In this document: one piece after another, positions 1 to 64,000 of the stretch
Layout: each line of letters begins with the position of its first letter
Position numbering within the stretch: position 1 is the stretch's first letter
Source of the DNA: Squalus acanthias
Taxonomy: Eukaryota
Length of the DNA: 64,000 nucleotides
Assembly: GCA_030390025.1 (NCBI GenBank)
Contig: CM059431.1
Location: 150,662,001-150,726,000 of the forward strand
Direction of reading: 5' to 3'
Position numbers and translations under genes: made by a program
The notes under the pieces: model-generated
Databases searched by the model: none
What the model was told of the DNA's origin: nothing
The model's input: the letters and a program-made list of their open reading frames with translations, nothing else

Positions 1-134
1 AGACTAAGAAATAACTTAACAGAATAGGCTTTAAACTTAAATAAAAACTATCATCCACTACTCTCCAATCAGCTGCTTCCCTTGTGCCGACGTCACTTTT
101 AATCTGTGACGTCACTTTCGAATGTTGCCTGTTG

Positions 135-436
135 GGGGCCGCTCTCGCTGCTGCCGCTGCCGGTGAGACTGGGCTCGCTCTCCCTCCCGCCCCTCATACA
201 CCCCGCTGTCGCTCAGGCTCCTCCCAGAGCCGCTCTCGCTGCTGCCGCTGCCGGTGAGTCTGGGCTCGCTCTCTCTCCCGCTCCTTATACACCCCGCTGT
301 CGCTCAGGCTCCTCCCAGAGCCGCTCTCGCTTCTGCCGCTGCCGATGAGTCTGGGCCTCGCTCTCCCACCCGCTCCGAAGACACCCCGCTGTCGCTCAGG
401 CTCCTCCCAGGGCCGCTCTCGCTGCTGCCGCTGCCG
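135..436. repeat. GC-rich ~92-bp tandem repeat (about 3.3 copies), possibly the 5' UTR of a minus-strand CR1 LINE
   Basis: Unit beginning GCCGCTCTCGCTGCTGCCGCTGCCGGTGAG...GCTCAGGCTCCTCCCAG recurs at ~137, ~230, ~321 and partially ~412. GACGTCA/TGACGTCA motifs lie just upstream at ~89-114. The LINE 5' UTR assignment is inference. Confidence 0.7.
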
Positions 437-677
437 CTATCAAGATTTCATTAGTATGCACTCACGTCGATGTCTCGACAATTTAGACAGTGGATAAATT
501 CCGGCAAATACGGCTTGGTCCTTTTTGCGTTGGATAATTAGTAAATGAGCTTATTAATTTATCACTTCTTCATTCCAAAGTAACAGTATTGGGAGATCCT
601 GTTCATTTGGACTTGTTTCTTTTTAAAGCTTCTTTTTATCGTTAAAAATCCTAAAATTGAACTTTGAATTTAGCGCT

Positions 678-1052
678 ACAACAACAAGTTGCATTTGTAT
701 AGCGCCTGTATTGTAGTTAACCTTTCCAATGAGCTTCACAGGAGCGTTATCAAACACAATTTGATAACGAGTTGCAAAAGGAGATATTTGGAGAGGAAGA
801 GATAGGTTTTAAGGAGCCTCTGAAGGGAAGAGAGAGAGGCCGAGAGCCTGCGAGGTTTAGGGAGGCAATTACAGAGCTTAGAGCCTCGGCAGCTGAAGGC
901 ACGGCCGCCAATTGTGGATTGATAAAACTTGCGGATGCGCAAGAGGTCAGAATTGGAGGAGTGCAGAGGCCTTGGAGGGTTTTAGGCTGGAGACGTTACA
1001 TAGATATGGAGGGGCGAGGCCATGGAGGGATTTGAACACAAGGATGAGAATT
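678..1052 (-). mobile_element. L2-type LINE 3' end fragment
   Basis: Starts with CAACAACAAGTTGCATTTGTATAGCGCC, the reverse complement of the L2/DeuSINE-type tail (GGCGCTATA.AAATGCAA-GTTGTTG), followed by degraded L2-like sequence. Confidence 0.55.
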
Positions 1053-1356
1053 AATTGTATCGTATCTTTTGATAAGTCATTTGTAATTAAATAATTTTTC
1101 CATTGTAGATATTTTCGTTTTGGTGAAAGGGCTAACCGATTGGAATTGTTTTCGGTGACAAGGCATCTAAGCTGTGGTTCACCACATCCTCGCTGTTAGC
1201 TGTCCAACAAAGTCCCAGACGACATTGATTTGAAGACAAAGTTCAGAGTTGCTGAAGAAGAGAACCGGAACGTGGGTTACACAAGCAAAGAAGGACACAA
1301 CCTAGCTCCGGCTGAACACAGAATACTGAAAGTATAAAAGACTGAACGAAAACAAA

Positions 1357-2139
1357 ATGAGGAACGTCATACACTTGCGTGTCCCGAAAAGGAAAATATT
1401 GCTTCTCATTGTTGTGTTTGTAGTTTGTTATTTTGTATCACTGCACATGGACGGACAGGCGGATATGTTCCCCACAACTTTGCAAAAATCTTCACGGAAA
1501 CCGAGACAGACGTGCAGAGAGATGCTTCATGATGTTCTTGATATCACCGAAAAAGATTCAAATTGCTTTGAAATAATCAGTAGCAACGAGGAAACCTTTC
1601 GAAGTTTGACCAATTTAACTGGAATCGGAAACAAAGACCCGCACTTAACGGAAATCGATTATGTAAATGTTTGCACAGATTGCGCTTCTTTCATCAAATC
1701 CCACAAATACATAACTTTCCCCATAACCAGCGAGGAACGCGATTTCCCCATTGCCTATATCATTCTGATCCATCATAAAATTCAGATGTTTGAGAGACTT
1801 TTAAGGACCATTTATGCGCCGCAGAATGTGTACTGTGTCCACGTGGACAGGAAGTCTCCACAACCATTTCATTCGGCAGTCGCAGCCGTCGTCTCCTGTT
1901 TTGATAATGTCTTTATCACCAGTAGATTGGAAAGCGTGGTATACGGATCATTTTCCAGGCTCCAGGCCGATATCAACTGCATGAGCGATCTGGTAAGAAG
2001 CACGAGCCCATGGAAATATCTCATCAATCTATGCGGACAGGATTTACCGATCAAAACTAATGCAGAAATAATCAAAGAACTCCTTTCTGTCAATGGTAGA
2101 AACATAATAGCATCTCATCCACCAACAGCATTGAAAAAG
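1357..2139 (+). CDS. GCNT3: Core-2/I-branching beta-1,6-N-acetylglucosaminyltransferase (GT14), GCNT3-like, coding exon 1
   Basis: N-terminal type II TM segment (ILLLIVVFVVCYFV); motifs EERDFPIAY, FERLLRTIYAPQNVYCVHVDRKS, SRLQADINCM, WKYLINLCGQDLPIKTN. Donor AAG|GTATAT at 2139/2140, phase 0. Paralogue identity (GCNT3 vs GCNT1/4) is from recalled similarity only. Confidence 0.88.
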
Positions 2140-2227
2140 GTATATTGTTACATCGGATGACAATTTATCTGTCTGTCTTCCTCTGTTGCGCTATTCAACA
2201 GTTTATCTCTCTCTCTCTCTACTTACA

Positions 2228-3010
2228 CATCCAATCACTCTTCCATTTAATCATCAATCTACCAATCTATTCATTCATTCTTCCATTCATTCATGTATTC
2301 ATTCATTCATTCATTTATTCACTCATTCATTCATTGATCCATTCACTCATTCATTCATCCATTCGTTCATTCATTCACTCATTCATTCATTCAACCATCC
2401 ATTCGATCATTCATCCATCCATTATGACATCCATTCATCCATCCATCATGTCATTCATTCATTCATCCATTCATTATTTCATTCATTCATTCATTATTTC
2501 ATTCATTCAATCATTCATTCATCCATCCATTCATTCATCCATTCATTCATTATTTCATTCATTCAATCATTCATTCATCCATCCATCCATTCATTCATCC
2601 AATCATTAATTAAATAATTAATTAATTAATTAATTAATTCATTCATTCATTCATCCATTCGATCATTCATCCATCCATTATGAAATTCATTCATCCATCC
2701 ATTATGTCATTCATTCATTCATCCATCCATTCAATCATTCATTTATTCATTCATTCATTAATTCGTTCATTCATTCATCCATCCATTCATTCATTCATTC
2801 ATTATTTCATTCATTCATTCATCCATTCATTCATTCATCCATCCATCCATCCATTCATTCATTCATTGATTGATTCATTCATTCATTCATCCATCCACCC
2901 ATCCAATCATTCATTCATTCATTCATTCATTCATCCAACTATTCATCCATCCATTCATCCATCCAGCCGTCCATCCATTCGTTGCTCCATTCATACATAC
3001 ATTCATCCAC
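2228..3010. repeat. Degenerate (CATT)n/(CATC)n microsatellite, intronic
   Basis: Directly visible tetranucleotide array with a short (TTAA)n run near 2605-2640. Confidence 0.95.
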
Positions 3011-4110
3011 GAATAGGAAATAGGAGCAGGAGCAGGCCATTTGACCCTTCGAGCCTGCTGCGCCATTCAATAAGATTATATATGATCTTCTGCCTCATCT
3101 CCACTTTCCTCAAATATCCCCATTTGCCTTGATTTCCTTAATATTCAAAAAGCTATTGATGTCTGTCTTGAATATATTCAACGACTGAGCCTCCACAGGC
3201 CTCTGGGGGTAGAGAATGCCAAAGATTCACCACACTCTGAGTGAAGAAATTTCTTCTGATCTCAGTCCTAAAAGCCCGATCCCTTATTCTGAGACTTTGA
3301 CCCCCGATTCTAGAATCCCCAGTCAGGCAAAACATCCTCCCAGCATCTACCCTGTCAAGCCCTGTAAGAATGCTGTATGTTTCAATGAAATCACCTCTCA
3401 TTCTTCTAAACTCTGGAGAATACAGGCCTAGTCTACTCAATCTCTCCTCATAGGACAGTCCCCCCATACCAGGAACCAGTCTTGTGAACCTTCGTTGCAC
3501 TCCCTCTATGGCAAGTATATCCTTCCTTAGGTAAGGAGACCAAAACTGTACACAATACTCCAGGTGTGGTCTCAACAGGGCCCTATATAATTGCAGTGAA
3601 ATGTCTTTACTCATATTCTCAAATTCTCATAATAAAGGCCAACATACCATTTGCTTTCCTAATTGGTTACTGTACCTGCATATGTTAACTTTCAGTGATT
3701 TGAGTGCAAGGACACCAAATCCCTCTGAACACCAACATTTCCTCATCACTCATCATTTAAAAAATACTCTGCTTTTCCATTTTTCCTACCGAAGTGTAGA
3801 ATTTCACATTTCTCCACATTATATTGCATTTTCCATGCTCTTGCCCAATCACTTAGCCTGTCTATATCCCATTGGAGCCTCCTTGCATCCTCCTCACAAC
3901 TTACAATCCCACCCAGCTTTGTATCCTCCGCAAACTAGGATATATTACATCTGGTCCTCTCATCCAAATCGTTGATATAGATTACGAATAGCTGAGGCCC
4001 AAGCACTGATCCTTGCTGTACCCCACTAGTTACAGCCTGCCAACCCGAAAATGACCCGTATTTCCTACTCTCTGTTTTCTTTCCGGAAAACAAATTCTGA
4101 ATCCATGCTC
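3011..4110 (-). mobile_element. CR1 LINE 3' fragment (RT C-terminus and 3' UTR) inside the GCNT intron
   Basis: Minus-strand ORFs with [14 protein letters not shown] and RPHLEYCVQFWSPY...RRNFFTQ; frameshifted. Confidence 0.92.
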
Positions 4111-4119
4111 GTATAGACA

Positions 4120-5010
<891 letters not shown>

Positions 5011-5301
5011 CACCCACATATAATAATTAATATAATTATGCGTTAATGGCGAGTGGAGTTTCACAACATAAACCGATTTATTTTCCCACATAATAAGCAA
5101 TGGTTCCTGGTTGGGCTCGTTTGTCCTTACTTCTTACTCCGAAGTATTCATTCAAATCAGCATAAATAGACGTTTCCCGTTCGCCCTGCGTGGAGACAAG
5201 ATGCGAATTCATTGAAACGGTTCTGTTGCAGGCACATTTACTGTGAGTTTTAACAGCGAATGATTGGTGCTCATAATCCTTCCTCTTTGTGTCACTTTCA
5301 G

Positions 5302-5895
5302 AAACGGTGGCAGTACCGATATCGGGTTGGCAGCGTTGTATGGCGGACTGGTCACTTGAAAGAGCAGCTAACAAATATCACGGTTTTCGCGGGAAACGCG
5401 TATTATGCGGTTACTAGGGAATTTGTTAAACACGTGTTGAGGAGCCCCGAAATCCAACAGTTCTTAAAGTGGTCTGAAGACACCTACAGTCCCGATGAAC
5501 ACTTTTGGGCCACTATACACAGAATGCCTGGCGTTCCCGGCTCTAGCCAATTTAGTGGTCCATCCGTTCCACCAAATGTCCCTGTCGTCCCGCGGTTGAT
5601 AAAATGGCAGGTCCTGGAACGTGTGGGGAAGGAGGGAGGCAGCTACTCGCCCTGCGCAGGTATTCACCGCCACGGTATCTGTGTCTACGGCGCTGGAGAC
5701 TTGCACTGGATCCTGCAGCATCAGCACCACCTGTTTGCCAACAAGTTCGACGCTGCAGTGGACAACACAGCAGTGAAATGCATTGAGGAATATCTCAGAG
5801 AAAAAGTCATTAACGGAAACAGTTTTCTGCCCTGTGAAGAAGAGGAAACGCGGCTGGATGATTCCACCAGTTGTTTTGAGTCAGCAACGGGATGA
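5302..5895 (+). CDS. GCNT3: GCNT3-like coding exon 2 (spliced product ~458 aa)
   Basis: Pyrimidine tract plus TTTCAG acceptor ending 5301, in frame with exon 1 (..PPTALKK|KRWQYRY..). Motifs FAGNAY, catalytic YSPDEHFWAT, ICVYGAGDL, FANKFD; stop TGA at 5893-5895. Confidence 0.88.
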   Translation, partial: KRWQYRYRVGSVVWRTGHLKEQLTNITVFAGNAYYAVTREFVKHVLRSPEIQQFLKWSEDTYSPDEHFWATIHRMPGVPGSSQFSGPSVPPNVPVVPRLIKWQVLERVGKEGGSYSPCAGIHRHGICVYGAGDLHWILQHQHHLFANKFDAAVDNTAVKCIEEYLREKVINGNSFLPCEEEETRLDDSTSCFESATG

Positions 5896-6842
5896 AACAA
5901 GCCGGCACGCTTCCCCACGTTCGCTGCCTCAAGCGAAATGCTAACAGCTCTCTGAATGAACGATTGCCTGTTTTGAGAGAAATGGGCGTTGGAGTAATTA
6001 TCGCTTTGTTTACGAAATCGCTGACACAAGGGGACTAGAGAACAAACTTCTGGATTTTTTTGCGAAAGCTTTTCGTTTCTTCGTATGTCCAATGATACAG
6101 CAATCGCCGTCTAAAATAATTCATATGAACAGCTCTCGGCCATTCCGCCTATGGAGCCTGCTCCGCCATTGAATTAGATCATGGCTGATCTGTACCTTTG
6201 CTCCATTTATCCACTTCAGCTCCAAAGCTCTTGAAAGCATTACCTAACAAAAATCTATCTCAGTCTTCAAAGCTCCATTTCGCCGAGCAGCCACAGCATT
6301 TTGGAGCAGAGAATTCGAGGTTTCTACTGACATTGTTTTTCAAAAGCTTTCTTCCTAATTTCCTTCTTAAATGGCCTACCTTTTGGGCCAGAATTTACTG
6401 TAGCCGGCGGAGGAAGGAGACTTGCCCATGCCCATTTAATTTCCATGAGCTTTTGCACTGCTAGTTGCTGTAAGTGTGAGTTGCACATGATGTGGAGCCC
6501 ACTACAAGGCATCTGGGGCCTGTGTTAACAGGGCAAGCAACTGTGTATCACCTTAACCAATCAGATTGACGTATGGTTAATGAACAGCGCAGTCCGAACC
6601 AGGATGTATACGTCAGTGTAATAAATTCAATGTCAAATCAGGTACAGAAAGCAAAAAAAAGGGAAGGAAATAAAGACTGGCTGAAGAGAAAGAGAACAAT
6701 AGATGGAAAGAAAACGTAAAAGTAGAACTCCAACAATTAAAGTCTGAAGGAATGAGACTCCACAATTGTAAAAGTTAATTTTCAGAGCTAGAGAGATTAT
6801 TTGGCAGTAATTAAGACTTACCATGCCGTTAAAACGCGTACT

Positions 6843-7283
6843 TAGACGACATTGAGTAGATTGGGCCTATACTCTCTGGAGTTTAGAAGAATGAGAGGTG
6901 ATCTCATTGAAACATATAAGATTCTTAGGGGGTTTGATAGGGTAGATGCTGAGAGGGTGCTCCCCTTGGCTGAAGACTCTAGAACGAGGAAGCATAGTCT
7001 CTGAATAAGGGGTCGTCCATTTAAGACTGAGAAGAAGAGGAATTTCTTCACTCAGAGGGTTTTAAATCTTCTGATTTCTCTACCCCAAAGTGCTGTGCAT
7101 GCTGAGTCATTGAGTATATTCAAGGCTGAGATCGTTAGATTTTTGGGTTATAGAGGAATCAAGGGATGGGGACCGGGTGAGAAAGTGGAGGTCCAAGATC
7201 AGCCATGAATGTATTGAATGGCGGAGCAGGATCGAGGGGCCGTATGGCCTACTCCTGCTCCTATTTCTTATGTTCTTATGTTC
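6843..7283 (+). mobile_element. CR1 LINE 3' end
   Basis: Encodes RLGLYSLEFRRMRGDLIETYK-like sequence and ends in a CTTATGTT-type tail at ~7265-7283. Confidence 0.88.
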
Positions 7284-7559
7284 TAAAATGGAAAAGCCCT
7301 AAATTTCTGCTGCGAATTTATTTCATATCTACCATGCAAGTACAGGAACTTCACACAGTTCAATACATTGGAATAGTGAATCAGAAAGCGATGTGCCGTT
7401 TTCACGAAGCTAACGACAGGGGCTCGCATTTCAGACAGCAACTTCCGGATTTTCGCGTTAACCACGCATCTGCCTTCGCCTGAAGTTGCTGTAGGACTTG
7501 CGCACAAATAATGGCAAACGCCGTTATCCTCGCCGTTATGTTGACAGTGAAATCTGTCC

Positions 7560-9630
7560 TTTTATGTCCCCTCGTTCTTGATTTGTCAACAGAAGGAATA
7601 GTTTCTCTGCATCTACCCTATCTTATCCTCTTGACATTTTATGCACCTCGAACAGCTCACTCCTCAATCGCCTATACTCAAGGGAGCGTTTACACAACGT
7701 GTTATGAGAACTTACCCATCGAAGCAGCGGCATCATTTTGGTGAATCTGCACTGCATCCCCTCCAAAGCCAATATATCCTGCCTGAGATCTTTTGCCCAA
7801 AACTGAACGCAGTACTCGAGAAGGAGTTCAATCAAGGCTTATACAACTGATGCATAACTTCCAACCATTTGTATTACAGACACCTAGAGATAAAGGCCAA
7901 CACTACAATAGCCTTTTAAATTATTTTTGCACCACTCCACTAGCTTTACTGATTTCTGCACTTTGATCCATAAATCTCTCTCCTCCTCCACAGACCATAG
8001 TTTCTCATCATTTATAAAGTAGTCTGGTCTATCTTTCTTAGCCACAAAGTAGATGACGACACACTTCCGCACATTGATCTCCATCTGCCACAGTATTACC
8101 CACTCACTTAATCTATCAATGCCTCTTCGCAACTTTCTGCTTCCATCTACATTACTTACTGCGCCAGCTAACTTGGTGTTGTCAACAAACTTTGACACAT
8201 GGATGTCTAGTTCTTCAGCTAAGTCATTTATAAATATAGTGAACATCTGAGACCAAAGTACAGGAACCTGAGGGACATCTCTACTCACTTGCTGCCAATT
8301 GGAGTATTTACCAATAATCCCTACGTTTCCTATTTCCCAAACGATTCCCTATCCATTTCAATAGCTTCTATCCAATTTCATTGTGTCTAATTTTTGTTTA
8401 CAGTCTCTTAAGTGGAACCTTATCGAATGCCTTCTGGAAATCCATATAAATAAATTCCACAGACACTCCCGTATCTACCACGTTAATTGCCTCCTCCAAA
8501 AAATCAACCAGTTTATTTGGACATGACTAAAGCTTTACAAATCCATGCTGGCTCTCTCTGATCAGTTCACGCTAGTCCAAGTGCTCAGTCACTCTGTCCC
8601 TAATAATAGATTCTAGTAACTTCCCCACAACAAACGTTAGACTAATATGGCTAAAATTTCCCAGTTTATCTCTATAACCCATCATAAATAGTGGGCTGAC
8701 ATTGGCAATTTTCCAATGCAAGGGGACAATTCCTGAATCCAGAGAGTTTGAAAAGATCATGACTAGAGCATCTACAATTTCATCACCTGTTCCTTTTAAT
8801 ACCCGGGACTGGAAACCATCAGCTCCTGGAGACTTGTCCATCTTTATGCTCATTATTGTCTCCATTATCATTTTCAAAACTTATATTAAATTTAGAAAGT
8901 TGCTCTCCTTGATTTAGTTTTCCTTTTCCTTGTATCTCTGGTACTTTATCCTCATCCACTGCTGTGAAGATCGATAAAAGGTGAGTATTTAACAAATCTG
9001 CTATTTCTGCTTTTCAATTACAATATCATATGTATCTGTTTTAAGAGTCTCACATTAATCTTGGCCACCCTTTTACTCTTAATTCACTTGTAAAAAAAAC
9101 TTTAGATTTGTCCTTGCTTCACCTCGCAAGTTTATCCTTTTATTCCCTATTAGAAGCTCGGATGACTTTCTTTGCATCCCTTTGCTGTTCTTTATATCTC
9201 CCCTAGCCCTCGAGATATTCACTGTTCTTTGCGTTAATATAAGCCCTTTTGTTTTATTTCAGACTATCCATCACGTCTCTTGTTGACCAAGGTTCTTTAT
9301 GTAAACAAGTAGCGCTCTTGCCCTATAAAGGTATGCACAGGTGTAGTGTTCTATCAAATATGTAGTTGAAAACCTCTCACCATTCATCTGTAGTTTTAGC
9401 CATGACTAGTTCAGAGATGTTTATTTTGGTCAATTTTTGCCTCACCCCTCTAACGTTCATTTCACCTAAATTTAGAACCTTGGTTCGTGACTCATCTTTC
9501 TCCCTCTCATGACTAATAATGTTATGGTCACAGTTAGCTAGGTGTTCCTTACCGTTATCTTATTGGAAGATTCGGGGCCCATTACTCATCACTAAATCTA
9601 GTAAGACCTGATTTCTTGTTGGGTCAAATA
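7560..9630 (-). mobile_element. Degraded CR1 ORF2 (endonuclease end, linker and RT)
   Basis: Minus ORFs with DKSPGADG, WKIANVSPLF, KFVDNTKL and LEYCVQFW; many stops and frameshifts. Confidence 0.88.
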
Positions 9631-9769
9631 CATAAGTTACAAAAAGATTGAGGTACAGATTAGCCATTGAATGGCGAAGCAGGCGCCAGAGGATGTATCC
9701 CTCTTCTTAATGTTCCTGTTTTCCTGTGAAATTGGATATTGTAGCGTGACATAATGGGTGTGTTACAAG

Positions 9770-11677
9770 AACGAGGCCCCTTGGGGAGGAGCGATCATAA
9801 TATGATAGAGTTCTTCATTAAGATGGAGAGTGAATTAGTTGACTCAGAGACTAGGGTCCTGAATTTAAATAAAGGAAACTACGATGGTATGAAGCGCGAA
9901 TTGGCGAGGATGGATTAGGGAACGTTACTTAAAAGGTTGACGGTGGATAGGCAATGGCAAACATTTAAAGATCGCATGAATGAACTACAGAATTTGTTCA
10001 TCCCAGATCGGCATTAAAAAAAAGGTGACTCAAGCGTGGCTAACAAGGGAAATTAGGGATAGCATAAGAGCCAAGGAGAGGACATATAAATTGGCCAGAA
10101 AAAGCAGCAAACCTGAGGATTGGGAGCAGTTTAGGATTCAGCAAAGGAGAACAAAGGGATTAATTAAGAGGGGGAGAATAGAGTATGAGAGTAAGCTTGC
10201 TGGGAACATAAAAACTGACTGTAAAAGCTTCTATAGATATGTAAAGCTAAAAAGATTAGTGAAGTCAAGCGTAGGTCCCTTGCAGTCAGAATCAGTGGAA
10301 TTTATAATGGGGAACAAAGAAATGGCGGACCAATTAAATACATACTTTGGTTCTGTCTTCACAAAGGAGGACACAAATAACCTCCCAGAGATGTCAGGGA
10401 ATATAGGGTCTAATGAGAGGGAACAACTGAATTAAATCAGTATTTGGAGGGAAATGGTGTTCGGGAAATTGACAAGATTGAAGGCCGATAAATCACCAGG
10501 GCCTGATAATCTACATCCTAGGGTACTTAAGGAAGTGGCCCTAGAAATAGTAAATGCATTGCTGATCATCTTCCAAAATTCTATAGAGTCTGGAACATTT
10601 TCCATGGATTGGAGGGTAGCTAATGTAACCCCACTATTTAAAAAAGGTGGGAGTGAAAACGGGGAATTATAGACTGGTAAGTCTGACATCGATAGTGGGG
10701 AAAATGCATGAGTCCATTATAAAAGATGTAATAGCAGAGCACTTGGAAAACAATGACAGGATTGGACAAAGCCAACATGGATTTACAAAAGGTAAATCAT
10801 GCTTGACTAATCCACTGGAATGTTTTGAGGATGTAACTGATAGAATAGTGAAGGGACACCAGTGGATGGGGTGTATTTGGACTTTCAGAAGGCTTTCGAT
10901 AAGGTCCCGAATAAGAGATTAGCGTGCAGTTAAAGCACATGGGATTGGGGGTAAGGTATTGACTTGGATAAGAACTCGTTGGCAGACAGGAAGCAAAGAG
11001 TTGGAATAAACGGGTCTTTTTCCGAGTGGCAGGCAGTGACTAGTGGGGTACCGCAGGGATCGGTGCCCGGACCCAGTTATTCACAATATATATTAATGAT
11101 CTAGATGAGGAAACTAGATGTAATATCTCCAAGTTTGCAGACGACACAAAGCTGGGTGGGCGTGTGTGTTGTGAGGAGGATGCAGAGAAACTCCAGTATG
11201 ATTTGGACAAGTTGGGTGATTGGGCAGATGCATGGCAGATGCAGTATAATGAGAATAAATGCGAGGTTATCCACTTTCGTGGCAAAAACAGGAAGGCAGA
11301 TTATTATCTGAACGGCAATAGATTGGGAAAAGGGGACGTGTAACGAGACCTGGGAAATCCTTGTGCACCAGTCGTTGAAAGTAAGCATGCAGGTACAGCA
11401 GGCGGTTAAGAAGGCAAATGGTATGTTGGCCTTCATAGCGAGAGGATTCGAGTACAGGAGCAAGGATGTCTTGCCGCAGTTGTACAGGGCCTTATTGAGA
11501 CCACATCTTGAGTATTGTGTGCAGTTTTGGTCGCCTTATCTGAGGAAGGATATTCTTGCCATGGAGGGTGTGCAGCGAAGATTCACCAGACTGATACCTG
11601 GGATGGCAGGAATGACGTATGAAGAGAGATTGGGACGATTGAGCTTGTATTCGCTAGAGTTTAGAAGAATGATAGGG
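9770..11677 (+). mobile_element. CR1 LINE 'A', 5' part (ORF2 from endonuclease end through RT), interrupted by CR1 'B'
   Basis: DKSPGPDNLHP, SQHGFTKGKSCLTN, FADD and LEYCVQFW motifs; breaks off at ..FRRMIG (~11677) and resumes at ~20021. Confidence 0.9.
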
Positions 11678-14600
11678 GACGTCGTGGATAGCACGTTTAG
11701 CAAGTTGGTCACACCACAGGTAAAGGGTGTACAGGCAGGAAGTGAATGGGTGACCACCAGGCAGAGTAAGGCATTCAGGCAGGCAGTGCAAGGGTCCCCT
11801 GTGGCCATTCCCCTCTCAAACAGATATATAACTTTGGGTACTGTTGGGGGGGATGAATTATCAGGGGAAGGCAGCAACAGAAAATTTCCTGGCAACATGG
11901 GTGGCTCTGCTGCACAGGCTGGGGGGAAAAAGTGTAGAAGAGCTACAGTGATAGGGGACTCAATTGTAAGGGGAATAGATAGGCGTTTCAGCAGCCGCAA
12001 ACGAGACTCCAGGATGGTGTATTGCCTCCCAGGTGCAAGGGTCAAGGACGTCTCGGAGCGGCTGCAGAACATTTTGGAGGGGTTGGGCGAACAGCCAGTT
12101 GTCGTGGTGCACATAGGCATCAACGTTATAGGTAAAAAACGGGATTAGGTCCTAAAAGCAGAATATAGGGAGTTAGGAGGTAAATTAAAAAATAGGAACT
12201 CAAAGGTTGTAATCTCTCAGGATTGCTGCCAGTGCCACGTGCTAGTCAGAGTAGAAATAGGAGGATATTTCAAATGAATACGTGGCTGGAGGAATGGTGC
12301 AAGGGGGAGGGATTCAAATTCCTTGGACATTGGAACCGGTTCTGGGGGAGGTGGGACCAGTACAAACTGGACTGTCTGCACCTGGGCAGGGCCGGGACCG
12401 ATGTCCTAGGGGGAGTGTTTGCTAGTGCTGTTGGTGGGGGGGGGAGTTAAACTAAAGTGGCAGTGGGTTGGGAACCTGAGCATGGAGACAGAGGAAAGGG
12501 AAACAAGGATAAAAGCAAAAGACAGGAGGGAGAAAAACAAAAGTAGAAGGCAAAGAACTCAACGGTTTCAATCAAACATGGTCACAGTAAATAATAATTC
12601 ATATTGGTCTGAGAGCATTAAAAAAACAAGCCTGAAGGCTTTGTGTCTTAATGCAAGGAGCATTCGGAACAAGGTGGATGAATTAGCTGCGCAAATATGG
12701 TAAAATAATACGATTTCATTGGGATTACAGAAACATGGCTCCAGGATGGCCAAGGCTGGGAACCCAACATCCAGGGGTATTCAATATTTAGGAAAGATAG
12801 GCAAAAAAGAAAGGGAGGTGGGGTAGCATTGCTGGTTAAAGAGGGGATTAACACAATTGAAAGGAAGGATATTAGCTCTGATGATGCAGAATCTGTATGG
12901 GTAGTACTGAGAAATATCAAGGGGCAGAAAACGTTAGTGGGAGTGGTATATAGACCTCCAAACAGTAATACGGAGGTTTGGGACGACATTAAAATGAAAA
13001 TTAGAGAAGCATGCAGTAAGGGCACAGCAGTCATCATGTGTGACTTTAATTTACATATAGATTGGGCTAACCAACTTAGTAAAAATACTGTGGAGGAGGA
13101 ATTCCTAGAATGTTTACGGGATGGTTTTCTTGAACAATATGTCGAGGAACCAAACAGAGATCAGGCCATCTTAGACTGGGTATTATGTAACGAGAAAGGT
13201 TTAATTAGCAATCTTGTTGTACGAGGCCCCTTGGGTCAGAGTGATCATAATATGATAGAATTCTTCATTCGGATGGAGAGTGAAGTAGTTGAATCAGAGA
13301 CCAGGGTCCTGAATTTAAATAAAGGAAACTTGGATGGTGTGAGGCGCGAATTGGGTAGGATTGATTGGGGAATGTCACTCAAAGGGTTGACGGTGGATAG
13401 GCAATGGCAAACATTCAAAGACTGCATGGATGAACTACAGAATGTTTTCATCCCAGTGTGGCATAAGGATAAAACAAAAAGGGTCACTCAACAGTGGCTA
13501 ACAAGGGAAATTATGGATATATTAAGATCCAGGAGAGGGCATATAAATTGGTCAGAAAAAGCGGTAACCCTGAGGATTGTGAGCAGTTTAGCATTCAACA
13601 AAGGAGGTCAAAGGGATTAATTAAGAAGGGGAAAATTCAATATGAAAGGAAGCTTGCTGGGAACATAAAAACTGACTGTAAGAGCTTTTATACATATGTG
13701 AAGAGAAAAAGATTAGCGAAATCAAGTGTAGGTCCCTTGCAGTCAGAAGCGGGGGAAGTTAGAATGGGGAACAAAGAAATGGCTGACAAATTAAATGCAT
13801 ATTTTGGTTCTCTCTTCACGAAGGAGGACACAAATAACCTCCCAGAGATGTTGGAGAACATAGCGTCTGATGAAAGGGAGGAACTAAAAGAAATCAGTAT
13901 TTGCAGGGAAATGGTGTTAGGGAAATTGACGAGTTTGAAGGCCGATAAATCCCCAGGGCCTGATAATCTACATCCTAGGGTACTTCTAGGAAGTGGCCCT
14001 AGAAATAGTAGATGCATTGCTGATCATCTTCCAACATTCGATGGAATCTGGAACTGTACCCACGGATTGGAGGGTAGCTAATGTTACCCCACTATTCAAA
14101 AAGGGTGGTAGAGAGAAAGCGGGGAATTACAGACTGGTAAGCCTAACATCGACAGTGGGGAAAATGCTAGAGTCCATTATAAAGGATTTAACAGCTGAGC
14201 ACTTGAAAAACAGTGACAGGATCGGACAAAGTCAACATGGATTTACAAAAGTTAAATCGTGCTGGACTAATCGACTGGAATTTTTTGAGAATGTAACTGG
14301 GAAAATAGATAAGGGTGAACCAGTAGATGTGGTGTATTTGGACTTTCAAAAGGCTTTCGATAAGGTGCCATATAAGAGATTAGCGTGTAAAGTTAAATCG
14401 CATGGGATTGCGGGCAAGGTATTGACTTGGATAGAGAACTGGTTGGCGAACAGAAAGCAGAGAGTAGGAATTAATGGGTCTTTTTCCGAGTGGCAGGCAA
14501 TGACTTGTTGGGTACCGCAGGGTTCGGTCCTTGGACCCCAGCTATTCACAATATACATTAATGATCTAGATAAGGGAACTAAATGTAATATCTCCAAGTT

Positions 14601-14920
14601 TGCAGACGACACAAAGCTGGGTGGGCTTGTGTGCTGCGAGAAGGATACTGCGAAACTCCGGGATGATTTGGACAGGTTGGGTGATTGGGCAGAAGCGTGG
14701 CAGATGCAATATAACGTGGATAAATGCGAGGTTATCCACTTTGGTGTCAAAAACAGAAAGGCAAACTATTATCTGAATGGCAATAGAGTGGGAGAAGGGG
14801 AAGTGCAACGAGACCTAGGTGTCCTTGTGCACCAGTCGCTGAAGGTAACCATGCAGGTGCAGCAGGCGGTGAAGAAGGCAATGGTATGTTGACCTTCATA
14901 GCGAAAGGGTTTGAGTATAG
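11678..14920 (+). mobile_element. CR1 LINE 'B', 5' part: ORF1 SGNH/GDSL esterase domain, then ORF2 AP endonuclease and RT (decayed)
   Basis: ORF1 motifs VIGDSIVR, CLPGARVKDV, VVHIGIN, DCLHL. APE motifs LNARSIRNK, VYRPPN, DFN, SDH. RT motifs LDFQKAFDKV, PQGSVLGP, FADD. Confidence 0.92.
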
Positions 14921-15114
14921 TGTGGTAACACAATACAGCTTCCTGTGACTCGAACTTTATTACATCACTTCCTGTGATTAGTCCAGGATAAATACTGGGC
15001 TGATCAGTTGGATCCTGGAGAGGCATAGAGTAAGACCTCTTTTGTATGTAGCACCTTTTTAGTTGATTAAAGCTTACTTTAAGTTCACCACGCGTAAGGC
15101 TCATTCTTACGACA
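14921..15114 (+). repeat. Gypsy 5' LTR (194 bp)
   Basis: TGTGGTAACA...CTTACGACA, direct repeat of 19208-19401. Confidence 0.97.
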
Positions 15115-15192
15115 ATTTAATCAACTTTGAAAAACTTCGCACTCAAACTTTTTGGACGAACTCGGAACTAAGGATCCAGGGAATCACCCATC

Positions 15193-18100
15193 ATGGAAAA
15201 CATCCTTAAACCATCGCGTCTTGACTTGGACCCAAACACCCCAGCAGCCGGTAAGGTGTGGAAACACTGGTATCGCACGTTTGACAATTTTCTCGAATAT
15301 TGCAAGGCTGATGATGACTCAAAATTGCGGATACTCATCAACTGTGTCACCCCGAATGTATTTCAGTATGTCGAGGAATGGGGCAGTTACGAGGAGGCAA
15401 TTCGGACGCTTAAAAGACTATATACTAAGACACCGAATGAGGTCTATGCCAGACATCTACTAGCTACAGCCCAACAAGGGCCGGAGGAATCCATTGATAA
15501 ATTCCTCCAAGAGCTTCGCAGACTTAGTATGGACTGTAACTTTCAGGCGGCCTCAGCTGAGCTGTACCGTGAAGAAATGATCCGTGATGCTTTCATCTGC
15601 GGGCTTGCCTCCCCATTTATACGCCAGCGTCTACTGGAAAGTAAGACACTTGAGCTTCAGAGAGCTTATGACATGGCTTGCTCTCTAGATCTGGCAAAAA
15701 GAAATGCAGACCTTTATACAGTGCCCAGACCTCGGTCTGCTGCCTTAACTACAGTCAGGCAATTTAAGAGGCCACAGGTGAACTCTATTAGGGAGGACTT
15801 TATCCCTGACGATCAATCTGATGACTTCACTGATGAAGAGGATGATGACCCCACTGTGGCAGCCTCTTGGCAATCTAAGAAATGCTTCTTTTATGGTGAT
15901 GAGTTTCACCCTCGGAAATTCTGCCCTGCTCGCAATGCGTTTTGCAGTCATTGCAACAAAAAGGGTCATTTTGCAAAGGTTTGCCTATCAAGAGCCTCTA
16001 CGAGGGCTTATCAAGCTAAGTCCTACCGAACTGCCCCGGTAAGGGCCTATCAAGATGTTCCGGCTAAAATCTATCGTGCTTCCTCTCGGGTTTTCTCTCG
16101 AAGAAACACACCTAGAGTTTCAGCCAGTCTTTGTGCAACGACACCAATTACAGCTGCTTGTCCTCAGAACCTATTCCATGCAGCTACAAAAGCATCAATT
16201 AATGGACATACTTTAGATGCCTTAATTGACTCAGGTAGCACTGATAGTTTCATTAGGGAACAGATTGTTGCAGAGTTAAAGCTACATGTTTTCCCATCGG
16301 ACCAGGCAATTGCGATGGCTCAGTCATCACTTAATACCAGAATTTCTGGCTTTTGTATGGTTGAAATAACACTTAATGGTCACAGGTATCCCTCCACCCG
16401 GCTTTCGGTGCTCAAGGACTTATGTAGTGATCTTATCTTAGGGCTAGATTTTCAAAAGCAGCATAAGAAGCTCACCATTGAGTTCGGCGGATCCAAACCT
16501 GAACTCACTATTTCTAATATACGACCTCGATTACCGTTCTGTGCATTGTCAGCAGCTTCACTGGATGAACCCTCACTGTTTACCAGTATCCCTCCTCGAT
16601 GCAAACCGATTATAACAAAGTCACGACGTTTCAGTCAGGAAGACCAGTCTTTTATTGCGGCTGAGATTTCTCGGCTTTTAGCAGAGGATATCATCGAGCC
16701 TTGTTCGTCGCCATGGCGCGCCCAGGTCGTTATTGTTAAGAACCCTCTACAACCTCACAAGAAACGGCTGTGCATTGACTATTCACAGACCATCAATCAA
16801 TATACGGACTTGGATGCATACCCATTGCCGCGCATCGATGATATGGTTAATAAACTGGCTGAGTAAACGGTGTTCTCAACATATGATCTGAAAAGTGCCT
16901 ATCATCAGGTACCCTTGAAGGTCTCAGACAAGCAGTATACGGCCTTTGAAGCCAATGGACGGCTGTATCAATTTCGTCGCCTCCCCTTTGGGGTCACTAA
17001 TGGAGTGGCTGTCTTCCAGCGAGCAATGGATGACCTGGTCAAACAGGAAGACTTAAAGGATACGTTTCCTTATCTGGACAACATTACTGTCGCAGGTCGC
17101 AATCAGCGGGAACATGACGCCAATCTCCAACGATTTTGGGATGCACTCCAGCACCGTAATTTGACATTAAATGCGGCTAAATCCATTGAGTCACAACCAA
17201 CCATCAACATCCTTGGTTATTGTGTGGGCAATGGCATCATTAAACCTGACCCTGAAATGCTTCGCCCACTCCAAGAACTCCCGCCACCTAAGAATCCGGC
17301 CTCCTTGCGCCGGGCCCTCGGCCTGTTTGCATACTATGCTAAATGGATTCCTAACTTCTCGGACCGAATCCAACCTCTACTGAAGGCCAGCACATTCCCA
17401 CTAGACACAGCGGCTGTTGCAGCCTTTAACCTCCTGAAAAAACAGTTGGAGAAAGCGGCTCTTCACTCCATCGATGAGAGTCTTCCTTTTGTTGTTGAGT
17501 GTGATGCCTCGGAGGTGGCGATCTCGGCCACTCTGAATCAGGAAGGTCGTCCGGTGGCATTTTTGTCCAGGACTTTTCAAGGGGCTGAGCTACATTATCC
17601 TCCAGTCGAGAAAGAAGCTACAGCCATCATAGAGGCAGTACGGAAGTGGACTCATCTCCTAGCTCGCCAGCACTTTACCTTAATCACAGACCAGCGATCG
17701 GTCGCCTTCATGCTCGATAATCGAAAACGGACCAAAATTAAAAATAATAAAATCTAGCTTTGGCGGCTGGAATTGGCCTCTTTTGGTTACACCATCCACT
17801 ATCGACCTGGCAAGAAGAATGTGGCTCCGGATACCCTCACACGAGCATTCTGCTCCGCAATGGCACCCTCTACGCTCGTAGACATCCATGATGGGTTGTG
17901 TCATCCGGGCGTTACTCGCATGCTACACTTCGTGCGGTCCCGAAATCTCCCATTCTCTACCGGGGATGTAAAGAAGATGTGCTCGGACTGCAGAGTCTGT
18001 GCGGAATTGAAACCTCAGTTTTTCCGCCCCTCGGGTGGTATACTCATACATGCGACCCAGCCAATGCAACGGCTTAGCATCGATTTTAAGGGGCCGTTGC

Positions 18101-19143
18101 CCTCTTCAACTCGCAACACTTATCTATTGACCATGGTCGATGAGTATTCCCGTTTTCCATTTGCCTTTCCCTGCCCCAATATGCTGCCGACCACGGTTAT
18201 CAGCTGCCTTGAGCAGGTATTTGCTTTCTGTGGCATGGCATCCTATGTTCATTCGGATCGGGGCCCTTCTTTTATGTCAGGAGAACTCAAGGCCTATCTC
18301 TCGGAACGGGGTATTGCTGCCAGCAGAACGACGCCTTATCATCCGGTCGGGAATGGGCAAGTCGAGCGTTTTAACGCTATCATCTGGAATGCGGTACGTC
18401 TGGCTTTGAGATCTCGGGGCCTACCCAACCAGCAATGGGAAGCAGTACTTCCAGACGCATTACACTCCACACGGTCCCTCCTTTCGACCGCCACAAATAC
18501 GACGCCTCATGAACGGTTCTTCCGATTTCAGCGTCGCTCATCCTATGGGATATCTCTCCCGTCGTGGCTGACTGCACCGGGACCAGTGCTACTCCGAAGA
18601 TATGTTCGGGCGTCTAAGAATGACCCCCTGGTAGATGAGGTTGAGCTCACTGACGTCAACCCTACCTACGCCTATATTCGGTATCCTGACGGTCGGGAAT
18701 CTACCGTGTCATTGCGGGATCTGGCTCCCTGCCCGCCGAAACATAGAGGGACACCAGGGGATGATATTGTACCAGGCACATCTCTGGGCTAGCCAGGTGC
18801 CTCTCATCACGATCTGGATCTGACGCCGGCTGGTACCTCACTCCAGCGTGCCGACCTGGGGCAGACTGACTACGAGCCCGTCGGGGCTCGCACGCGCAGC
18901 CACGATCCACCCCATACCATACGCTCGGAAACGGATCTACCACAGCCCTGCCTGACACCCGTTCGGGCACCAGTACACAGTCAGGATCGTCCTGACCCCT
19001 CACATAGCGGGCTGGATCACTCGGACTCTGGTCCACGGCCCACGATGGGTAAACGGGCTCGGGGCCCTCTACCGCTACGAGAACCCAAACGGGTGCGGCT
19101 CTCCCTCGTCCAGCGGCTACGTAATGGAGGGAGAATGTGGTAA
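15193..19143 (+). pseudogene. Gypsy gag-pol single reading frame with three in-frame stops
   Basis: ORFs at 15193, 16870 and 17773 share one frame; stops at 16864-66, 17755-57 and 18790-92, after which the frame reads on to ..RNGGRMW* at 19143. Zinc knuckles (..CSHCNKKGHFAKVC), protease LIDSGS, RT DLKSAYHQ/PFG/YLDN, RNase H CDAS..EKEA..TD, integrase HHCC plus IDF..SDRG..VER. Confidence 0.93.
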
Positions 19144-19207
19144 CACAATACAGCTTCCTGTGACTCGAACTTCATCCCGGCCTCCTAATCTTTTTGGGGG
19201 GGGAGAA

Positions 19208-19401
19208 TGTGGTAACACAATACAGCTTCCTGTGACTCGAACTTTATTACATCACTTCCTGTGATTAGTCCAGGATAAATACTGGGCTGATCAGTTGGAT
19301 CCTGGAGAGGCATAGAATAAGACCTCTTTTGTATGTAGCACCTTTTTAGTTGATTAAAGCTTACTTTAAGTTCACCACGCGTAAGGCTCATTCTTATGAC
19401 A
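19208..19401 (+). repeat. Gypsy 3' LTR (194 bp)
   Basis: Direct repeat of the 5' LTR, preceded by PPT GGGGGGGGAGAA. Confidence 0.97.
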
Positions 19402-20018
19402 TATAGGAACAGGGATTTCCTGCTGCAGTTGTAAAGGGCCTTGGTGAGACCACACCTTGAGTACTGTGTGCAGTTTTGGTCGCCTTATCTGAGGAAGGAT
19501 GTTCTTGCCATGGAAGGAGTTCAGCGAAGATTCAGAAGGCTGATACCTGGGATGGCAGGAAAGACATATGAGGAGAGATTGCGTCGATTGGGATTATACT
19601 CGCTGGAGTATAGAAGAATGAGAGGGGATCTCATCGAAACATATACAATTCTGACAGGTCTGGACAAACTAGATGCAGGAAGAATGTTCCCGATGGTCGG
19701 AGAGTCCAGAACCAGGCATCATAATCTAAGGATAAGGGGTAAGCCATTTAGGACAGAAATGAGGAAGAATTTCTTCGCCAGAGAGTGGTGAACCTGTGGA
19801 ATTCTCTACCACAGAAGGCAGTTGAGGCCAAGTCATTAAATATATTCAAGAATGAGTTAGATATATTTCTTAAAGCTAAAGGTATCAAGGGATATGGGGA
19901 GAAGGCAGGTACAGGCTACTGAGATTGGATGATCAGCCATTTTCTCATCGAATGGCGGAGCAGGCTCGAGGGGCCGAATGGCCTACTCCAGCTCCTATCT
20001 TCTATGTTTCTATGTTTC
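19402..20018 (+). mobile_element. CR1 LINE 'B', 3' part
   Basis: Continues the reading GFEY|R across the Gypsy TSD; RPHLEYCVQFW; ends in a CTATGTTT tail. Confidence 0.92.
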
Positions 20019-20020
20019 TG

Positions 20021-20420
20021 TGATCGAATTGAAACTTATAAAATTCTAACAGGTCTAGACAGACTAGATGCAGGAAGGATGTTCCCGATGGCGGGGGAGT
20101 CCGGAACCAGAAGTCACAGTCTAAGGATAAGGGGTAAGCCATGTAGGCCTGAGATGAGGAGGAATTTCTTCACCCAGTGAGTGGTGAACCTGTGGAATTC
20201 TCTACCACAGCAGACAGTTGAGGCCAATTCATTAAATATATTCAAGAAGGAGTTGGATATATTTCTTAAGGCTAAAGGCATCAAGGGATATGGGGAGAAA
20301 GCAGGGACAGGGTACTGAATTTGGATGATCAGTCATGATCTAATTAAATGGTGGGGCAGGCTCGAGGGGCCAAAAGGCCTACTCCTGCTCCTATCTTCTA
20401 TACTTCTTTGTTTCGATGTA
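20021..20420 (+). mobile_element. CR1 LINE 'A', 3' part
   Basis: Begins DRIETYKILTG, the continuation of FRRMIG at ~11677; degenerate tail near 20390-20420. Confidence 0.85.
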
Positions 20421-21539
20421 ATAACAATCCTGGGGGCATTGTAAGACGCGCAGCTCTAAACAGATTCACGAAGCAATCAGAAGTGAAAAGAGAAAGAACT
20501 TTTACAGAGAAGGATAGTGATGGAGACACACGGTAAATACGGAAACTTTCAGATATGCGTTGGACAGACAGACAAAGATGAATCTCAAAAAATGCACATC
20601 TGCAGATTGTAACATTAACTGCAAGAATTTGTTCCAGTACTATACACCAAAAACAAGATGGAGATCAGAGGAGAGTCGCATAGCAATATAAGGATGTCAA
20701 ATCAAATCAATTATCAAATCAAACCAATCAATGATCAGAACCACTCTGTTGCACTTGTGTGAAATGACCAGTTTCCATGTTGGATCTTCTGTCGAATTTC
20801 GAACCGGTTCTGCTGATTTAGTGCGAATTTATGCCTGATTTGCTGCAGTTACCTTGTGCACTCAGTCCTCTAAAGGGCTGGGAGGGAAATGTGCTAACTT
20901 ATCTCAGTGAGGACCACTCCAGCCAGCAGAGAGAAGCCCCTACCCTCCATCATTCGAGGCGTGATGTGCACAAATTTTACTCGTTAATGAGAGTGCAATC
21001 CCATTGAATGACCCAGACCCCTCTACAGCGGAAAGTATCCGGTTTACCAAATGTCACCAACGTACATTTTGATTCCACTCTCAATAGGAAGATAACGTTT
21101 ACCAAGACCAGTAAACATTATCACTACATGAGTCCAGCGAGAGATAGCCACATTATATTTCCTTCAGTATATAATGCGAAAGACCAGTAACTCCAAGTTG
21201 ACGCACAACAGGAATTCTGCTCTCCAATCTCCAGCGAGAGAATTCGGAAGTTCCGGGGAGACAGCGTTGTTTTAATTTTACAGCAGTTTGTGTCCCTTTG
21301 AGAATTCCCTGTCCTGTACAGACAAGGATGGAAAAACCTGTTAAACAATGTGTACAAATACAGAAGCATCGTAAGGTAGTCCTATTGTTTTTAGATGAAT
21401 CAATGAGCCTGATATAGTTTAGGCTTTCCAGGTTAAGCTTCTTTAAGGATTAAATGACGTTAGGATGTTAAGAGACCGGCACAGCAAAATTCTAATCATG
21501 TAACTTTCGAAGCATGAAGTAAAGTTAAGAATATATAAA

Positions 21540-21765
21540 AAGAAAGACTTGCGGTTATATAGCACATTTCAAGACATAAAAACGTCCCAAAGCACTGTAC
21601 AGGATGTTTGAAGTCTAGTCACTGTTGTAATGTGGGAAACGCCGCAGTCAATTTGCGCAGAGCAAGGACCTACAAACAGCAATGTGATAATGACCAGATT
21701 ATCTGTTTTAATGATGTCGGTTGAGGGGTAAATAATGGCTAGGACTCCCCTGCTCTACTTCGATA
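21540..21765 (-). mobile_element. DeuSINE (SacSINE1-like) fragment
   Basis: Reverse complement of the Deu-domain and tail sequence seen at 22760-23200. Confidence 0.7.
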
Positions 21766-21809
21766 TACTGGATCATTTGAATGTCGAACGTCAAATCCCC
21801 TGTAATGTT

Positions 21810-22380
21810 GCGGAATACTTGGAGTACTGCAAAGAATTCTGCTCGCCATATTATAAAAAGGACATAGAGGCACAGGAGTGGGTGCAAAATAGATTCACAA
21901 GGATGATACCAGAAATGCGAGTGTATACCTATCAGAAAAGGATGAACAGGCTGGGTTTTTTTCTCTTGAAAAGAGAGGGCTGAGGGGTGACCTAATAAAG
22001 GTCTTTAAAATTATGAAAAGTTTTGATAGAGTAGATACAGAGAGAATGTTTCCACTTGTTGGGAAGAGCAAAACTAGACATTATCCACATAAGATAGTCA
22101 CCAAGAATTCAAATAGGGAAATCAGAAAGAACTTGTTTACCCAGAGAGTGGTGAGAATGTGGAACTCGCTACCACAGGGAGTGGTTGAGGGAAATAGTAT
22201 AGATGTATTTAAGGGGACGCTAGATAAGCATATGAGGGAGGAGGGAGTAGAGGGTTATGCTGATAGAGTTAGATGAGGAAAGACGGGAAGAGACTCGAGT
22301 GGAGCATAAACGCTGACATGGACTGGTTGCGCCGAATGGCCTGTTTCTAGGCTGTATATCCTATGTAATCCTATGTAATA
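21810..22380 (+). mobile_element. CR1 3' fragment
   Basis: LEYCKEFCSPYY..., FTQRVVRMWNSLP; CCTATGTAAT tail. Confidence 0.88.
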
Positions 22381-22759
22381 TGTAATTAGATTTTGGTGAC
22401 TTGCTGTGTGCCTCATTGGTTGCTGTATATTTCTCCCTAACAAGAGTAGCCACTCTTGAAATATAAATGATAGGCAGTGAAACACATTTTGCGCCCCGAG
22501 GAAGTAAAACGCTATAAGATACAATTACCTTTTTAGTTCTATAAGAAAGTTTACATTTTCAGATTCACAGTAAGTACTTAATCGTACAGAGAAATACATT
22601 GAAGTATTGAAGTTTGAACACGGAAACAGGCGACTGCGCCCAAAAAGTCCATGTCTGTGGTCACCTTCCGTCCCGCAAATACATCTAATCAGAGCTACCC
22701 GCCCTGGTGCCACATCCCTTCAATACTTTTTTCCTTCAACTGCCTATCATATATCATTT

Positions 22760-23200
22760 AGGTGTCAAATGTTGCTCAGTGGGAGCACTCATGCATCTGA
22801 ACCAGATGGTCATGGGTTCAAGAGACCTGAGCACAAGATCTAAGCCGACACTCCAGTGCAGTACAGAGGAGTGCTGAAATGCCGTAAGTGTTGTGTTTCG
22901 GATGAGACTTTAAATTGAGACACCGCCTGTCTTCTCTGACTGACGTAAAAAATCCCATGGTGCTCCCGGAAGAAGTGCTGGGGAGGTCTGCAGGTGTCCC
23001 AAACAATATTTATCCCTTTACCAACATTCATTAAAACAGATTGTCTGGTCATCGTCTCATTATTGTTTGTGGGATATTGTCGTGCTCATATTGGCTGCGA
23101 TTTTCCTACATTACAACAACTTCCAAAGTAGTTCATTGGCTGTAAAGCGCTTTGGGACGTCCTGAGTTCCTGCAACGTGCGATAAATCTAAATTATTTAT
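22760..23200 (+). mobile_element. tRNA-headed DeuSINE (SacSINE1-like)
   Basis: A-box/B-box-like head (TTGCTCAGTGG...GGTTCAAG), Deu-like core GACGTAAAAAATCCCATGG...AATATTTATCCCT, tail TTGGCTGTAAAGCGCTTTGGGACGTCCTGAG. Family name is from recalled consensus. Confidence 0.75.
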
Positions 23201-23478
23201 TTCTTTTAATCTTGAGTGTTGACATGATTTGTGCCCCAGCCATTGTCCTATCATTTGAGGCATAACCGTAACTTAAGTGTATCAGCAGCTTTAGCTGGAT
23301 TTAGCTTGCTTACAGCATCACAGAGCGATGTTTAAATCTAAGTTTGCAGTAAGATCGGACACGGCCGAGTGTTGCAGTTTGTATTCAACGTGTTACTGGA
23401 AACACCCCAGTATTTTGGCTGTTGCTATGACATCTAATCATGAAAACTCCCAGTCCTTTCTTCTGCCCATTCATTTAG

Positions 23479-23633
23479 GGCTAGAAATTCGTCTGGGGCG
23501 GTGGCGTAAAACGGGCGATATCGGATCGGCAGCCCGTTATACGCAGCGCCTGATATTCAGTTCTATTACAGTCGATGGAACTGAATCCGATACCGCACGT
23601 TTTTTGCCACCGCCCTAGACGAATTTCCCGGCC
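23479..23633. mobile_element. Palindromic MITE (~155 bp)
   Basis: Long imperfect TIRs: GGCTAGAAATTCGTCTGGGGCGGTGGCGTAAAACG vs CGTTTTTTGCCACCGCCCTAGACGAATTTCCCGGCC. Confidence 0.8.
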
Positions 23634-24134
23634 ATAATCTAGTAATGTCTCTTTGTAATTGTATGCACTCGGCTACACTACTTACTATGCCACCAATCTG
23701 TGATTCATCGGCGGACTTGCATATGTGGATCTCCATTGATTTATCGAAATCATAAATACTTATCGTTAATAGTTGAATCACCAGCACAGTTCCTGGTGGG
23801 TCACCACGATTCACTTCCCTCCAATTCGAGTACATATACGTAATGCACATCACAAGGAAAAAAATACGTTCGCCAGTCCGTATTAGCACCCATAAACATA
23901 GATAACAAGGAAGAATACATTGGCCCAGAATTTCAGATGCCTACGGGTGTGTACGAGCTGTGTGCTGAAAACCGGCACTTCCGATCTGTCAAGAATCATG
24001 AGTCATAATGTCTCGGGTTGAAGCCCGCCCCAGAGACCGAACAAACATTCCATACTGACACTCAGATGAAAAGATGCACCGAGCCCAATTGTAATATTGC
24101 AAGAAGAGTAGGGGAGTTGTGTTGGTACACGGGA

Positions 24135-24652
24135 CATAGAAACATAGAAACATAGAAAAATAGGAGCAGCAGTAGGCCATTCTGCCCTTCGAGCTGCTCC
24201 ACCATTCAATATGATCGTGGCTGATCCTCTATCTCAATACCATATTCCCGCTCTCTCCCCATACCCCTTGATGCTTTTTGTGTCTAGAAATCTATCTATC
24301 TCCTTCTTAAATATATTCAGTGACTTGGCCTCCACAGCTTTCTGTGGTAGAGAATTCCACAGGTTCACCACCCTCTGAGTGAAGAAATTGCTCCTCATCT
24401 CAGTCCTAAATGTCCTACCACGTGACCCCTCGTTCTAGCTCACCCCCACCCCACCCCCCGCCCACAACCAGGGGAAACATCCTCCCTGCATCCAGCCTGT
24501 CTAGCCCTGTCAGAATTTTACACGTTTCAATGAGATGCCCTCTCATTCTTCTAAACTCTAGTGAATACAGGCCTAGTCGACCGAATCTATCCTCATCCGA
24601 CAGTCCTGCAATCCAAGGAATTTTCCTGGTGTGCCTTCGCTGCACTCCCTCT
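24135..24652 (-). mobile_element. CR1 3' end
   Basis: (CATAGAAA)x3 tail on the plus strand; RLGLYSLEFRRMRGHLIE on the minus strand. Confidence 0.9.
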
Positions 24653-25789
24653 TGAAACATGGAGAAGGAATATTCAGAGAGCTTGATGGGAAACTAACAG
24701 TTAGCTGAGCATACAAAATAAAAGCATCAGGTAACTGAGATGTTAAAAAATAGTTTAGCAAAACAATAGGTGGGAAATTAAACTTGTTTAGCATAGAGAA
24801 TATTAAACATTATTGCGAAAGAGTGTGTGTGTGCGTAATTAATTGAAATAAAGCATTGTACCTGGACCCTGGAAGCGTGCCAGAAGAAAGCCTTTCGGCT
24901 GTAAACGTTTGAAAGAAAATAAGTTCTAAAAATGCAACTGCTTTTCACACAGAAAGCAGACAGATGAAATAATGAGGACAGACGAGATAAAGGAATGCAA
25001 CGTGCAGGATAACCTAGGCCTTGGATCAGTCTAGTGACAATGGAAAGTTACTGAAGGGAGGGTGTCATGATAAATCAGGTGACAGAAGGAATCCAATCAA
25101 GGGAGAAGAAGCAGATTAAATTTTACTAGGGGAACAACAATCATGTAAAAAGAGACATTTTGTGCTTAGAAAAATGCATGTCTACATTCCTGTATTCGTA
25201 TCTGTTTAATCTACTCTGCTGGTAACGTGCTTTGCATGCTGACTGAAGAAATAGAGGGATTGAACCTGAAGCAACGACTAAATACATTACGACTCATGTA
25301 AAAGGACAATATGTGTGTTTTACCAAGATTACTGGCGAGCCACCAGGGCCTCAACTTTCAGCTTTTTCTTTGAACACTGGGGGCTCATAGACATCGGATA
25401 GAAGGAACCTCATGCATCAAGAACACAATTGCGAGCGAGCTCTGTGTCAGGAAGTAAACTACGACCGCCGTCAGAATCTTACGGTAACAACTACGCTGCA
25501 GGGTACAGGATGAATAACATCTGTAAGTATGTGCTGTATACATTTTGTATTTTATACTGGGAGTAGAACAGGTACAAAAGTATGGGGTGCTCTGAAGTAA
25601 CAGTGGAGGAAACATTGTGCTCGCCACGTACACCACAATCTCTTATAGACATCACAGACATTCTGGCCTGGACTGATAAGTGGCAAGTAACATTCTCGCC
25701 ACATAAGTGCCAGGGTGTGCTTTGTCCCCAATACAGTGAGATTACTTTTTAGGTGATTTCCTCAGTTAACTTTTATTTTAAATCAATGG

Positions 25790-26295
25790 AAGCACACAAT
25801 TACAAAGAGATATTAATAGATTAAGTAAATGGTCAAAAACTGTGGCAAATGAATTTCAATACAGGCAAACGTGAGTTCATCCACTTTGAACATAAAAGAA
25901 TAGAAAAGAGTACTTTCTAAATGGAGAAAAGCTAGAAACAGTGGCGGTCCAAAGAGACTTGGGGGTCTATGTACAGAGATCATTAAAATGTCATGGATAG
26001 ATATAGAAATAATCAAACAGACTAATGGAATCTTGGCCTTTATAGCTGGAGGACTAGAATACAAGAGGGAAGAATTTATGCTACAGCTATACAAATCCCT
26101 CGTTAGACCATACCTTAGGAAGGATATATTGGCCTTGGATGGAGTGCAGCGTAGATTTGCCAGAAACTATTTTATGTTAAATTACGAGCAGAGATTAAAT
26201 AAACGACGGTGGTATTCCCTGGAATTTAGACGGTAAGGGGTGATTTGATCGAAGCTTTCAAGGTATTAAGGGGAACTGATGGGGTAGATAGAGAG
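25790..26295 (+). mobile_element. Degraded CR1 RT C-terminal fragment
   Basis: TNGILAFIAGGLEYK...YSLEFRR. Confidence 0.8.
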
Positions 26296-27599
26296 CTAGT
26301 TGCAGATTGATTACATTTGTCCGTTTCACAGGACTCAGAAAGGTAACCAGTTCGTGTTGGTTATAATTGACTGTTATTCGAATTACGATTAAGTAGCAAA
26401 CATTAGAAATTAAAAATTGCTTGGAGAGAAAAAGGATAAAGTAGTCTATGATGGAATATAGAAGGAGAAAGGGAAAGATTCTGTCCCTTTTCTACTGCGA
26501 AAGGCTGCAAGATTTCAGTGTACTGTCTCTTTATAAAGCCTGTGTGAATGTTTCGGTGCTACTGGATGTGGATCCGCCCTCTTTCCCTTTTGTGTAAAAA
26601 TGTTAAATGTTTTCTTCAACTATGAAAGCCACCTTTTTCTTCAGTTATGTTACAGTTATTTGGAAAGGCGCCTGAAGAACAAAAGAAAACAGATGACGTA
26701 ATTTTCTGGGATTTTGTAAGCATGTGCTTTTTTGATTATTTTATCTGTTCTGTATGGTTGTTAGTTAATAAAATATTGGCCTGAATTACACTGGAGCCAT
26801 TGAGGTGTACTAACCTATTAAATTGTGAAAAACCTCTTTGATTGTGGCCACATTGAAATTCTGCTTATTGTTTTAAATTATGGGAAGGTTTCTAGTTCCG
26901 GACGTGAGACTTTCAACTATTAAAATTGGCAGTTTGAATTTTTAAAACGCTAATGATTTGAATTGGAATTTTAGGACATTTGAGATGATTCTGCTTCTTT
27001 AAACATCTTGGTTGTACTGGCAAATCTTGGATTTGGAAACCTCGTTAAAAATGCTAAAAAGTTTAAAATGAGTTGTTTTTTTGTTCTTTTTATCCACAAG
27101 TTGTCGTAACCAGTCCTGACATGTGGCCTGGTCGCCAAGTTGTAGGGCATCCGTCTTGTAAACTCGCTGATCGCTGTTTCGAACCTGTATCTTTAGCGGT
27201 TTTAAGACTCCAATCTTTAATTACATGATTTTGCCCGCGCCACTTAATCGCCCTGTGTCTTTGTCTCTCGCCATCACAGCTAAAATCTTTAACTCCCCGT
27301 GTAAACTTTGGATATTTAACAATTCTGCCGGACTTGGTTTCCCGGCGGTAACATTTCCTTAATTTTGTGGTTTGAAACAGGAGCGAGGCATAAATATGTC
27401 CCGATCTCTTAACTTCTTTGTTATTCTCCAATCTGCTGGTATTAGAGACAGAGAGATAGTCAATCTGGATTGGAGTCCCACCTGTCTATTAGTCCCAAGT
27501 CTATAGTCGCACCTAATGCATCAGTACCACATATAAAAGGGACAAAGAAACTTGGACCTTAAATCAGACAAAGAGACTGAGACTGATAGCAGACGGCAG

Positions 27600-27990
27600 A
27601 ATTCTTGCATTTATATAGCGCCTTTGATGACCGCCGGACCTCCCAAAGTGCTTTACAGCCAATGAAGGAAACGCGGCAGCCAAATTGCGCACAGCACAGT
27701 TCCACAAATAGCAAACTGTAAATCCTGTTCTCCTTGTTTATTAAGGTTGAGGGGTAACTATTGCCCAGGACACCGGGAAGCACTCCACTGCTTTTCTTCG
27801 AAATCATGCAATGGGATCTTTTATGTCCACCTGAGGGAGCAAAAGCCACCTCTAAAGAAGACAGCACCTCCGACATTGTAGCACTCCCTCAATACTGCAC
27901 TGGGAGTGACGACCTAGATTTCGCGCTCAAGTCTCACGGAGGAGGAATTTGAAACCATGACTTATTGACCCAGAGCCGAGGGAGCTAATG
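27600..27990 (-). mobile_element. DeuSINE (SacSINE1-like)
   Basis: TTCTTGCATTTATATAGCGCC...CCCAAAGTGCTTTACAGCCAATGAAG and ATGGGATCTTTTATGTCCACC are reverse complements of motifs in the 22760 copy. Confidence 0.72.
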
Positions 27991-28377
27991 AGAAACGGAC
28001 GTCAATCGGGCTGCTCATTGACAAATGAACCCATGACTTTCTGACTCAGAAGATCTGGTTCTGACCCACTGAGCTGACTCTCAGACGGGCGGAAGGTGCA
28101 AAGTGACACGCCAGAAGTAGTGACAGACAAATTGACATAGGCAAAGGTACAGTCAGACATAAAGGCAGCGGTTGGTTTACCAAACTATCGATAATTCGTA
28201 AAGCATTGGCATTCTCAATCACTGACATTATTCCACACTATTACATCTCGATCTGTTAACATTCCCAGGTCGTTGCTGCTTATGAAAGCATTGATGCTTT
28301 ATATACCTGACTATCCTCATCCATTGATTTATCCCAGTCCATTAACTTTCCGAATTTTAATGAACGTTCACTTTATT

Positions 28378-28810
28378 TACCTGGATAGACGAGAGAAGCT
28401 GGAGTTGTTCTACTTGGAGCAGGGAAGGATGAGAGGAGATTTAATGGAGGTGTTCAAAATAATGAGGAGTCTGGACAGAGAAGATAGAGAGAAACTGTTC
28501 CCGTTGGTGGAAGAGACGAGAACCAGAGGACACAGATTTCAGGTGATAGGCAAAAGAACCAAAGGCGACATGAGGAAAAACTTTTTTACGCTGCTAGTGG
28601 TTAGGTTCTTGAATGAACTGCCTGAAAGGATGGTGGAGGCCGACTTAATCGTGGCTTATAAAGGGAATTGGATAAGTACCTGATGAATAAAAAAGAATTG
28701 CAGGGCTACGGGGAATGGTCGGGGGAAGTGCTCTTGCAGAAAGCCGGCTCGGGCTCGACGGGCCGAATGACCTTCTTCTGTGCTGTAACCATTCTATGAT
28801 TCTATGATTC
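28378..28810 (+). mobile_element. CR1 3' end
   Basis: RMRGDLMEVFKIM...MRKNFFT; (ATTCTATG)n tail. Confidence 0.88.
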
Positions 28811-29069
28811 TACGAAACCATTTATATATTCTAGTCCATTGACTTCCCCAATTATTGACATATTCCAGTCCATTCACTTTCCCAATCCATTTATATATCC
28901 CAGTCCATTGACATTTCCAATCCACTGAACCTTCATAAGGCCTTTGATAAGGTTTCACATAGTCGACTCCTAACTGAGGTCGGAGCATGGAGTCAGGGGG
29001 CAAGTAGCAGAAAGAAAAGCAATCTGGATACAAAACTGTAAGTAGAGAGTGGGGGTTAAAGTTAGACAC

Positions 29070-29795
29070 TCAGACTGGTGGAAGGTGGAATGCGCTGTTT
29101 CACAAGTGTCGCTGCTGGGACCACTGTTCTCCACCATTTAACCAATTTTATTGGACTCGAGAATCTGAAATACAATATCAAAATTTGCATTTGTCCCCAA
29201 ATTGGGAGATATAGTTAATACTGAGGAAGACTGCGACAACATACAGTTAGACTGTAAAATGGAAGAGCAAATGACAAATTAATTTCAATATAATTCAGTG
29301 TGTGGTGTTGTATTGTGGTAGGAGGAGTAAGGATTCCACCAAACCGACCAGAAATTTTGTTAAATTTGTATAGAACCTTGGTTGGACCACACTTTTAGTA
29401 CTGTGCACAGTTCTGGTCTACATATTATCAACATGATATAGTGTCACTGGGAGAAGGCAAACAAACGATTTACAATGAGGATGGCAGAACGAACCTATCA
29501 GAAAAGATTGAGCAGGCTGGGGATCTTTTCTCTAGAAAACGGAAGGCGGAGGGGCGACTTGGTAGAATTCTTTAAGATTATGGCAGGATTTTATAGGTAG
29601 ACGTAGAGAAGCTGTTTCCACTTTTATGGGAGACCAATACTAGGCGTTATAAATATAAGACAGTCATTAATATATCAAATCGGAATTCAGGATTCACCTT
29701 TTAACCTGAGAGTGGTTAGAATGTGGAACTCGCTAGCACATGGAGTAGATTAATTCAAATAGCATAGGTGTATTTAAAGGGAAGCTAGATAAGTA
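29070..29795 (+). mobile_element. Strongly degraded CR1 RT/3' fragment
   Basis: Remnants of the LGPLLF, YCAQFWS and RVVRMWNSL coding sequences. Confidence 0.7.
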
Positions 29796-29926
29796 CCCAA
29801 TACTGGTCAGTACACCATCTCCGAATATTGGAAGGTGCATTCCGATATTAAACTTGAAACATGTTTGACATCTTGTGTCTGACAACTGCAGTGGAACAAC
29901 CGGATTCGCCCGGTTTGCAAGAAGGT

Positions 29927-30096
29927 GGGGCGGGTGCCAAACGGTAACGCGTCGGTCTTGTAAACCGAAAAGCGCGGGTTACCATTCCCAATCCGTTGCT
30001 GCTTGTGAAAGCATTGATGCTTTATACACCTGACTATCTTCATCCATTTATTTATCCCAATCACTTAACGTTCCGAACCACGCGGGGTCCGTGCCT
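29927..30096 (+). pseudogene. tRNA-Thr pseudogene (Thr-CGT-type body, TGT anticodon) split by a ~93-bp insertion in the T-loop
   Basis: 5' part GGGGCGGGTGCCAAACGGTAACGCGTCGGTCTTGTAAACCGAAAAGCGCGGGTT (29927-29980) and 3' part CGAACC...GTCCGTGCCT (30074-30096) match recalled vertebrate tRNA-Thr. Confidence 0.75.
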
Positions 30097-31884
30097 CTGT
30101 TAGATTTTAATATTTATGGGGATTTTTACTCTGCACCTGCTTCAAGACCAATATAGCCTCCCGGTGCCCAAAACTGAATGAAGCACTCCAGATGGTGTCT
30201 GAACAAGTCTCTGCATAACTGAAGCATGAGGTGCATTGAATACCAGCCCGCTTGAGATGTTGAATTACAAATACATCTTTGTATCAGTATCGTCGATGTC
30301 AATTCAAAATGTTGATGTTTGCCCAGATACTTCACATGGCTGAACTGATACCTTCCCACTCTGTAACCAAATGATTAAAGGTCCATGAAATTTAAACCAG
30401 AATTTAATTAAGTCTCATTATTACATCACAGTGAACCCTAACATACTTGCAGAGCCAATCCTGGCCCAACAACCGAGTGGTACTTTAAGCTGACGTTTAG
30501 TTCCTCGTTGAATAGATAAAGAATAATGGTTAGAATTAGTAGTATATGAAGAGTAACCAATAGAGTACAACATTAGCAGACGTCAGGACAGTCTGATGAA
30601 TGCTTTCCTTACATTGACCCTTTTTGGGTGTAAGAGTGTTAAAGGCCAATATTAAACTATATCTCATCAGCATCATACATCTATCTCGCTCTATTCTTCG
30701 ACCCAGATCTCTACTCATTGCTTTTACCGATATCCTCACTCTCCAGAGTTACATTAATCGTTTACTGTAGCCATGTTGTCAACGTGACCGACCCTGTCCT
30801 GCACCCGTTCTTCAGGGCATATTCATGATGCATATCGCATGCTGGATGCTTCACATGCAACAAGGCACTTCTGCACACAAAGTGATATCCCAAGAACTTA
30901 CAGCAAGAAACATTTCATAAAATACCAACCCTGACACTTCTGGACATCTAGCAAATGATCGGGGTCTTATGATTAGAATCGCTCCCTGCCTGGTCCCTAT
31001 GTTTCGGGATAGGATCGACACAAGCAGACTACTCCCATTAATTGAGGGATCAAGAACTAACGGCCACAGATTAAAGAATAAATGTAAGGGATTTAGAACT
31101 GAGGGTAAGAGAAATATCTCCATGCACGGAGAGTCGTCCGGCTGTGGAATTCACATAGGCAGAAAGTATACAAATATTCAAGATTAAATTGGTTAGATTC
31201 AGGAATAAAAATAGATTGAAGACATGTCGAGGCAGAGCCGGGAACGTGATTCGAACCTTTTGCTCAGGTGGAGGGTGAACGGCGGCAACGACTGGTTGGG
31301 TCGAATGGTCAATTCCCCAGTTATAACATTCCAACATATTGATGACCAGTTGAGATTTTATGTTAGCATCTGTGAACAAAATTATCTAATGTCACATTGA
31401 CGAGTCAGGTTCCTGCTTTCTCCATCATTCGAGACTGATCAGGAGACAATGGGATCGGAGTCTGATGGGGAGATCAGCGCCCGCAAGATTACAGAAGAAT
31501 TAAAATAACCAGGATTGTAAAACCCTTCACTGTTTCTACACTAGATAAAGCTTTATCTGTTAATTCAACTGAGCGTGTCATTTCAGTACCTGCCGTGTTA
31601 GGCAGTTAACGCTGACGCACACATGTTCTACTCCACTGCTGAAGCTCAGCCATGACTGTTCTCTTTGAATCTTGAGCGGGAAGGGCGCTGTTTTAGCGGG
31701 AATCGATTATGTTCACAAGGGAAAAGCTGCAGACTTCAAACACACGGCACAAAGTGGGAATAATATTTCCTGATACCTGTTCATTTTCACAAGAACAATC
31801 CGCTTTTGTCCCAAGGGAAAGATTGCCATCCTAAAACGGAACACGGGCTGTAATTGAGCTCTAGTTAGGACAGGAAGTTATGTT

Positions 31885-32498
31885 TTAATTCTTCATTTTA
31901 TTAACCAATATCAGAATCAATGTCCAGGGAGATTTCACCACCTTCAACAAATCTTGCCTGAATTTGGTTTGTGTCGCGTCTGACTGTCAAACAATTAAAC
32001 AGTAATATCAAAGCAACAGCAAAACCATGGAACTAAAATACTTTGAATGCGGATATAGGCTATGCCTGCAGGCGATGAATAAAAGGCTTCATTGGGGCGG
32101 CATCCCCAGGAAACATTGTTAATGATTCGTTGAGATTGATAGGAGAAAGCAAAGGGGATATTCTCTATACAGACCAGGACAAGGACAGTTGTTAAAACAG
32201 CTGCCGCAGTTCTCCCTGTGCAATAGTTTGTTTTAAACTTCTGACAACATATAGTTACAAATCGGTCAAAAGTGAACAAGACTGTAAACCACACCGACAT
32301 ATCCAGGGTGACGGTATTGAAGTAATGAATCGACTTACACACGGCAGTGTAGGACAGGAATGAATGCGGAAAGTGGTAACAGAAAATGGAAGATGATGAC
32401 CAGTAGATCTGCTGTCGCCATGGCCACCATGTAGATCGAGATACATTTGGAAAGGCCGCAATTTCCTCTGGAGAGAATCAGGATTGTCCGTAGGTTCG
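31885..32498 (-). pseudogene. GPR139/GPR142-like class A GPCR pseudogene, exon 2 (copy 1)
   Basis: Acceptor TTACAG|CGAAC; LDMSVWFTVLFTFDRFVTICC, WGCR and TQTKFR motifs. Contains small deletions/frameshifts and a ~280-bp deletion at ~31978 removing TM6-TM7 relative to copy 2. Confidence 0.88.
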
Positions 32499-32635
32499 CT
32501 GTAAGGAAGAGGGAGAAGAGTTTAGTAACAGGGTCACCCGGATAAACATCACAGCTTATTGTGGGGAATGCTCAGATGTGTGCCTACTTAGCGTTACCTA
32601 CATTGATTTTTTGCCATATAGGCGAGCGTTGAGGA

Positions 32636-33590
32636 GTCAAAGAGCCATACAGACATTACGGCAGAGAGGGAGGGCATTCGGTCCATCGAGTGCGTTCCGG
32701 CTCTCTGTAGAGCACTCCAGTTAGTCTCATCCACCCCCCGCTATCCCCGTAGCCCTACAAGATTATTTCCCTCAAGTGCCTATCCAGTGAGCCCTTCAAA
32801 ACATTGAGTATCTCTGCTTCCACCACTTCCGTCGGCAGTGAATTCCAGGTGTTCACCACTCACTGCATAAAAAAAATTTTCTTCACCACCCCCCTGTATC
32901 TCTTACCCAAAACCTTAAATGTGTGTCCCCTAGTCTTTTTACCATCAACTACTGGGAACAGCCTTTCCCCGTTTAGCCTATCCAAACCCACCATAATCAA
33001 ATCACCGCTCAACCTCCTTTGCTCTAATTAAACAAAATCCAGCTTCTCCAACCTCTCCTTGTAGCCAAGAACCCCCATCCCCGGAAACATTCTGGAAAGT
33101 CTCCTCTGCATCCTCTCAAGGGCCTTCACATCCTTCCTAAAGTGTGGTGATCAGAACTGGACGCAATACTCCAGTTGTGGCCTAACTAGCGTTTTATAAA
33201 GGTTCAGCATAACTTCTCTGCTGTTGTACTCAATACCTCTATTTATGAAGCCCAAGATCCCATATTCTTTGTTAACCACTCTCTCAATATGTCCCGCCAC
33301 CATCAGGGACCTATGCACATTAACTCCCAGGTCCATCTGTCCCTGCACAATCTTTAAAACTGTGCCACTGAGTGTATATTGCCTCTCCCTGTTCCTTCTG
33401 CCAAAATGCATCACCTCACACTTCTTTGTATTAAATTCCATCTGCCACTTGTCTGCCCATTCTGCCAGCCTTTCTATGTCCTGTTGCAGCTACTGTTTGC
33501 CACACCATCAAGTTTGGTGTCATCGGCAAATGTAGAAATTCTACCCTGTATTCCAATATCCAGGTCATTTATATATATCTTAAAAAATTG
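32636..33590 (-). mobile_element. CR1 3' fragment inside the intron of GPCR copy 1
   Basis: MEFNTKKCEVMHFG...LVRPQLEYCVQF; absent from the intron of copy 2. Confidence 0.88.
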
Positions 33591-34086
33591 ATTTAAAAGG
33601 AATGAAACATTGAATATTCAATATGGAGGAACTCAAATTCCGACTCCCTTCCACCATACTTCAGACAGCGGTTAAATATAATTTCGCAGCAATTACTGGA
33701 AATATATGGATTCAATAAAACATTCAGCTGTTGGGTGGAGGTAGCTGCAGTCCGAGCAATTCTCAGCATAAAATAGACAGGGAACCACGGGACAAATGAA
33801 ATAAATGCTATGGACACTAAGCAACACATTCTTTAATGGACTATATACTGTTGGAGGGGCCGTGGAATCAGCCTCGCCCTCCCTCAGTATAGAGAGGGAA
33901 GTTGAGTGTCCCGTGCCCAATATCTGCCGGCCAGAATAGCGCCTAACCGGCCGGGCAAACTGATCGGATTCCCGCTGATATTCACCAAATTATCCCGGTA
34001 GATAAATGATCTTCACGGAATCTGTAACATAATCATTAACAGTGTGTTCGTTAACAACTATTAAACAACAGGATGCATTGACTTAT

Positions 34087-34156
34087 CGAGAATACCAAAG
34101 ATTGCGAGAAAATGATAGTATATGTCCTTTATCTGTAGAATTATTGGCCGTGCCAT
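34087..34156 (-). pseudogene. GPR139-like pseudogene exon 1 (copy 1)
   Basis: 70-nt exon MARPIILQIKDIYYHFLAIFGIL, homologous to 55472-55541; splice donor mutated to ATAAGT. Confidence 0.82.
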
Positions 34157-34233
34157 TTTCAGAAGACTGTGTGAATACTGTCCTGCATTACAGTTCCGAC
34201 TGGCGTTTATCTGAGATCTGTAAATTCTCCCCC

Positions 34234-34239
34234 TTTATA
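34234..34239 (-). promoter_or_regulatory. TATA box of GPCR copy 1
   Basis: TATAAA on the minus strand ~80 bp upstream of the ATG, positionally conserved with 55387. Confidence 0.55.
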
Positions 34240-35898
34240 GAACAATCCGTGCCCTGGTGAGAAAGTGAGTTTACACAATAATTGAACTCAGTTACAGCCA
34301 CTTAACAAACAAGAGGCGATTTCCGCTTCAGTGCGCCCAATGGGGAAATTGTACATCTGAGTCCATGAAACTCCGTCCATTAAAAACAATGAAAGGGAGT
34401 TAATTCCAGAGGGAATGCGCTCTGCACCCGCCATGTGAAACCTGAAGGGAACATCTCTCCAAGTCGCTGTGTTAGCTTCTAAGGGTCTCACATAATTTGG
34501 TGAAATCTTCTCTCATCCATTCCATAAGTAACGCTTTAACGTTACTGTTGACGATCCTGCCCTAACATTACTGGCCGTCACCCTTCTCTAATATTACTGG
34601 TGGTGATCCTACACTAATATTACTGGTGGTAGCCATCACCTAACATTAATGGTGATGTTTCTACTCCAATATTACTGGTGGTGATCCTACACAAATATTA
34701 CTGGTAGTGGCCATCATCTATCATTAATTGTGATGACTCTACTCTAATATTACTATGGTGATCCTACAGTAAGATTACTGGTGATGACCCTAATCTAACA
34801 TTACTGGTGATGAATCAATTCGACAATTACTGGTGGTGAACCTACTCCAACATTATTGGTCATGACTGAACCGAAGATTATTGATGGAGACCCTACACTA
34901 ACATTAATTGTGAAGAACCTCCTCTAACATTACTGGAAGTGACGCTATTCTAACATTACTGGTGGTGACTCTACTCTAACATTACTGCTGGTGACCGCAC
35001 TCTAACATTACTGGTAGTGAATCTACTCTAACATTACTGGTGGGGACTCTAACCGAACATTACTGGTGGTGTCTCTGCTCTAACATTACTGGTGGTGACT
35101 CTACAGTAACATTACTGCTGGAGACCGCACTCTAACACTACTGGTGGTGACCGCACTCTTACATTACTGGTGGTGCCTCTACTCTAACATTGTTGGTGGG
35201 GACTCTACTCTAAAATTATTTGTGGTGAGCCTATTCTAACATTACTGGTACTGACACTAATCTAACATTGCTGATGGTGACTCTAATCAATTATTACTGA
35301 CGGTGACTCTACTGTAACATTGCTGGTATTGACCCAACTCTAACATTACAGGTGGTGACTCTACTGTAACATTGCTGGTATTGACTCTACTCTAATATAT
35401 GTGGTGGGGACCCTATTCTAACGTTAGTTGCGGTGACTGTACAATAACATTGCTGGTGTTGACACTAGTCCAAGATTACTGATTGTGACAATACTCTAAC
35501 ATTATTGGTTGTGACCGCACTCGAACATTACTGTTGGTTAGTCTCACGTTACTGCAGTTTAGCCTACTCTAACATTACTGGTGGTGAACCTATTCTAACA
35601 TTACCGCTGCTGAATCTAATCTATCGTTACTGGTAGTGACTGTACTCAGACATTACTGGTGGTGAACCTATTCTAACATTACTGGTGGTGATCCTGCATT
35701 GACAAAACTGGTGGTGACCCTACTATAACATTACTGCTGGAGATCCCACTCTTACATTACTGATGATGACACTTCTCTAACCTTACTGGCCTGTGGCTCT
35801 ACAATATAATTACTGGTCCTGACCCCACTCTAATATTACTGGTGATGAACATAGATTTACATTACTGGGGGAGACCCGACTCTAACATTACAGGTGGT

Positions 35899-37086
35899 CA
35901 TGATGTGGAGATGCCGGCGTTGGACTGGGGTGGACAAAAATGAGAAGTCGCACAACACCAGGTTATAGTCCAACAGATTTATTTAATTTTACAATCTTTC
36001 GGAGCGGTTCGCTCCTTCCTCAGGTAAGTTAGCAGTGAGAGAATCTCCCAGAATTCACAATTTAAACACAGACAAAATCTATTCAAATGTTTCCCTACAT
36101 CAAAGAGAAACTAAGAGCACAGCCAAGACAATGAGATGTGTCCCAGGGGGTCCAACGTGTCAAACCACCTGCTGGCTGCATATCCTGTCAATTTGTGTTG
36201 GTTCTTGTGTTAGTCTTTTTAAAAAATAACACCTGGGAAGACCGGCCATGATGTCAAGTCACGTTCTGTATCGTGACATGAACCCGATATCGCGATTGAG
36301 GCCATCCTCATGAGTGCGGAACTTGGCTATCAGTTTCTGCTCTATGATTTTGCGCTGTCGTGTATCCCAAAGGCCGCCTTGGAGTACGCTTACCCGCAGA
36401 TCCGAGGCTGAATGCCCCTGGCTGCTGAAGTGTTCCCCGACTGGGAGGCAACCCTCCTGCCTGGCGATTGTTGCGCTGTGTCCGTTCATACGTTGTCTCA
36501 GTGTCTGCATGGTCTCGCCGATGTACCATGCTCTGGAGCATCCTTTACTGCAACGTATCAGGTAGACAACGTTAGCCGAGTCACATGAGTATGTACCGTG
36601 TACCTGGTGGGTAGTGTCCTCACGTGTGATGATGGTATCTGTGTCCATGATTTGGCATGTCTTGCAGAGGTTGCCGTGGCAGGGTTGTGTGGTGTCTTGG
36701 TTGCTGTTCTCCTGAAAGATGGGTAATCTGCTGCGAACGATGGTACTTTTGAGGTTAGGCGGCTGCTTGAAGGCGAGTAGTGGAGGCGTGGGGATGGCCT
36801 TAGCAAGGTGTTCGTCGTCATCGATGACATGTTGAAGGCTGCGAAGAACATGGCATAGTTTTTCCGCTCCGGGGAAGTACTGGGCGACGTAGGGTACTCT
36901 GTTGGTTGTGTCCCGTGTTCGTCTTCTGAGGAGGTCTATGCGGTTTTTCGCTGTGGCCCGTCGGAACTGTCGATCGACGAGTCGAGCGTCATATTCCGTT
37001 TTTACGAGGGCGTCTTTCAGTGTCCGTAGGTGTCCATCGCGTTCCTCCTCGTCTGAGCAGATCCTGTGTATTCGCAGGGCTTGTCC
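35899..37086 (-). mobile_element. Penelope-like element 3' fragment (RT thumb/linker, GIY-YIG endonuclease, terminal region)
   Basis: QALRIHRICSDEE.., SCDSANVVYLIRC..C..WYIGET..LRQRMNGH, VGEHF, EQKLIAKFRTHEDGLN. Confidence 0.92.
35988..36028 (-). ncRNA. Minimal type I hammerhead ribozyme motif in the Penelope terminal region
   Basis: Minus strand reads TTAC-CTGAGGA-A-GGAGCG-AAC-CGCTCC-GAAA-GATT-GTAA: conserved core, 6-bp stem II, stem I TTAC/GTAA. Confidence 0.7.
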
Positions 37087-37742
37087 AAAGGCTGGTGACT
37101 CTGCTCTAACATTACTGAAGTTGACCCTACTCGAACATTGCTGGTGGTGATTCTACTCTGTTATTGCTGGTGCTGAATCTACACGAACATTACTAGTGGT
37201 AATCCTAGTCCAGCAGTACTGGTGTAGACCCCATTCTAACATTACTGGTGCTGAATCGACACTAATATTACTGCTGATGACACTTGTCTAACATTAATGA
37301 TTGGGTCTCTACTCCAACCTTATTGCTCTTGACCATACTCGAACATTGCTGGTGCAGACTCTACACTAACAATACTGGGGATGACACTACTCTAACATTA
37401 CTGGAGGCGACTGTACTCGAATATAACTGGTAGAGACCCTCGTCTAATATTATTGGTTGTGACTCTACTTTAGCATTGCTGGAGGCGACTCTTCTCTAAC
37501 ATTACTGGTGGTGACTCTACTCTAACATTACTGGAAGTGATCCTACTCTAAATTACTGGTGGTGACATTATTCTAGAATTACCCGTGATGATCCTACTCT
37601 AACAGCACCGTTGGTAATTCTACTCTAACATTACTGTTGGTGATTCTACTCTAACATTACTGGTGGTGGCTCTTGTCTAACTTTTCTGATAGTGACACGA
37701 CACGAACATTACTGGTGATGACCTATTCTAACATTACTGGAG

Positions 37743-38730
37743 GTAGGGTGCCCTCGGTGTGAGTACGGGCCTCGTCTCCACAAGGACTGTGCTGTGATCA
37801 CTCCAACAAATTCGTCCAAGCAGAGATGCATCAGGAGGAAGTCAACTGGGATTGCCCCGTGTGGGTTCTCTCACCCACTCCCGCACGCCCAATCTGGCAG
37901 CTGTGTCCTTTAGTGGTGCTACCGATCCGGTCTTGGTGATGGACATTGAAGTCCACGACCCAGACTGCATTCTGCGCTCTCGCTAACCTTAGTGCTTCTT
38001 CCAAGGAGGCGTACTGTTTCATCAGATTAGGGAGTGCGTATGTTGTCAGTCGGAGCTTCCCTTACCCATGTTTTACCTGTTGCCACGAAACTTCATGGAG
38101 TCCGAAATAAATTATGAGGACTCTCAGGGCCACTCCGACCCGACTATAAACTGGAGTACCGCCATATCTGGTGGGTCAGGATAGATCCAGGGATGGAGAT
38201 GGAAGAGAATGGGACATTGGCTGAAAGATATGATTCTGTCAGTATGACTGTGTCAGGCTGCTGTTGGACTAGCCAGTGTGGCAGATCAGCTAATTTTAGC
38301 ACAAGTCCCCAGATATTAGTGATGAGGACTTCGCAGGTTGAATGGGTGGTTTGTGCTTTTATCGTTTCCGAGCCCGATCCGTCCAATTTCATTCTTATTA
38401 TACTCATTTAGAGCGCTTTGATGCAAATTAGTGTCTTCATCGGCCATCTCAGAGGTTAATTAACTGTCACATATAGGCCTTACAGGCTAAGGATGAGAGG
38501 TTTCCTTCCCTACTATCCATTAGTGAACAACTTGCTTTTCTACAATAAACCGATAGCTTCATGTACATCATTCATGATACTTTCATTTTATTAGAGATTT
38601 ATTTAACTAACTGCTTTGAAATTCCCAAACTGCCATGGGGAGGCTCTGGTTTGGAACTCACATCTTCGTATTATTAGTCCCGCCCTCTGAATTACTAGTC
38701 AAGCAACATAACCATTATGCTGCCGTACCC
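37743..38730 (-). mobile_element. 5' fragment of a CR1/L2-group LINE: tRNA-like head followed by AP endonuclease
   Basis: Minus strand starts GGGTACGGCAGCATAATGGTTATGTTGCTTGACTAGTAATTCAG; then TNIWGL...QQQPDTVILTESYL and WVVDFNVHH (APE motifs). Confidence 0.72.
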
Positions 38731-38736
38731 ACGAGA

Positions 38737-41336
38737 GGTCACTGGCAGTAATATCAGTGACTTGTCCTCGCCATTATTGTTAGTGTGGAGTCATCATCAA
38801 TAATCATAGAGTAGGCTCATCAACAGTAATTTCTAGTAGGTTCAACACTGTTAATGTTAGAGTGGAGTCAACACATGTTATGTTAGATGGGTCTCACAAT
38901 CAATAATTTTAGAGTTGAATCTCCACCGGTGATGTTAAAATTGGGCACCACCAGTGATGTTAGAATACAATTAACACCAGTAATATTAGGGTAGTGTAAG
39001 CAGGAACAGTGTCAGATTAGTGTCAGGAACAATAATGCTAGAGTAGGAATAAAGGCCAGTAATGTCAGAGTAAGTTCACCACCGGTGATGTCAGAGTAGG
39101 ATCACCACAAGTATTGTTAGAGTAGAGTCATCACCAGCAATGTTATAGTAGGATCACCTCTAATAATATTAGGTCCGAGTATTGATCAGAACTTGTTATG
39201 TTTTGTTCCAAACAGTAATGTTGCAGTCGGGTGACTACCAGTAACGTTAGATTAGGCTGAAGCCGCAGTGGTGTTAATGCTGAGTCACGATCAGAAATGT
39301 AAGAGTCCGGTCACCACCAGTAACGTTAGAGTAGGGTCACCACCAATAATGTTACAGTAGATTAGCACCAGTATATTTAGAGAATGATAACCACCAGTAA
39401 TGGTAGAGCAGAGTAACCACCAGTAATGTAAAAGCGGAGTAATTAACAGAAAGATTAGAATAGGCTCAGCAACATTAAAATTAGATTAGGTTCACCACCA
39501 GTACTATTAAAGAAGGGTCACTACAAGTAATGTTAGAGTAGGGTCAACACCAGTAATGTTAGAGCAGGTGCACAAAAATAATGTTAGAATAGTGTCACCA
39601 CCAATAATGTTGGAGAATGATTTCCACCAAAAACGTTACAGTAGGGTCACCACCAGTAATCTTAGATTTGATTCACCAGCAGTAATGTTGGAGTAAATTC
39701 ATCAACAGTAATGTTAGAGTAAAATCACACTTCAGTAATGTTAAAGTATAGCCATCACATGTAATGTTAGAGTAGGTTCACCACCAGTAATGTTAGAGTA
39801 GGGTCACTATCAATAATGTTAAAGTAGAGTCACCACCAATAATGTTAGAGTAAGGTCACCACCAGTAATGTTAGAGCAGTGTCACCACCAGAACCGTTAG
39901 AGTTGGGTCACTACCAGTAATGTTGGAGTAGGGTCTCCAACAGTAATCTTACATTTGGGTCACCACCAGTATTGTAAGATAAGCGTCACCACCAACAATG
40001 TTAGAGTGGGATCACCACCAGTAATGGTAAAGTAGGGTCATCACGAGTAATGTTAGAGATTGTTCAACACCATTAATGTTAGATTAGATTCAGAACTTGC
40101 ATTAGAGTAGGGACCCCACCAGTAATATTAGAATAGGTTCACCACTAGTAATTTTATAGTAGCTTCACCACCAGTGATGTTACATTAGATTCATCACTAA
40201 TGTAAGAGTAGGCTCACGACCAGTAATGTTAGAGTAGGTTCACCAGCAGCAAAGTTAGAGTAGATTCACGGACAGTAATGTTAGTGTAGAGTCGCCGCCA
40301 GTAATGTTAGATTCAATTCACCACCAGTAATCTTAGAGTATATTCGCCACCAGTAATTTTAGAATAAGATCACCAGCAGTAATGTTAGAGAAGGGTCACA
40401 ACAAGTAATGTTAGATTAGATTCTCCACTAATGTTAGAGCAGTGTCAACACCAGTATTGTTAGAGTAAGGTCACCACCAGTAAAGTTAGAGTAGATTCAC
40501 CACCAGCAATGATAGAGTAGAATCACATTCCAGAAATGTTAGAATTTAGTCATCACTAGTAATATTACAGTAGAGTCACAATCAGCAATGTTAGTGTAGG
40601 TTCACCAACAGTAATGTTAGAGTAGGGTCACCACCCGTAATGTCAGAGTAGGGTCACCACCAGTAATGTTAGAGTAGGGTCGCCACCAGTAAAGTTTGTG
40701 TAGGGCAACACCAATACTGTTAGAGTAGCGTCACCAACAATAATGTTAGAGTATGGTTACCACCAGTAATGTTACAATAGGGTCACCACCAATAATGTTA
40801 GGTTAGCTTCGCAACCAGTAATGTTAGATTAGCTTCGCCACCAGTAATGATAGTGTAGAGTCACCACCAGTAATGTTAGAGTTGGGCACAACCTATAATG
40901 TTAGAGTAGATTAGCACCAATATAGTTATAGAATGGTAACCAACAGCATTGTAGGTTTGAGAAACCACCAATAATGTTAAAGCAGATTCATCAATAGTAA
41001 GGTTAGAATTGGTTCACCACCATTAATGTTAGAGTAGGTTCACCACCAGTAATGTTAGAGAAGGGTCACCACCAGTAATGTTAGACTAGGATCTCCACCA
41101 GTAATGTTCGATTAGATTCTCCACTAATGTTAGAGTAGAGTCACCACCAGTAATTTTAGAGTAGATTCACCACCATTAATGTTAGAGAAGTGTCACCTCC
41201 AGTAATGTTAGAGTCGAATCACACTCCTGTAATGTTAGAGTATAATCACCACAAGTAATATTATAGTAGAGTCACCAACAGTAGTGTTAGAGCAGGGTCA
41301 CCACCAGTAATGTTAGAGTAGATTCACGACCAGTAA
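38737..41336 (+). repeat. 26-bp minisatellite array, right arm block 1
   Basis: Tandem GTCACCACCAGTAATGTTAGAGTAGR units. Confidence 0.95.
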
Positions 41337-41970
41337 TCCTGTGTCCTCGGCCCAAACATCTTCAGCTGCTTCATCAATGACATTCCCTCCAACATAAGGT
41401 CAGAAATGGGGATGTTCGCTGATGACTGCACAGTGTTCAGCGCCATTCACAACTCCACAGATAATGAAGCAATCCATGCCCTCATGCAAAAGACCTGGAC
41501 GACTTTCAGGCTTCGGCTGATAAGTGGCAGGTAACATTCGCGCCACGGAAGTGCCAGGCAATGACTATCTCCAACAAGCGAAAGTCTAATCACTTCCCCT
41601 TCACATTCAATGGCATTACCATCGCCGAATCCCCCACCATCAACATCCTGGGGGTCACCATTGACCAGAAACTTAAATGAACCAGCTACATAAATACTGT
41701 GGCAACAAGAGCAGGTCAGAGGCTGGGTATTCTGCGGCGAGTGTCTCACCTCCTGACTCTGCAAAGCCTTTCCACCATCTACAAGGCACAAGTAAGGATT
41801 GCGATGGAATACTCTCCACTTGCCTGGATGAGTGCAGCTCCAACAACACTCAAGAAGCTCGACACTATCCAGGACAAAGCAACCCGCTTGATTGGCAACC
41901 CATCCACCACCTTAAACATTCACTCCCTCCAGTACCGGCGTACCGTGGCTGCAGTGTGTATTATCTACAA
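41337..41970 (+). mobile_element. CR1/L2-group LINE 3' fragment, copy 1, 5' half (continues at 51314)
   Basis: VLGPNIFSCFIND..MFADDC and YKAQVRIAMEYSPLAW; nearly colinear with 52691-53672. Confidence 0.88.
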
Positions 41971-43121
41971 CAGCGGTTCCCAACCTTTTCATTTATGTGG
42001 ACCACTACATCGTCATCAATAGCTTTTGCGGACCACAACGTAAGCAAGCCGTTTAAAACATTTTGTGAATAATATCACAACTTACCTCTGGCACTATTAT
42101 TACCCTTCTCTTCACTTGCCATGTTCAATGTGAAGTTGTTCCTCGCCATTCTTTTGCAGTTTTTACACTCTTGTCTTGCCTTCTGGTTTTGAAGTCGCCT
42201 GAATTTTGTGCCCTTTAACGTCATGGCCTTAAATCCCTCTTTCTCTTCTGGATGAATTGTTTACTAGTTCCGTTGGACCAGGCTGTACTGTAATGACGCT
42301 CAGTACCTTTGCTTTGCATGGGTACACGCATGCAGAATCACCTCCTTGAAGGAACTCCATAGAATTACAGCAACAACCCCCGCATCGAGTTTAAACACTA
42401 ACCACATTCTATCTGTCCTGCCTGCCAATACTTCAAACCCTTTTGTTTCGGTGGAACCCATCAGGTCTGTATAAGCTCCCTCTGTTTCGAAAGCTGTAGC
42501 ACTGTTTCATGAAACGAAACCCTGTTTCACTACAGCAAAGGCTCAGCGACGCTTGGTCTGACTAATTCCTCTCTGTCTCTCTTGACTGACACATGACACG
42601 TGTAGTATTTCAGAAAGTGCTACAATTGACACAGTATTGGGGAGTCCAGGACAATCCTGGAGGGGTGTGTAAAACATGTTTTGAAATGAGCTGGAGAGAA
42701 ATGTGAGGTGACGGGTCTCGAGGGGCAGACTGAGGAGAGGGTCTGTACATTGAATGGGGACATGTCAAAAAGAGCCAGAAGGGTTAGGGATTCAGAAACA
42801 CAAATCTCTCCGAAGGGTTACTTCCTCCCCCCCTGTTCCGAATTTTTGCCAGACACTTTTCAGGTTTAACATGGATGGTGTGGGGGGGTGGGGGAGCTGG
42901 GTGGCGGGGGAGACGTGTTCGTGTCGTCACAATCAAACCTCTGCCCGAACCAAACTCCCACAGTCACAGGATTAGAATGGCGGAGGCCGGCAGATTCCCC
43001 TTCACTGTTGGTGCAATCATTCTTTGCACAATTAAGTGCTCTTTTTCTGTTACTTTCGATTTACACTCTCGGATGAGAAGTAAAACTAAAACCGCCCAGC
43101 GCGGGGCTCTAACAATCCGCG

Positions 43122-43195
43122 CAGCTATTCTTACAGTTATTGAGAGCGTGGTGCTAATATCGCTAAGGGCACGGGTTTAATCCCTGGACGGGTCA
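43122..43195 (+). pseudogene. tRNA-Ile(AAT) pseudogene
   Basis: GAGAGCGTGGTGCTAATATCGCTAAGGGCACGGGTTTAATCCCTGGACGGGTCA matches the 3' two-thirds of recalled vertebrate tRNA-Ile(AAT); 5' end degraded. Confidence 0.72.
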
Positions 43196-43833
43196 TCAGC
43201 AGTTTATTTCTTACCTTTTCGGTTTCTCCTGACATTGAAAATCCAGACTTTACAAAAACTCTACACAAACTGTTTGGGGGAAATTATTTTCAATAACATC
43301 CATTTCACCTTTGCACTGGGCGGAGCAACACATCTTTCTGTTTATTTGTCTTTCTTCGGTTTGATGATCAACGTTTAACTCGCGGCCTGTTCCCGTTAAT
43401 GGTCACAAGCAGTAACAGACAGACAGAGCGTGTCTGACCGCCCCGAGATGTGTAAAAGGGATCAGGTTAGGACAAATGCATCAAATCAAATGTTCACCAG
43501 GCACCGAGATAGACAAAAAACACAGAAAGGGGCAGAAGGAGACAGAGAAATAAAAGCTAAATACAGCCAATAGAAATAGTTTTCATCCTTGATGTCTCTC
43601 TCTATTCAAACCCAACCCTTCAGTGGCGGATAAAAGACTTCAGTTTAAATTGGAAAGTTCGAGAAAAGGACCCAAAGAAAGAGACTCAAAATATTTAAAA
43701 GCCGGGGAATCACAACTGTGCTATTTCGACCTCACATCAAAGTGATTTTCGTGTCATTCTTTTAAAGAAACTCTAATTCCTCCTGCTCATTAATCACTTC
43801 GGGGATTGGGTTCCGACCAGATAGATACATATA

Positions 43834-44728
43834 TGGGGGAAAAATTCAGTTGGTTGCACCTCCCGTTAGCGCCTTAAGAGGGCGCTATTGGGGCGCAAAT
43901 CATCTAGCACCCAGGCGCGGCGATGTTTGCGCCGCTCGCGACATTAACTAGACATTTTGCGGCGGCGCTAAACACTACCGCCACGATCTCCTGCGCCGGC
44001 AGATCGTGACGTCAATCGAGTGCGCAACGCCCCGGTATCGCCCCGGAGCAGATATTGAGTGGCGCCCCCTGCCTTACTGCCTGACGCTAGCAACGACATA
44101 TTGAGGGGAGGTTTTTGCAGTCATGAAGGGACTGGGGGAGCGCTATTTAAAGGCGTCCGCTACCTGCCTTTTATTGTTGGTGCCATTTTTGAACCACGCA
44201 TTCTGAGAGAGAGGGAGAGAGACTTCTGGAGAGATTCAACGCTGTGTGAAAGAGTTTTGGGTACTGAGCAGCACTTTGCAGGTTCATTTTGATTTGCCAT
44301 TCCTTGTATCGATTTAGAAGAAACTGTGTGGGCTGCACTCTGAGCTCTTTCACTCGTACTCTCCATTGTTCTTTCCAGCAGATTTGATGTGCAGGTCTCT
44401 CCAGGCCGAGATTAAAGGCTGCAATGAGTAGGATGTGGATGGAAAGCAAGATCAACCATCCCCTTTAAGAACTGGCCCGTGCCATTGTGTGTGTGTCCCA
44501 TTGCTGACCTACATCACATGAGCTTCGCCAGCGCTCTGAGGTAGCGCCTCGCTCCTCGGCCTTTGCGCCTTAAGACAGGTGTGAAGCGCCTGATTTAGCG
44601 CTCCAATCACCTCCAGGGGCGATAAAAGTCAAGTTTGCAGTCGGTGGCGATAATTAGCGGCAGGCGCTAATCTTTGCGCCCGGCCGATAATTGCACCCCA
44701 AAAGGGGCGATGCTGAATTTCTCCCCCA
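43834..44728. mobile_element. GC/CpG-rich non-autonomous DNA transposon (~895 bp)
   Basis: TIRs TGGGGGAAAAATTCAG / CTGAATTTCTCCCCCA, TA on both flanks, internal TAGCGCC/GGCGCTA motifs. Confidence 0.72.
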
Positions 44729-47010
44729 TAGAGTCATAGAGTTGCACAGCGCAGAGAGATGCCCTTCGGCCCATCGTGTCTGCACCGGCCATCAAGCCCT
44801 ATCTATTCTAATCCCATTTTCTAGCACTTGGTCCGTAGCCTTGTATGCTATGGTGTTTCAATTGCTCATCTAAATGTTTATTTAAATGTTGTGAGGGTTC
44901 CTGCCACTTCCACCCTTTCAGGCAGTGAGTTCCAGATTCCAACCAGCCTCTGGGTGAAAAAGATTTTCCTCAAATCCCCTCTAAACCTCCTGCCCTTAGC
45001 TTGAAACTATGCCCCTGGTTATGGACACCTCTACTAAGGGGAAAAGTTCCTTTCTATCTACCGTATCTATGCCCCTCATAATTTTGTACACCTCAATCAG
45101 GTCCCCCCTCAGCCTTCTCTGCTCCAAGGAAAACAACCCCAGTCTGTCCAGTCTCTCTTCATAGCTGAAACGCTACAGCCCAGGTAACATCCTGGCGAAT
45201 CTCCTCTGCACCCTCTCTAATGCAATCACATCCTTCCTATAGTGTGGCGACCAGAACTGCACACAGTATTCCACCTGTGGCTTAACTACCGTTTTGTACA
45301 GCTCCATCATAAAGTCCCTGCTCTTATATTCCATGCCTCGGCTAATGAAGGCAAGTAACCCAGATGCCTTCTTAACCACCTTATCTACCTGTCCTGCTGC
45401 CTTCAGGGATCTATGTACATGCACACCAAGGTCCCTCTGATCCTCTGTCCTTCCTGGGGTTCTACCATTCATAGTTTATTCCCTTGCCTTGTTAGTCCTC
45501 CCAAATGCATCACCTCACACTTTTCAGGTTTAAATTCCATTTGCCACTGTTCTGCCCATCTGACCGACCAACCCGTCTATATCGTCCTCTAGACTGAGGC
45601 TTCCCTCCTCGCTATTTACCACTCCACCAATTTTCGTGTCATCTGCGAACTTACTGATCATACCGCCTACATTCATATCTAAATCATTAAAGTACACTAC
45701 TAACAGCAAAGGACCCAAAACTGATCCCTGCGGTACACCACTGCACACAGGCTTCCAGTCACAAAAACAACCTTCGACCATCACCCTCTGCCTCCTGCCA
45801 CTAAGCCAATTTTGGATCCAATGTGCCAAATTGCCCTGCATACCATGGGCTCTTACCTTCTTGACCAGTTTCCCATGCGGGACATCGTCAAAAGCCTTAC
45901 TGAAGTTCATGTCGACCACAGCAACTGCACTACCCTCATCCACACACCTCGTCACCCCATCGAAAAATTCAATCAAATTGGTCAGACATGATCTCCCCCT
46001 GACAAAGCCATGCTGAATGTTCTTCATTAATCCTTGTCTCTCCAAGTGGACACTAATTTTGCCCCTCAGGCTTCTTTCCAATAATTTCTCTTCCACTGAT
46101 GTTAGGCTCACTGGCCTGTAATTCCTTGGTTTATCCCTACTACCCTTCTTAAATAATGGTACTACGTTAGCTGTCCTCCACTCCTCTGGCACCTCCCCTG
46201 TTGCCAGAGAGGTTGTGAAAATTTGTGTCAGAGCCCCTGAAAACTCCTCCCTTGCCTCACAAAGCAGCCTGAGTTACATCTCGTCTGGGCCTGGGGATTT
46301 ATCCATTTTTAATCCCTCTAAAACCGCTACTACCTCCTCCCTCTCAATGCTAATTTGTTCAAGTATATCACAATCCCCTGCCTGATTTCCATTCCTACAT
46401 CGTCCTTTTCCATAGTGAACACAGATACAAAATATTCATTTAAAACCTCACCTACATCTTCCGGCTCTACACACATATTGCCACTTTGTTCCATAATGGG
46501 CCCTACTCTTTCCCTGGTTATCCTCTTGTCCTTACTATACTTATAAAACACCTTGGGATTTTCCTTTATTTTGCCCGCCAGATTTTTTGTTCATGCCCCT
46601 CTTCACTCTCCAATTTATTTTTTAAGTACCCCTTGCACTTTCTATACTCCTCTAGGGCTTCCACTGTTTTTAGTCCTTTGTATCTGCCAAGAGCTTCCCT
46701 TTTTTTCCCAAACAATTCTTGTATATCCCTTGACATCCAGGGTCCCCTGTCCTTGTTTGTCCCACACTTGACCTTTACGGGAAAATGTTGGCGCTGTACT
46801 CTCTCTATTTCCTTTCTGAATGACTTCCACTGCTCTCATGTGGATTTTCCTAACAGTAGCTGATCCCAGTCCACTTTGACCAGATCCATCCATATCATGT
46901 TAAAATCGGCAATCCCCCAATTTAGAAGCTGTTTTTCCAGTCCATCTTTGTACATTTCCATGACTACCTTAAATCTCACAGAATTATGGTCAACTGTCAC
47001 CAAAATGGTC
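44729..47010 (-). mobile_element. CR1 ORF2 fragment with 3' end
   Basis: 220-aa minus ORF with NYRPVSLTS, GRSCLTNL, GVPQGSVLGP and FADD. Confidence 0.92.
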
Positions 47011-47015
47011 TCCTA

Positions 47016-48277
47016 CATAGAAACATAGAAGGTAGGAGCAGGAGTAGGCCATTCGGCCCCTCGACCCTGTTCTCCATTAATGAGATCATGGCTGATCATG
47101 CAAATTCAGTACCCTATCCCTGCTCTCTCCTGATATCCCTTGATCCCTTTAGCCTTAAGAAATATATCTAAGTCCTTATTGAATGTATTTAATGAGTTGG
47201 CCTCAACTGCCTTCTGTGGTAGTAAATTCCACAGGTTCACCACTCTCTGGATGAAGAAATTCCTCCTCATCTCAGTCCGAAATGGCTTACCCCTTATCCT
47301 TAGACTGTGACCCTTGGTTGTGGGCTCCCCCGCCATCGGGAACAACCTTCCTGCATCTAGTCTGTCAAGTCCTGTTAGAATTTTATAATTTTCAATGCGA
47401 TCCCCTCTTAATCTTCTAAATTCTAGCGAATATAAGCCTAATCGACCCAATCACTCTTCATACGTCATTCCTACCATCCCAGGTATCAGTCTGGTGAATC
47501 TTCGCTGCTCTCCGTCCATGGCAAGAACATCCTTCCTCAGATAAGGCGACCAAAACTGCACACAATACTCAAGGTGTGGTCTCACCAAGGCCCTGTACAA
47601 CTGCAGCAAGACATTCTTGTTCCTCTACTCGAATCCTCTCGCTATGAAGGCCAACATATAATTTTCCTTCACAACAGCCTGCTGCACCTGTATGCTTACC
47701 TTCAGCGACTGGAGCACACGGACACCCAGGTCTCGTTGCACTGCCACTTTTCCTAATCTATTGCCGTTCAGATAATAATCTGTCTTTCTGTTTTTGCACC
47801 AAAGTGGATAACCTCGCATTTATCCACATCGTACTGCATCTGCCATGCATCTGCCCAATCACCCAACCTGTCCAAATCATACTGGAGTTTCTGTGCATCC
47901 TCCTCACAGCACACACGCCCAACCAGCTCTATGTCGTCTGCACACTTGGAAATATTACATCTAGTTCCCTCGTCTAGATCATTAATACATATTGTGAATA
48001 GCTGGGGTCCTAGCACCGATCCCTGCGGTACCCGACTAGTCACTGCCTGCCACTCCGAAAAAGACCCGTTTATTCCAACTTTGCTTCCTGTCTGCCAACC
48101 AGTTCTCTATCCAAGTCAGTACCTTACCCCCAAACCCATGTGCTTTAACTGTGCACGCTAATCTCTTGTGCGGGCCCTTATCGAAAGCCTTCTGAAAGTC
48201 CAAATACACCACATCCACTGATTCTCCGTTATCTATACTACCAGTTACATCCTCAAAAAATTCCAGTAGATTAGTCA
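47016..48277 (-). mobile_element. Second CR1 3' fragment
   Basis: CATAGAAA tail; [21 protein letters not shown] and RLGLYSLEFRR on the minus strand. Confidence 0.92.
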
Positions 48278-48672
48278 CTGATATCTCGGAGCTCAGGTAA
48301 TGTTAATGTTCTGCTGACGTGTTTATAAACATCTAAAGCTGACACACCAGGGGAGACCTCACAGGGTTGTACACGGAGTGACGTATACTGAAGTTTTTAT
48401 AAGAAGTTACAGAGCACAACATGTGTGTGAAATTCCCCGTGGTTTTCTCGGCACTGATGTGTTGTGAAGGGATGAAGACTGGCCCGAAGTCCCACTGAGC
48501 CGCACTGTAGGTGAAATTATATGAAGTTAAACGAGAGAGCGATAAGAGTTCTGAATCATGGAGAGATTTTCTGATATTGTTGTTGAATTTCATTTACATC
48601 AAGCACTCCTTGGACTCTCTGCCGCAGAATTCAGAGCTGGGGATCCACTTTACAATCAGCAGTAAAAATAAC

Positions 48673-48746
48673 CGCCCAGCGTGGGGCTCGAACACACGAC
48701 CCTGAAAAAAATGAGTCTCATGTTCTACCGACTGAGCTAGCCGGTT
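48673..48746 (-). pseudogene. tRNA-Lys(CTT)-derived pseudogene
   Basis: Minus strand ..CCGGCTAGCTCAGTCGGTAGAACATGAGACTCATTTTTTTCAGGGTCGTGTGTTCGAGCCCCACGCTGGGCG; anticodon arm replaced by a T7 run. Confidence 0.85.
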
Positions 48747-49379
48747 CTATCTGCAACAGTTTTCTCTGTCTGTCTTTATCAGTAAATCGACCGGCCAAAG
48801 CCCGATTGAAAGATGGATTCCTCTCACTGACCGATCATAAATCCCAGATCTTTTGTTATTTCACCTTCTAAAATCAGCCATGATCTCATTGAAAGCCGGA
48901 GCAGGCTCGAAGGGCCGAATAGCCAACTCCTGCTCCTATTTCTTATTAAACATTCACATCCATTTTGCTCAGTATTTGTTTCGCTCTCTTTTTTTATTCT
49001 GTTCGTGCTTGATCTTATAAGCGTTTAACTGTAGTTATTTATTAGAAGGAAGAAATGAACAGAAGTGATTAACTGGAATGGTAGCAGGGATGAGGGACTT
49101 CAGTATGTGGGGGATTGGATAAGCTGGGGTTGTTCTCCTTCGAGCAGAGCTTTTGACAGAGGTGTTTAAAATCATGAACGGGTTTGATATCGTAAATGAG
49201 GAGAAACCTTTTTCCAGTGGCTAAAGAGTCGGTGACCAGAGGACACTGATTGAAGGTGATTGGCAGAAGAATCCGAGGCTACATTAGGAATCATTTTTTT
49301 TAACACTGCGAGTTGTTGGGATCTGGAATGTACTGCCTCAATTCACAATTAAACAGATGCGTCCCAATAAATGAATTAT

Positions 49380-50122
49380 TGGCCCAAAAATTAGTGCCGC
49401 TACGCGAGAGTATACACTGTGTACTCTCGCGTATTCTGTCTCCGATTGCCGTTTTTCTGCATGCACTGCGCATGCGCTGAAAACCGGCACTTGGTGAATT
49501 CAAAAGGGGCGGTTCCTAGGTGAACCGCGTGCGCGCTACAGGCTGCGCGCACGCAGTGCACTTAGTGCTTTGGACGCGCAGGTAAGCATGGAAGATTTTA
49601 GACATAAAGAAAGGAGGTGTAAGACCCTCTTTTAACAAGGTAAGTACTTAATTAAGTATTATTTTGAATTTTTTTTAACAGGTATATCTTTTTTAGAGAC
49701 TTTAAAGACAGGTAAGTTTATTTTTATAACTTTTTAAAAGACTTTAAATTTTTTCAAAAATTTAATTTTTTGTTTAAAATGGTTAATTCATTTAACTATA
49801 CTTATTTTATTAATGTGATGGTTTTTTTTAAATTTAATTGAGGTTTAGCTGTTCTTTTGGGGGGGTATAGTATTCATAGCTTTCACAGCCTTGCTGTGAA
49901 AGCTATGAATGAAAGATGGTGTGCTGCCATTGGCTCTAACTGAGTCACGTGATCCCACAGCTCGCACGAATTAACTAGGCCTGTGGGATACGAAAGCCCT
50001 GCACAGCTGCTGTCCAGAACATCAAGTTCGTGCGAGCTCGGACTGAAAAAGCCAGCGCGCAGTGAGAGATCGCGGGAAGGCCTTACCCTCGCACGAAGGC
50101 TCACTCACTAATTTTTGGGCCA
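49380..50122. mobile_element. Non-autonomous DNA transposon (~740 bp) with AT-rich centre
   Basis: Perfect 17-bp TIR TGGCCCAAAAATTAGTG / CACTAATTTTTGGGCCA. Confidence 0.8.
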
Positions 50123-50262
50123 TAAATTCAGATATATCAACAGACACTTGCAACTTGCAGAGATAATAAACATTTACATCGAACACAAGTCATGAATACA
50201 TTTGTATCTAGCGGGAATTTAGCCAGTATATTTACAGCTCTCACAGCTGCTGGGTGGAGCGT

Positions 50263-50324
50263 TCCTTGGTGGGCCAGGGGTTGGAATTCGGTGCAACCAG
50301 AATACGGGTTTGATTTCCTGTCTG
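50263..50324 (+). pseudogene. Degraded tRNA-Glu-like pseudogene
   Basis: TCCTTGGTGGGCCAGGGGTTGGAATTCGGTGC...CGGGTTTGATTTCCTGTC resembles recalled tRNA-Glu; anticodon arm lost; T-run follows. Confidence 0.5.
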
Positions 50325-50602
50325 ATTTTTATAAATCAGTTGTGCAGTTCATTAAATCAATTACATGAACATATAATTAAAGGCAGTATCACGATGAATA
50401 ATTGTTTTAATCGCCATTAATAAACCGGTAACTTTCTGTTGCAGACAAGAGGAAATGTTAGCATGCTGGCCGAATGAGAGTCAGACTTCAGTATGTATTT
50501 GTGATGTGCCTTTATCCGTTCCATCCCAAAGGATTGCAGCACTTTCCAGCCAGAAGCAACCAACCTCTGGGGACCATCAGATAACATTTTGTCATTTAAA
50601 AA

Positions 50603-50676
50603 ATGCCCCGTTGGGCATCGAACACAGGCTCTTCTGTATATTAGACAGGCGCTTTGACCAGCTAAGCCACGGAGCC
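50603..50676 (-). pseudogene. tRNA-Thr(AGT)-type body with AAT at the anticodon position, probable pseudogene
   Basis: Minus strand GGCTCCGTGGCTTAGCTGGTCAAAGCGCCTGTCTAATATACAGAAGAGCCTGTGTTCGATGCCCAACGGGGCA followed by a T-run terminator. Confidence 0.85.
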
Positions 50677-51313
50677 AACTCACGACTGAAAGCTTTCTCC
50701 TCCCCTCTCTGATATCTGGTACCTGTGGTATCGCGTTCCACATTCCAAACACTCTTTGCATAAACAAGTTTTTCCTGAATTCACGACTGGATTTATTACT
50801 GAGGATCTTATAATAATGACATTTAGTTTTACTTAGTATGACACAAGAGGACTGGCGGCTGCGGTTGTATAAAACCCACTGTCAAAGAGCCACACTCCGT
50901 ACATGCACACCTGAGGTTGTATAATAGTGGGGACACTGGTGAAGATTGTTCAATTGAGGGGGCACTAATTGGGTACATATGATAGAGTGGAGCAGTACTT
51001 GCCGTTGTGCGGTAGTGAGGTGGGAAATATTATTGTGAGTTTCTCTGGAGCTGATTTTTCGGCCCAGTTGATTTGCTCCTTCCAGAAAACCAACCCGCCC
51101 TCCATCCACGGCAGGTTTTCACTTCCATCAGCTCATCCCCAAAACCCAGCTTTAAACAGCAATAAAAATAGTGGAACCACACGGCGGGTCATTCAACATC
51201 AGTGGAGACAACAGACACGCTTATTTTAGGGGTTTGGAACTTTTTTTCACGGACCACCTGCAGTACCCTCGTGGACCACTGGTGGGCCGCGGACCACAGA
51301 TCGGGAACCACTG

Positions 51314-51668
51314 ATCTACAAGATGCACTGCAGCAACTCGCCAAGGCTTCTTCGGCAGCACCTCCCAAACCCGCTACCTCTTCCACCTAGAAGGACAAGG
51401 GCAGCAGGCGAATGGAAACACCACCACCTCCGAGTTCCCCTCCAAGTCACACACCATCCTGACTTAGAAGTATATCGCAGATCCTTCATCGTGGCTGGGT
51501 CAAAATCCTGGAACTCCCTACCTAACAGCACTGTGGGAGTGCCATCACCACGGACTGCAGCGGTTCAAGAAGACGGCTCACCACAACCTTCTGAAGGGCA
51601 ACTAGGGATGGGCAATTAATTCTGGAATTGCCAGTGACGCCCTGGTCCCATAAAGGAATAAAAACAAA
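51314..51668 (+). mobile_element. CR1/L2-group LINE copy 1, 3' half
   Basis: Resumes IYKMHCSNSPRLLRQHLPNP; A-rich tail. Confidence 0.88.
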
Positions 51669-52690
51669 TGTTAGATTAGGTTCACCTCAAGTAATATTAG
51701 AGTAAAGTCACCAAATGTAATGTTCGAGTAGGATCATCACCATTAATGTTCGAGTAGAGTCACCACCAGTTGGAGTAGGTTCAGCACCAGTATTATTAGA
51801 GTAGGGTAACTTCCAGTAATGATAGAGTAGGGTCACCACCAGTAATGTTGGAGTAGGGTCATCACCAGTAATGATAGATTAGGGGCACCACCAATAATGT
51901 TAGAATAATGTCACCTCCAATAATGTTACAGAATGGTTACCACCAGTAACGTTACAGTAGGGTCACCACCAGTAACGTTAGAGTATGGCCACCTCCAGTG
52001 CTGTAGAGTAGATTCACCAACAGTACTTTTAGAGTATATACAACACCAGTAATGTTAGAGTGGGGTCACCACCAGTAATGTTGGAGTAGGGTCACCATCA
52101 GTAATGTTAGAAAATGGTCACCACCAGCAATGATAGATAAAGGTCACCACCAGAAATGTTAGAGGAGGGTCACCACTATTAATGTTAGAGTAGAGTCACC
52201 ACCAGTAATATTGGAGTTCACCACCAGTAATGTAAGTGTAGGGTCACCATCAGTAATGATAGAGTCGGGTCACCACCAGTAATGTTAGAGTAGAGCGCCA
52301 CCTATAATGTTAGAGTAGATTAGCACCAATATAGTTATAGAATGGTATCCAACAGTAATGACAGGTAGAGAAACCACAAATAATGTGAAAGCAGATTAGA
52401 TTAATCTCACCACCATTAATTTTAGATTAGATTCACCACCATTAATGTTCGAGTAGGTTCACCTCCAGTAATGTTAGTGTCGAATCAATACCTGTAATGT
52501 TAGAGAATAGTCACCAAAATTAATATTATAGTAGAGTCAGCACCAGTAGTGTTAGAGCAGGGTCACCACCAGTAATGTTAGTGTGCGGTCACCACTAGTA
52601 ATGTCAGAGCAGGGTCACCACCAGTAGGGTTACAGCAGGGCCAACACCAGTAATGTTAGTGAAAGGTCACCACCAGTAATGTTAGAGTAT
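51669..52690 (+). repeat. 26-bp minisatellite array, right arm block 2
   Basis: Same monomer; shares diagnostic variant units with 40890-41330. Confidence 0.95.
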
Positions 52691-53672
52691 TCCTGTGTCC
52701 TCGTCCCAAACTCCATCAGCTGCTTCATCAATGACATTCCCTCCAACATAAGGTCAGAAATGGGGATGTTCGATGATGACTGCACAGTGTTCAGCGCCAT
52801 TCATAACTCCACAGATAATGAAGCAGTCCGTGCCCTCATGCAACAGGACCTGGACGACGATCAGGCTTGGGCTGATAAGTGGCAGGTAACATTCGCGCCA
52901 CAGAAGTGCCAGGCAATGACTATCTCCAACAAGCGAAAGTCTAACCACATCACCTTCGCATTCAATGGCATTACCAGTGCCGAATCCCCCACTATCAACA
53001 TCCTGGGTGTCACCATTAACCAGAAAATTAATTTAACCAGCCAAATAAATAATGTGGCAACAAGAGCAGGTCAGACGCTAGGTATTCTGCGGCGAGTGTC
53101 TCACCTCCTTAATCACCAAAGCCTTTCCACCATCTACAAGGCACAAGTAAGGAGTGTGATAGAATACTGTCCACTTGCCTGGATTAGTGCAGCTCCAACT
53201 ACACTCAAGAAGCTCGACACTATCCAGGACTAAGCAGCCCGCTTGATTGGCACCCCATCCACCACCTTAACATTCACTCCCTCCACCATCGGCGTACAGT
53301 GGCTGCAGTGTGTACCATCTACAAGATGCAATGCAGCAATTCGCCAAGGCATCTTCAGCAACACCTCCCAAACCCGCGACCACTTCCACCTAGAATGACA
53401 AAAGCAGCAGGCGCATGGGAATACCACCACCTCCGAGTTCCCCTCCAAGTCACACACTATTCTGACTTAGAATTATATCGCCGAAACTTCATCGTCATGG
53501 GTCAACATCCTGGAACTCCCAACCTAACAGCACTTTGGGAGTACCATCAACACACGGACGGCAGCGGTTCAAGAAGACGGCTCACTACAACCTTCTGAAG
53601 GGCAACTAGGAATGGGCAATAAATGCTGGCATTGCCACTGACATCCGGATCCCATAAAGGATTTTAAAAAAA
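52691..53672 (+). mobile_element. CR1/L2-group LINE 3' fragment, copy 2 (no hAT insertion)
   Basis: Same 5' truncation point (TCCTGTGTCCTCG) as copy 1; single ATCTACAA at the hAT target position (~53317). Confidence 0.9.
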
Positions 53673-55060
53673 TGTTAGATTAGTGTCACCTCAAGTAATA
53701 TTAGAGTAGAGTCACTAACAGTAATGTTAGAGTAGGATCATCACCATTAATGTTCCAGTAGAGTCACCAGCAGTAATGTTAAAGTAGGGTCACCACCAGT
53801 AATGTTAAAGAAGGGTCACCACTAGTAACGTTAGAGTAGAGTCAGCACCAGTATTGTTAGAGTAGAGTCACCACCAGTAATGTTAGACTAGAGTCACCAG
53901 AAGTAATATTAGTATTGAGTCACAACCAATAATGTTAGAGTAGAGTCAGCAGCAGGAATGTTAGAATACGTTCATGTCCAGTAATTTTAGAGTAGATTCA
54001 CCATCAAAAATGTTAGAATAGAGTCACCACCGGTAATGTTAATGTAGAGTCACCACCACTAATCTTAGAGTAGAGTCACCACCAGTAATGTAGAGTAGAG
54101 TCACCAACAGTAATGATAGATTAGAATCAGCAGCAGTAATCTTAGAGTAGAGTCACCACCAGTAATGAAGAGTAGAGTCATCAACAGTAATTTAAGAGTG
54201 GACTTACCACCGCTAATGATAGTGCAGAGTCACCACAAGTAATGTTTGAGTAGAGTCAAAACCAGTAATTTTCGAAAAAAGTCACCACCAGTAATGTTGG
54301 AGTAAATTCGCCACCAGTAATGTTAAAGTAGAGTCACCAACAGTAATGTTAGTGCAGAGTCACCACAAGTAATGTTAGAGTAGAGGCACCACCAGTAATG
54401 TTAGAGCAGAGTCACCACCAGTAATGTAGAGTAGAGTCACCACCAGTAATGTGAGTAGAGTCACCACCAGTAATGTTCGAGAAAGGTCACCACCAGTAAT
54501 GTTAGAGTAGAGTCACCACCAGTAATGTTAGAGTAGTCACCACCAGTAATGTGAGTAGAGTCACCACCAGTAATGTTCGAGAAAGGTCACCACCAGTAAT
54601 GTTAGAGTAGAGTCACCACCAGTAATGTTAGAGTAGTCACCACCAGTAATGTTAGAGTAGAGTCACCACCAGTAAGGTTAGAGTAGATTCACCACCAGTA
54701 ATGTTAGAGTAAAGTAACCACCAGTAATGTTAGAGTAAATTCGTCACCAGTAATATTAGAGTAGAGTCACCACGATTAATGTTAGAGTAAAGGCACCACC
54801 AGTAATGTTAGAGTAAAGTAACCACCAGTAAGGTTAGTGTAGAGTCACCACGATTAATGCTAGAGTCGAGTCACCACCAGTAATGCTGGAGTAGTATCCC
54901 CACCAGTAATGTTAGAGTAGGTTCACCACCAGTAATGTTAGAGTAGGTTCACCACCAGTAATGTTAGAGTAGGTTCACCACCAGTAATGTTAGAGTAGAT
55001 TCACTACCAGTAATGTTAGAGTAGGTTCACCACCAGTAAGGTTAGAGAAGGGTCACCTCC
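53673..55060 (+). repeat. 26-bp minisatellite array, right arm block 3 (most homogeneous)
   Basis: Near-consensus GTCACCACCAGTAATGTTAGAGTAGA monomers. Confidence 0.95.
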
Positions 55061-55386
55061 ATTTATCATCATGGAGCAAACCTAAATTTAACTTTCTAGT
55101 GGATGAGTTAAGATTTCACGAATCATTACGAGGATCAAGTAACCGAACGCAGTGCCCGTGTGGGAAGTTCCCTTTGGGGATCAGGGTGCTTGTGCACAGT
55201 ACACTCCATCTGCTATGAGTTCCCGTTCATTAATTTGAATTGATGAGTTTCATGAGCTGATTTGTAAAATGTACCCTTTGTTGTCCCAGGCACACTGAAG
55301 CGGAACATCTTGCCTTGTTGGTTTAGTGACTGTAAGTGACGCCAATTGTCGTGTGACTAATATTTTCACCGGGGCACCGAGTATTC

Positions 55387-55393
55387 TATAAAA
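55387..55393 (+). promoter_or_regulatory. TATA box of GPCR copy 2
   Basis: TATAAAA ~85 bp upstream of the ATG, with CCAAT at ~55342; position conserved in copy 1. Confidence 0.55.
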
Positions 55394-55471
55394 GGACAGT
55401 GTTTATGGATCGCATGTACACTCTGACGCTAGCCATACTGCCGGACAGAAGTCACATATTCTTCGAAAAAA

Positions 55472-55541
55472 ATGTTGCTGCCAACAATTCAAATGGTCAG
55501 CATCATTTACTATCCAGCTCTCGCAGCCTTTGGCATTCCCG
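55472..55541 (+). pseudogene. GPR139-like GPCR exon 1 (copy 2)
   Basis: MLLPTIQMVSIIYYPALAAFGIP then canonical G|GTAAGT donor (phase 1, within TM1). Confidence 0.85.
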
Positions 55542-56373
55542 GTAAGTCAGTTAATCCTGTTGTCTAATGGCTGTTGACTATCTCAGTGTTAATGATTATG
55601 TAATGATTCCTAGAATGTCCTCATTGCAGAGTCACTTATCCATCGGGATAAGTTGGTGAATGTCAATGGGAATCCAACCAGTCCACGCGGCTGGTGCGGC
55701 TGGTCGGTAGATCGTGGGTGCCGGGCGCTCGCCTTTGCTCCCTGTACTGAGGGAGGGCGAAGCTGACATGCCCCGGCTCCTCCAACAGTATAGAGATCAC
55801 TACAGGATGTGTTGCTTCCTGTGGATAGTAATCACATCAGTTGTACACTTGTACCCTGTTTATTTTACGTTGATAATTGCTCGGACTGCAGCCACCTCCA
55901 TCAAAGAGGGGACTTTGAAAGATACTTTCAGCAATAGTTGCCGCTCAGGAGCTGCTCCACTCCCCTCGGCTCCAAAGAACATTCGCGTCTCCACCAGCTC
56001 CCGCTCTGTTACCGAGCAGCTCCCCCACCCTCCCAGGGCGATTGTACATAGAAAAAGCGCAGAGTTTCGACCTAAATTCAATTATGTTCTCGCAACTGAA
56101 TGCTTCGTTTGAATTTATATCTTTGCAGTAATTGCTGTGAAAATATACTTGATATTTGTCGATGTGTGTCTGAAGTCTGCAGGGAAGGGCGGCGGATTTT
56201 CAGTCCCTCTATATTGATTGTTCAAAGTTTTTTTTAAAAAAGCTCTTCGTTAACGCTCGCCTATATAATTAAAAATCCGCCTGCACAGGGACACATCTGC
56301 ACATTTCCCCACAATATGGTGTGAGATTTATCGACTGTGCCCATTACTGACCGCTTGTCACTCTTTCTTACAG

Positions 56374-57275
56374 CGAACCTACTGACAATCGTGATTCTCT
56401 CCGGAGGAAAATGTGGTCTATCCAAATGTATCTCTGTCTACATGGTGGCCATGGCAACAGCAGATCTACTGTTCATGATCGTCAATGTGCTGCTGTACCG
56501 TGTTTTTACATATCACTTTCCAAAGTCATTCCTCAGTTAAACTGCCGCCTGTAGGTTGCTTATATACTTGAATGCTGCTGCCCTCGATATGTCCGTGTGG
56601 TTTACCGTCACCTTCACATTCGACCGCTATGTCGCGATAAGTTGTGAGAAGATTAAAACGAAATATTGCACAGTCAGAACTGCGGCCGTCGTCATAACAA
56701 CGGTCTCTGTTCTGCTCTGCTTGGACAATATCCCCTATTCGTTTGCATATGAAACTGACCGAATAATTAACAATATTCACTGGGGTTGCCGCTTGAAAAT
56801 TGGCTTTTTTACCACGTCTGTTGGTACAGCATTCATCTGGTTAGAAAGTGTTTTAAGTGTAGGGCTTCCTTTCGCTTTGGTATTACTGTTTAATTGTTTG
56901 ACAGTCAGACGTATTTTAGTGGCCAGTAGAGCCCGCAGGAGTCTCCGGGGTCACAGCAGTGAGAATCAGAGCGACCCAGAGATGGCGAGCCGGAGGAAAT
57001 CCATCATTTTACTGTTCAGTGTAACAGGCAGTTTTATAGTGTTGTGGCTGACATGTATCGTTAGTTATGCAATTAACACCCTGGTCATTTTTGATCGTAG
57101 CGATTATACATCTCCTGCATACATCGCCTCTGCGACCGGATTTATGCTCATGTATTTGAGCTCCTGTACAAACATGTGCATTTATGCAGCGACCCAAACC
57201 AAATTCAGGGAAGAGCTGGTGAGATTAGTGAAAGCTCCCTGGACATTGATTCGGAACTTGGTTAACAAAATATGA
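56374..57275 (+). pseudogene. GPR139/GPR142-like GPCR exon 2 (copy 2), intact except one nonsense codon
   Basis: Acceptor TTACAG|CG; ANLLTIVILS, AMATADLL, FDRYVAI, RRKSIILLF, TNMCIYAATQTKFR. In-frame TAA at 56538-56540, where copy 1 has TAC (Tyr). Confidence 0.9.
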
Positions 57276-57469
57276 AGATCAAACCAGAGCTTCCTATCCT
57301 AACTAGAGCTTAATTGCAGATCGTATTCAGTTTAGAATGGCCTTCTTTCAGTTGGGACGAAAACCAGATTATTGTTGCGAAAATGAACAGGTATCAGGAA
57401 ACATTTCTTCCATTTTGTGCCGTGTGTTTGATGTCTGCTGCTTTCCCCGGGTGTACATAATCGTTTCTA

Positions 57470-59220
57470 GCCTATCGAAACCCGTCATAATCTCGTCCAC
57501 CTCTATCAAATCAGGCCTCAACCTCCTTTGCACTCATGAAAACAAATCCTGCTTCTCCAACCTGTCCCTGTAGATAAGATCCCCCATTCCCGGAACCATT
57601 CTGGTACTTTGTCAAACGCCTTCCTAAAACCGATGTCGAAAACTTCCATTGCATTCAATCATCAATCCTTTCTGTTACTTCATTTAAAAATTCAGTTAGA
57701 TTAATAAAACACCTTCAGCCTTTTACAAATCCATTTTGGCTCTCCTTAATTAGCTTAAACCTCTCTTAAAGTGCCTGTTAATTTTTTCCTTCATTATTGT
57801 TTCTAAAACTTTCCCCACCACTGATGTTCAGCTGACTGGCCTGTTGTAACTAGGATTGTCCTTACACCCTTTCTTGAACAATGGTGTCACATTTGCCACT
57901 TTCCAATCCTCGGGCATCTCTGCGCATCTAGGGAAGACTGGAAAATTATGGCAAGCCCTTCCGCTAACTCCTTCCCCAATTCCCTTAGCAACTTGGGATG
58001 CAAGCCATCTGGACCAGGCGACTTGTCCACTCTAAGTATACCCAGCCCTTTTTGTACATTCTGTCTATTAATTCGCAATCCTTTCATTGCTTATAACGTT
58101 TCCACTTCTACCGATATTGTGTCAGCATCCACCTCTTTAGTAAACACCGATACAAAGTGCTCACTGTGTATTCTAGCCTTTCCCTGCGCTTCTAAGCATA
58201 TATCGCCTTCTTTGTCTCTGATAGGCACCACCTCTTACTCTTTACATGCCAGTAGAAGATTTTTGTGTTCCCTTTTATGGAAACTGCCATTCTACTCTCA
58301 TATTCTCTCTTTGCCAATCTTACTTTCATCTTCACTTCCCCTCTCAACTTATTGTATTTGGTCTCGTTCTCCCTTGAAGAATTCACCTGACATGCATCAT
58401 AAATCCTCTTTTTTTCTTTCATCATCTTCTCTATCTCCCTCGTCATCCAAGGAGCACTTGCTTTGTTTTCCTTACCCTTCCATCTTGTTGGAATGTACCT
58501 AGCCTGTACTTGGAACATCTCCTCCTCAAAGATAACCCATTGTTCCCATATAGTTTTTCCTGTCAGTCTTCCCCTGGCTAGAACTTTTCGCATCTCATTG
58601 AAGTTAGCCCTATTCCAGTTTAGAAGTTCAAATCTAGATTGTTCTTTGCTCCTTTCCATTGTTAATCTAAATCTTATGATATGATAATTCCTCGGACCGA
58701 AGTCTTCTCCTACAGACACTTCGTCGATCTGCCCACCTCATTCCCCAGCACCAGATCCAGCAATGCCTCTTGCCTAGTTGGGCCAAAAACATACTGGTCA
58801 AGTAAAATCTCCTGAACACATTTCAGAAATTCCTCGCCCACCTTTCCCTTTACCCTATCATTATCCAATCGATATGTGGGTGATTAAAGTCGCTCAATAT
58901 CACCACTCTATATCTCTTGCATATCTCTGCGATTTCCCTGCAGATTTGCTCCTATACCTTCCTCTGACTATTTGGAGGCCTGTAGAATACTCCCAATAGT
59001 ATGATCCTCAACTCTAACCAAGTGGTTTCGGTCCTTGTCGCCTCAAGAACATCCTCCCTTTCCACCACTACAATGTCTTCCTTAATCAGCACTGCCACTC
59101 GACCTCCCTTTTTCCCTTCCCTATCTTTTCTGAACAACGTGTACCCTTGAATGATAAGTGGCCTGTCCTCGCCGTTGTTAAGCCACGTTTCCATTATTGC
59201 CACAACGTCATATTTGTGCC
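57470..59220 (-). mobile_element. Degraded CR1 ORF2 (endonuclease to RT start, internally deleted)
   Basis: AIMETWL..RKDREGKKGG..FYRPPN and DKSPGPDGLHP on the minus strand. Confidence 0.88.
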
Positions 59221-59282
59221 CATCTCTCTGCCAAGCTAGTTGAAACCCACTGAAAGTCGCTGTGATATAATAAAAGGCGCGA

Positions 59283-59354
59283 GCCCAGATAGCACAGTCG
59301 GTGAAACATCAGGCTTTTAATCTGAGGTTCAGGGTTCAAGTTCCTGTACGAACG
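59283..59354 (+). pseudogene. tRNA-Lys(TTT) pseudogene
   Basis: GCCCAGATAGCACAGTCGGTGAAACATCAGGCTTTTAATCTGAGGTTCAGGGTTCAAGTTCCTGTACGAACG; stem mismatches; T-run downstream. Confidence 0.82.
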
Positions 59355-59754
59355 CTGCTTTTAAATTAAAATTCTCAATTCCACCTTTCAGGCAACCCAC
59401 TGAAGCACAAACCGTTCATGCTGATCTCATTAACGTATTTGAAAGATTTGTCTCAGTGGCGGTGCTTTAAGATACATTGAGCGGTAGTTTCGAGATGATC
59501 AATTCCTATTTTCATGCAGCTCCATGAAACACGAGCGTATCAAGCTGCTCTTCCCTGTTGTCTCAATAAAACGTCTTAATATGTGTTACATATTTGTCAC
59601 AACCCCTGAATTTTGAAATATATTACGTTTTCAAGTATTTACTTACTCTATGTTGAACCGTTGCAAGTAAACGTATGATTCTTTTGATGGGGTATTTTAT
59701 AATGTCACTGTTTTGAATTGTAAATTTAGGAGTTGTCTTCACTGTAAAAATCAG

Positions 59755-59827
59755 CGCCCGACCAGGGACTTGAACGCTTAACCCTCAGATTAAAAGTCGG
59801 ATGCCCGACCGAATGAACTACCCGGTA
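59755..59827 (-). pseudogene. tRNA-Lys(TTT) pseudogene
   Basis: Plus strand CGCCCGACCAGGGACTTGAACGCTTAACCCTCAGATTAAAAGTCGGATGC.. is the reverse complement of a degenerate tRNA-Lys(TTT). Confidence 0.8.
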
Positions 59828-60199
59828 TCATGCCTGTAAACTATCACAGCGACATTCACTGACTGACATTCAACATTACATCGTTCACATCCTTCTGCAC
59901 AGATCCCGTCTGTACAGCGGATTTCTCTCACACCCACACTTCACCAATACCCTGCCCCACCAGCACTGTCTACACGCTCTTTACTGTTTTATGTTTTCTG
60001 GAGCTGCGTGAGTGAAAGTAAAAATGGATAATCGTGAGCTAACTGCTACTTTAAGGAGAGGGCAAAGATGGGCAAAACATGTCAGTATCAGACCCATTAG
60101 GAAATCTTTGCAAATGCACGCACTGGGAACTGGTGAGCAGGACTGAACACGGACACGGGGTGGGGGGGGGGGCGGAATGCAAGCAAAGCTTCAAATGCA

Positions 60200-60806
60200 A
60201 CTATGTGCGAAAATGGGAAAAGAGCCGATGCGATCTTTGTCTTTATTAGCAGAGGCCTCTTGTAATAATGCTAGACCTTTATAAAATACTACTTAGACCC
60301 CAACTGGAGTATTGTGTCCCAATCTGGGCACCACACTTTAGGAAGGATGTGGGATACAGAGGAGATTCACTGGAATGTTCCCAGGGATGAGGGTCTTCAG
60401 TTACGTGGGGAGAGGAGAGAAATTGGGGTTGCTCTCCTTCGAGCAGAGAAGGTTAAAAGATTGAGTCCAGGTGTTTAAAATGATGAAGAGTTTTGATAGA
60501 CTAAAGAAGGAGAAACTCTTTCCAGTAGCAGGGGGCTCGGTAACCAGAGGACACAGACTGAAGGTGATTGGCTAAAGAACCAGCAGCGAGATGAGGAGAA
60601 CTTTTTGTGTGCAGTGAGTTGTTATGATCTGGAATGCACTGCCTGAAAGGGTGGTGGAAACAGAATCAATGGTAACTTTCAAAATAGGATTGGATATACA
60701 CTTGAAGGGGAATATTTTACAGAGCTACGGGGAAAGGACAGGGGAGTGGGACTAATGAGATAGCTCTTTTAAAGAGCTGGCACAGGCACAATGGGCCGAA
60801 AGGCCT
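60200..60806 (+). mobile_element. Degraded CR1 3' fragment
   Basis: Sequence for LRPQLEYCVPIWAPHFRKD and IWNALPERVVE. Confidence 0.8.
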
Positions 60807-60809
60807 TGT

Positions 60810-61458
60810 AAAAGCTTTAAAGATAAACCAAATTTTAAAGGAGAATCTGAATGCCTCCAGTGAGGCCGCACGAAATGATGTTTGTGTAATGTATGGATCT
60901 TGGTTCGTGGTAGAAGCCCGTGAAAACCTGCAGAGCACTGCTGAGGGGAACTCCTCTTGTGGGTGACTGATCGACAGCTGAGGGCAATGTCCACTTCTCA
61001 ATTTACCATGAATATGTGTAAAGTCAGGGGGTTGGTACAGGTGTACCATGAAACATTACCAACATTTACAGAAACAGAACTATATCATCTTATTAGGGAT
61101 GGTATTGTATTATCCCATCCTGCACGAAAAGGCAACCCTAAATCCTCTATTCCGTGTGGAGAATATAGCAGTACGACAGGGAGACGACTTAATAAGGTAT
61201 GACGAACCCCCGCAGTATGTGACCCGGGTGGAGGGGACCACATGGGTGGCCCCAGATCTTACCGGGTGCGCTCAAGCTCGGGATACATGCATCTGCCCTT
61301 ATGACGTGGTAGAACACGCAGCACATGCGTGTGGATTTGATTGGGATGGGATACAATGGAACCGCACCATGAAAATAGTTGTAGGAAAGCTCTTCCCCGT
61401 ACAGTCTGCGTACCGAGGAAAAGGTAAGTATTGTGTCAACATCATACACCGGGAATAC
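60810..61458 (+). pseudogene. Possible retroelement envelope/viral fusion glycoprotein fragment (frameshifted)
   Basis: Non-CR1 Cys-patterned ORF: PLFRVENIAV..PPQYV..PDLTGC..CICP..HACG..YRGKGKYCV, bounded by CR1 pieces. Recognised by pattern only. Confidence 0.45.
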
Positions 61459-64000
61459 CATAAGAACATAAGGAATAAGAGCAGGAGTAGGCCATACGGC
61501 CCCTCGAGCCTGCTCCACCATTCAATAAGGTCATCGCTCATCATCGAACTCAACTCCACTTTCCCGCCCGATCGCCATATCCCTTGATTCCCCTGGAGTC
61601 CAAAAATCAATCTATCTCAGCCCTGAATATACTCAAAGACTGAGCATTCACAGTCTTCTGGGGCAGAGAATTCCAAAGATTCACAATCCTCTGAGTGAAG
61701 AAATTCCTCCTCATCTCAGTCTTAAATGGCCTACCCCTTATCCTGAGACTATAGACCCTAGTTCTAGATACTCCAGCAAGGGGAAACAACCTGTCAGCAT
61801 CTACCCTCTCAATCCCCGTCCGAATCGTGTACGTTTCAATGAGATCACCTCTCATTCTTCTAAACTCCATAGAGTATAGGCCCATTCTACACAATCTCTC
61901 ATCTTAGGACACTCCTCTCATCCCAGGAATCAATCCAGTGAAACTTGGTTGCACCGCCTCCAAGGCAAGTTAATCCTTCCTTAGATAAGGAGACCAAAAC
62001 TGTGCACAGTACTCCAGGTGTGGTCTCCCCAAGGCCCTGTACAATTGTAGCAAGACTTCCTTACTCTTATACTCCAACCCCTTGCAATAAAGGCCAACAT
62101 GCCATTTGACGTCCTTATTGCTTGCTGTCCCTGTATGCTAGCTTTCTGTGTTTCTTGCACGAAGACACCCAAAACTCTATGAACAACAACATTTGAAAAT
62201 TTCTCACCAGTTAAAAAATATTGTGTTTTTCTATTCTTCCTACCGAAGTGAATAACCTCACATTTCACTACATTATACTCCATCTGCCACCTTACTGCGC
62301 ACTCACTTAGTCTATCTATATCCCTTTGCAGACTCCTTGTGTTCTCCTCACAGCTTACTGTCCCACCAAGCTTTGTATCATCAGCAAACTTGGTACATTA
62401 CACTCGGTCCCTTCATCTAGGTCATTAATATAGATTGTAAATAGCTGAGGCCCCATCACTGCTCCTTGCGGCACCCCACTAGTCACAGGCTGCCAACCTG
62501 AAAAAGACCCATTTATCCCTATCTCTGTTTTCTGTCCGTTAACAAATCCTCTATCCATGCTATTATATTATCCCCAACCCCATGAGTCCTAATCTTGTGT
62601 AATAACCTTTTATATCGCATCTTATCGAATGCCTTTTCTAAATACAAATATACTACATCCACTGGTTCCCCTTTATCTACCATGCTAGTTACATCCTCAA
62701 AAAACTCTAATAAATTTGTCAAACACGATTTCCCTTTCACAAAACCAAGTTGACTCTACCTAACCATGTTATGATTTTCTAAGTGCCCTGATACCACTTC
62801 CTTATAAATGGATTCCAGCATTTTCCCGACGACTGACGTCAGGCTAACTGGCCTGTAGTTCCCTTTTTTCTCTCTCACTCCTCTCTTGAATAGCGGTGTT
62901 ACACTTCCGACCTTCCAATCTGCTGGGATCATTCTAGAATCTAGGGAATTTTGGAAGATCAAAACCAATGCCTCCACTATCTCTTCAGACACCTTTTTAA
63001 GAACCCTAGGATGTCAGCTGTCAGGACCAAGGGATTTATTGGTTTTTAGTATCATTAGTTTCTCTCGTAATTATTCTCTACTGTTATTAATTACGTTAAG
63101 TTCCTCTCCCTCATTAGACCCTTGATTCCCCAACATTTTTGGTACGCTTTTTGTGTCTTCTACTGTGAAGACAGATACAAAATATTTGTTTAACGTTTCC
63201 GCCATTTCCTTATTCCCCATAATAATTTCTCCTTTCTAAGCCTCTAAGGGACCAACGTTTACTTTCGCCACTCTCTTCCATTTTATATACTTGTAGAAGC
63301 TCTTACAATCTGCTTTCATATTCCTTGCTAGTTTCTCTCATATTCTATTGTTTTACCTTTTTATCAATGTTTTGGTCATTCTTTGCTGGTTTCTGAAACT
63401 TTCCCAATCTTTAGATTTAACATTATTCTTCGCAACATTATAATCTTCTTCTTTCAATCTAATACTATCCTCAACTTCTTTAGTTAGCCACGGTTCGATC
63501 ACTTTTCCTGTGGAGTTTTTGTTCATCAATGGAATGTATTTTTGTTGAGATTTATGAAATATTTCTTTCAATGCACATCAGAGCTTATCTATTGCCATAC
63601 CTTTTGATCTATTTTTCAAATTTACCTTCGCCAACTCGCCCATCATACCTAATTGTCTGCATTTAAGTTTAAGGCTCTAATTTCCGACTTAGGCAAATCA
63701 CTCTCAAACTTAATGTGAAATTCTATCATATTATGAAAACTCTGCCCCAGAGGGTCCTTTACTATGAGGTTGCTAATTAACCCTGTCTCATTACACAATA
63801 CGAGATCTAAAATAGCTTAAAAGAACGTTTCAAGTCTGAGGAAGGATCATCGAGCTGAAACATTAACTCTGTTTCACTCTCCACTGATGCTGCCTGACCT
63901 GCTGAGTATTTCCAGCATTTTCTGTTTTTATCTAAAATAACCTATTCCCTTGTTGGTGCATGACGTATTGTTCCAGGAAACTGTCCAGGATGCATTCCAT
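61459..64000 (-). mobile_element. CR1 ORF2 and 3' end, running off the window
   Basis: CATAAGAA tail; NYRPVSLTS, GKSCLTNLLEFF, GVPQG and FRRMRGDLIE on the minus strand. Confidence 0.92.
63817..63929 (+). mobile_element. Short Penelope-derived/SINE-like insertion with a degenerate hammerhead motif
   Basis: CTGAGGA-AGGATCATCGAGCT-GAAACATT; flanked by ATCTAAAATAGC / ATCTAAAATAAC duplication within the CR1. Confidence 0.55.

Follow-up and report, generated by a model that had tools for sequence, protein, structure and literature searches.

A candidate self-priming Gypsy-type retrotransposon in Squalus acanthias and a clade of its animal relatives

Known self-priming elements and the element in the window

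Self-priming of LTR retrotransposons is in print for the Tf1/sushi chromoviruses, the plant element Tcn1 and the TAR element (PMC6317226, PMC4600332, PMC10085805, PMC2864245, PMC5341516, as far as the consulted parts of these papers go). According to the sections consulted, Tf1 and Tf2 of Schizosaccharomyces pombe, Tj1, Tosmo/Tcry and the Tf1/sushi chromoviruses carry a primer-binding site (PBS) that is complementary to their own LTR with an 11-nt core, and the RNase H of Tf1 cleaves behind base 11 (PMC7175516, PMC4600332, PMC10085805); a three-duplex pretzel is also described for Tf1 (in part of PMC10085805). For the plant elements Tcn1 and TAR (Ty1/copia), self-priming was predicted from LTR-PBS complementarity alone, and the available part of that source describes no link to a poly(A) signal (PMC6317226). 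Besides their plant hosts, they differ from the elements reported here in belonging to another superfamily or chromovirus branch, and on that partial account the presence of self-priming in TAR indicates that it arose more than once. To our knowledge, proof of self-priming has so far come only from the yeast element Tf1. Full-text literature searches gave no report of self-priming in a non-chromovirus animal Gypsy clade, which Repbase notes, outside that scope, may mention, nor of a primer carrying the poly(A) signal, nor of a YxDN reverse transcriptase (RT) motif.

The window is the whole stretch of 64,000 nucleotides of Squalus acanthias DNA that was analysed, and its positions 14921-19401 hold a very young, complete Gypsy-type retrotransposon of 4.5 kb (Table 1). 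The element shows the characters of Ty3/Gypsy elements, including LTRs that run TG...CA, a target-site duplication, a polypurine tract, the order protease, RT, RNase H and integrase, and the lack of env; Ty3 Gag-Pol was the best PDB match of its protein. Forty scored copies out of 891 candidates, the copy in the window included, were all identical across LTR and leader. Among 20 sister copies that were fetched, the 3' LTR was found in 17, of which 14 were identical to the 5' LTR in the window and 15 had an exact 5-bp target-site duplication. The element sits in a non-LTR retrotransposon, whose endonuclease and RT frames were recognised in the flanks with Pfam.

Table 1. Coordinates of the element and its features in the window
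Feature	Position	Strand	Remarks
Target-site duplication TATAG, 5 bp	14916-14920	+	Second copy at 19402-19406
5' LTR, 194 bp, TG...CA	14921-15114	+	2 differences from the 3' LTR
TATA-like box GATAAATA	14987-14994	+	Only one within 140 nt of the motif
Candidate self-primer AGTTGATTAAA	15061-15071	+	Terminates in ATTAAA (15066-15071)
Hairpin from the first base past the candidate primer	15072-15084	+	Predicted cut between 15071 and 15072
7-bp hairpin, U5 stem-loop-like position	15093-15111	+	Arms 15093-15099 and 15105-15111
Primer-binding position TTTAATCAACT	15116-15126	+	Exact complement of 15061-15071; no TGG
Single gag-pol frame (Gag, protease, RT, RNase H, integrase)	15193-18792	+	In-frame stops at 16864 and 17755
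Two Gag zinc-knuckle arrays (CCHC-type)	15883-15984	+	First array degenerate in the window copy
RT catalytic motif YLDN	17071-17082	+	Aligned with YLDD of Ty3 RT
Extra purine tract and 37-nt copy of the LTR start	19126-19172	+	72 nt ahead of the true one
Polypurine tract adjoining the 3' LTR	19197-19207	+	
3' LTR	19208-19401	+	Motif copy at 19348-19358 with no complement behind it, so that its poly(A) hexamer would be free

Minus-strand priming must occur directly behind the terminal CA of the LTR. Here this CA is followed by one A and then by the 11-mer TTTAATCAACT, and the TGG-starting PBS is indeed absent, as the initial annotation had noticed. Direct sequence comparison agrees with its central claim that this 11-mer is the exact reverse complement of AGTTGATTAAA within the LTR, which is referred to below as the motif. 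The 7-bp hairpin that it described between the two arms is also present, but its pairing is not perfect (six Watson-Crick pairs and one G-U pair), and its position on the U5 side has a counterpart in just 7 of the 24 families introduced below. The ATTAAA that ends the motif is the sole AATAAA/ATTAAA of the LTR region. The fold of 15061-15126 has a predicted energy of -15.3 kcal/mol (z = -3.64), which 1 of 200 shuffles equalled; with 60 extra upstream bases, z is only -0.52. In four control elements with a TGG site, no self-complement exceeds 5 nt.

Some further features of the window were observed. The extra purine tract with its copy of the LTR start recurs in all 17 sister copies that were read, and a contig of another sequencing run has a different spacing in this region; the tract may have arisen by an accident of strand transfer that became fixed, or it may act as a second start of the plus strand. 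Two frames within 1330-5895 match the Core-2/I-branching glycosyltransferase family (PF02485) and are probably pieces of a host gene, and two others, 56541-57275 on the plus strand and 31995-32477 on the minus strand, match rhodopsin-family GPCRs (PF00001).

Covariation of the LTR motif and the primer site

The loci fetched comprised 87 of relatives and 30 from a second search in the S. acanthias genome. Among 43 foreign loci that held the Gag start together with upstream DNA, 37 have a clear duplex between LTR and PBS. The remaining six include two imperfect duplexes (L062 and L116), one locus that is probably misassembled and three without a recognisable LTR; the initial screen had found no inverted repeat in three of the six and a spurious top repeat in the other three. 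One of them, L062 (60-118), is a close relative with a longer LTR, an imperfect, bulged fold-back and no poly(A) hexamer, and may represent a family that moved its primer. Elements of the clade were also seen on contigs filed under bacterial metagenome-assembled genomes (L141-L147), most likely through host contamination.

The junctions between LTR and leader amounted to 39 distinct sequences, from which L136, having lost the terminal CA, and L159, with a 5-nt insertion, were excluded. The rest were grouped into 24 families at 80% gag identity, each represented by its first member. Over positions 1-11, 261 of the 264 base pairs that these families can form with their own LTR are Watson-Crick pairs, three are mismatches and none is a G-U pair, and the duplex is perfect (11/11) in 21 families, although 22 distinct 11-mers occur among the 24. 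Across families, 67% of the positions paired and 4 of 552 combinations were perfect. In 5000 shuffles of the families, a mean of 181 of 264 positions paired and no shuffle matched the observed 261. That so many positions pair despite so many different 11-mers, and so many more than in the shuffles, argues that the pairing of LTR and PBS is under selection. Mapped on the RT tree of 23 families (L148, with no RT in hand, was left off the trees), the junctions require at least 62 double changes over 13 positions. Two checks that the initial annotation had named were in its favour: the complementarity is kept among relatives with differing letters, and the two arms covary by compensatory change. 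The register is constant too: all 24 families, whose loops range from 21 to 87 nt, have the first base of the antisense arm exactly at the priming position, and a TGG start of the primer site occurs in none of them. The duplex is 11-18 nt long, and 13-18 nt in most families.

Compensation was also seen within one genome. A second family of S. acanthias contains a subfamily with a double change, and 24 of its 28 motif-changed junctions have the matching PBS change. Among the PBS-changed junctions (30 of 43 matches were fetched), 17 of 30 are compensated and 13 are not; the compensated junctions represent one event. Eleven of the 13 uncompensated changes fit CpG decay, nine of which could equally be uncorrected G-U intermediates.

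The motif is closed by AATAAA or ATTAAA in 17 of the 24 families, and in 15 of these 17 it is the sole such hexamer nearby. The canonical hexamer is missing at the motif in the other seven families, so that the link with the poly(A) signal is not universal. A hairpin of at least 4 pairs lies directly 3' of the motif in 15 families, against a shuffle mean of 7.1 (1 of 1000 shuffles was as high), and is better conserved than the U5-side hairpin (15/24 against 7/24). Of its 68 pairs, 12 are G-U, compared with 0 in 261 for the main duplex, a contrast that would follow if copying rewrites the main duplex or if its perfection is needed, for example for cleavage. Pairing of the leader and loop as in the three-duplex pretzel of Tf1 did not rise above the cross-family control in the 24 families (mean z +0.2; 0/24 below -2), and a pattern search of the genome for poly(A)-tailed genomic copies gave none. 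In many families the hairpin behind the motif opens, by eye, with CCT...AGG, like the anticodon stem of tRNA-Thr. In L077, L078 and others, the duplex ends right at the Gag start codon or only a few bases from it, and in these elements the fold could also affect translation.

Encoded proteins and placement of the clade

The two zinc knuckles in Gag and the absence of a chromodomain, both claimed by the initial annotation, were borne out. None of 30 proteins of the clade matched a chromodomain family (E <= 0.01); none of the 30 matched the GPY/F (SH3_Tf2-1) module either, and its motif was not evident in the alignment. Two CCHC arrays occur in 86 of 121 proteins, partial proteins counted. The RT motif could be read in 115 proteins and is YxDN in 103 and YxDD in 12, the latter in the families that branch off first and also in some nested proteins. 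In the RT tree, from which 6 of 12 extra proteins and one outgroup were left out, a long branch (support 100/100) separates the 23 self-pairing families from seven outgroups. Four YxDD families branch earliest, so that, if the root is right, the fold-back seems to be older than YxDN. By alignment, the YLDN of the window element corresponds to the D214N substitution of Ty3 RT, which replaces the last aspartate of YLDD; in the consulted part of its description, this mutant kept polymerase activity in vitro and its transposition was abolished (PMC5371799). Unlike the Ty3 mutant, YxDN is here the natural state in a family with many identical young copies.

The clade differs from the Tf1/sushi elements in several respects: it lacks the chromodomain, the GPY/F module and the pretzel and has two zinc knuckles, its duplex of 11-18 nt usually bears a poly(A) hexamer, its RT is mostly YxDN, and the named hosts of the relatives are crustaceans, cnidarians, tunicates, a nematode and cartilaginous fish. 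SH3_Tf2-1 matches in the S. acanthias genome were considered as chromoviruses and rejected, because they look like endogenous retroviruses instead. L209 and L216 (G000:C8 and C1), which served as outgroups, are LTR elements of 8-9 kb with a retrovirus-like RT and an SH3_Tf2-1-like integrase end and likewise look like endogenous retroviruses.

The initial annotation had ascribed Mag-like traits to the element, and this description stands for Gag. As here, the Mag cluster (Mag, SURL and Gulliver; A, B and C clades) combines two CCHC arrays with the lack of a chromodomain, and Gag aligns with that of a Mag-like element of the S. acanthias genome at 24.5% over about 210 amino acids; unlike this clade, that element has a TGG site. 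In the RT tree the clade did not join the partial RT of that element, a single degraded and long-branched outgroup, which we take to be Mag-like from its PBS motif. The GxV/I motif listed for the C-terminus of the Mag integrase was not evident in the 15 of 59 aligned rows that were inspected by eye.

The clade is possibly Cigr-1, to which it is likened by the GyDB character row. Cigr-1 of Ciona intestinalis is the founder of the clade that bears its name. It was reportedly described by Simmen and Bird in 2000 as an element with short LTRs and a single ORF of about 1200 codons, combining a Mag-like Gag with a non-Mag RT. The GyDB row for Cigr-1, in the part of the source consulted, lists two CCHC arrays, loss of GPY/F, no chromodomain and no env (PMC2774666), and all four characters are found here; the Cigr-1 protease flap (TANG/GANG) is unmatched, and the table coding may be coarse. 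The Cigr-1 clade has been reported from molluscs and annelids in the consulted parts of two studies (PMC6238403, PMC8556966). Searches for named relatives gave no relatives in viral collections, no matches to reference elements with Retrotrans_gag and none among the supplementary peptides in part of the files of published clade studies. A second protein search gave no named reference, and an Atlas search gave generic Gag clusters only.

Primer, transcription start and alternative explanations

Self-priming by the 5' copy of the LTR segment is, in our judgement, quite likely the explanation of the complement, and self-priming outside the Tf1/sushi group appears well supported by the compensatory changes together with the lack of chromodomain and GPY/F. 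In a new transcript, 15061-15071 would fold onto 15116-15126. The same duplex would hide the 5' ATTAAA from the 3'-end machinery and leave the copy in the 3' LTR free; such masking is suggested because the complement follows the 5' LTR only. Inside the particle, cleavage by the element's own RNase H would follow at 15071/15072, next to the small conserved hairpin, as in Tf1; minus-strand DNA synthesis would then start from the 3' end so released, one or two bases away from the edge of the LTR. Strand transfer would use the 10-30 nt that separate the cut from the poly(A) site. When the retained primer is copied into the plus strand, the primer site would be rewritten with the sequence of the LTR segment; this would account for a duplex that is perfect and free of G-U pairs. 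Cleavage after the motif, priming and primer retention are proposed by analogy with Tf1, as described in part of PMC7175516.

The start of the transcript decides whether the primer would be its very 5' end. The initial annotation proposed a start at about 15061. Against it speaks that pairing continues upstream of the 11-mer, with 42 of 48 pairs at positions 12-13 (shuffles 20) and 42 of 72 at positions 14-16 (shuffles 28). In the window family, the TATA-like box GATAAATA lies 75 nt upstream of the motif and would place the start near 15017; in the second family of the genome, TATAAAT lies 103 nt before the motif end, about 90 nt upstream of the motif. A TATA-like word within 140 nt was found in 5 of 24 families only. 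In L086 and L112 it stands about 28 nt before the first base of the motif and would fit a start there, so that, with the boxes of this genome's two families much farther upstream, there is no common TATA rule. The 11-mer opens with AG in 15 of 24 families, which fits a start at 15061, and the context of 15061 seems to us to resemble an initiator. A splice-built primer was also considered for this AG and rejected, because the duplex runs across it in unspliced sequence. Neither a transcript start or end nor a poly(A) loose end showed up in the assembled contigs of 8 of 15 runs; the one run that is certainly RNA gave internal pieces of the element only. We consider it somewhat probable that the primer lies inside R, transcription beginning about 45-60 nt farther upstream; that the primer is the very 5' end of an RNA starting at 15061 is a possible reading that falls short of being probable.

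The alternatives to self-priming by the 5' copy differ in what they make of the duplex. A chance inverted repeat in an A/T-rich stretch would suit the A/T-rich arms and the ordinary fold in longer context (z -0.52), but an 11-mer complement of this kind is expected in the LTR of one element at about 1e-4 (6e-4 across five offsets), and its persistence with different letters in the 37 of 43 foreign loci and the 24 families, that is, the covariation itself, already refutes chance, so that we put its probability at practically nil. The duplex might also merely suppress polyadenylation in the 5' LTR while some other primer is used, as the canonical hexamers that close 17 of the 24 motifs would allow; occlusion alone, however, would neither fix the register of the arms at the priming position in 24 of 24 families nor forbid G-U pairs, and the perfect duplex persists in families without the canonical hexamer, which makes this reading very improbable. 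Slightly less so, yet still with little probability, the primer could be the 3' LTR copy once the tail behind the hexamer is trimmed, with a transcript start at or after 15072. Such a segment exists near the RNA 3' end regardless of the start site, and pairing beyond the 11-mer, which exceeds the shuffles at positions 12-16, requires no special start, but RNase H would be expected to destroy a 3'-copy primer during minus-strand copying of the 3' end; with such a primer the second strand transfer would lack its PBS overlap, and the PBS could not be templated.

Comparison of the PBS with host tRNAs, a check named in the initial annotation and made here with part of the host tRNA set, gave a divided result. 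A pattern made from the complement of the primer site retrieved host tRNA-Ile and tRNA-Thr genes. Nucleotides 14-24 of tRNA-Thr, in the D-arm, pair with the window PBS at 11/11 with one G-U, tRNA-Thr(AGU) genes (L304, 1454-1527; L307; L311) match window 15059-15073 at 14/15, and the relative L079 has a perfect 13-nt complement of tRNA-Thr, its cluster reaching 13/13 with two tRNA-Thr variants. The commonest letters across the 24 families match the tRNA-Thr D-arm at 14/15, and on a 20-position family profile the D-arm reaches 13.2 bits, a value like those of the lowest-scoring members, whose chance is about 1-8%, depending on the background, for 5000 tRNA sites. On these grounds a host tRNA-Thr or tRNA-Ile fragment ending past D-arm nucleotide 24 might be the primer, at least in the window family, with the LTR-PBS pairing just regulating access and hiding the 5' poly(A) signal. 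The same D-arms fail most relatives: with G-U allowed, full pairing with the best Thr/Ile D-arm is seen in no more than 4 of 24 families, so that tRNA priming does not explain the clade; of 264 cells, 39 are mismatches and 21 are G-U pairs, whereas the own LTR gives 3 mismatches. Primer sites served by tRNA are near-invariant within a clade, unlike the 22 different 11-mers here. The tRNA segment belongs to the D-loop region and is neither the 3' end nor an anticodon half, Rfam gave no tRNA-like match in the LTR, and the D-arm comparison window was picked post hoc. Priming by such a fragment therefore appears quite unlikely. A broader proposal joins the two RNAs: the clade would have switched from tRNA priming to self-priming when the LTR acquired or mimicked the tRNA-Thr D-arm as a built-in primer doubling as poly(A) signal, some families would be primed by either RNA, and the duplex would control 3'-end formation and replication as a single switch, which an RT with a natural YxDN site would read. 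This proposal is speculative, and we regard it as unlikely.

If self-priming by the 5' copy of the LTR segment is the right reading, self-priming would be no peculiarity of Tf1/sushi elements; it would also be the rule in a large and distinct clade of animal Gypsy elements, one that would be actively spreading in a vertebrate genome. It would also be a second solution of its own design, in which the primer is the poly(A)-signal segment, so that one short duplex could both block premature polyadenylation in the 5' LTR and supply the primer. The elements would lack the tRNA site that host tRNA fragments supposedly target. The 24 families provide ready-made compensatory variants, and the split between YxDN and YxDD offers natural enzyme pairs for probing the role of the last catalytic aspartate, which are informative because the same change stops transposition of Ty3.

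What the first reader, a model, noticed from the sequence alone, without database searches (positions are those of the whole stretch)
31680..57460. Inverted duplication of a satellite-promoter-GPR139-like receptor cassette
Seen: two divergent GPCR copies share exon 1 (70 nt), the phase-1 intron, intron sequence, 3' flank (~31700-31880 vs ~57290-57450) and promoter. Each has the same 26-bp array starting ~300-330 bp upstream of its TATA box, in mirror orientation. Established: mammalian GPR139 is an amino-acid-sensing class A GPCR with an intron in TM1. Inference: the minisatellite is part of the amplified unit and may promote birth-and-death expansion of this receptor family, or act as its upstream regulatory element.
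Basis: partly seen in the sequence, partly recalled or inferred. Interest (0 to 1): 0.72.

Follow-up and report, generated by a model that had tools for sequence, protein, structure and literature searches.

The report
Satellite-led shark receptor pseudogenes, head-to-head
Two old, broken copies of a large shark-and-ray receptor gene family sit back to back, each with the same 26-base repeat array just in front of its promoter; the repeat looks inherited with the gene rather than proven to control it, and the two copies are not a recent mirror duplication of each other.

Summary
The anatomy is real. Two two-exon class A GPCR copies face outward (A on -, B on +). They share promoter, 70-nt exon 1, phase-1 intron, intron sequence and 3' flank at 67-84% identity. 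Each has a 26-bp array ending 298 or 326 bp before its TATA box, in the same sense as the gene.

Three corrections. (1) Both copies are broken. (2) They are not sister products of a local inverted duplication: B groups with a sawshark protein, and an AU test rejects A+B (p 0.005). (3) 'GPR139-like' is an automatic label. The family is a shark/ray expansion related to single-copy amphibian and sturgeon genes, only distantly to GPR139, and it lacks most of the Trp/Phe pocket.

The array is best read as an ancestral part of the duplicated gene unit, mostly decaying. It has undergone one unequal exchange of its own. A regulatory role is not shown.

The scan noted the same cassette 193 kb away (e1-7939187). 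I found no paper on the receptor expansion or on the cassette in six searches.

The parts
31700..31884 (-). 3' flank of copy A, homologous to 57279-57467
   Evidence: 158/191 identical over 31700-31892 vs 57276-57467
31885..32498 (-). Copy A exon 2 remnant: 17-nt deletion and a 1-nt indel (frameshifts), about 278 nt missing (TM5 end to TM7)
   Evidence: alignment; tblastn; Pfam 7tm_1 E 1.3e-5, below cut-off
32499..34086 (-). Copy A intron, 1588 nt, donor reads AT instead of GT, carries an inserted LINE fragment (about 32640-33600)
34087..34156 (-). Copy A exon 1 coding part, 70 nt, phase 1
34157..34520 (-). Copy A promoter and 5' leader, TATAAA at 34239
   Evidence: 246/361 identical to B
34537..35898 (-). 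26-bp array, proximal to A, about 52 units
35899..37092 (-). Insertion in the A array, Penelope-like (GIY-YIG-type motif recalled from memory; no Pfam hit)
   Evidence: ORF 36259-37152; Pfam negative
37093..37744 (-). 26-bp array, distal part of the A array, about 25 units, ends abruptly on well-kept units
37745..38737 (.). Centre of the mirror: about 1 kb, not palindromic, holds a probable LINE endonuclease remnant
   Evidence: self-inverted score 25 vs shuffled mean 25.5; PF14529 E 0.03, below cut-off
38738..41337 (+). 26-bp array, distal part of the B array, about 97 units, fading at its outer end
   Evidence: outer fifth 72.5% to consensus
41338..41970 (+). LINE fragment copy 1, first part
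   Evidence: 92% to 52700-53324
41971..51313 (.). 9.3-kb insertion with 11-bp terminal inverted repeats and an 8-bp target duplication (hAT-type by these marks), filled with nested LINE pieces
   Evidence: target duplication at 41963 and 51314; no transposase ORF recognised
51314..51666 (+). LINE fragment copy 1, second part
   Evidence: 88% to 53317-53661
51667..52689 (+). 26-bp array, middle part of the B array; hybrid of the units before and after the LINE
   Evidence: unit order matches the distal array (0 of 200 shuffles) and weakly the proximal array (4 of 200)
52690..53670 (+). LINE fragment copy 2, uninterrupted
   Evidence: 886/976 identical to the two parts of copy 1; RVT_1 E 1.3e-6, below cut-off
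53671..55061 (+). 26-bp array proximal to B, about 54 units, the most homogeneous
   Evidence: 85.7% to consensus
55100..55471 (+). Copy B promoter and 5' leader, TATAAA at 55387
55472..55541 (+). Copy B exon 1 coding part, 70 nt, GT donor intact
55542..56373 (+). Copy B intron, 832 nt
56374..57278 (+). Copy B exon 2; full-length frame (323 codons with exon 1) with one premature TAA at 56538-56540
   Evidence: Pfam 7tm_1 E 1.6e-14
57279..57467 (+). 3' flank of copy B

Best explanation
An ancestral member of this receptor subfamily acquired a 26-bp tandem array about 300 bp upstream of its TATA box. The family then grew by segmental duplication, and each duplicate carried array, promoter, two exons and 3' flank together. 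A and B are two old paralogues from different branches that now lie head to head, through an old inversion or rearrangement in the cluster. The mirror image of the arrays simply follows from the opposite gene orientations. Since then the arrays have mostly decayed by point mutation, collected transposon insertions and undergone local unequal exchange. Both genes have died, A long ago and B by one stop. Shown: shared anatomy, non-sister relationship, pseudogene lesions, one array-internal duplication. Inferred: co-duplication as the origin, the inversion, and generality across the family.
For: Same orientation and 298/326-bp spacing in both copies. Homology is continuous from the array edge to the 3' flank. 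B is sister to P0001 (97/95) and A+B is rejected, p-AU 0.0047. Units are 80-86% identical to the consensus, and pairwise unit identity is about the same within arrays (67-75%) as between arrays (68-72%). That matches the 68-83% identity of the neighbouring non-coding DNA, as expected for arrays about as old as the A/B split. One LINE-plus-array block was duplicated inside the B array (LINE copies 886/976 identical, shared junctions; unit order 0 of 200 shuffles). Contigs from related organisms align from the last unit into the promoter (X1 records 1 and 2; X7 record 25). Relatives cluster on single chromosomes (11 of 11 listed catshark and 15 of 26 listed horn shark proteins share one contig length).
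Against: Only two copies were read in full; no genome was available. The A and B arrays share no detectable unit order (168, 23 and 146 of 200 shuffles reach the observed score). This fits arrays that were young at duplication or have turned over, but it gives no direct proof of co-duplication. The bridging contigs have only 21-26 laid letters on the array side, below the tool's 31-letter rule, because I supplied only one unit. The 5' intron and 3' flank differ less (0.27, 0.20) than synonymous sites (0.51), so some non-coding constraint or gene conversion is not excluded.
Confidence: 0.72

Rival explanations
1. The array actively drives the family's birth and death: it provides long homologous tracts for unequal crossing-over, inversion and conversion between paralogues (compatible with the best explanation, but a stronger causal claim).
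For: One unequal exchange inside the B array is documented. The A array ends abruptly on good units next to a LINE remnant at the mirror centre. About 7.0 kb of the 21.1 kb between the TATA boxes is array.
Against: The documented exchange duplicated a LINE, not a gene. No gene-duplication breakpoint could be placed in an array. The A and B arrays show no homogenisation with each other.
Confidence: 0.3
2. The array is a cis-regulatory element (multimerised factor site, enhancer, silencer or nuclear anchor) that controls expression or one-gene-per-cell choice in this receptor family.
For: Fixed distance and orientation kept over a synonymous divergence of 0.51. The proximal B units are the best kept (89% in the last fifth). 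The unit holds a TAAT core, as homeodomain sites of olfactory receptor enhancers do (recalled; the paper was not held).
Against: Both genes here are dead. The TAAT columns (0.87-0.94) are not clearly better kept than the other A/T columns (0.80-0.92), and the proximal fifth of the A array is its worst (79%). Spacing is explained by co-duplication alone.
Confidence: 0.17
3. A recent local inverted (fold-back) duplication copied one cassette into the other.
For: Mirror arrangement with satellite arrays facing each other across a 1-kb centre.
Against: Identity is only 67-84%. 44 of 121 proteins are closer to A, and 23 of 121 closer to B, than the copies are to each other. The AU test rejects sisterhood. 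The centre is not palindromic.
Confidence: 0.05
4. The satellite is a common dispersed repeat that landed independently before both genes.
For: No genome-wide test could be run.
Against: All 103 matches in 64 kb lie in arrays that point into the two promoters, and homology between the cassettes starts within about 40 bp of the array edge.
Confidence: 0.04

Closest known systems
Beta-satellite / KRAB zinc-finger gene cluster of human 19p12 (Eichler et al. 1998, Genome Res 8:791; I saw only the title in reference lists; content recalled; lead taken from e1-7939187)
   Same: A satellite array repeated together with members of a tandemly expanded gene family and proposed to help the expansion.
   Different: Here the unit is an unrelated 26-mer, the gene is a GPCR, and the array sits at a fixed 300 bp from a TATA promoter in a fixed orientation.
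Mammalian GPR139/GPR142 (PMC7318219 passages; PMC5430874 abstract)
   Same: Best match among solved structures for the family profile (E 5.5e-21); two exons; similar start of TM1.
   Different: True orthologues are 70-96% identical across vertebrates, whereas this family matches only distantly (45 bits for P0003; B's 244-residue exon-2 frame does not hit it at E 0.001). The Trp/Phe pocket is mostly not kept. The family is multi-copy.
Non-mammalian GPR139/142-like receptors, named GPR210A/B in coelacanth, gar and fishes (PMC6504862 passages)
   Same: The nearest non-shark relatives found are coelacanth, teleost, sturgeon and amphibian proteins labelled 'probable GPR139'. The amphibian/sturgeon group is sister to the shark family (SH-aLRT 99, quick tree).
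   Different: The amphibian group shows one cluster per species among the 25 hits, while sharks and rays have many. I did not have the GPR210 reference sequences, so the identity with GPR210A or B is not tested.
Automatic RefSeq/UniRef models 'probable G-protein coupled receptor 139' of sharks, rays and skates
   Same: Same family: 118 of the 120 listed hits are named and all come from 15 shark, ray or skate species, 52-74% identical.

Membership tests
Class A (rhodopsin-like) GPCR | 7tm_1 domain above Pfam cut-off | tested here: met
   Copy B 54.4 bits vs cut-off 30.5; copy A fragment 25.3 bits, below cut-off
GPR139 orthologue | About 70% or more identity to human GPR139, as in zebrafish | tested here: not met
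   Distant match only: 45 bits for P0003; no hit for copy B exon-2 frame
GPR139 orthologue | Pocket residues E108, F109, H187, W241, R244, N271 | tested here: not met
   Kept in 0, 11, 35, 117, 1 and 0 of 120 family members (which corrects a mis-set N271 column)
GPR139 orthologue | Two exons with the intron in TM1 | tested here: inconclusive
   Two exons in both; the position of the human intron is recalled, not checked
GPR139 orthologue | Activation by L-Trp or L-Phe | not testable with these tools
   Needs a cell assay with an intact paralogue
Elasmobranch-expanded 'probable GPR139' family | Nesting among shark and ray members in a tree | tested here: met
   Both copies fall inside the shark/ray clade, SH-aLRT 99
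Local inverted duplication (fold-back pair) | The two arms are each other's closest relatives | tested here: not met
   p-AU 0.0047; group named before the tree was seen
Local inverted duplication (fold-back pair) | Mirror homology through the centre and collinear array units | tested here: not met
Satellite-gene cassette (19p12 type) | Array accompanies most paralogues genome-wide | tested here: inconclusive
   2 of 2 in the window; contig hints in related organisms; no genome
Satellite-gene cassette (19p12 type) | Duplication breakpoints fall in the arrays | tested here: inconclusive
   One array-internal duplication of a LINE block; no gene breakpoint mapped
Cis-regulatory tandem repeat | Effect on transcription or factor binding | not testable with these tools
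   Needs chromatin and reporter data
hAT transposon (41971-51313) | Short terminal inverted repeats and 8-bp target duplication | tested here: met
   a transposase was not recognised

The most novel reading that the evidence does not exclude
Sharks and rays carry an unrecognised repertoire of many short class A GPCRs with variable ligand pockets, serving as chemosensory or immune sensors and making up for their very few OR, TAAR and V1R genes. Each gene of this subfamily is preceded by an oriented 26-bp array that works as a built-in enhancer or nuclear anchor for one-gene-per-cell choice and also fuels the family's turnover.
Probability: 0.1. Interest if true: 0.85.

Novelty: new variant of a known kind. 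Interest (0 to 1): 0.42.

Why it matters
The locus itself is two dead genes, so it matters as a window on two larger things. First, a receptor family that is single-copy in amphibians but has many members in sharks and rays, with hypervariable pocket positions, seems to be hidden under a misleading automatic name. Published shark chemosensory repertoires list only 5-8 genes in each of the OR, ORA and TAAR families (PMC6368271 abstract), so its tissue of expression is an open and easily tested question. Second, a satellite fixed at one distance and orientation before each promoter gives a natural experiment, across many paralogues, on whether such repeats are passengers, recombination engines or regulators.

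Tried and rejected
Genome-wide mapping: no genome is held for this window. Satellite pattern in viral contigs: 0 matches. Family alignment against metagenome contigs: 1 locus of 176 candidate stretches, 31% identical and without the repeat, so no shark DNA was obtained. Sequencing runs: no RNA holder listed; this says nothing about expression. Contig depth was not used as a copy number. No loose ends near the array edge were among the 24 shown (806 not shown). Coding role for the array: the translated consensus repeat has stops on both strands and no meaningful match in 268 family proteins. Structured RNA: Rfam gives only one tRNA-like match at 50603-50676 in 31000-58000. Collinear unit order between the A and B arrays: none by an offset test or a unit-level alignment. 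A Helitron-type carrier was considered by eye and rejected: the 3' homology ends at unrelated repeats and no shared end motif is seen. The 56-row careful tree and its AU test did not finish; the test was run on 22 rows (20 of the 120 hits, chosen as the nearest to A or B plus two outgroups). The homologue set came from a B query; an A query returned largely the same top hits. One search scored the wrong column for N271; one search corrects it. Look-ups in the scan's index by sequence, by neighbourhood and by relatives found nothing. Literature: searches gave no paper on this expansion (listings read, not all texts); one search gave none on this satellite; the 24 supplements of PMC8455134 hold no 'GPR139'; the supplement of PMC11979771 could not be read and may hold expression data. 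Eichler 1998 and the olfactory enhancer paper were not held.
Full report
Setting. The window is shark-type DNA: a search with the long open frame of copy B returned 736 proteins at E 1e-10 or better among 1614 candidates; of the 120 listed, 118 carry names and all come from 15 shark, ray or skate species, 52-74% identical. I did not see the other 616.

Copy A lies on the minus strand (exon 1 34156-34087, exon 2 from 32498) and copy B on the plus strand (exon 1 55472-55541, exon 2 56374-57278). Both have a 70-nt first exon and a phase-1 intron. Homology runs from about 40 bp inside the array edge through promoter (246/361), exon 1 (47/70), intron (271/351, 100/126, 96/125), exon 2 (398/521, 71/85) and 3' flank (158/191). 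The TATA boxes at 34239 and 55387 are 298 and 326 bp from the array edges. The 26-mer occurs 103 times with up to 3 mismatches, only in five array pieces, against none in 100 shuffles. The A-side pieces are on the minus strand and the B-side pieces on the plus strand, so each array has the same sense as its gene.

Both genes are broken. Copy A has AT for GT at the donor, a 17-nt deletion, a 1-nt indel, about 278 nt missing from the end of TM5 to TM7, and a LINE in its intron. Copy B has intact splice sites and one premature TAA at 56538-56540. At 56540 every laid contig of four public runs reads C (6, 9, 5 and 5 contigs). Those runs differ from B at many other positions too, so they hold relatives, not B itself; the stop is recent or private, or an assembly error.

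It is not a local inverted duplication of one copy into the other. The proteins are 138/222 identical; over the shared columns B ranks 45th of 121 among A's relatives and A ranks 24th of 121 among B's. B pairs with P0001 of Pristiophorus japonicus in all three trees (SH-aLRT 99; 97/95). Holding A and B together costs 37 log-likelihood units, p-AU 0.0047 (22 rows). Whether P0001 is an orthologue from another species or a paralogue, B has a closer relative than A. The 1-kb centre is not palindromic (score 25, shuffled mean 25.5) and holds a probable LINE endonuclease remnant (E 0.03). dS is 0.51 and dN 0.27 over 177 codons, so the split is old and part of the history was under purifying selection.

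What the arrays have been doing. In 262 units, identity to the consensus is 80-86% per array, and pairs of units are about as alike between arrays (68-72%) as within them (67-75%). This is the divergence of the neighbouring DNA and looks like one old amplification followed by decay, with some renewal next to B. No shared unit order links the A and B arrays (168, 23, 146 of 200 shuffles reach the score), while the same test finds the duplication inside the B array (0 of 200; 4 of 200 for the second junction). That duplication is clear in the sequence: a LINE fragment in the array occurs twice with the same junctions (886/976 identical), and the first copy was later split by a 9.3-kb insertion with terminal inverted repeats and an 8-bp target duplication. 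So the array does undergo unequal exchange, but the event seen copied a LINE and not a gene.

Is the link general? Here 2 of 2 copies have the array, and they belong to different branches, which points to an ancestral link. I laid contigs of four runs on the last repeat unit plus gene B at 80% likeness: 1183, 1863, 521 and 1023 contigs were laid. Of the 32 pieces shown (4617 not shown), X1 records 1 and 2 (organism A) align from the first base of the unit into the promoter with 30 and 13 differences and run past the end, and X7 record 25 (organism C) aligns from 55041 to 55936 with 123 differences. Only 21-26 letters could be laid on the array side, under the tool's 31-letter rule, so this is a hint. 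A second hint: a Heptranchias gene model (P0071) begins with five 16-residue repeats in front of exon 1, whose possible DNA resembles the 26-mer in the same sense (1 of 60 and 8 of 300 shuffles reach the score; noticed first, tested afterwards). An earlier agent reported the same cassette 193 kb further along this genome (e1-7939187); I could not check its wider claim and do not count it as evidence.

The receptor. Human GPR139 is the best solved-structure match of the family profile (78 bits; next 55.5), but a salamander protein scores 224 bits, a coelacanth one 210 and a teleost one 193. The salamander protein has one close cluster in each of 19 other amphibian species listed and one in sturgeon, and this group is sister to the shark family (SH-aLRT 99, quick tree with long branches, no GPR139 in it). 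True GPR139 orthologues are 70-96% identical (PMC7318219, passages). Of the pocket residues named there and in PMC5430874 (abstract), E108, F109, H187, W241, R244 and N271 are kept in 0, 11, 35, 117, 1 and 0 of 120 members, and five of the six positions vary widely. A survey of vertebrate GPCRs names non-mammalian relatives GPR210A/B (PMC6504862, passages; sharks are not mentioned). So the family is GPR139-related but not GPR139, and amino-acid sensing cannot be carried over. Many short paralogues in clusters, with pseudogenes and variable pockets, is the pattern of sensory or immune receptor families (inference). Published catshark repertoires cover OR, ORA, TAAR, V2R and taste receptors (PMC6368271 abstract; PMC11979771 passages), and the top 50 genes of a brain and olfactory library there included no GPCR, which gives no support for an olfactory role.

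Mechanism and rivals. Most likely (0.72) the array is an ancestral passenger of the duplicated unit, and the mirror arises from an old rearrangement that set two paralogues head to head. An active role in expansion is possible (0.3) and compatible. A regulatory role is not excluded (0.17): spacing is fixed, but the TAAT core is not clearly better kept than other A/T columns and the A array is worst next to its promoter. A recent fold-back (0.05) and independent insertion (0.04) are unlikely.

Novelty. A satellite travelling with an expanding gene family has a precedent in the beta-satellite/zinc-finger cluster of human 19p12 (title seen; content recalled). I found no paper on this receptor expansion or its cassette (searches; supplements; one supplement unreadable); subscription journals are mostly not covered. 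Verdict: a real, old cassette, a new variant of a known kind. The headline of an inverted duplication of GPR139-like amino-acid receptors does not stand. The undescribed receptor family is the better lead. Interest 0.42.

Noticed in passing
P0071 / P0331 (Heptranchias perlo models), residues 1-78: Five 16-residue repeats precede the normal exon 1; probably a translated upstream tandem array, weakly like the 26-mer in the same sense (8 of 300 shuffles).
   Followed up: partly
window 1330-2160 and 5254-5895 (+): Two coding blocks of a core-2/I-branching glycosyltransferase gene (Pfam Branch), separated by long ATTC/CATT microsatellites.
   Followed up: no
window 14921-19401: An LTR retroelement with nearly identical LTRs (192 of 194 between 14921-15114 and 19208-19401) and gag-pol frames broken by stops, inserted in a LINE.
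   Followed up: no
window 41971-51313: 9.3-kb insertion with short terminal inverted repeats and an 8-bp target duplication; 42000-44700 holds sequence without a second copy in the window, including a GC-rich block near 43850-44730.
   Followed up: partly
window 55542-55908 and 57279-57467: The first 350 bp of the intron and the 3' flank differ less between A and B (0.27, 0.20) than synonymous sites (0.51), and contigs pile up at 55528-55609 and 57414-57470; possible conserved non-coding elements of the family.
   Followed up: partly
window 50603-50676 (-): tRNA-like Rfam match (33.7 bits), probably the head of a SINE.
   Followed up: no
window 138-436: A 91-bp GC-rich tandem repeat, 3.3 copies, 93% matches, each unit with a GTGAGT donor-like word, upstream of the glycosyltransferase gene.
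   Followed up: no
window 61012-61587 (+): A 191-codon cysteine-containing frame without a Pfam match, next to a LINE.
   Followed up: partly
P0210 and P0281-P0300: An apparently single-copy GPR139-related gene in amphibians and sturgeon, mislabelled 'probable GPR139', is the nearest non-shark relative of the family.
   Followed up: partly
family alignment, TM6: The TM6 proline of class A receptors (6x50) is threonine in 110 of 120 members.
   Followed up: no

Follow-up and report, generated by a model that had tools for sequence, protein, structure and literature searches.

A non-autonomous Buster-type hAT family of Squalus acanthias carrying a captured block of a host tRNA cluster

We propose that a hAT transposon of the Buster/Charlie type took up a 4.1-kb block of a host tRNA cluster in Squalus acanthias, in one capture, and that this block was carried to about 140 sites, probably by the transposase of a 2.4-kb partner element. 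To this reading we assign a probability of roughly 0.9. One copy lies in the window, i.e. the whole stretch of 64,000 nucleotides that was analysed (contig CM059431.1, positions 150,662,001 to 150,726,000; coordinates below count from its first letter), where it spans 41971-51313 (9,343 bp). The family to which it belongs is a non-autonomous hAT family of the Buster/Charlie type.

Structure of the element in the window

The element is flanked by the exact 8-bp target-site duplication (TSD) ATCTACAA at 41963-41970 and at 51314-51321, the left copy having the T and A that the family favours at positions 4 and 5. End A (41971-42063, minus strand) is a stretch of 93 bp corresponding to the 3' end of the autonomous partner, with a terminal inverted repeat (TIR) at 41971-41986 and GGACCAC repeats at 41999 and 42030. 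End B (51244-51313, minus strand) consists of 70 bp corresponding to the 5' end of the partner, with its TIR at 51298-51313 and GGACCAC at 51251, 51273 and 51291. The TIRs match at 13 of 16 positions in this copy, and at 15 of 16 in a 17-copy consensus. A host LINE is split by the insertion, its left part lying at 41500-41962 and its continuation at 51322-51700; once the two flanks are joined, 850 nt can be aligned (89.8%) with an unbroken LINE copy at approximately 52855-53704. An initial annotation of this DNA had already described the 16-bp imperfect TIRs, with the same sequences, as well as the exact 8-bp TSD, the GGACCAC subterminal repeats (five of which were located) and the rejoining LINE, and all of these were recovered. 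It had also noted the absence of a transposase, and no transposase was identified in the core, which is host DNA (consensus 94-4188) rather than a decayed transposase; only the ends are shared with the partner.

The captured host block is present in three parts. The first (42064-43822, consensus 94-1949) is collinear with TIR-less donors on C26 and has a 90-bp deletion at 43072 in this copy. It contains a tRNA-Lys 3' fragment (43092-43113, minus strand) that the donors already have, a tRNA-Ile-like pseudogene (43117-43192, plus strand) with an 11-nt 5' deletion common to six of 15 donors and, in the consensus, with neither the A nor the B box intact, and a tRNA-Phe(GAA) remnant (43704-43732, minus strand) with a 47-nt internal deletion, placed by donor alignment. 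This last, a fifth tRNA remnant, had been overlooked in the initial annotation. The second part (48283-49379, consensus 1948-3055) includes old host repeat fragments (48871-48948 and 49059-49341) and a tRNA-Lys(CTT) pseudogene (48673-48746, minus strand). The third (50122-51243, consensus 3054-4188) includes a Glu-like tRNA relic (50262-50324, plus strand), the boxes of which are broken in 15/15 donors and 43/43 copies, and a tRNA-Thr(AGT) pseudogene (50603-50676, minus strand). The isotypes of the Ile and Glu sequences are labels that we assume. Thr, at 33.7 bits, is the sole match in the window copy above the Rfam gathering score, with Lys at 19.9. Both anticodons (Lys and Thr) were miscalled by ARAGORN in the decayed window copy, while Lys-CTT and Thr-AGT were called in most sister copies; at relaxed thresholds its output was noise. 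The Ile and Glu-like sequences and the Lys 3' fragment fall under the thresholds of these tools, and their positions were set through donor alignment. All tRNA-derived pieces named previously (Ile, Lys, Glu-like, Thr and the Lys 3' fragment) could be placed in one of these two ways.

Four further sequences are nested in the element: a 0.9-kb MITE with 18-bp inverted ends (43832-44730), which copy L064 has in inverted orientation at the same point; a first LINE piece (44735-47001, minus strand), presumably CR1-type as labelled in the initial annotation, found at the same site in L064 (C5) and L066 (C25); a second LINE piece (47015-48277, minus strand), present in the C7 duplicate L072 and absent from L064 and L066; and a 0.74-kb MITE (49380-50121) missing in L072. 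The earlier description of such sequences as later insertions needs correction for the first LINE piece, which was carried by transposition and not added here, since it occupies the same point in the C5 and C25 copies, which have other TSDs.

Family size and target sites

Capture junctions were counted genome-wide at 136 on the left and 139 on the right, with none for the controls; these junction patterns replaced the candidate numbers of a first look (655, 2827, 616 and 138), which were dropped as copy numbers. Two ends are present in 58 of 61 independent copies examined, a TSD (at most one mismatch) in 57, and the 58 two-ended copies have 57 distinct TSDs. The centre of the TSD follows an nnnTAnnn consensus (T at position 4 in 56/58, A at position 5 in 55/58). 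The other loci with both ends and different TSDs for which a search had been suggested do exist, and cargo-bearing ends are numerous, in contrast to the possibility, also raised there, that all other copies would be short MITEs without cargo. The copies are distributed over most chromosomes. Secondary masters kept moving, one a deletion form of 2.2 kb and the other a form of 6-7 kb that contains a nested LINE piece, in a structural classification based on a sample biased to long copies and covering about half of the ~140 copies. When four sequencing runs were compared with one copy over its left end and initial kilobase, contigs over both end and cargo were obtained and, among the matches listed, none bridged the junction.

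Host donor and capture

The 4.1-kb core runs collinearly (90-93%) with blocks of a host tRNA cluster on C26 that lack TIRs; there the Phe, Lys and Thr genes are intact amid many other tRNAs. Fifteen TIR-less paralogs, from C26 and unplaced contigs, continue into common host flanks, on the right side in all 15 and on the left in nine. Paralogs of the block occur on C26, C460, C603 and C319. The 47-nt deletion in tRNA-Phe is absent from eight of these donors and identical in the other seven. In the tree all 18 element copies tested are monophyletic (UFBoot 100) and lie within the clade of Phe-deleted donors (100). The element copies thus make up a single branch within a group of paralogs from which tRNA-Phe was already gone, and the capture was a one-time event from host to transposon. 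The damage to Ile, Glu and Phe predates it, as seen in the host paralogs. The suggestion of the initial annotation that a piece of a tRNA cluster had been captured is therefore borne out by collinear host donors, hAT ends, distinct TSDs and an autonomous partner. A separate RF00005 search gave Lys-TTT and Cys loci, whose overlap with the element consists of tRNA or common repeats only.

Two other histories of the block were weighed. Element copies might instead have reached C26, shed their ends and become tRNA cluster blocks, which would account for the Phe deletion of the element in seven TIR-less blocks. The eight blocks without the deletion, however, hold a Phe gene that could not have come from the element, one host flank past the right breakpoint is common to all 15, and the donors are more diverse than the element copies nested among them; the nested tree refutes this direction, which we regard as extremely improbable. 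Composite transposition, in which two hAT copies flanked the tRNA block, moved it by their outer ends and later lost their inner parts, gains from the cargo-free ends of the family (at least 167 in the genome), which make paired insertions possible, and could explain that no exact donor copy was found, the nearest of the 15 TIR-less paralogs differing by 5.4% from the consensus. Against this, the core has no inner TIR or transposase remnant, hAT sequence is absent from both breakpoints in all 15 donors, and the ends belong to one element as its left and right termini, each broken internally; we consider it quite unlikely. In the capture that we favour, the source would have been a partly decayed copy of the tRNA cluster, probably taken up by template switching during gap repair. 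It would have replaced the interior of an autonomous copy of the L325 type, with which the window element shares a 9-bp insertion in end A, while the ends of 93 and 70 bp were retained. The breakpoints show putative microhomology of 1 nt on the left and of 3 nt, beside a T run, on the right.

The autonomous partner

The partner was located through loci matching the element ends only. It is 2.4 kb long and has the same termini and target preference as the cargo element; a TSD is present in 17 of 18 complete copies, with T at position 4 and A at position 5 each in 17/17. Stop-free frames of 632-638 codons occur in nine of 30 loci, L348 being one natural copy with an open frame, so that the autonomous element with the same TIRs that the initial annotation had proposed looking for is available with open frames for a 627-aa protein. 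This protein is nearest to the ZBED5/FAM200/GTF2IRD2 clusters (0.99, Atlas features), the ten best matches being one family set, and what we take to be the D, D, CxxH and E motifs are visible in it. Pfam searches with four partner fragments gave no match above the cut-off and one weak match to zf-C2H2_12 (E 0.0011), and a PDB sequence search with the protein gave nothing below E 0.1. As judged from its sequence, the predicted transposase is of the Buster/ZBED5 type. The 93 and 70 bp of the cargo element agree both with the partner and with an empty form of the family of 197 bp. Copying to ~140 sites would then probably be due to the partner transposase, as the common ends and target suggest. 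A route via PF05699 led, in the 50 loci examined, to Ac/BED-type hATs with non-matching TIRs; when their frames were compared with the consensus by tblastn, no convincing alignment appeared, the best having E 0.004 across 26 aa.

Fate of the carried tRNA genes

The A box, B box and T-run terminator are all present in the Lys and Thr consensus sequences. The Lys consensus differs from the host gene at two sites and is followed by a T5 run; in Thr both boxes are intact and a T6 run lies downstream. Bases specific to the element are A2 and A24 in Lys and T38 and G48 in Thr (linear numbering). None of the carried copies equals the host gene, all 42 Lys copies having at least two differences and all 55 Thr copies at least four. 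When scored with what we take to be the A-box and B-box patterns, both boxes are kept in 15 of 41 Lys and 14 of 55 Thr copies; the window copy, Ile and Glu are without them. The B box was lost more often than the A box (39 vs 9 of 55 Thr copies; 20 vs 11 of 41 Lys copies), and single B-box changes are common to 12-15 copies. No sign of purifying selection on the carried tRNAs was found, their mutation load being at or above that of flanks and background. As no carried tRNA equals a host gene and none appears to be under purifying selection, the material spread, to judge by these comparisons, is a set of tRNA pseudogenes and not of clusters.

The Lys and Thr sequences nevertheless carry more mutations than expected from background. 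Parsimony ratios of observed to expected changes are 1.88 for the Lys body and 3.0 for its inner 5' flank, 1.96 and 2.39 for Thr, 0.97 for Ile and 1.14 for Glu, against 0.62-1.49 in 40 background windows; many Thr changes are common to subfamilies on a poorly resolved tree, so that parsimony counts are inflated. A tree-free allele test gave 0.64 for Lys (p 1.5e-4), 0.58 for Thr (p 1.5e-3), 0.29 for Ile and 0.35 for Glu, with 31 background windows at 0.25-0.45. When only singletons are counted there is no Thr excess (1.09 body, 0.95 flank), while Glu reaches 1.71 and one background window 1.86. The spectrum is transversion-rich, and C-to-T changes show no excess of the kind described for human tRNA genes (4.1 vs 4.8 per 1000). 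The idea that both tRNAs have a hotspot at one and the same B-box G was rejected, as changes recur at G57 in Lys but at linear position 54 in Thr. In its accessible text, PMC6130373 describes a matching pattern of inner-5'-flank mutation.

The excess occurs in the two genes whose promoter boxes were intact at capture, which suggests transcription after transposition. On balance we favour the view that Lys and Thr stayed Pol III-bound or transcribed for a time after moving, and that their mutation load was raised about twofold until the promoters broke. More tentatively, live Pol III tRNA genes may have been carried to ~140 sites and transcribed there, leaving a mutation footprint in just the two promoter-intact genes, and some two-box copies may even now yield variant tRNA or serve as TFIIIC sites. 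Given the same capture, the excess could instead have arisen because master copies that lost the Pol III promoter were selected, or because gene conversion took place with paralogs outside the sample. The more frequent loss of the B box, the B-box changes shared by 12-15 copies and the transversion-rich spectrum all agree with this, but we think it rather less probable: the excess extends to the 20 nt upstream, where there is no internal promoter, it remains once the alleles of the 15 donors are removed, and B-box enrichment of mutations is also described, in the available text of 10.1101/2025.06.09.658696, for transcribed human tRNA genes. That the element spreads working tRNA genes and helps to seed new tRNA clusters was suggested by the initial annotation, which saw in it a possible route for spreading tRNA clusters. 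The near-identity of the Lys consensus to the host gene, the two-box copies and the abundance of tRNA loci in shark genomes (as given in the accessible part of bioRxiv 10.1101/2025.06.08.657570) are in its favour. This role is nonetheless improbable, to judge by the roughly half of the copies that were examined: apart from the lack of any Lys or Thr copy equal to the host gene and the earlier damage to Ile, Glu and Phe, the best Rfam scores among 15 element loci are 51.5 and 48.8 bits, vs 65.1 and 68.7-69.5 in host arrays, the carried tRNAs are no more conserved than their flanks, and the host tandem tRNA arrays stem from the donor block and not from TIR-bearing copies.

Comparison with known systems

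The element is a multicopy Pack-TIR and thus of a known kind: it has a host interior between both ends of one TIR transposon, TIR-less parental copies (15) and distinct TSDs. Its cargo is much larger, far more amplified and tRNA-bearing, and no Pack-TIR with tRNA cargo was found in the literature searched. In the accessible material of Tan et al. 2021 (PMC8277862), hAT is the commonest Pack-TIR carrier, multicopy Pack-TIRs in animals amount to four cases (1.4%) in 100 genomes, the median capture is 224 bp (one example has three copies of 291 bp), none is given for elephant shark, and the word tRNA does not occur in the text and 12 supplements. Pack-hAT-N8_XT of Xenopus tropicalis and Ssk-FB4 of Drosophila, as described there, likewise have host DNA between TIR ends, a TIR-less parent, distinct TSDs and, as may be the case here, short microhomology, but the present family differs from such animal elements: its cargo is 4.1 kb long and comes from a tRNA cluster, it has at least 136 copies, and both secondary masters and an extant open-frame partner exist. 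The Buster family (Charlie/ZBED5/GTF2IRD2-related), with the TSD nnnTAnnn in the part of PMC3517528 that was available, resembles it in the 8-bp central-TA TSD, the short TIRs starting with CAG and the nearest relatives of the partner. In contrast to Buster, the non-autonomous form here is no internal deletion product; it is filled with host DNA and exceeds its partner (4.2 vs 2.4 kb).

Plant Pack-MULEs and a histone-H3-like hAT of Pyrenophora tritici-repentis also transduplicated host genes within TIR elements to tens of copies, but according to the accessible text of PMC3538342 their cargo is protein-coding fragments, which in the fungus lie next to a transposase of the element itself, whereas here Pol III genes are carried without a coding frame. 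The 'tRNA-TE unit' of Antarctic notothenioids is similarly a tRNA-Ile/Thr block with repeats, multiplied and moved in a fish genome; its amplification is local and no TIRs, TSDs or partner transposase are shown in the available portion of PMC12527291, whereas here the mobilising mechanism is visible and copies lie on most chromosomes. Dada transposons (PMC3706591, PMC8869645) and tRNA-derived SINEs are also mobile DNA linked to tRNA genes, but tRNA genes are the insertion target of Dada and SINEs duplicate a tRNA head via RNA, whereas here whole genomic tRNA loci, spacers and flanks included, are transported as DNA.

Implications

Since one genome retains the donor and intermediate donors along with the empty form and the autonomous partner, the origin of a Pack element can be followed stepwise, and the family provides a natural Buster pair whose ends have moved 4-7 kb. 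It offers a concrete way for tRNA-like loci to multiply in tRNA-rich, shark-type genomes, and a warning that part of the tRNA-locus counts in such genomes consists of transposon-borne pseudogenes. If the Lys and Thr genes were indeed transcribed after moving, the family would amount to a replicate experiment with the silent tRNA relics of the same element as internal controls, and, should transcription be the cause of the excess, one could measure directly how fast and with what spectrum tRNA genes mutate when selection is absent.

Structure and dispersal of the element family

The element at window positions 41971-51313 is bounded by two copies of ATCTACAA, and its TIRs and GGACCAC repeats, five in this copy, are as the initial annotation described them. 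The host LINE had also been said to rejoin across the element, and the joined flanks indeed align over 850 nt, with 89.8% identity, to an uninterrupted copy lying 1.5 kb downstream. A 26-bp satellite forms arrays around this LINE (window 34537-41337 and 51667-55061), and the locus has been duplicated several times on contig C7, 150.5-153.2 Mb (L072, L096, L386-L388). On the minus strand, the start of the cargo (window 42077-42095) reads GAG/GTAAGT, a splice-donor-like stretch that closes a short open frame and may be what is left of an exon in the donor block.

Matches to both ends with their neighbouring interior lie on many chromosomes, at 87-95%. Patterns spanning the junctions between transposon end and cargo, allowing at most one mismatch, gave 136 left and 139 right matches, both lower bounds, and none for the controls. 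Seventy-three loci were read; six have no left junction by the filter used, and six more (L072, L387, L388, L091, L371 and L095) were set aside as segmental duplicates or apparent recombinants, leaving 61 copies. L091 lies on contig C4 (29.15-29.24 Mb), where four copies occur within 90 kb (with L069, L087 and L088); its left flank is that of L088 and its right flank that of L069, which suggests that element copies have recombined.

The suggested check for other two-ended loci with different 8-bp TSDs found both ends in 58 of the 61 copies; in 57 of them the TSD has no more than one mismatch, and 57 different TSDs occur. TSD position 4 is T in 56 and position 5 is A in 55 of these 58. The consensus, built from 17 copies, is 4,258 bp long. 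The tRNA-derived Lys, Glu and Thr pieces are all kept in 39/58 two-ended copies, a deletion ending at consensus 3508 is common to 12/58, which form one clade (aLRT 95.9), and other deletions occur in 7/58; long copies are over-represented in this sample, as the right 1.2 kb served to choose 36 of the first 40 loci.

The window copy is the most diverged among the 61 examined (4.9% versus a median of 2.7%); of its tRNA-like pieces only Thr passes the Rfam cut-off, and Lys scores 19.9 bits. At consensus 1949 it carries a 2.3-kb LINE piece that is found with the identical truncation point in L064 (C5) and L066 (C25). Since these two copies have TSDs other than that of the window copy, the 6-7-kb form was mobile. 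A 0.9-kb MITE (window 43832-44730) is also found in L064; its orientation is opposite to that in L064 and in the C7 duplicate L072, which suggests that it inverted in place via its own inverted ends. A second LINE piece is present in the window copy and L072 and absent from L064 and L066, and L072 lacks the 0.74-kb MITE of the window copy.

Origin of the cargo

Exact patterns for host-type genes gave 109 matches for Lys-CTT and 138 for Thr-AGT, which crowd on C26 (40-44.4 Mb), the contig of the host tRNA cluster, and on unplaced contigs. Blocks from these places align in one piece to consensus 94-4188 at ~90-93%; neither TIR is present in them, and their many tRNA genes include tRNA-Phe, -Lys and -Thr. 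This collinearity upholds the part of the initial annotation that saw in the cargo a captured piece of a tRNA cluster. Among 15 donor blocks aligned, host sequence continues in common past the right breakpoint in all, and this breakpoint falls exactly at a host retroelement tail in every one; the left flank is common to nine, the other six starting further inside. The junction overlaps of 1 and 3 nt are weakly compatible with template switching.

A 47-nt deletion in Phe, characteristic of the element, is absent in eight of the 15 donors and present in seven, six of which have also lost 11 nt at the 5' end of the Ile relic. Maximum-likelihood analysis of consensus 1060-4185 groups all 18 elements in the tree into one clade (UFBoot 100), which sits within the clade of Phe-deleted donors (UFBoot 100). 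From this nesting it follows that decay in host duplicates came first, and was followed by one capture from one duplicate. The nearest donor paralog is 5.4% away, and the exact donor copy was not found among the 15 blocks aligned.

Tandem arrays also occur among the host genes. One, on C26 (44.31-44.35 Mb; L246, L252) and C271, has a 1,798-bp unit with tRNA-Phe(GAA) and tRNA-Lys(CTT); as the unit matches consensus 1418-2918, the captured host block also seeded this array. Arrays whose 2,063-2,069-bp unit holds Thr-AGT together with a long Arg-TCT gene lie on C26 (41.66-41.69 Mb; L221-L238), C27, C603 and C959, and Lys-TTT arrays with a unit of ~1.78 kb on C29, C2208 and C1484 (L151-L179).

The autonomous partner

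Of the end-matching loci, 21 for the right end and 30 for the left, four have no cargo. An empty 197-bp element, flanked by a TSD of its own, accounts for one; the other three (2.1-4.9 kb) are copies of a transposase-coding element, the autonomous partner with the same TIRs for which a search had been proposed. The plain form of this partner is 2.4 kb; 18 of 30 loci are complete, 17 of them with a central TA in the TSD, and the TSD of the Buster family is given as nnnTAnnn (PMC3517528). Stop-free frames of 632-638 codons are present in 9/30 loci, three being tandem duplicates, and the best-scoring open-frame copies are 1.9% from the partner consensus. The 627-aa protein of partner copy L348 is nearest to the ZBED5/FAM200/GTF2IRD2 clusters, which places the partner in the Buster family. 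The genome holds at least 167 cargo-free left ends. Of the partner's ends, 93 and 70 bp survive in the cargo element, which has a 9-bp insertion in common with one copy of the partner, L325.

The partner copies L348, L355, L350, L353 and L343 retain both TIRs, a TSD and an open reading frame (633-638 codons), and so offer natural material for testing transposase activity. A separate, young Ac-type hAT family with unrelated ends and a BED-like N-terminus (L131-L138 and about 50 further places) has many open frames of ~650 codons with near-identical scores, and was possibly active recently.

Fate of the carried tRNAs

In the consensus, both promoter boxes and a T run occur only in Lys and Thr; compared with the most frequent host genes, Lys differs at 2 sites and Thr at 5. 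The proposal that the element spreads tRNA clusters is not borne out, as no carried copy equals the host gene, the differences being at least 2 for Lys (n = 42) and at least 4 for Thr (n = 55). The best Rfam scores at 15 element loci are 51.5 and 48.8 bits, compared to 65.1 and 68.7-69.5 in host loci.

Purifying selection on the carried tRNAs was looked for among element copies and not found; there is an excess of mutation instead. In 34 near-complete copies, the ratio of parsimony events to expectation is 1.88 for the Lys body and 3.0 for its 20-nt 5' flank; the corresponding Thr values are 1.96 and 2.39. The Ile body gives 0.97 and the Glu body 1.14, and 40 background windows span 0.62-1.49. 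Counting distinct derived alleles at non-CpG positions without reference to a tree, and with donor-seen alleles removed, gave 0.64 for Lys, 0.58 for Thr, 0.29 for Ile and 0.35 for Glu (0.25-0.45 in 31 windows). Decaying host tRNA genes change as fast as carried ones. In the Phe-deleted donors (L245, L250, L275, L276, L281, L288 and L290), host Thr genes are 12-18% from those of L241 and the DNA around them 6-8%, and divergence in the 20 nt upstream of Lys amounts to 35-45%.

Judged from the sequences, the odds are a little better than even that the Lys and Thr excess would be due to transcription-linked mutation; its main rival is gene conversion or selection favouring loss of the promoter. 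Transcribed tRNA genes of mammals are marked by raised divergence in the 20-nt stretch upstream of them (PMC6130373). When only singletons are counted, the Lys excess holds (1.64 and 2.7), in favour of transcription, but Thr is without excess (1.09 and 0.95), while Glu reaches 1.71 and one background window 1.86, all of which speak against it, as do the subfamily changes that make up many of the Thr differences and the lack of C-to-T enrichment in the mutation spectrum of the carried tRNAs.

Comparison with known systems

The family matches a multicopy Pack-TIR, a TIR transposon carrying captured host DNA, in having host sequence between the two ends of one element, parental blocks without TIRs and distinct TSDs at its copies. 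In 100 animal genomes, Tan et al. 2021 (PMC8277862) report 370 Pack-TIRs, 208 of them hAT, with only four multicopy, a median capture of 224 bp and none in elephant shark; 'tRNA' is absent from the text and 12 supplement files of that paper. A hAT in a fungus has a histone-like gene as its cargo (PMC3538342), and tRNA loci are abundant in shark genomes (10.1101/2025.06.08.657570, whose supplements may include loci of this kind). The 'tRNA-TE unit' of icefish also moved and multiplied, apparently with no TIRs or TSDs shown for it (PMC12527291). No TIR transposon with tRNA gene cargo was found among the open-access papers searched, and Dfam or Repbase may hold an unlabelled consensus of this family.

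Altogether, the family is well explained if a Buster hAT captured a decaying tRNA-cluster copy once and was then amplified to ~140 sites. For a Pack-TIR it stands out by its size and copy number, by what it carries and by how complete its record is, and what it has spread is pseudogenes, not clusters.
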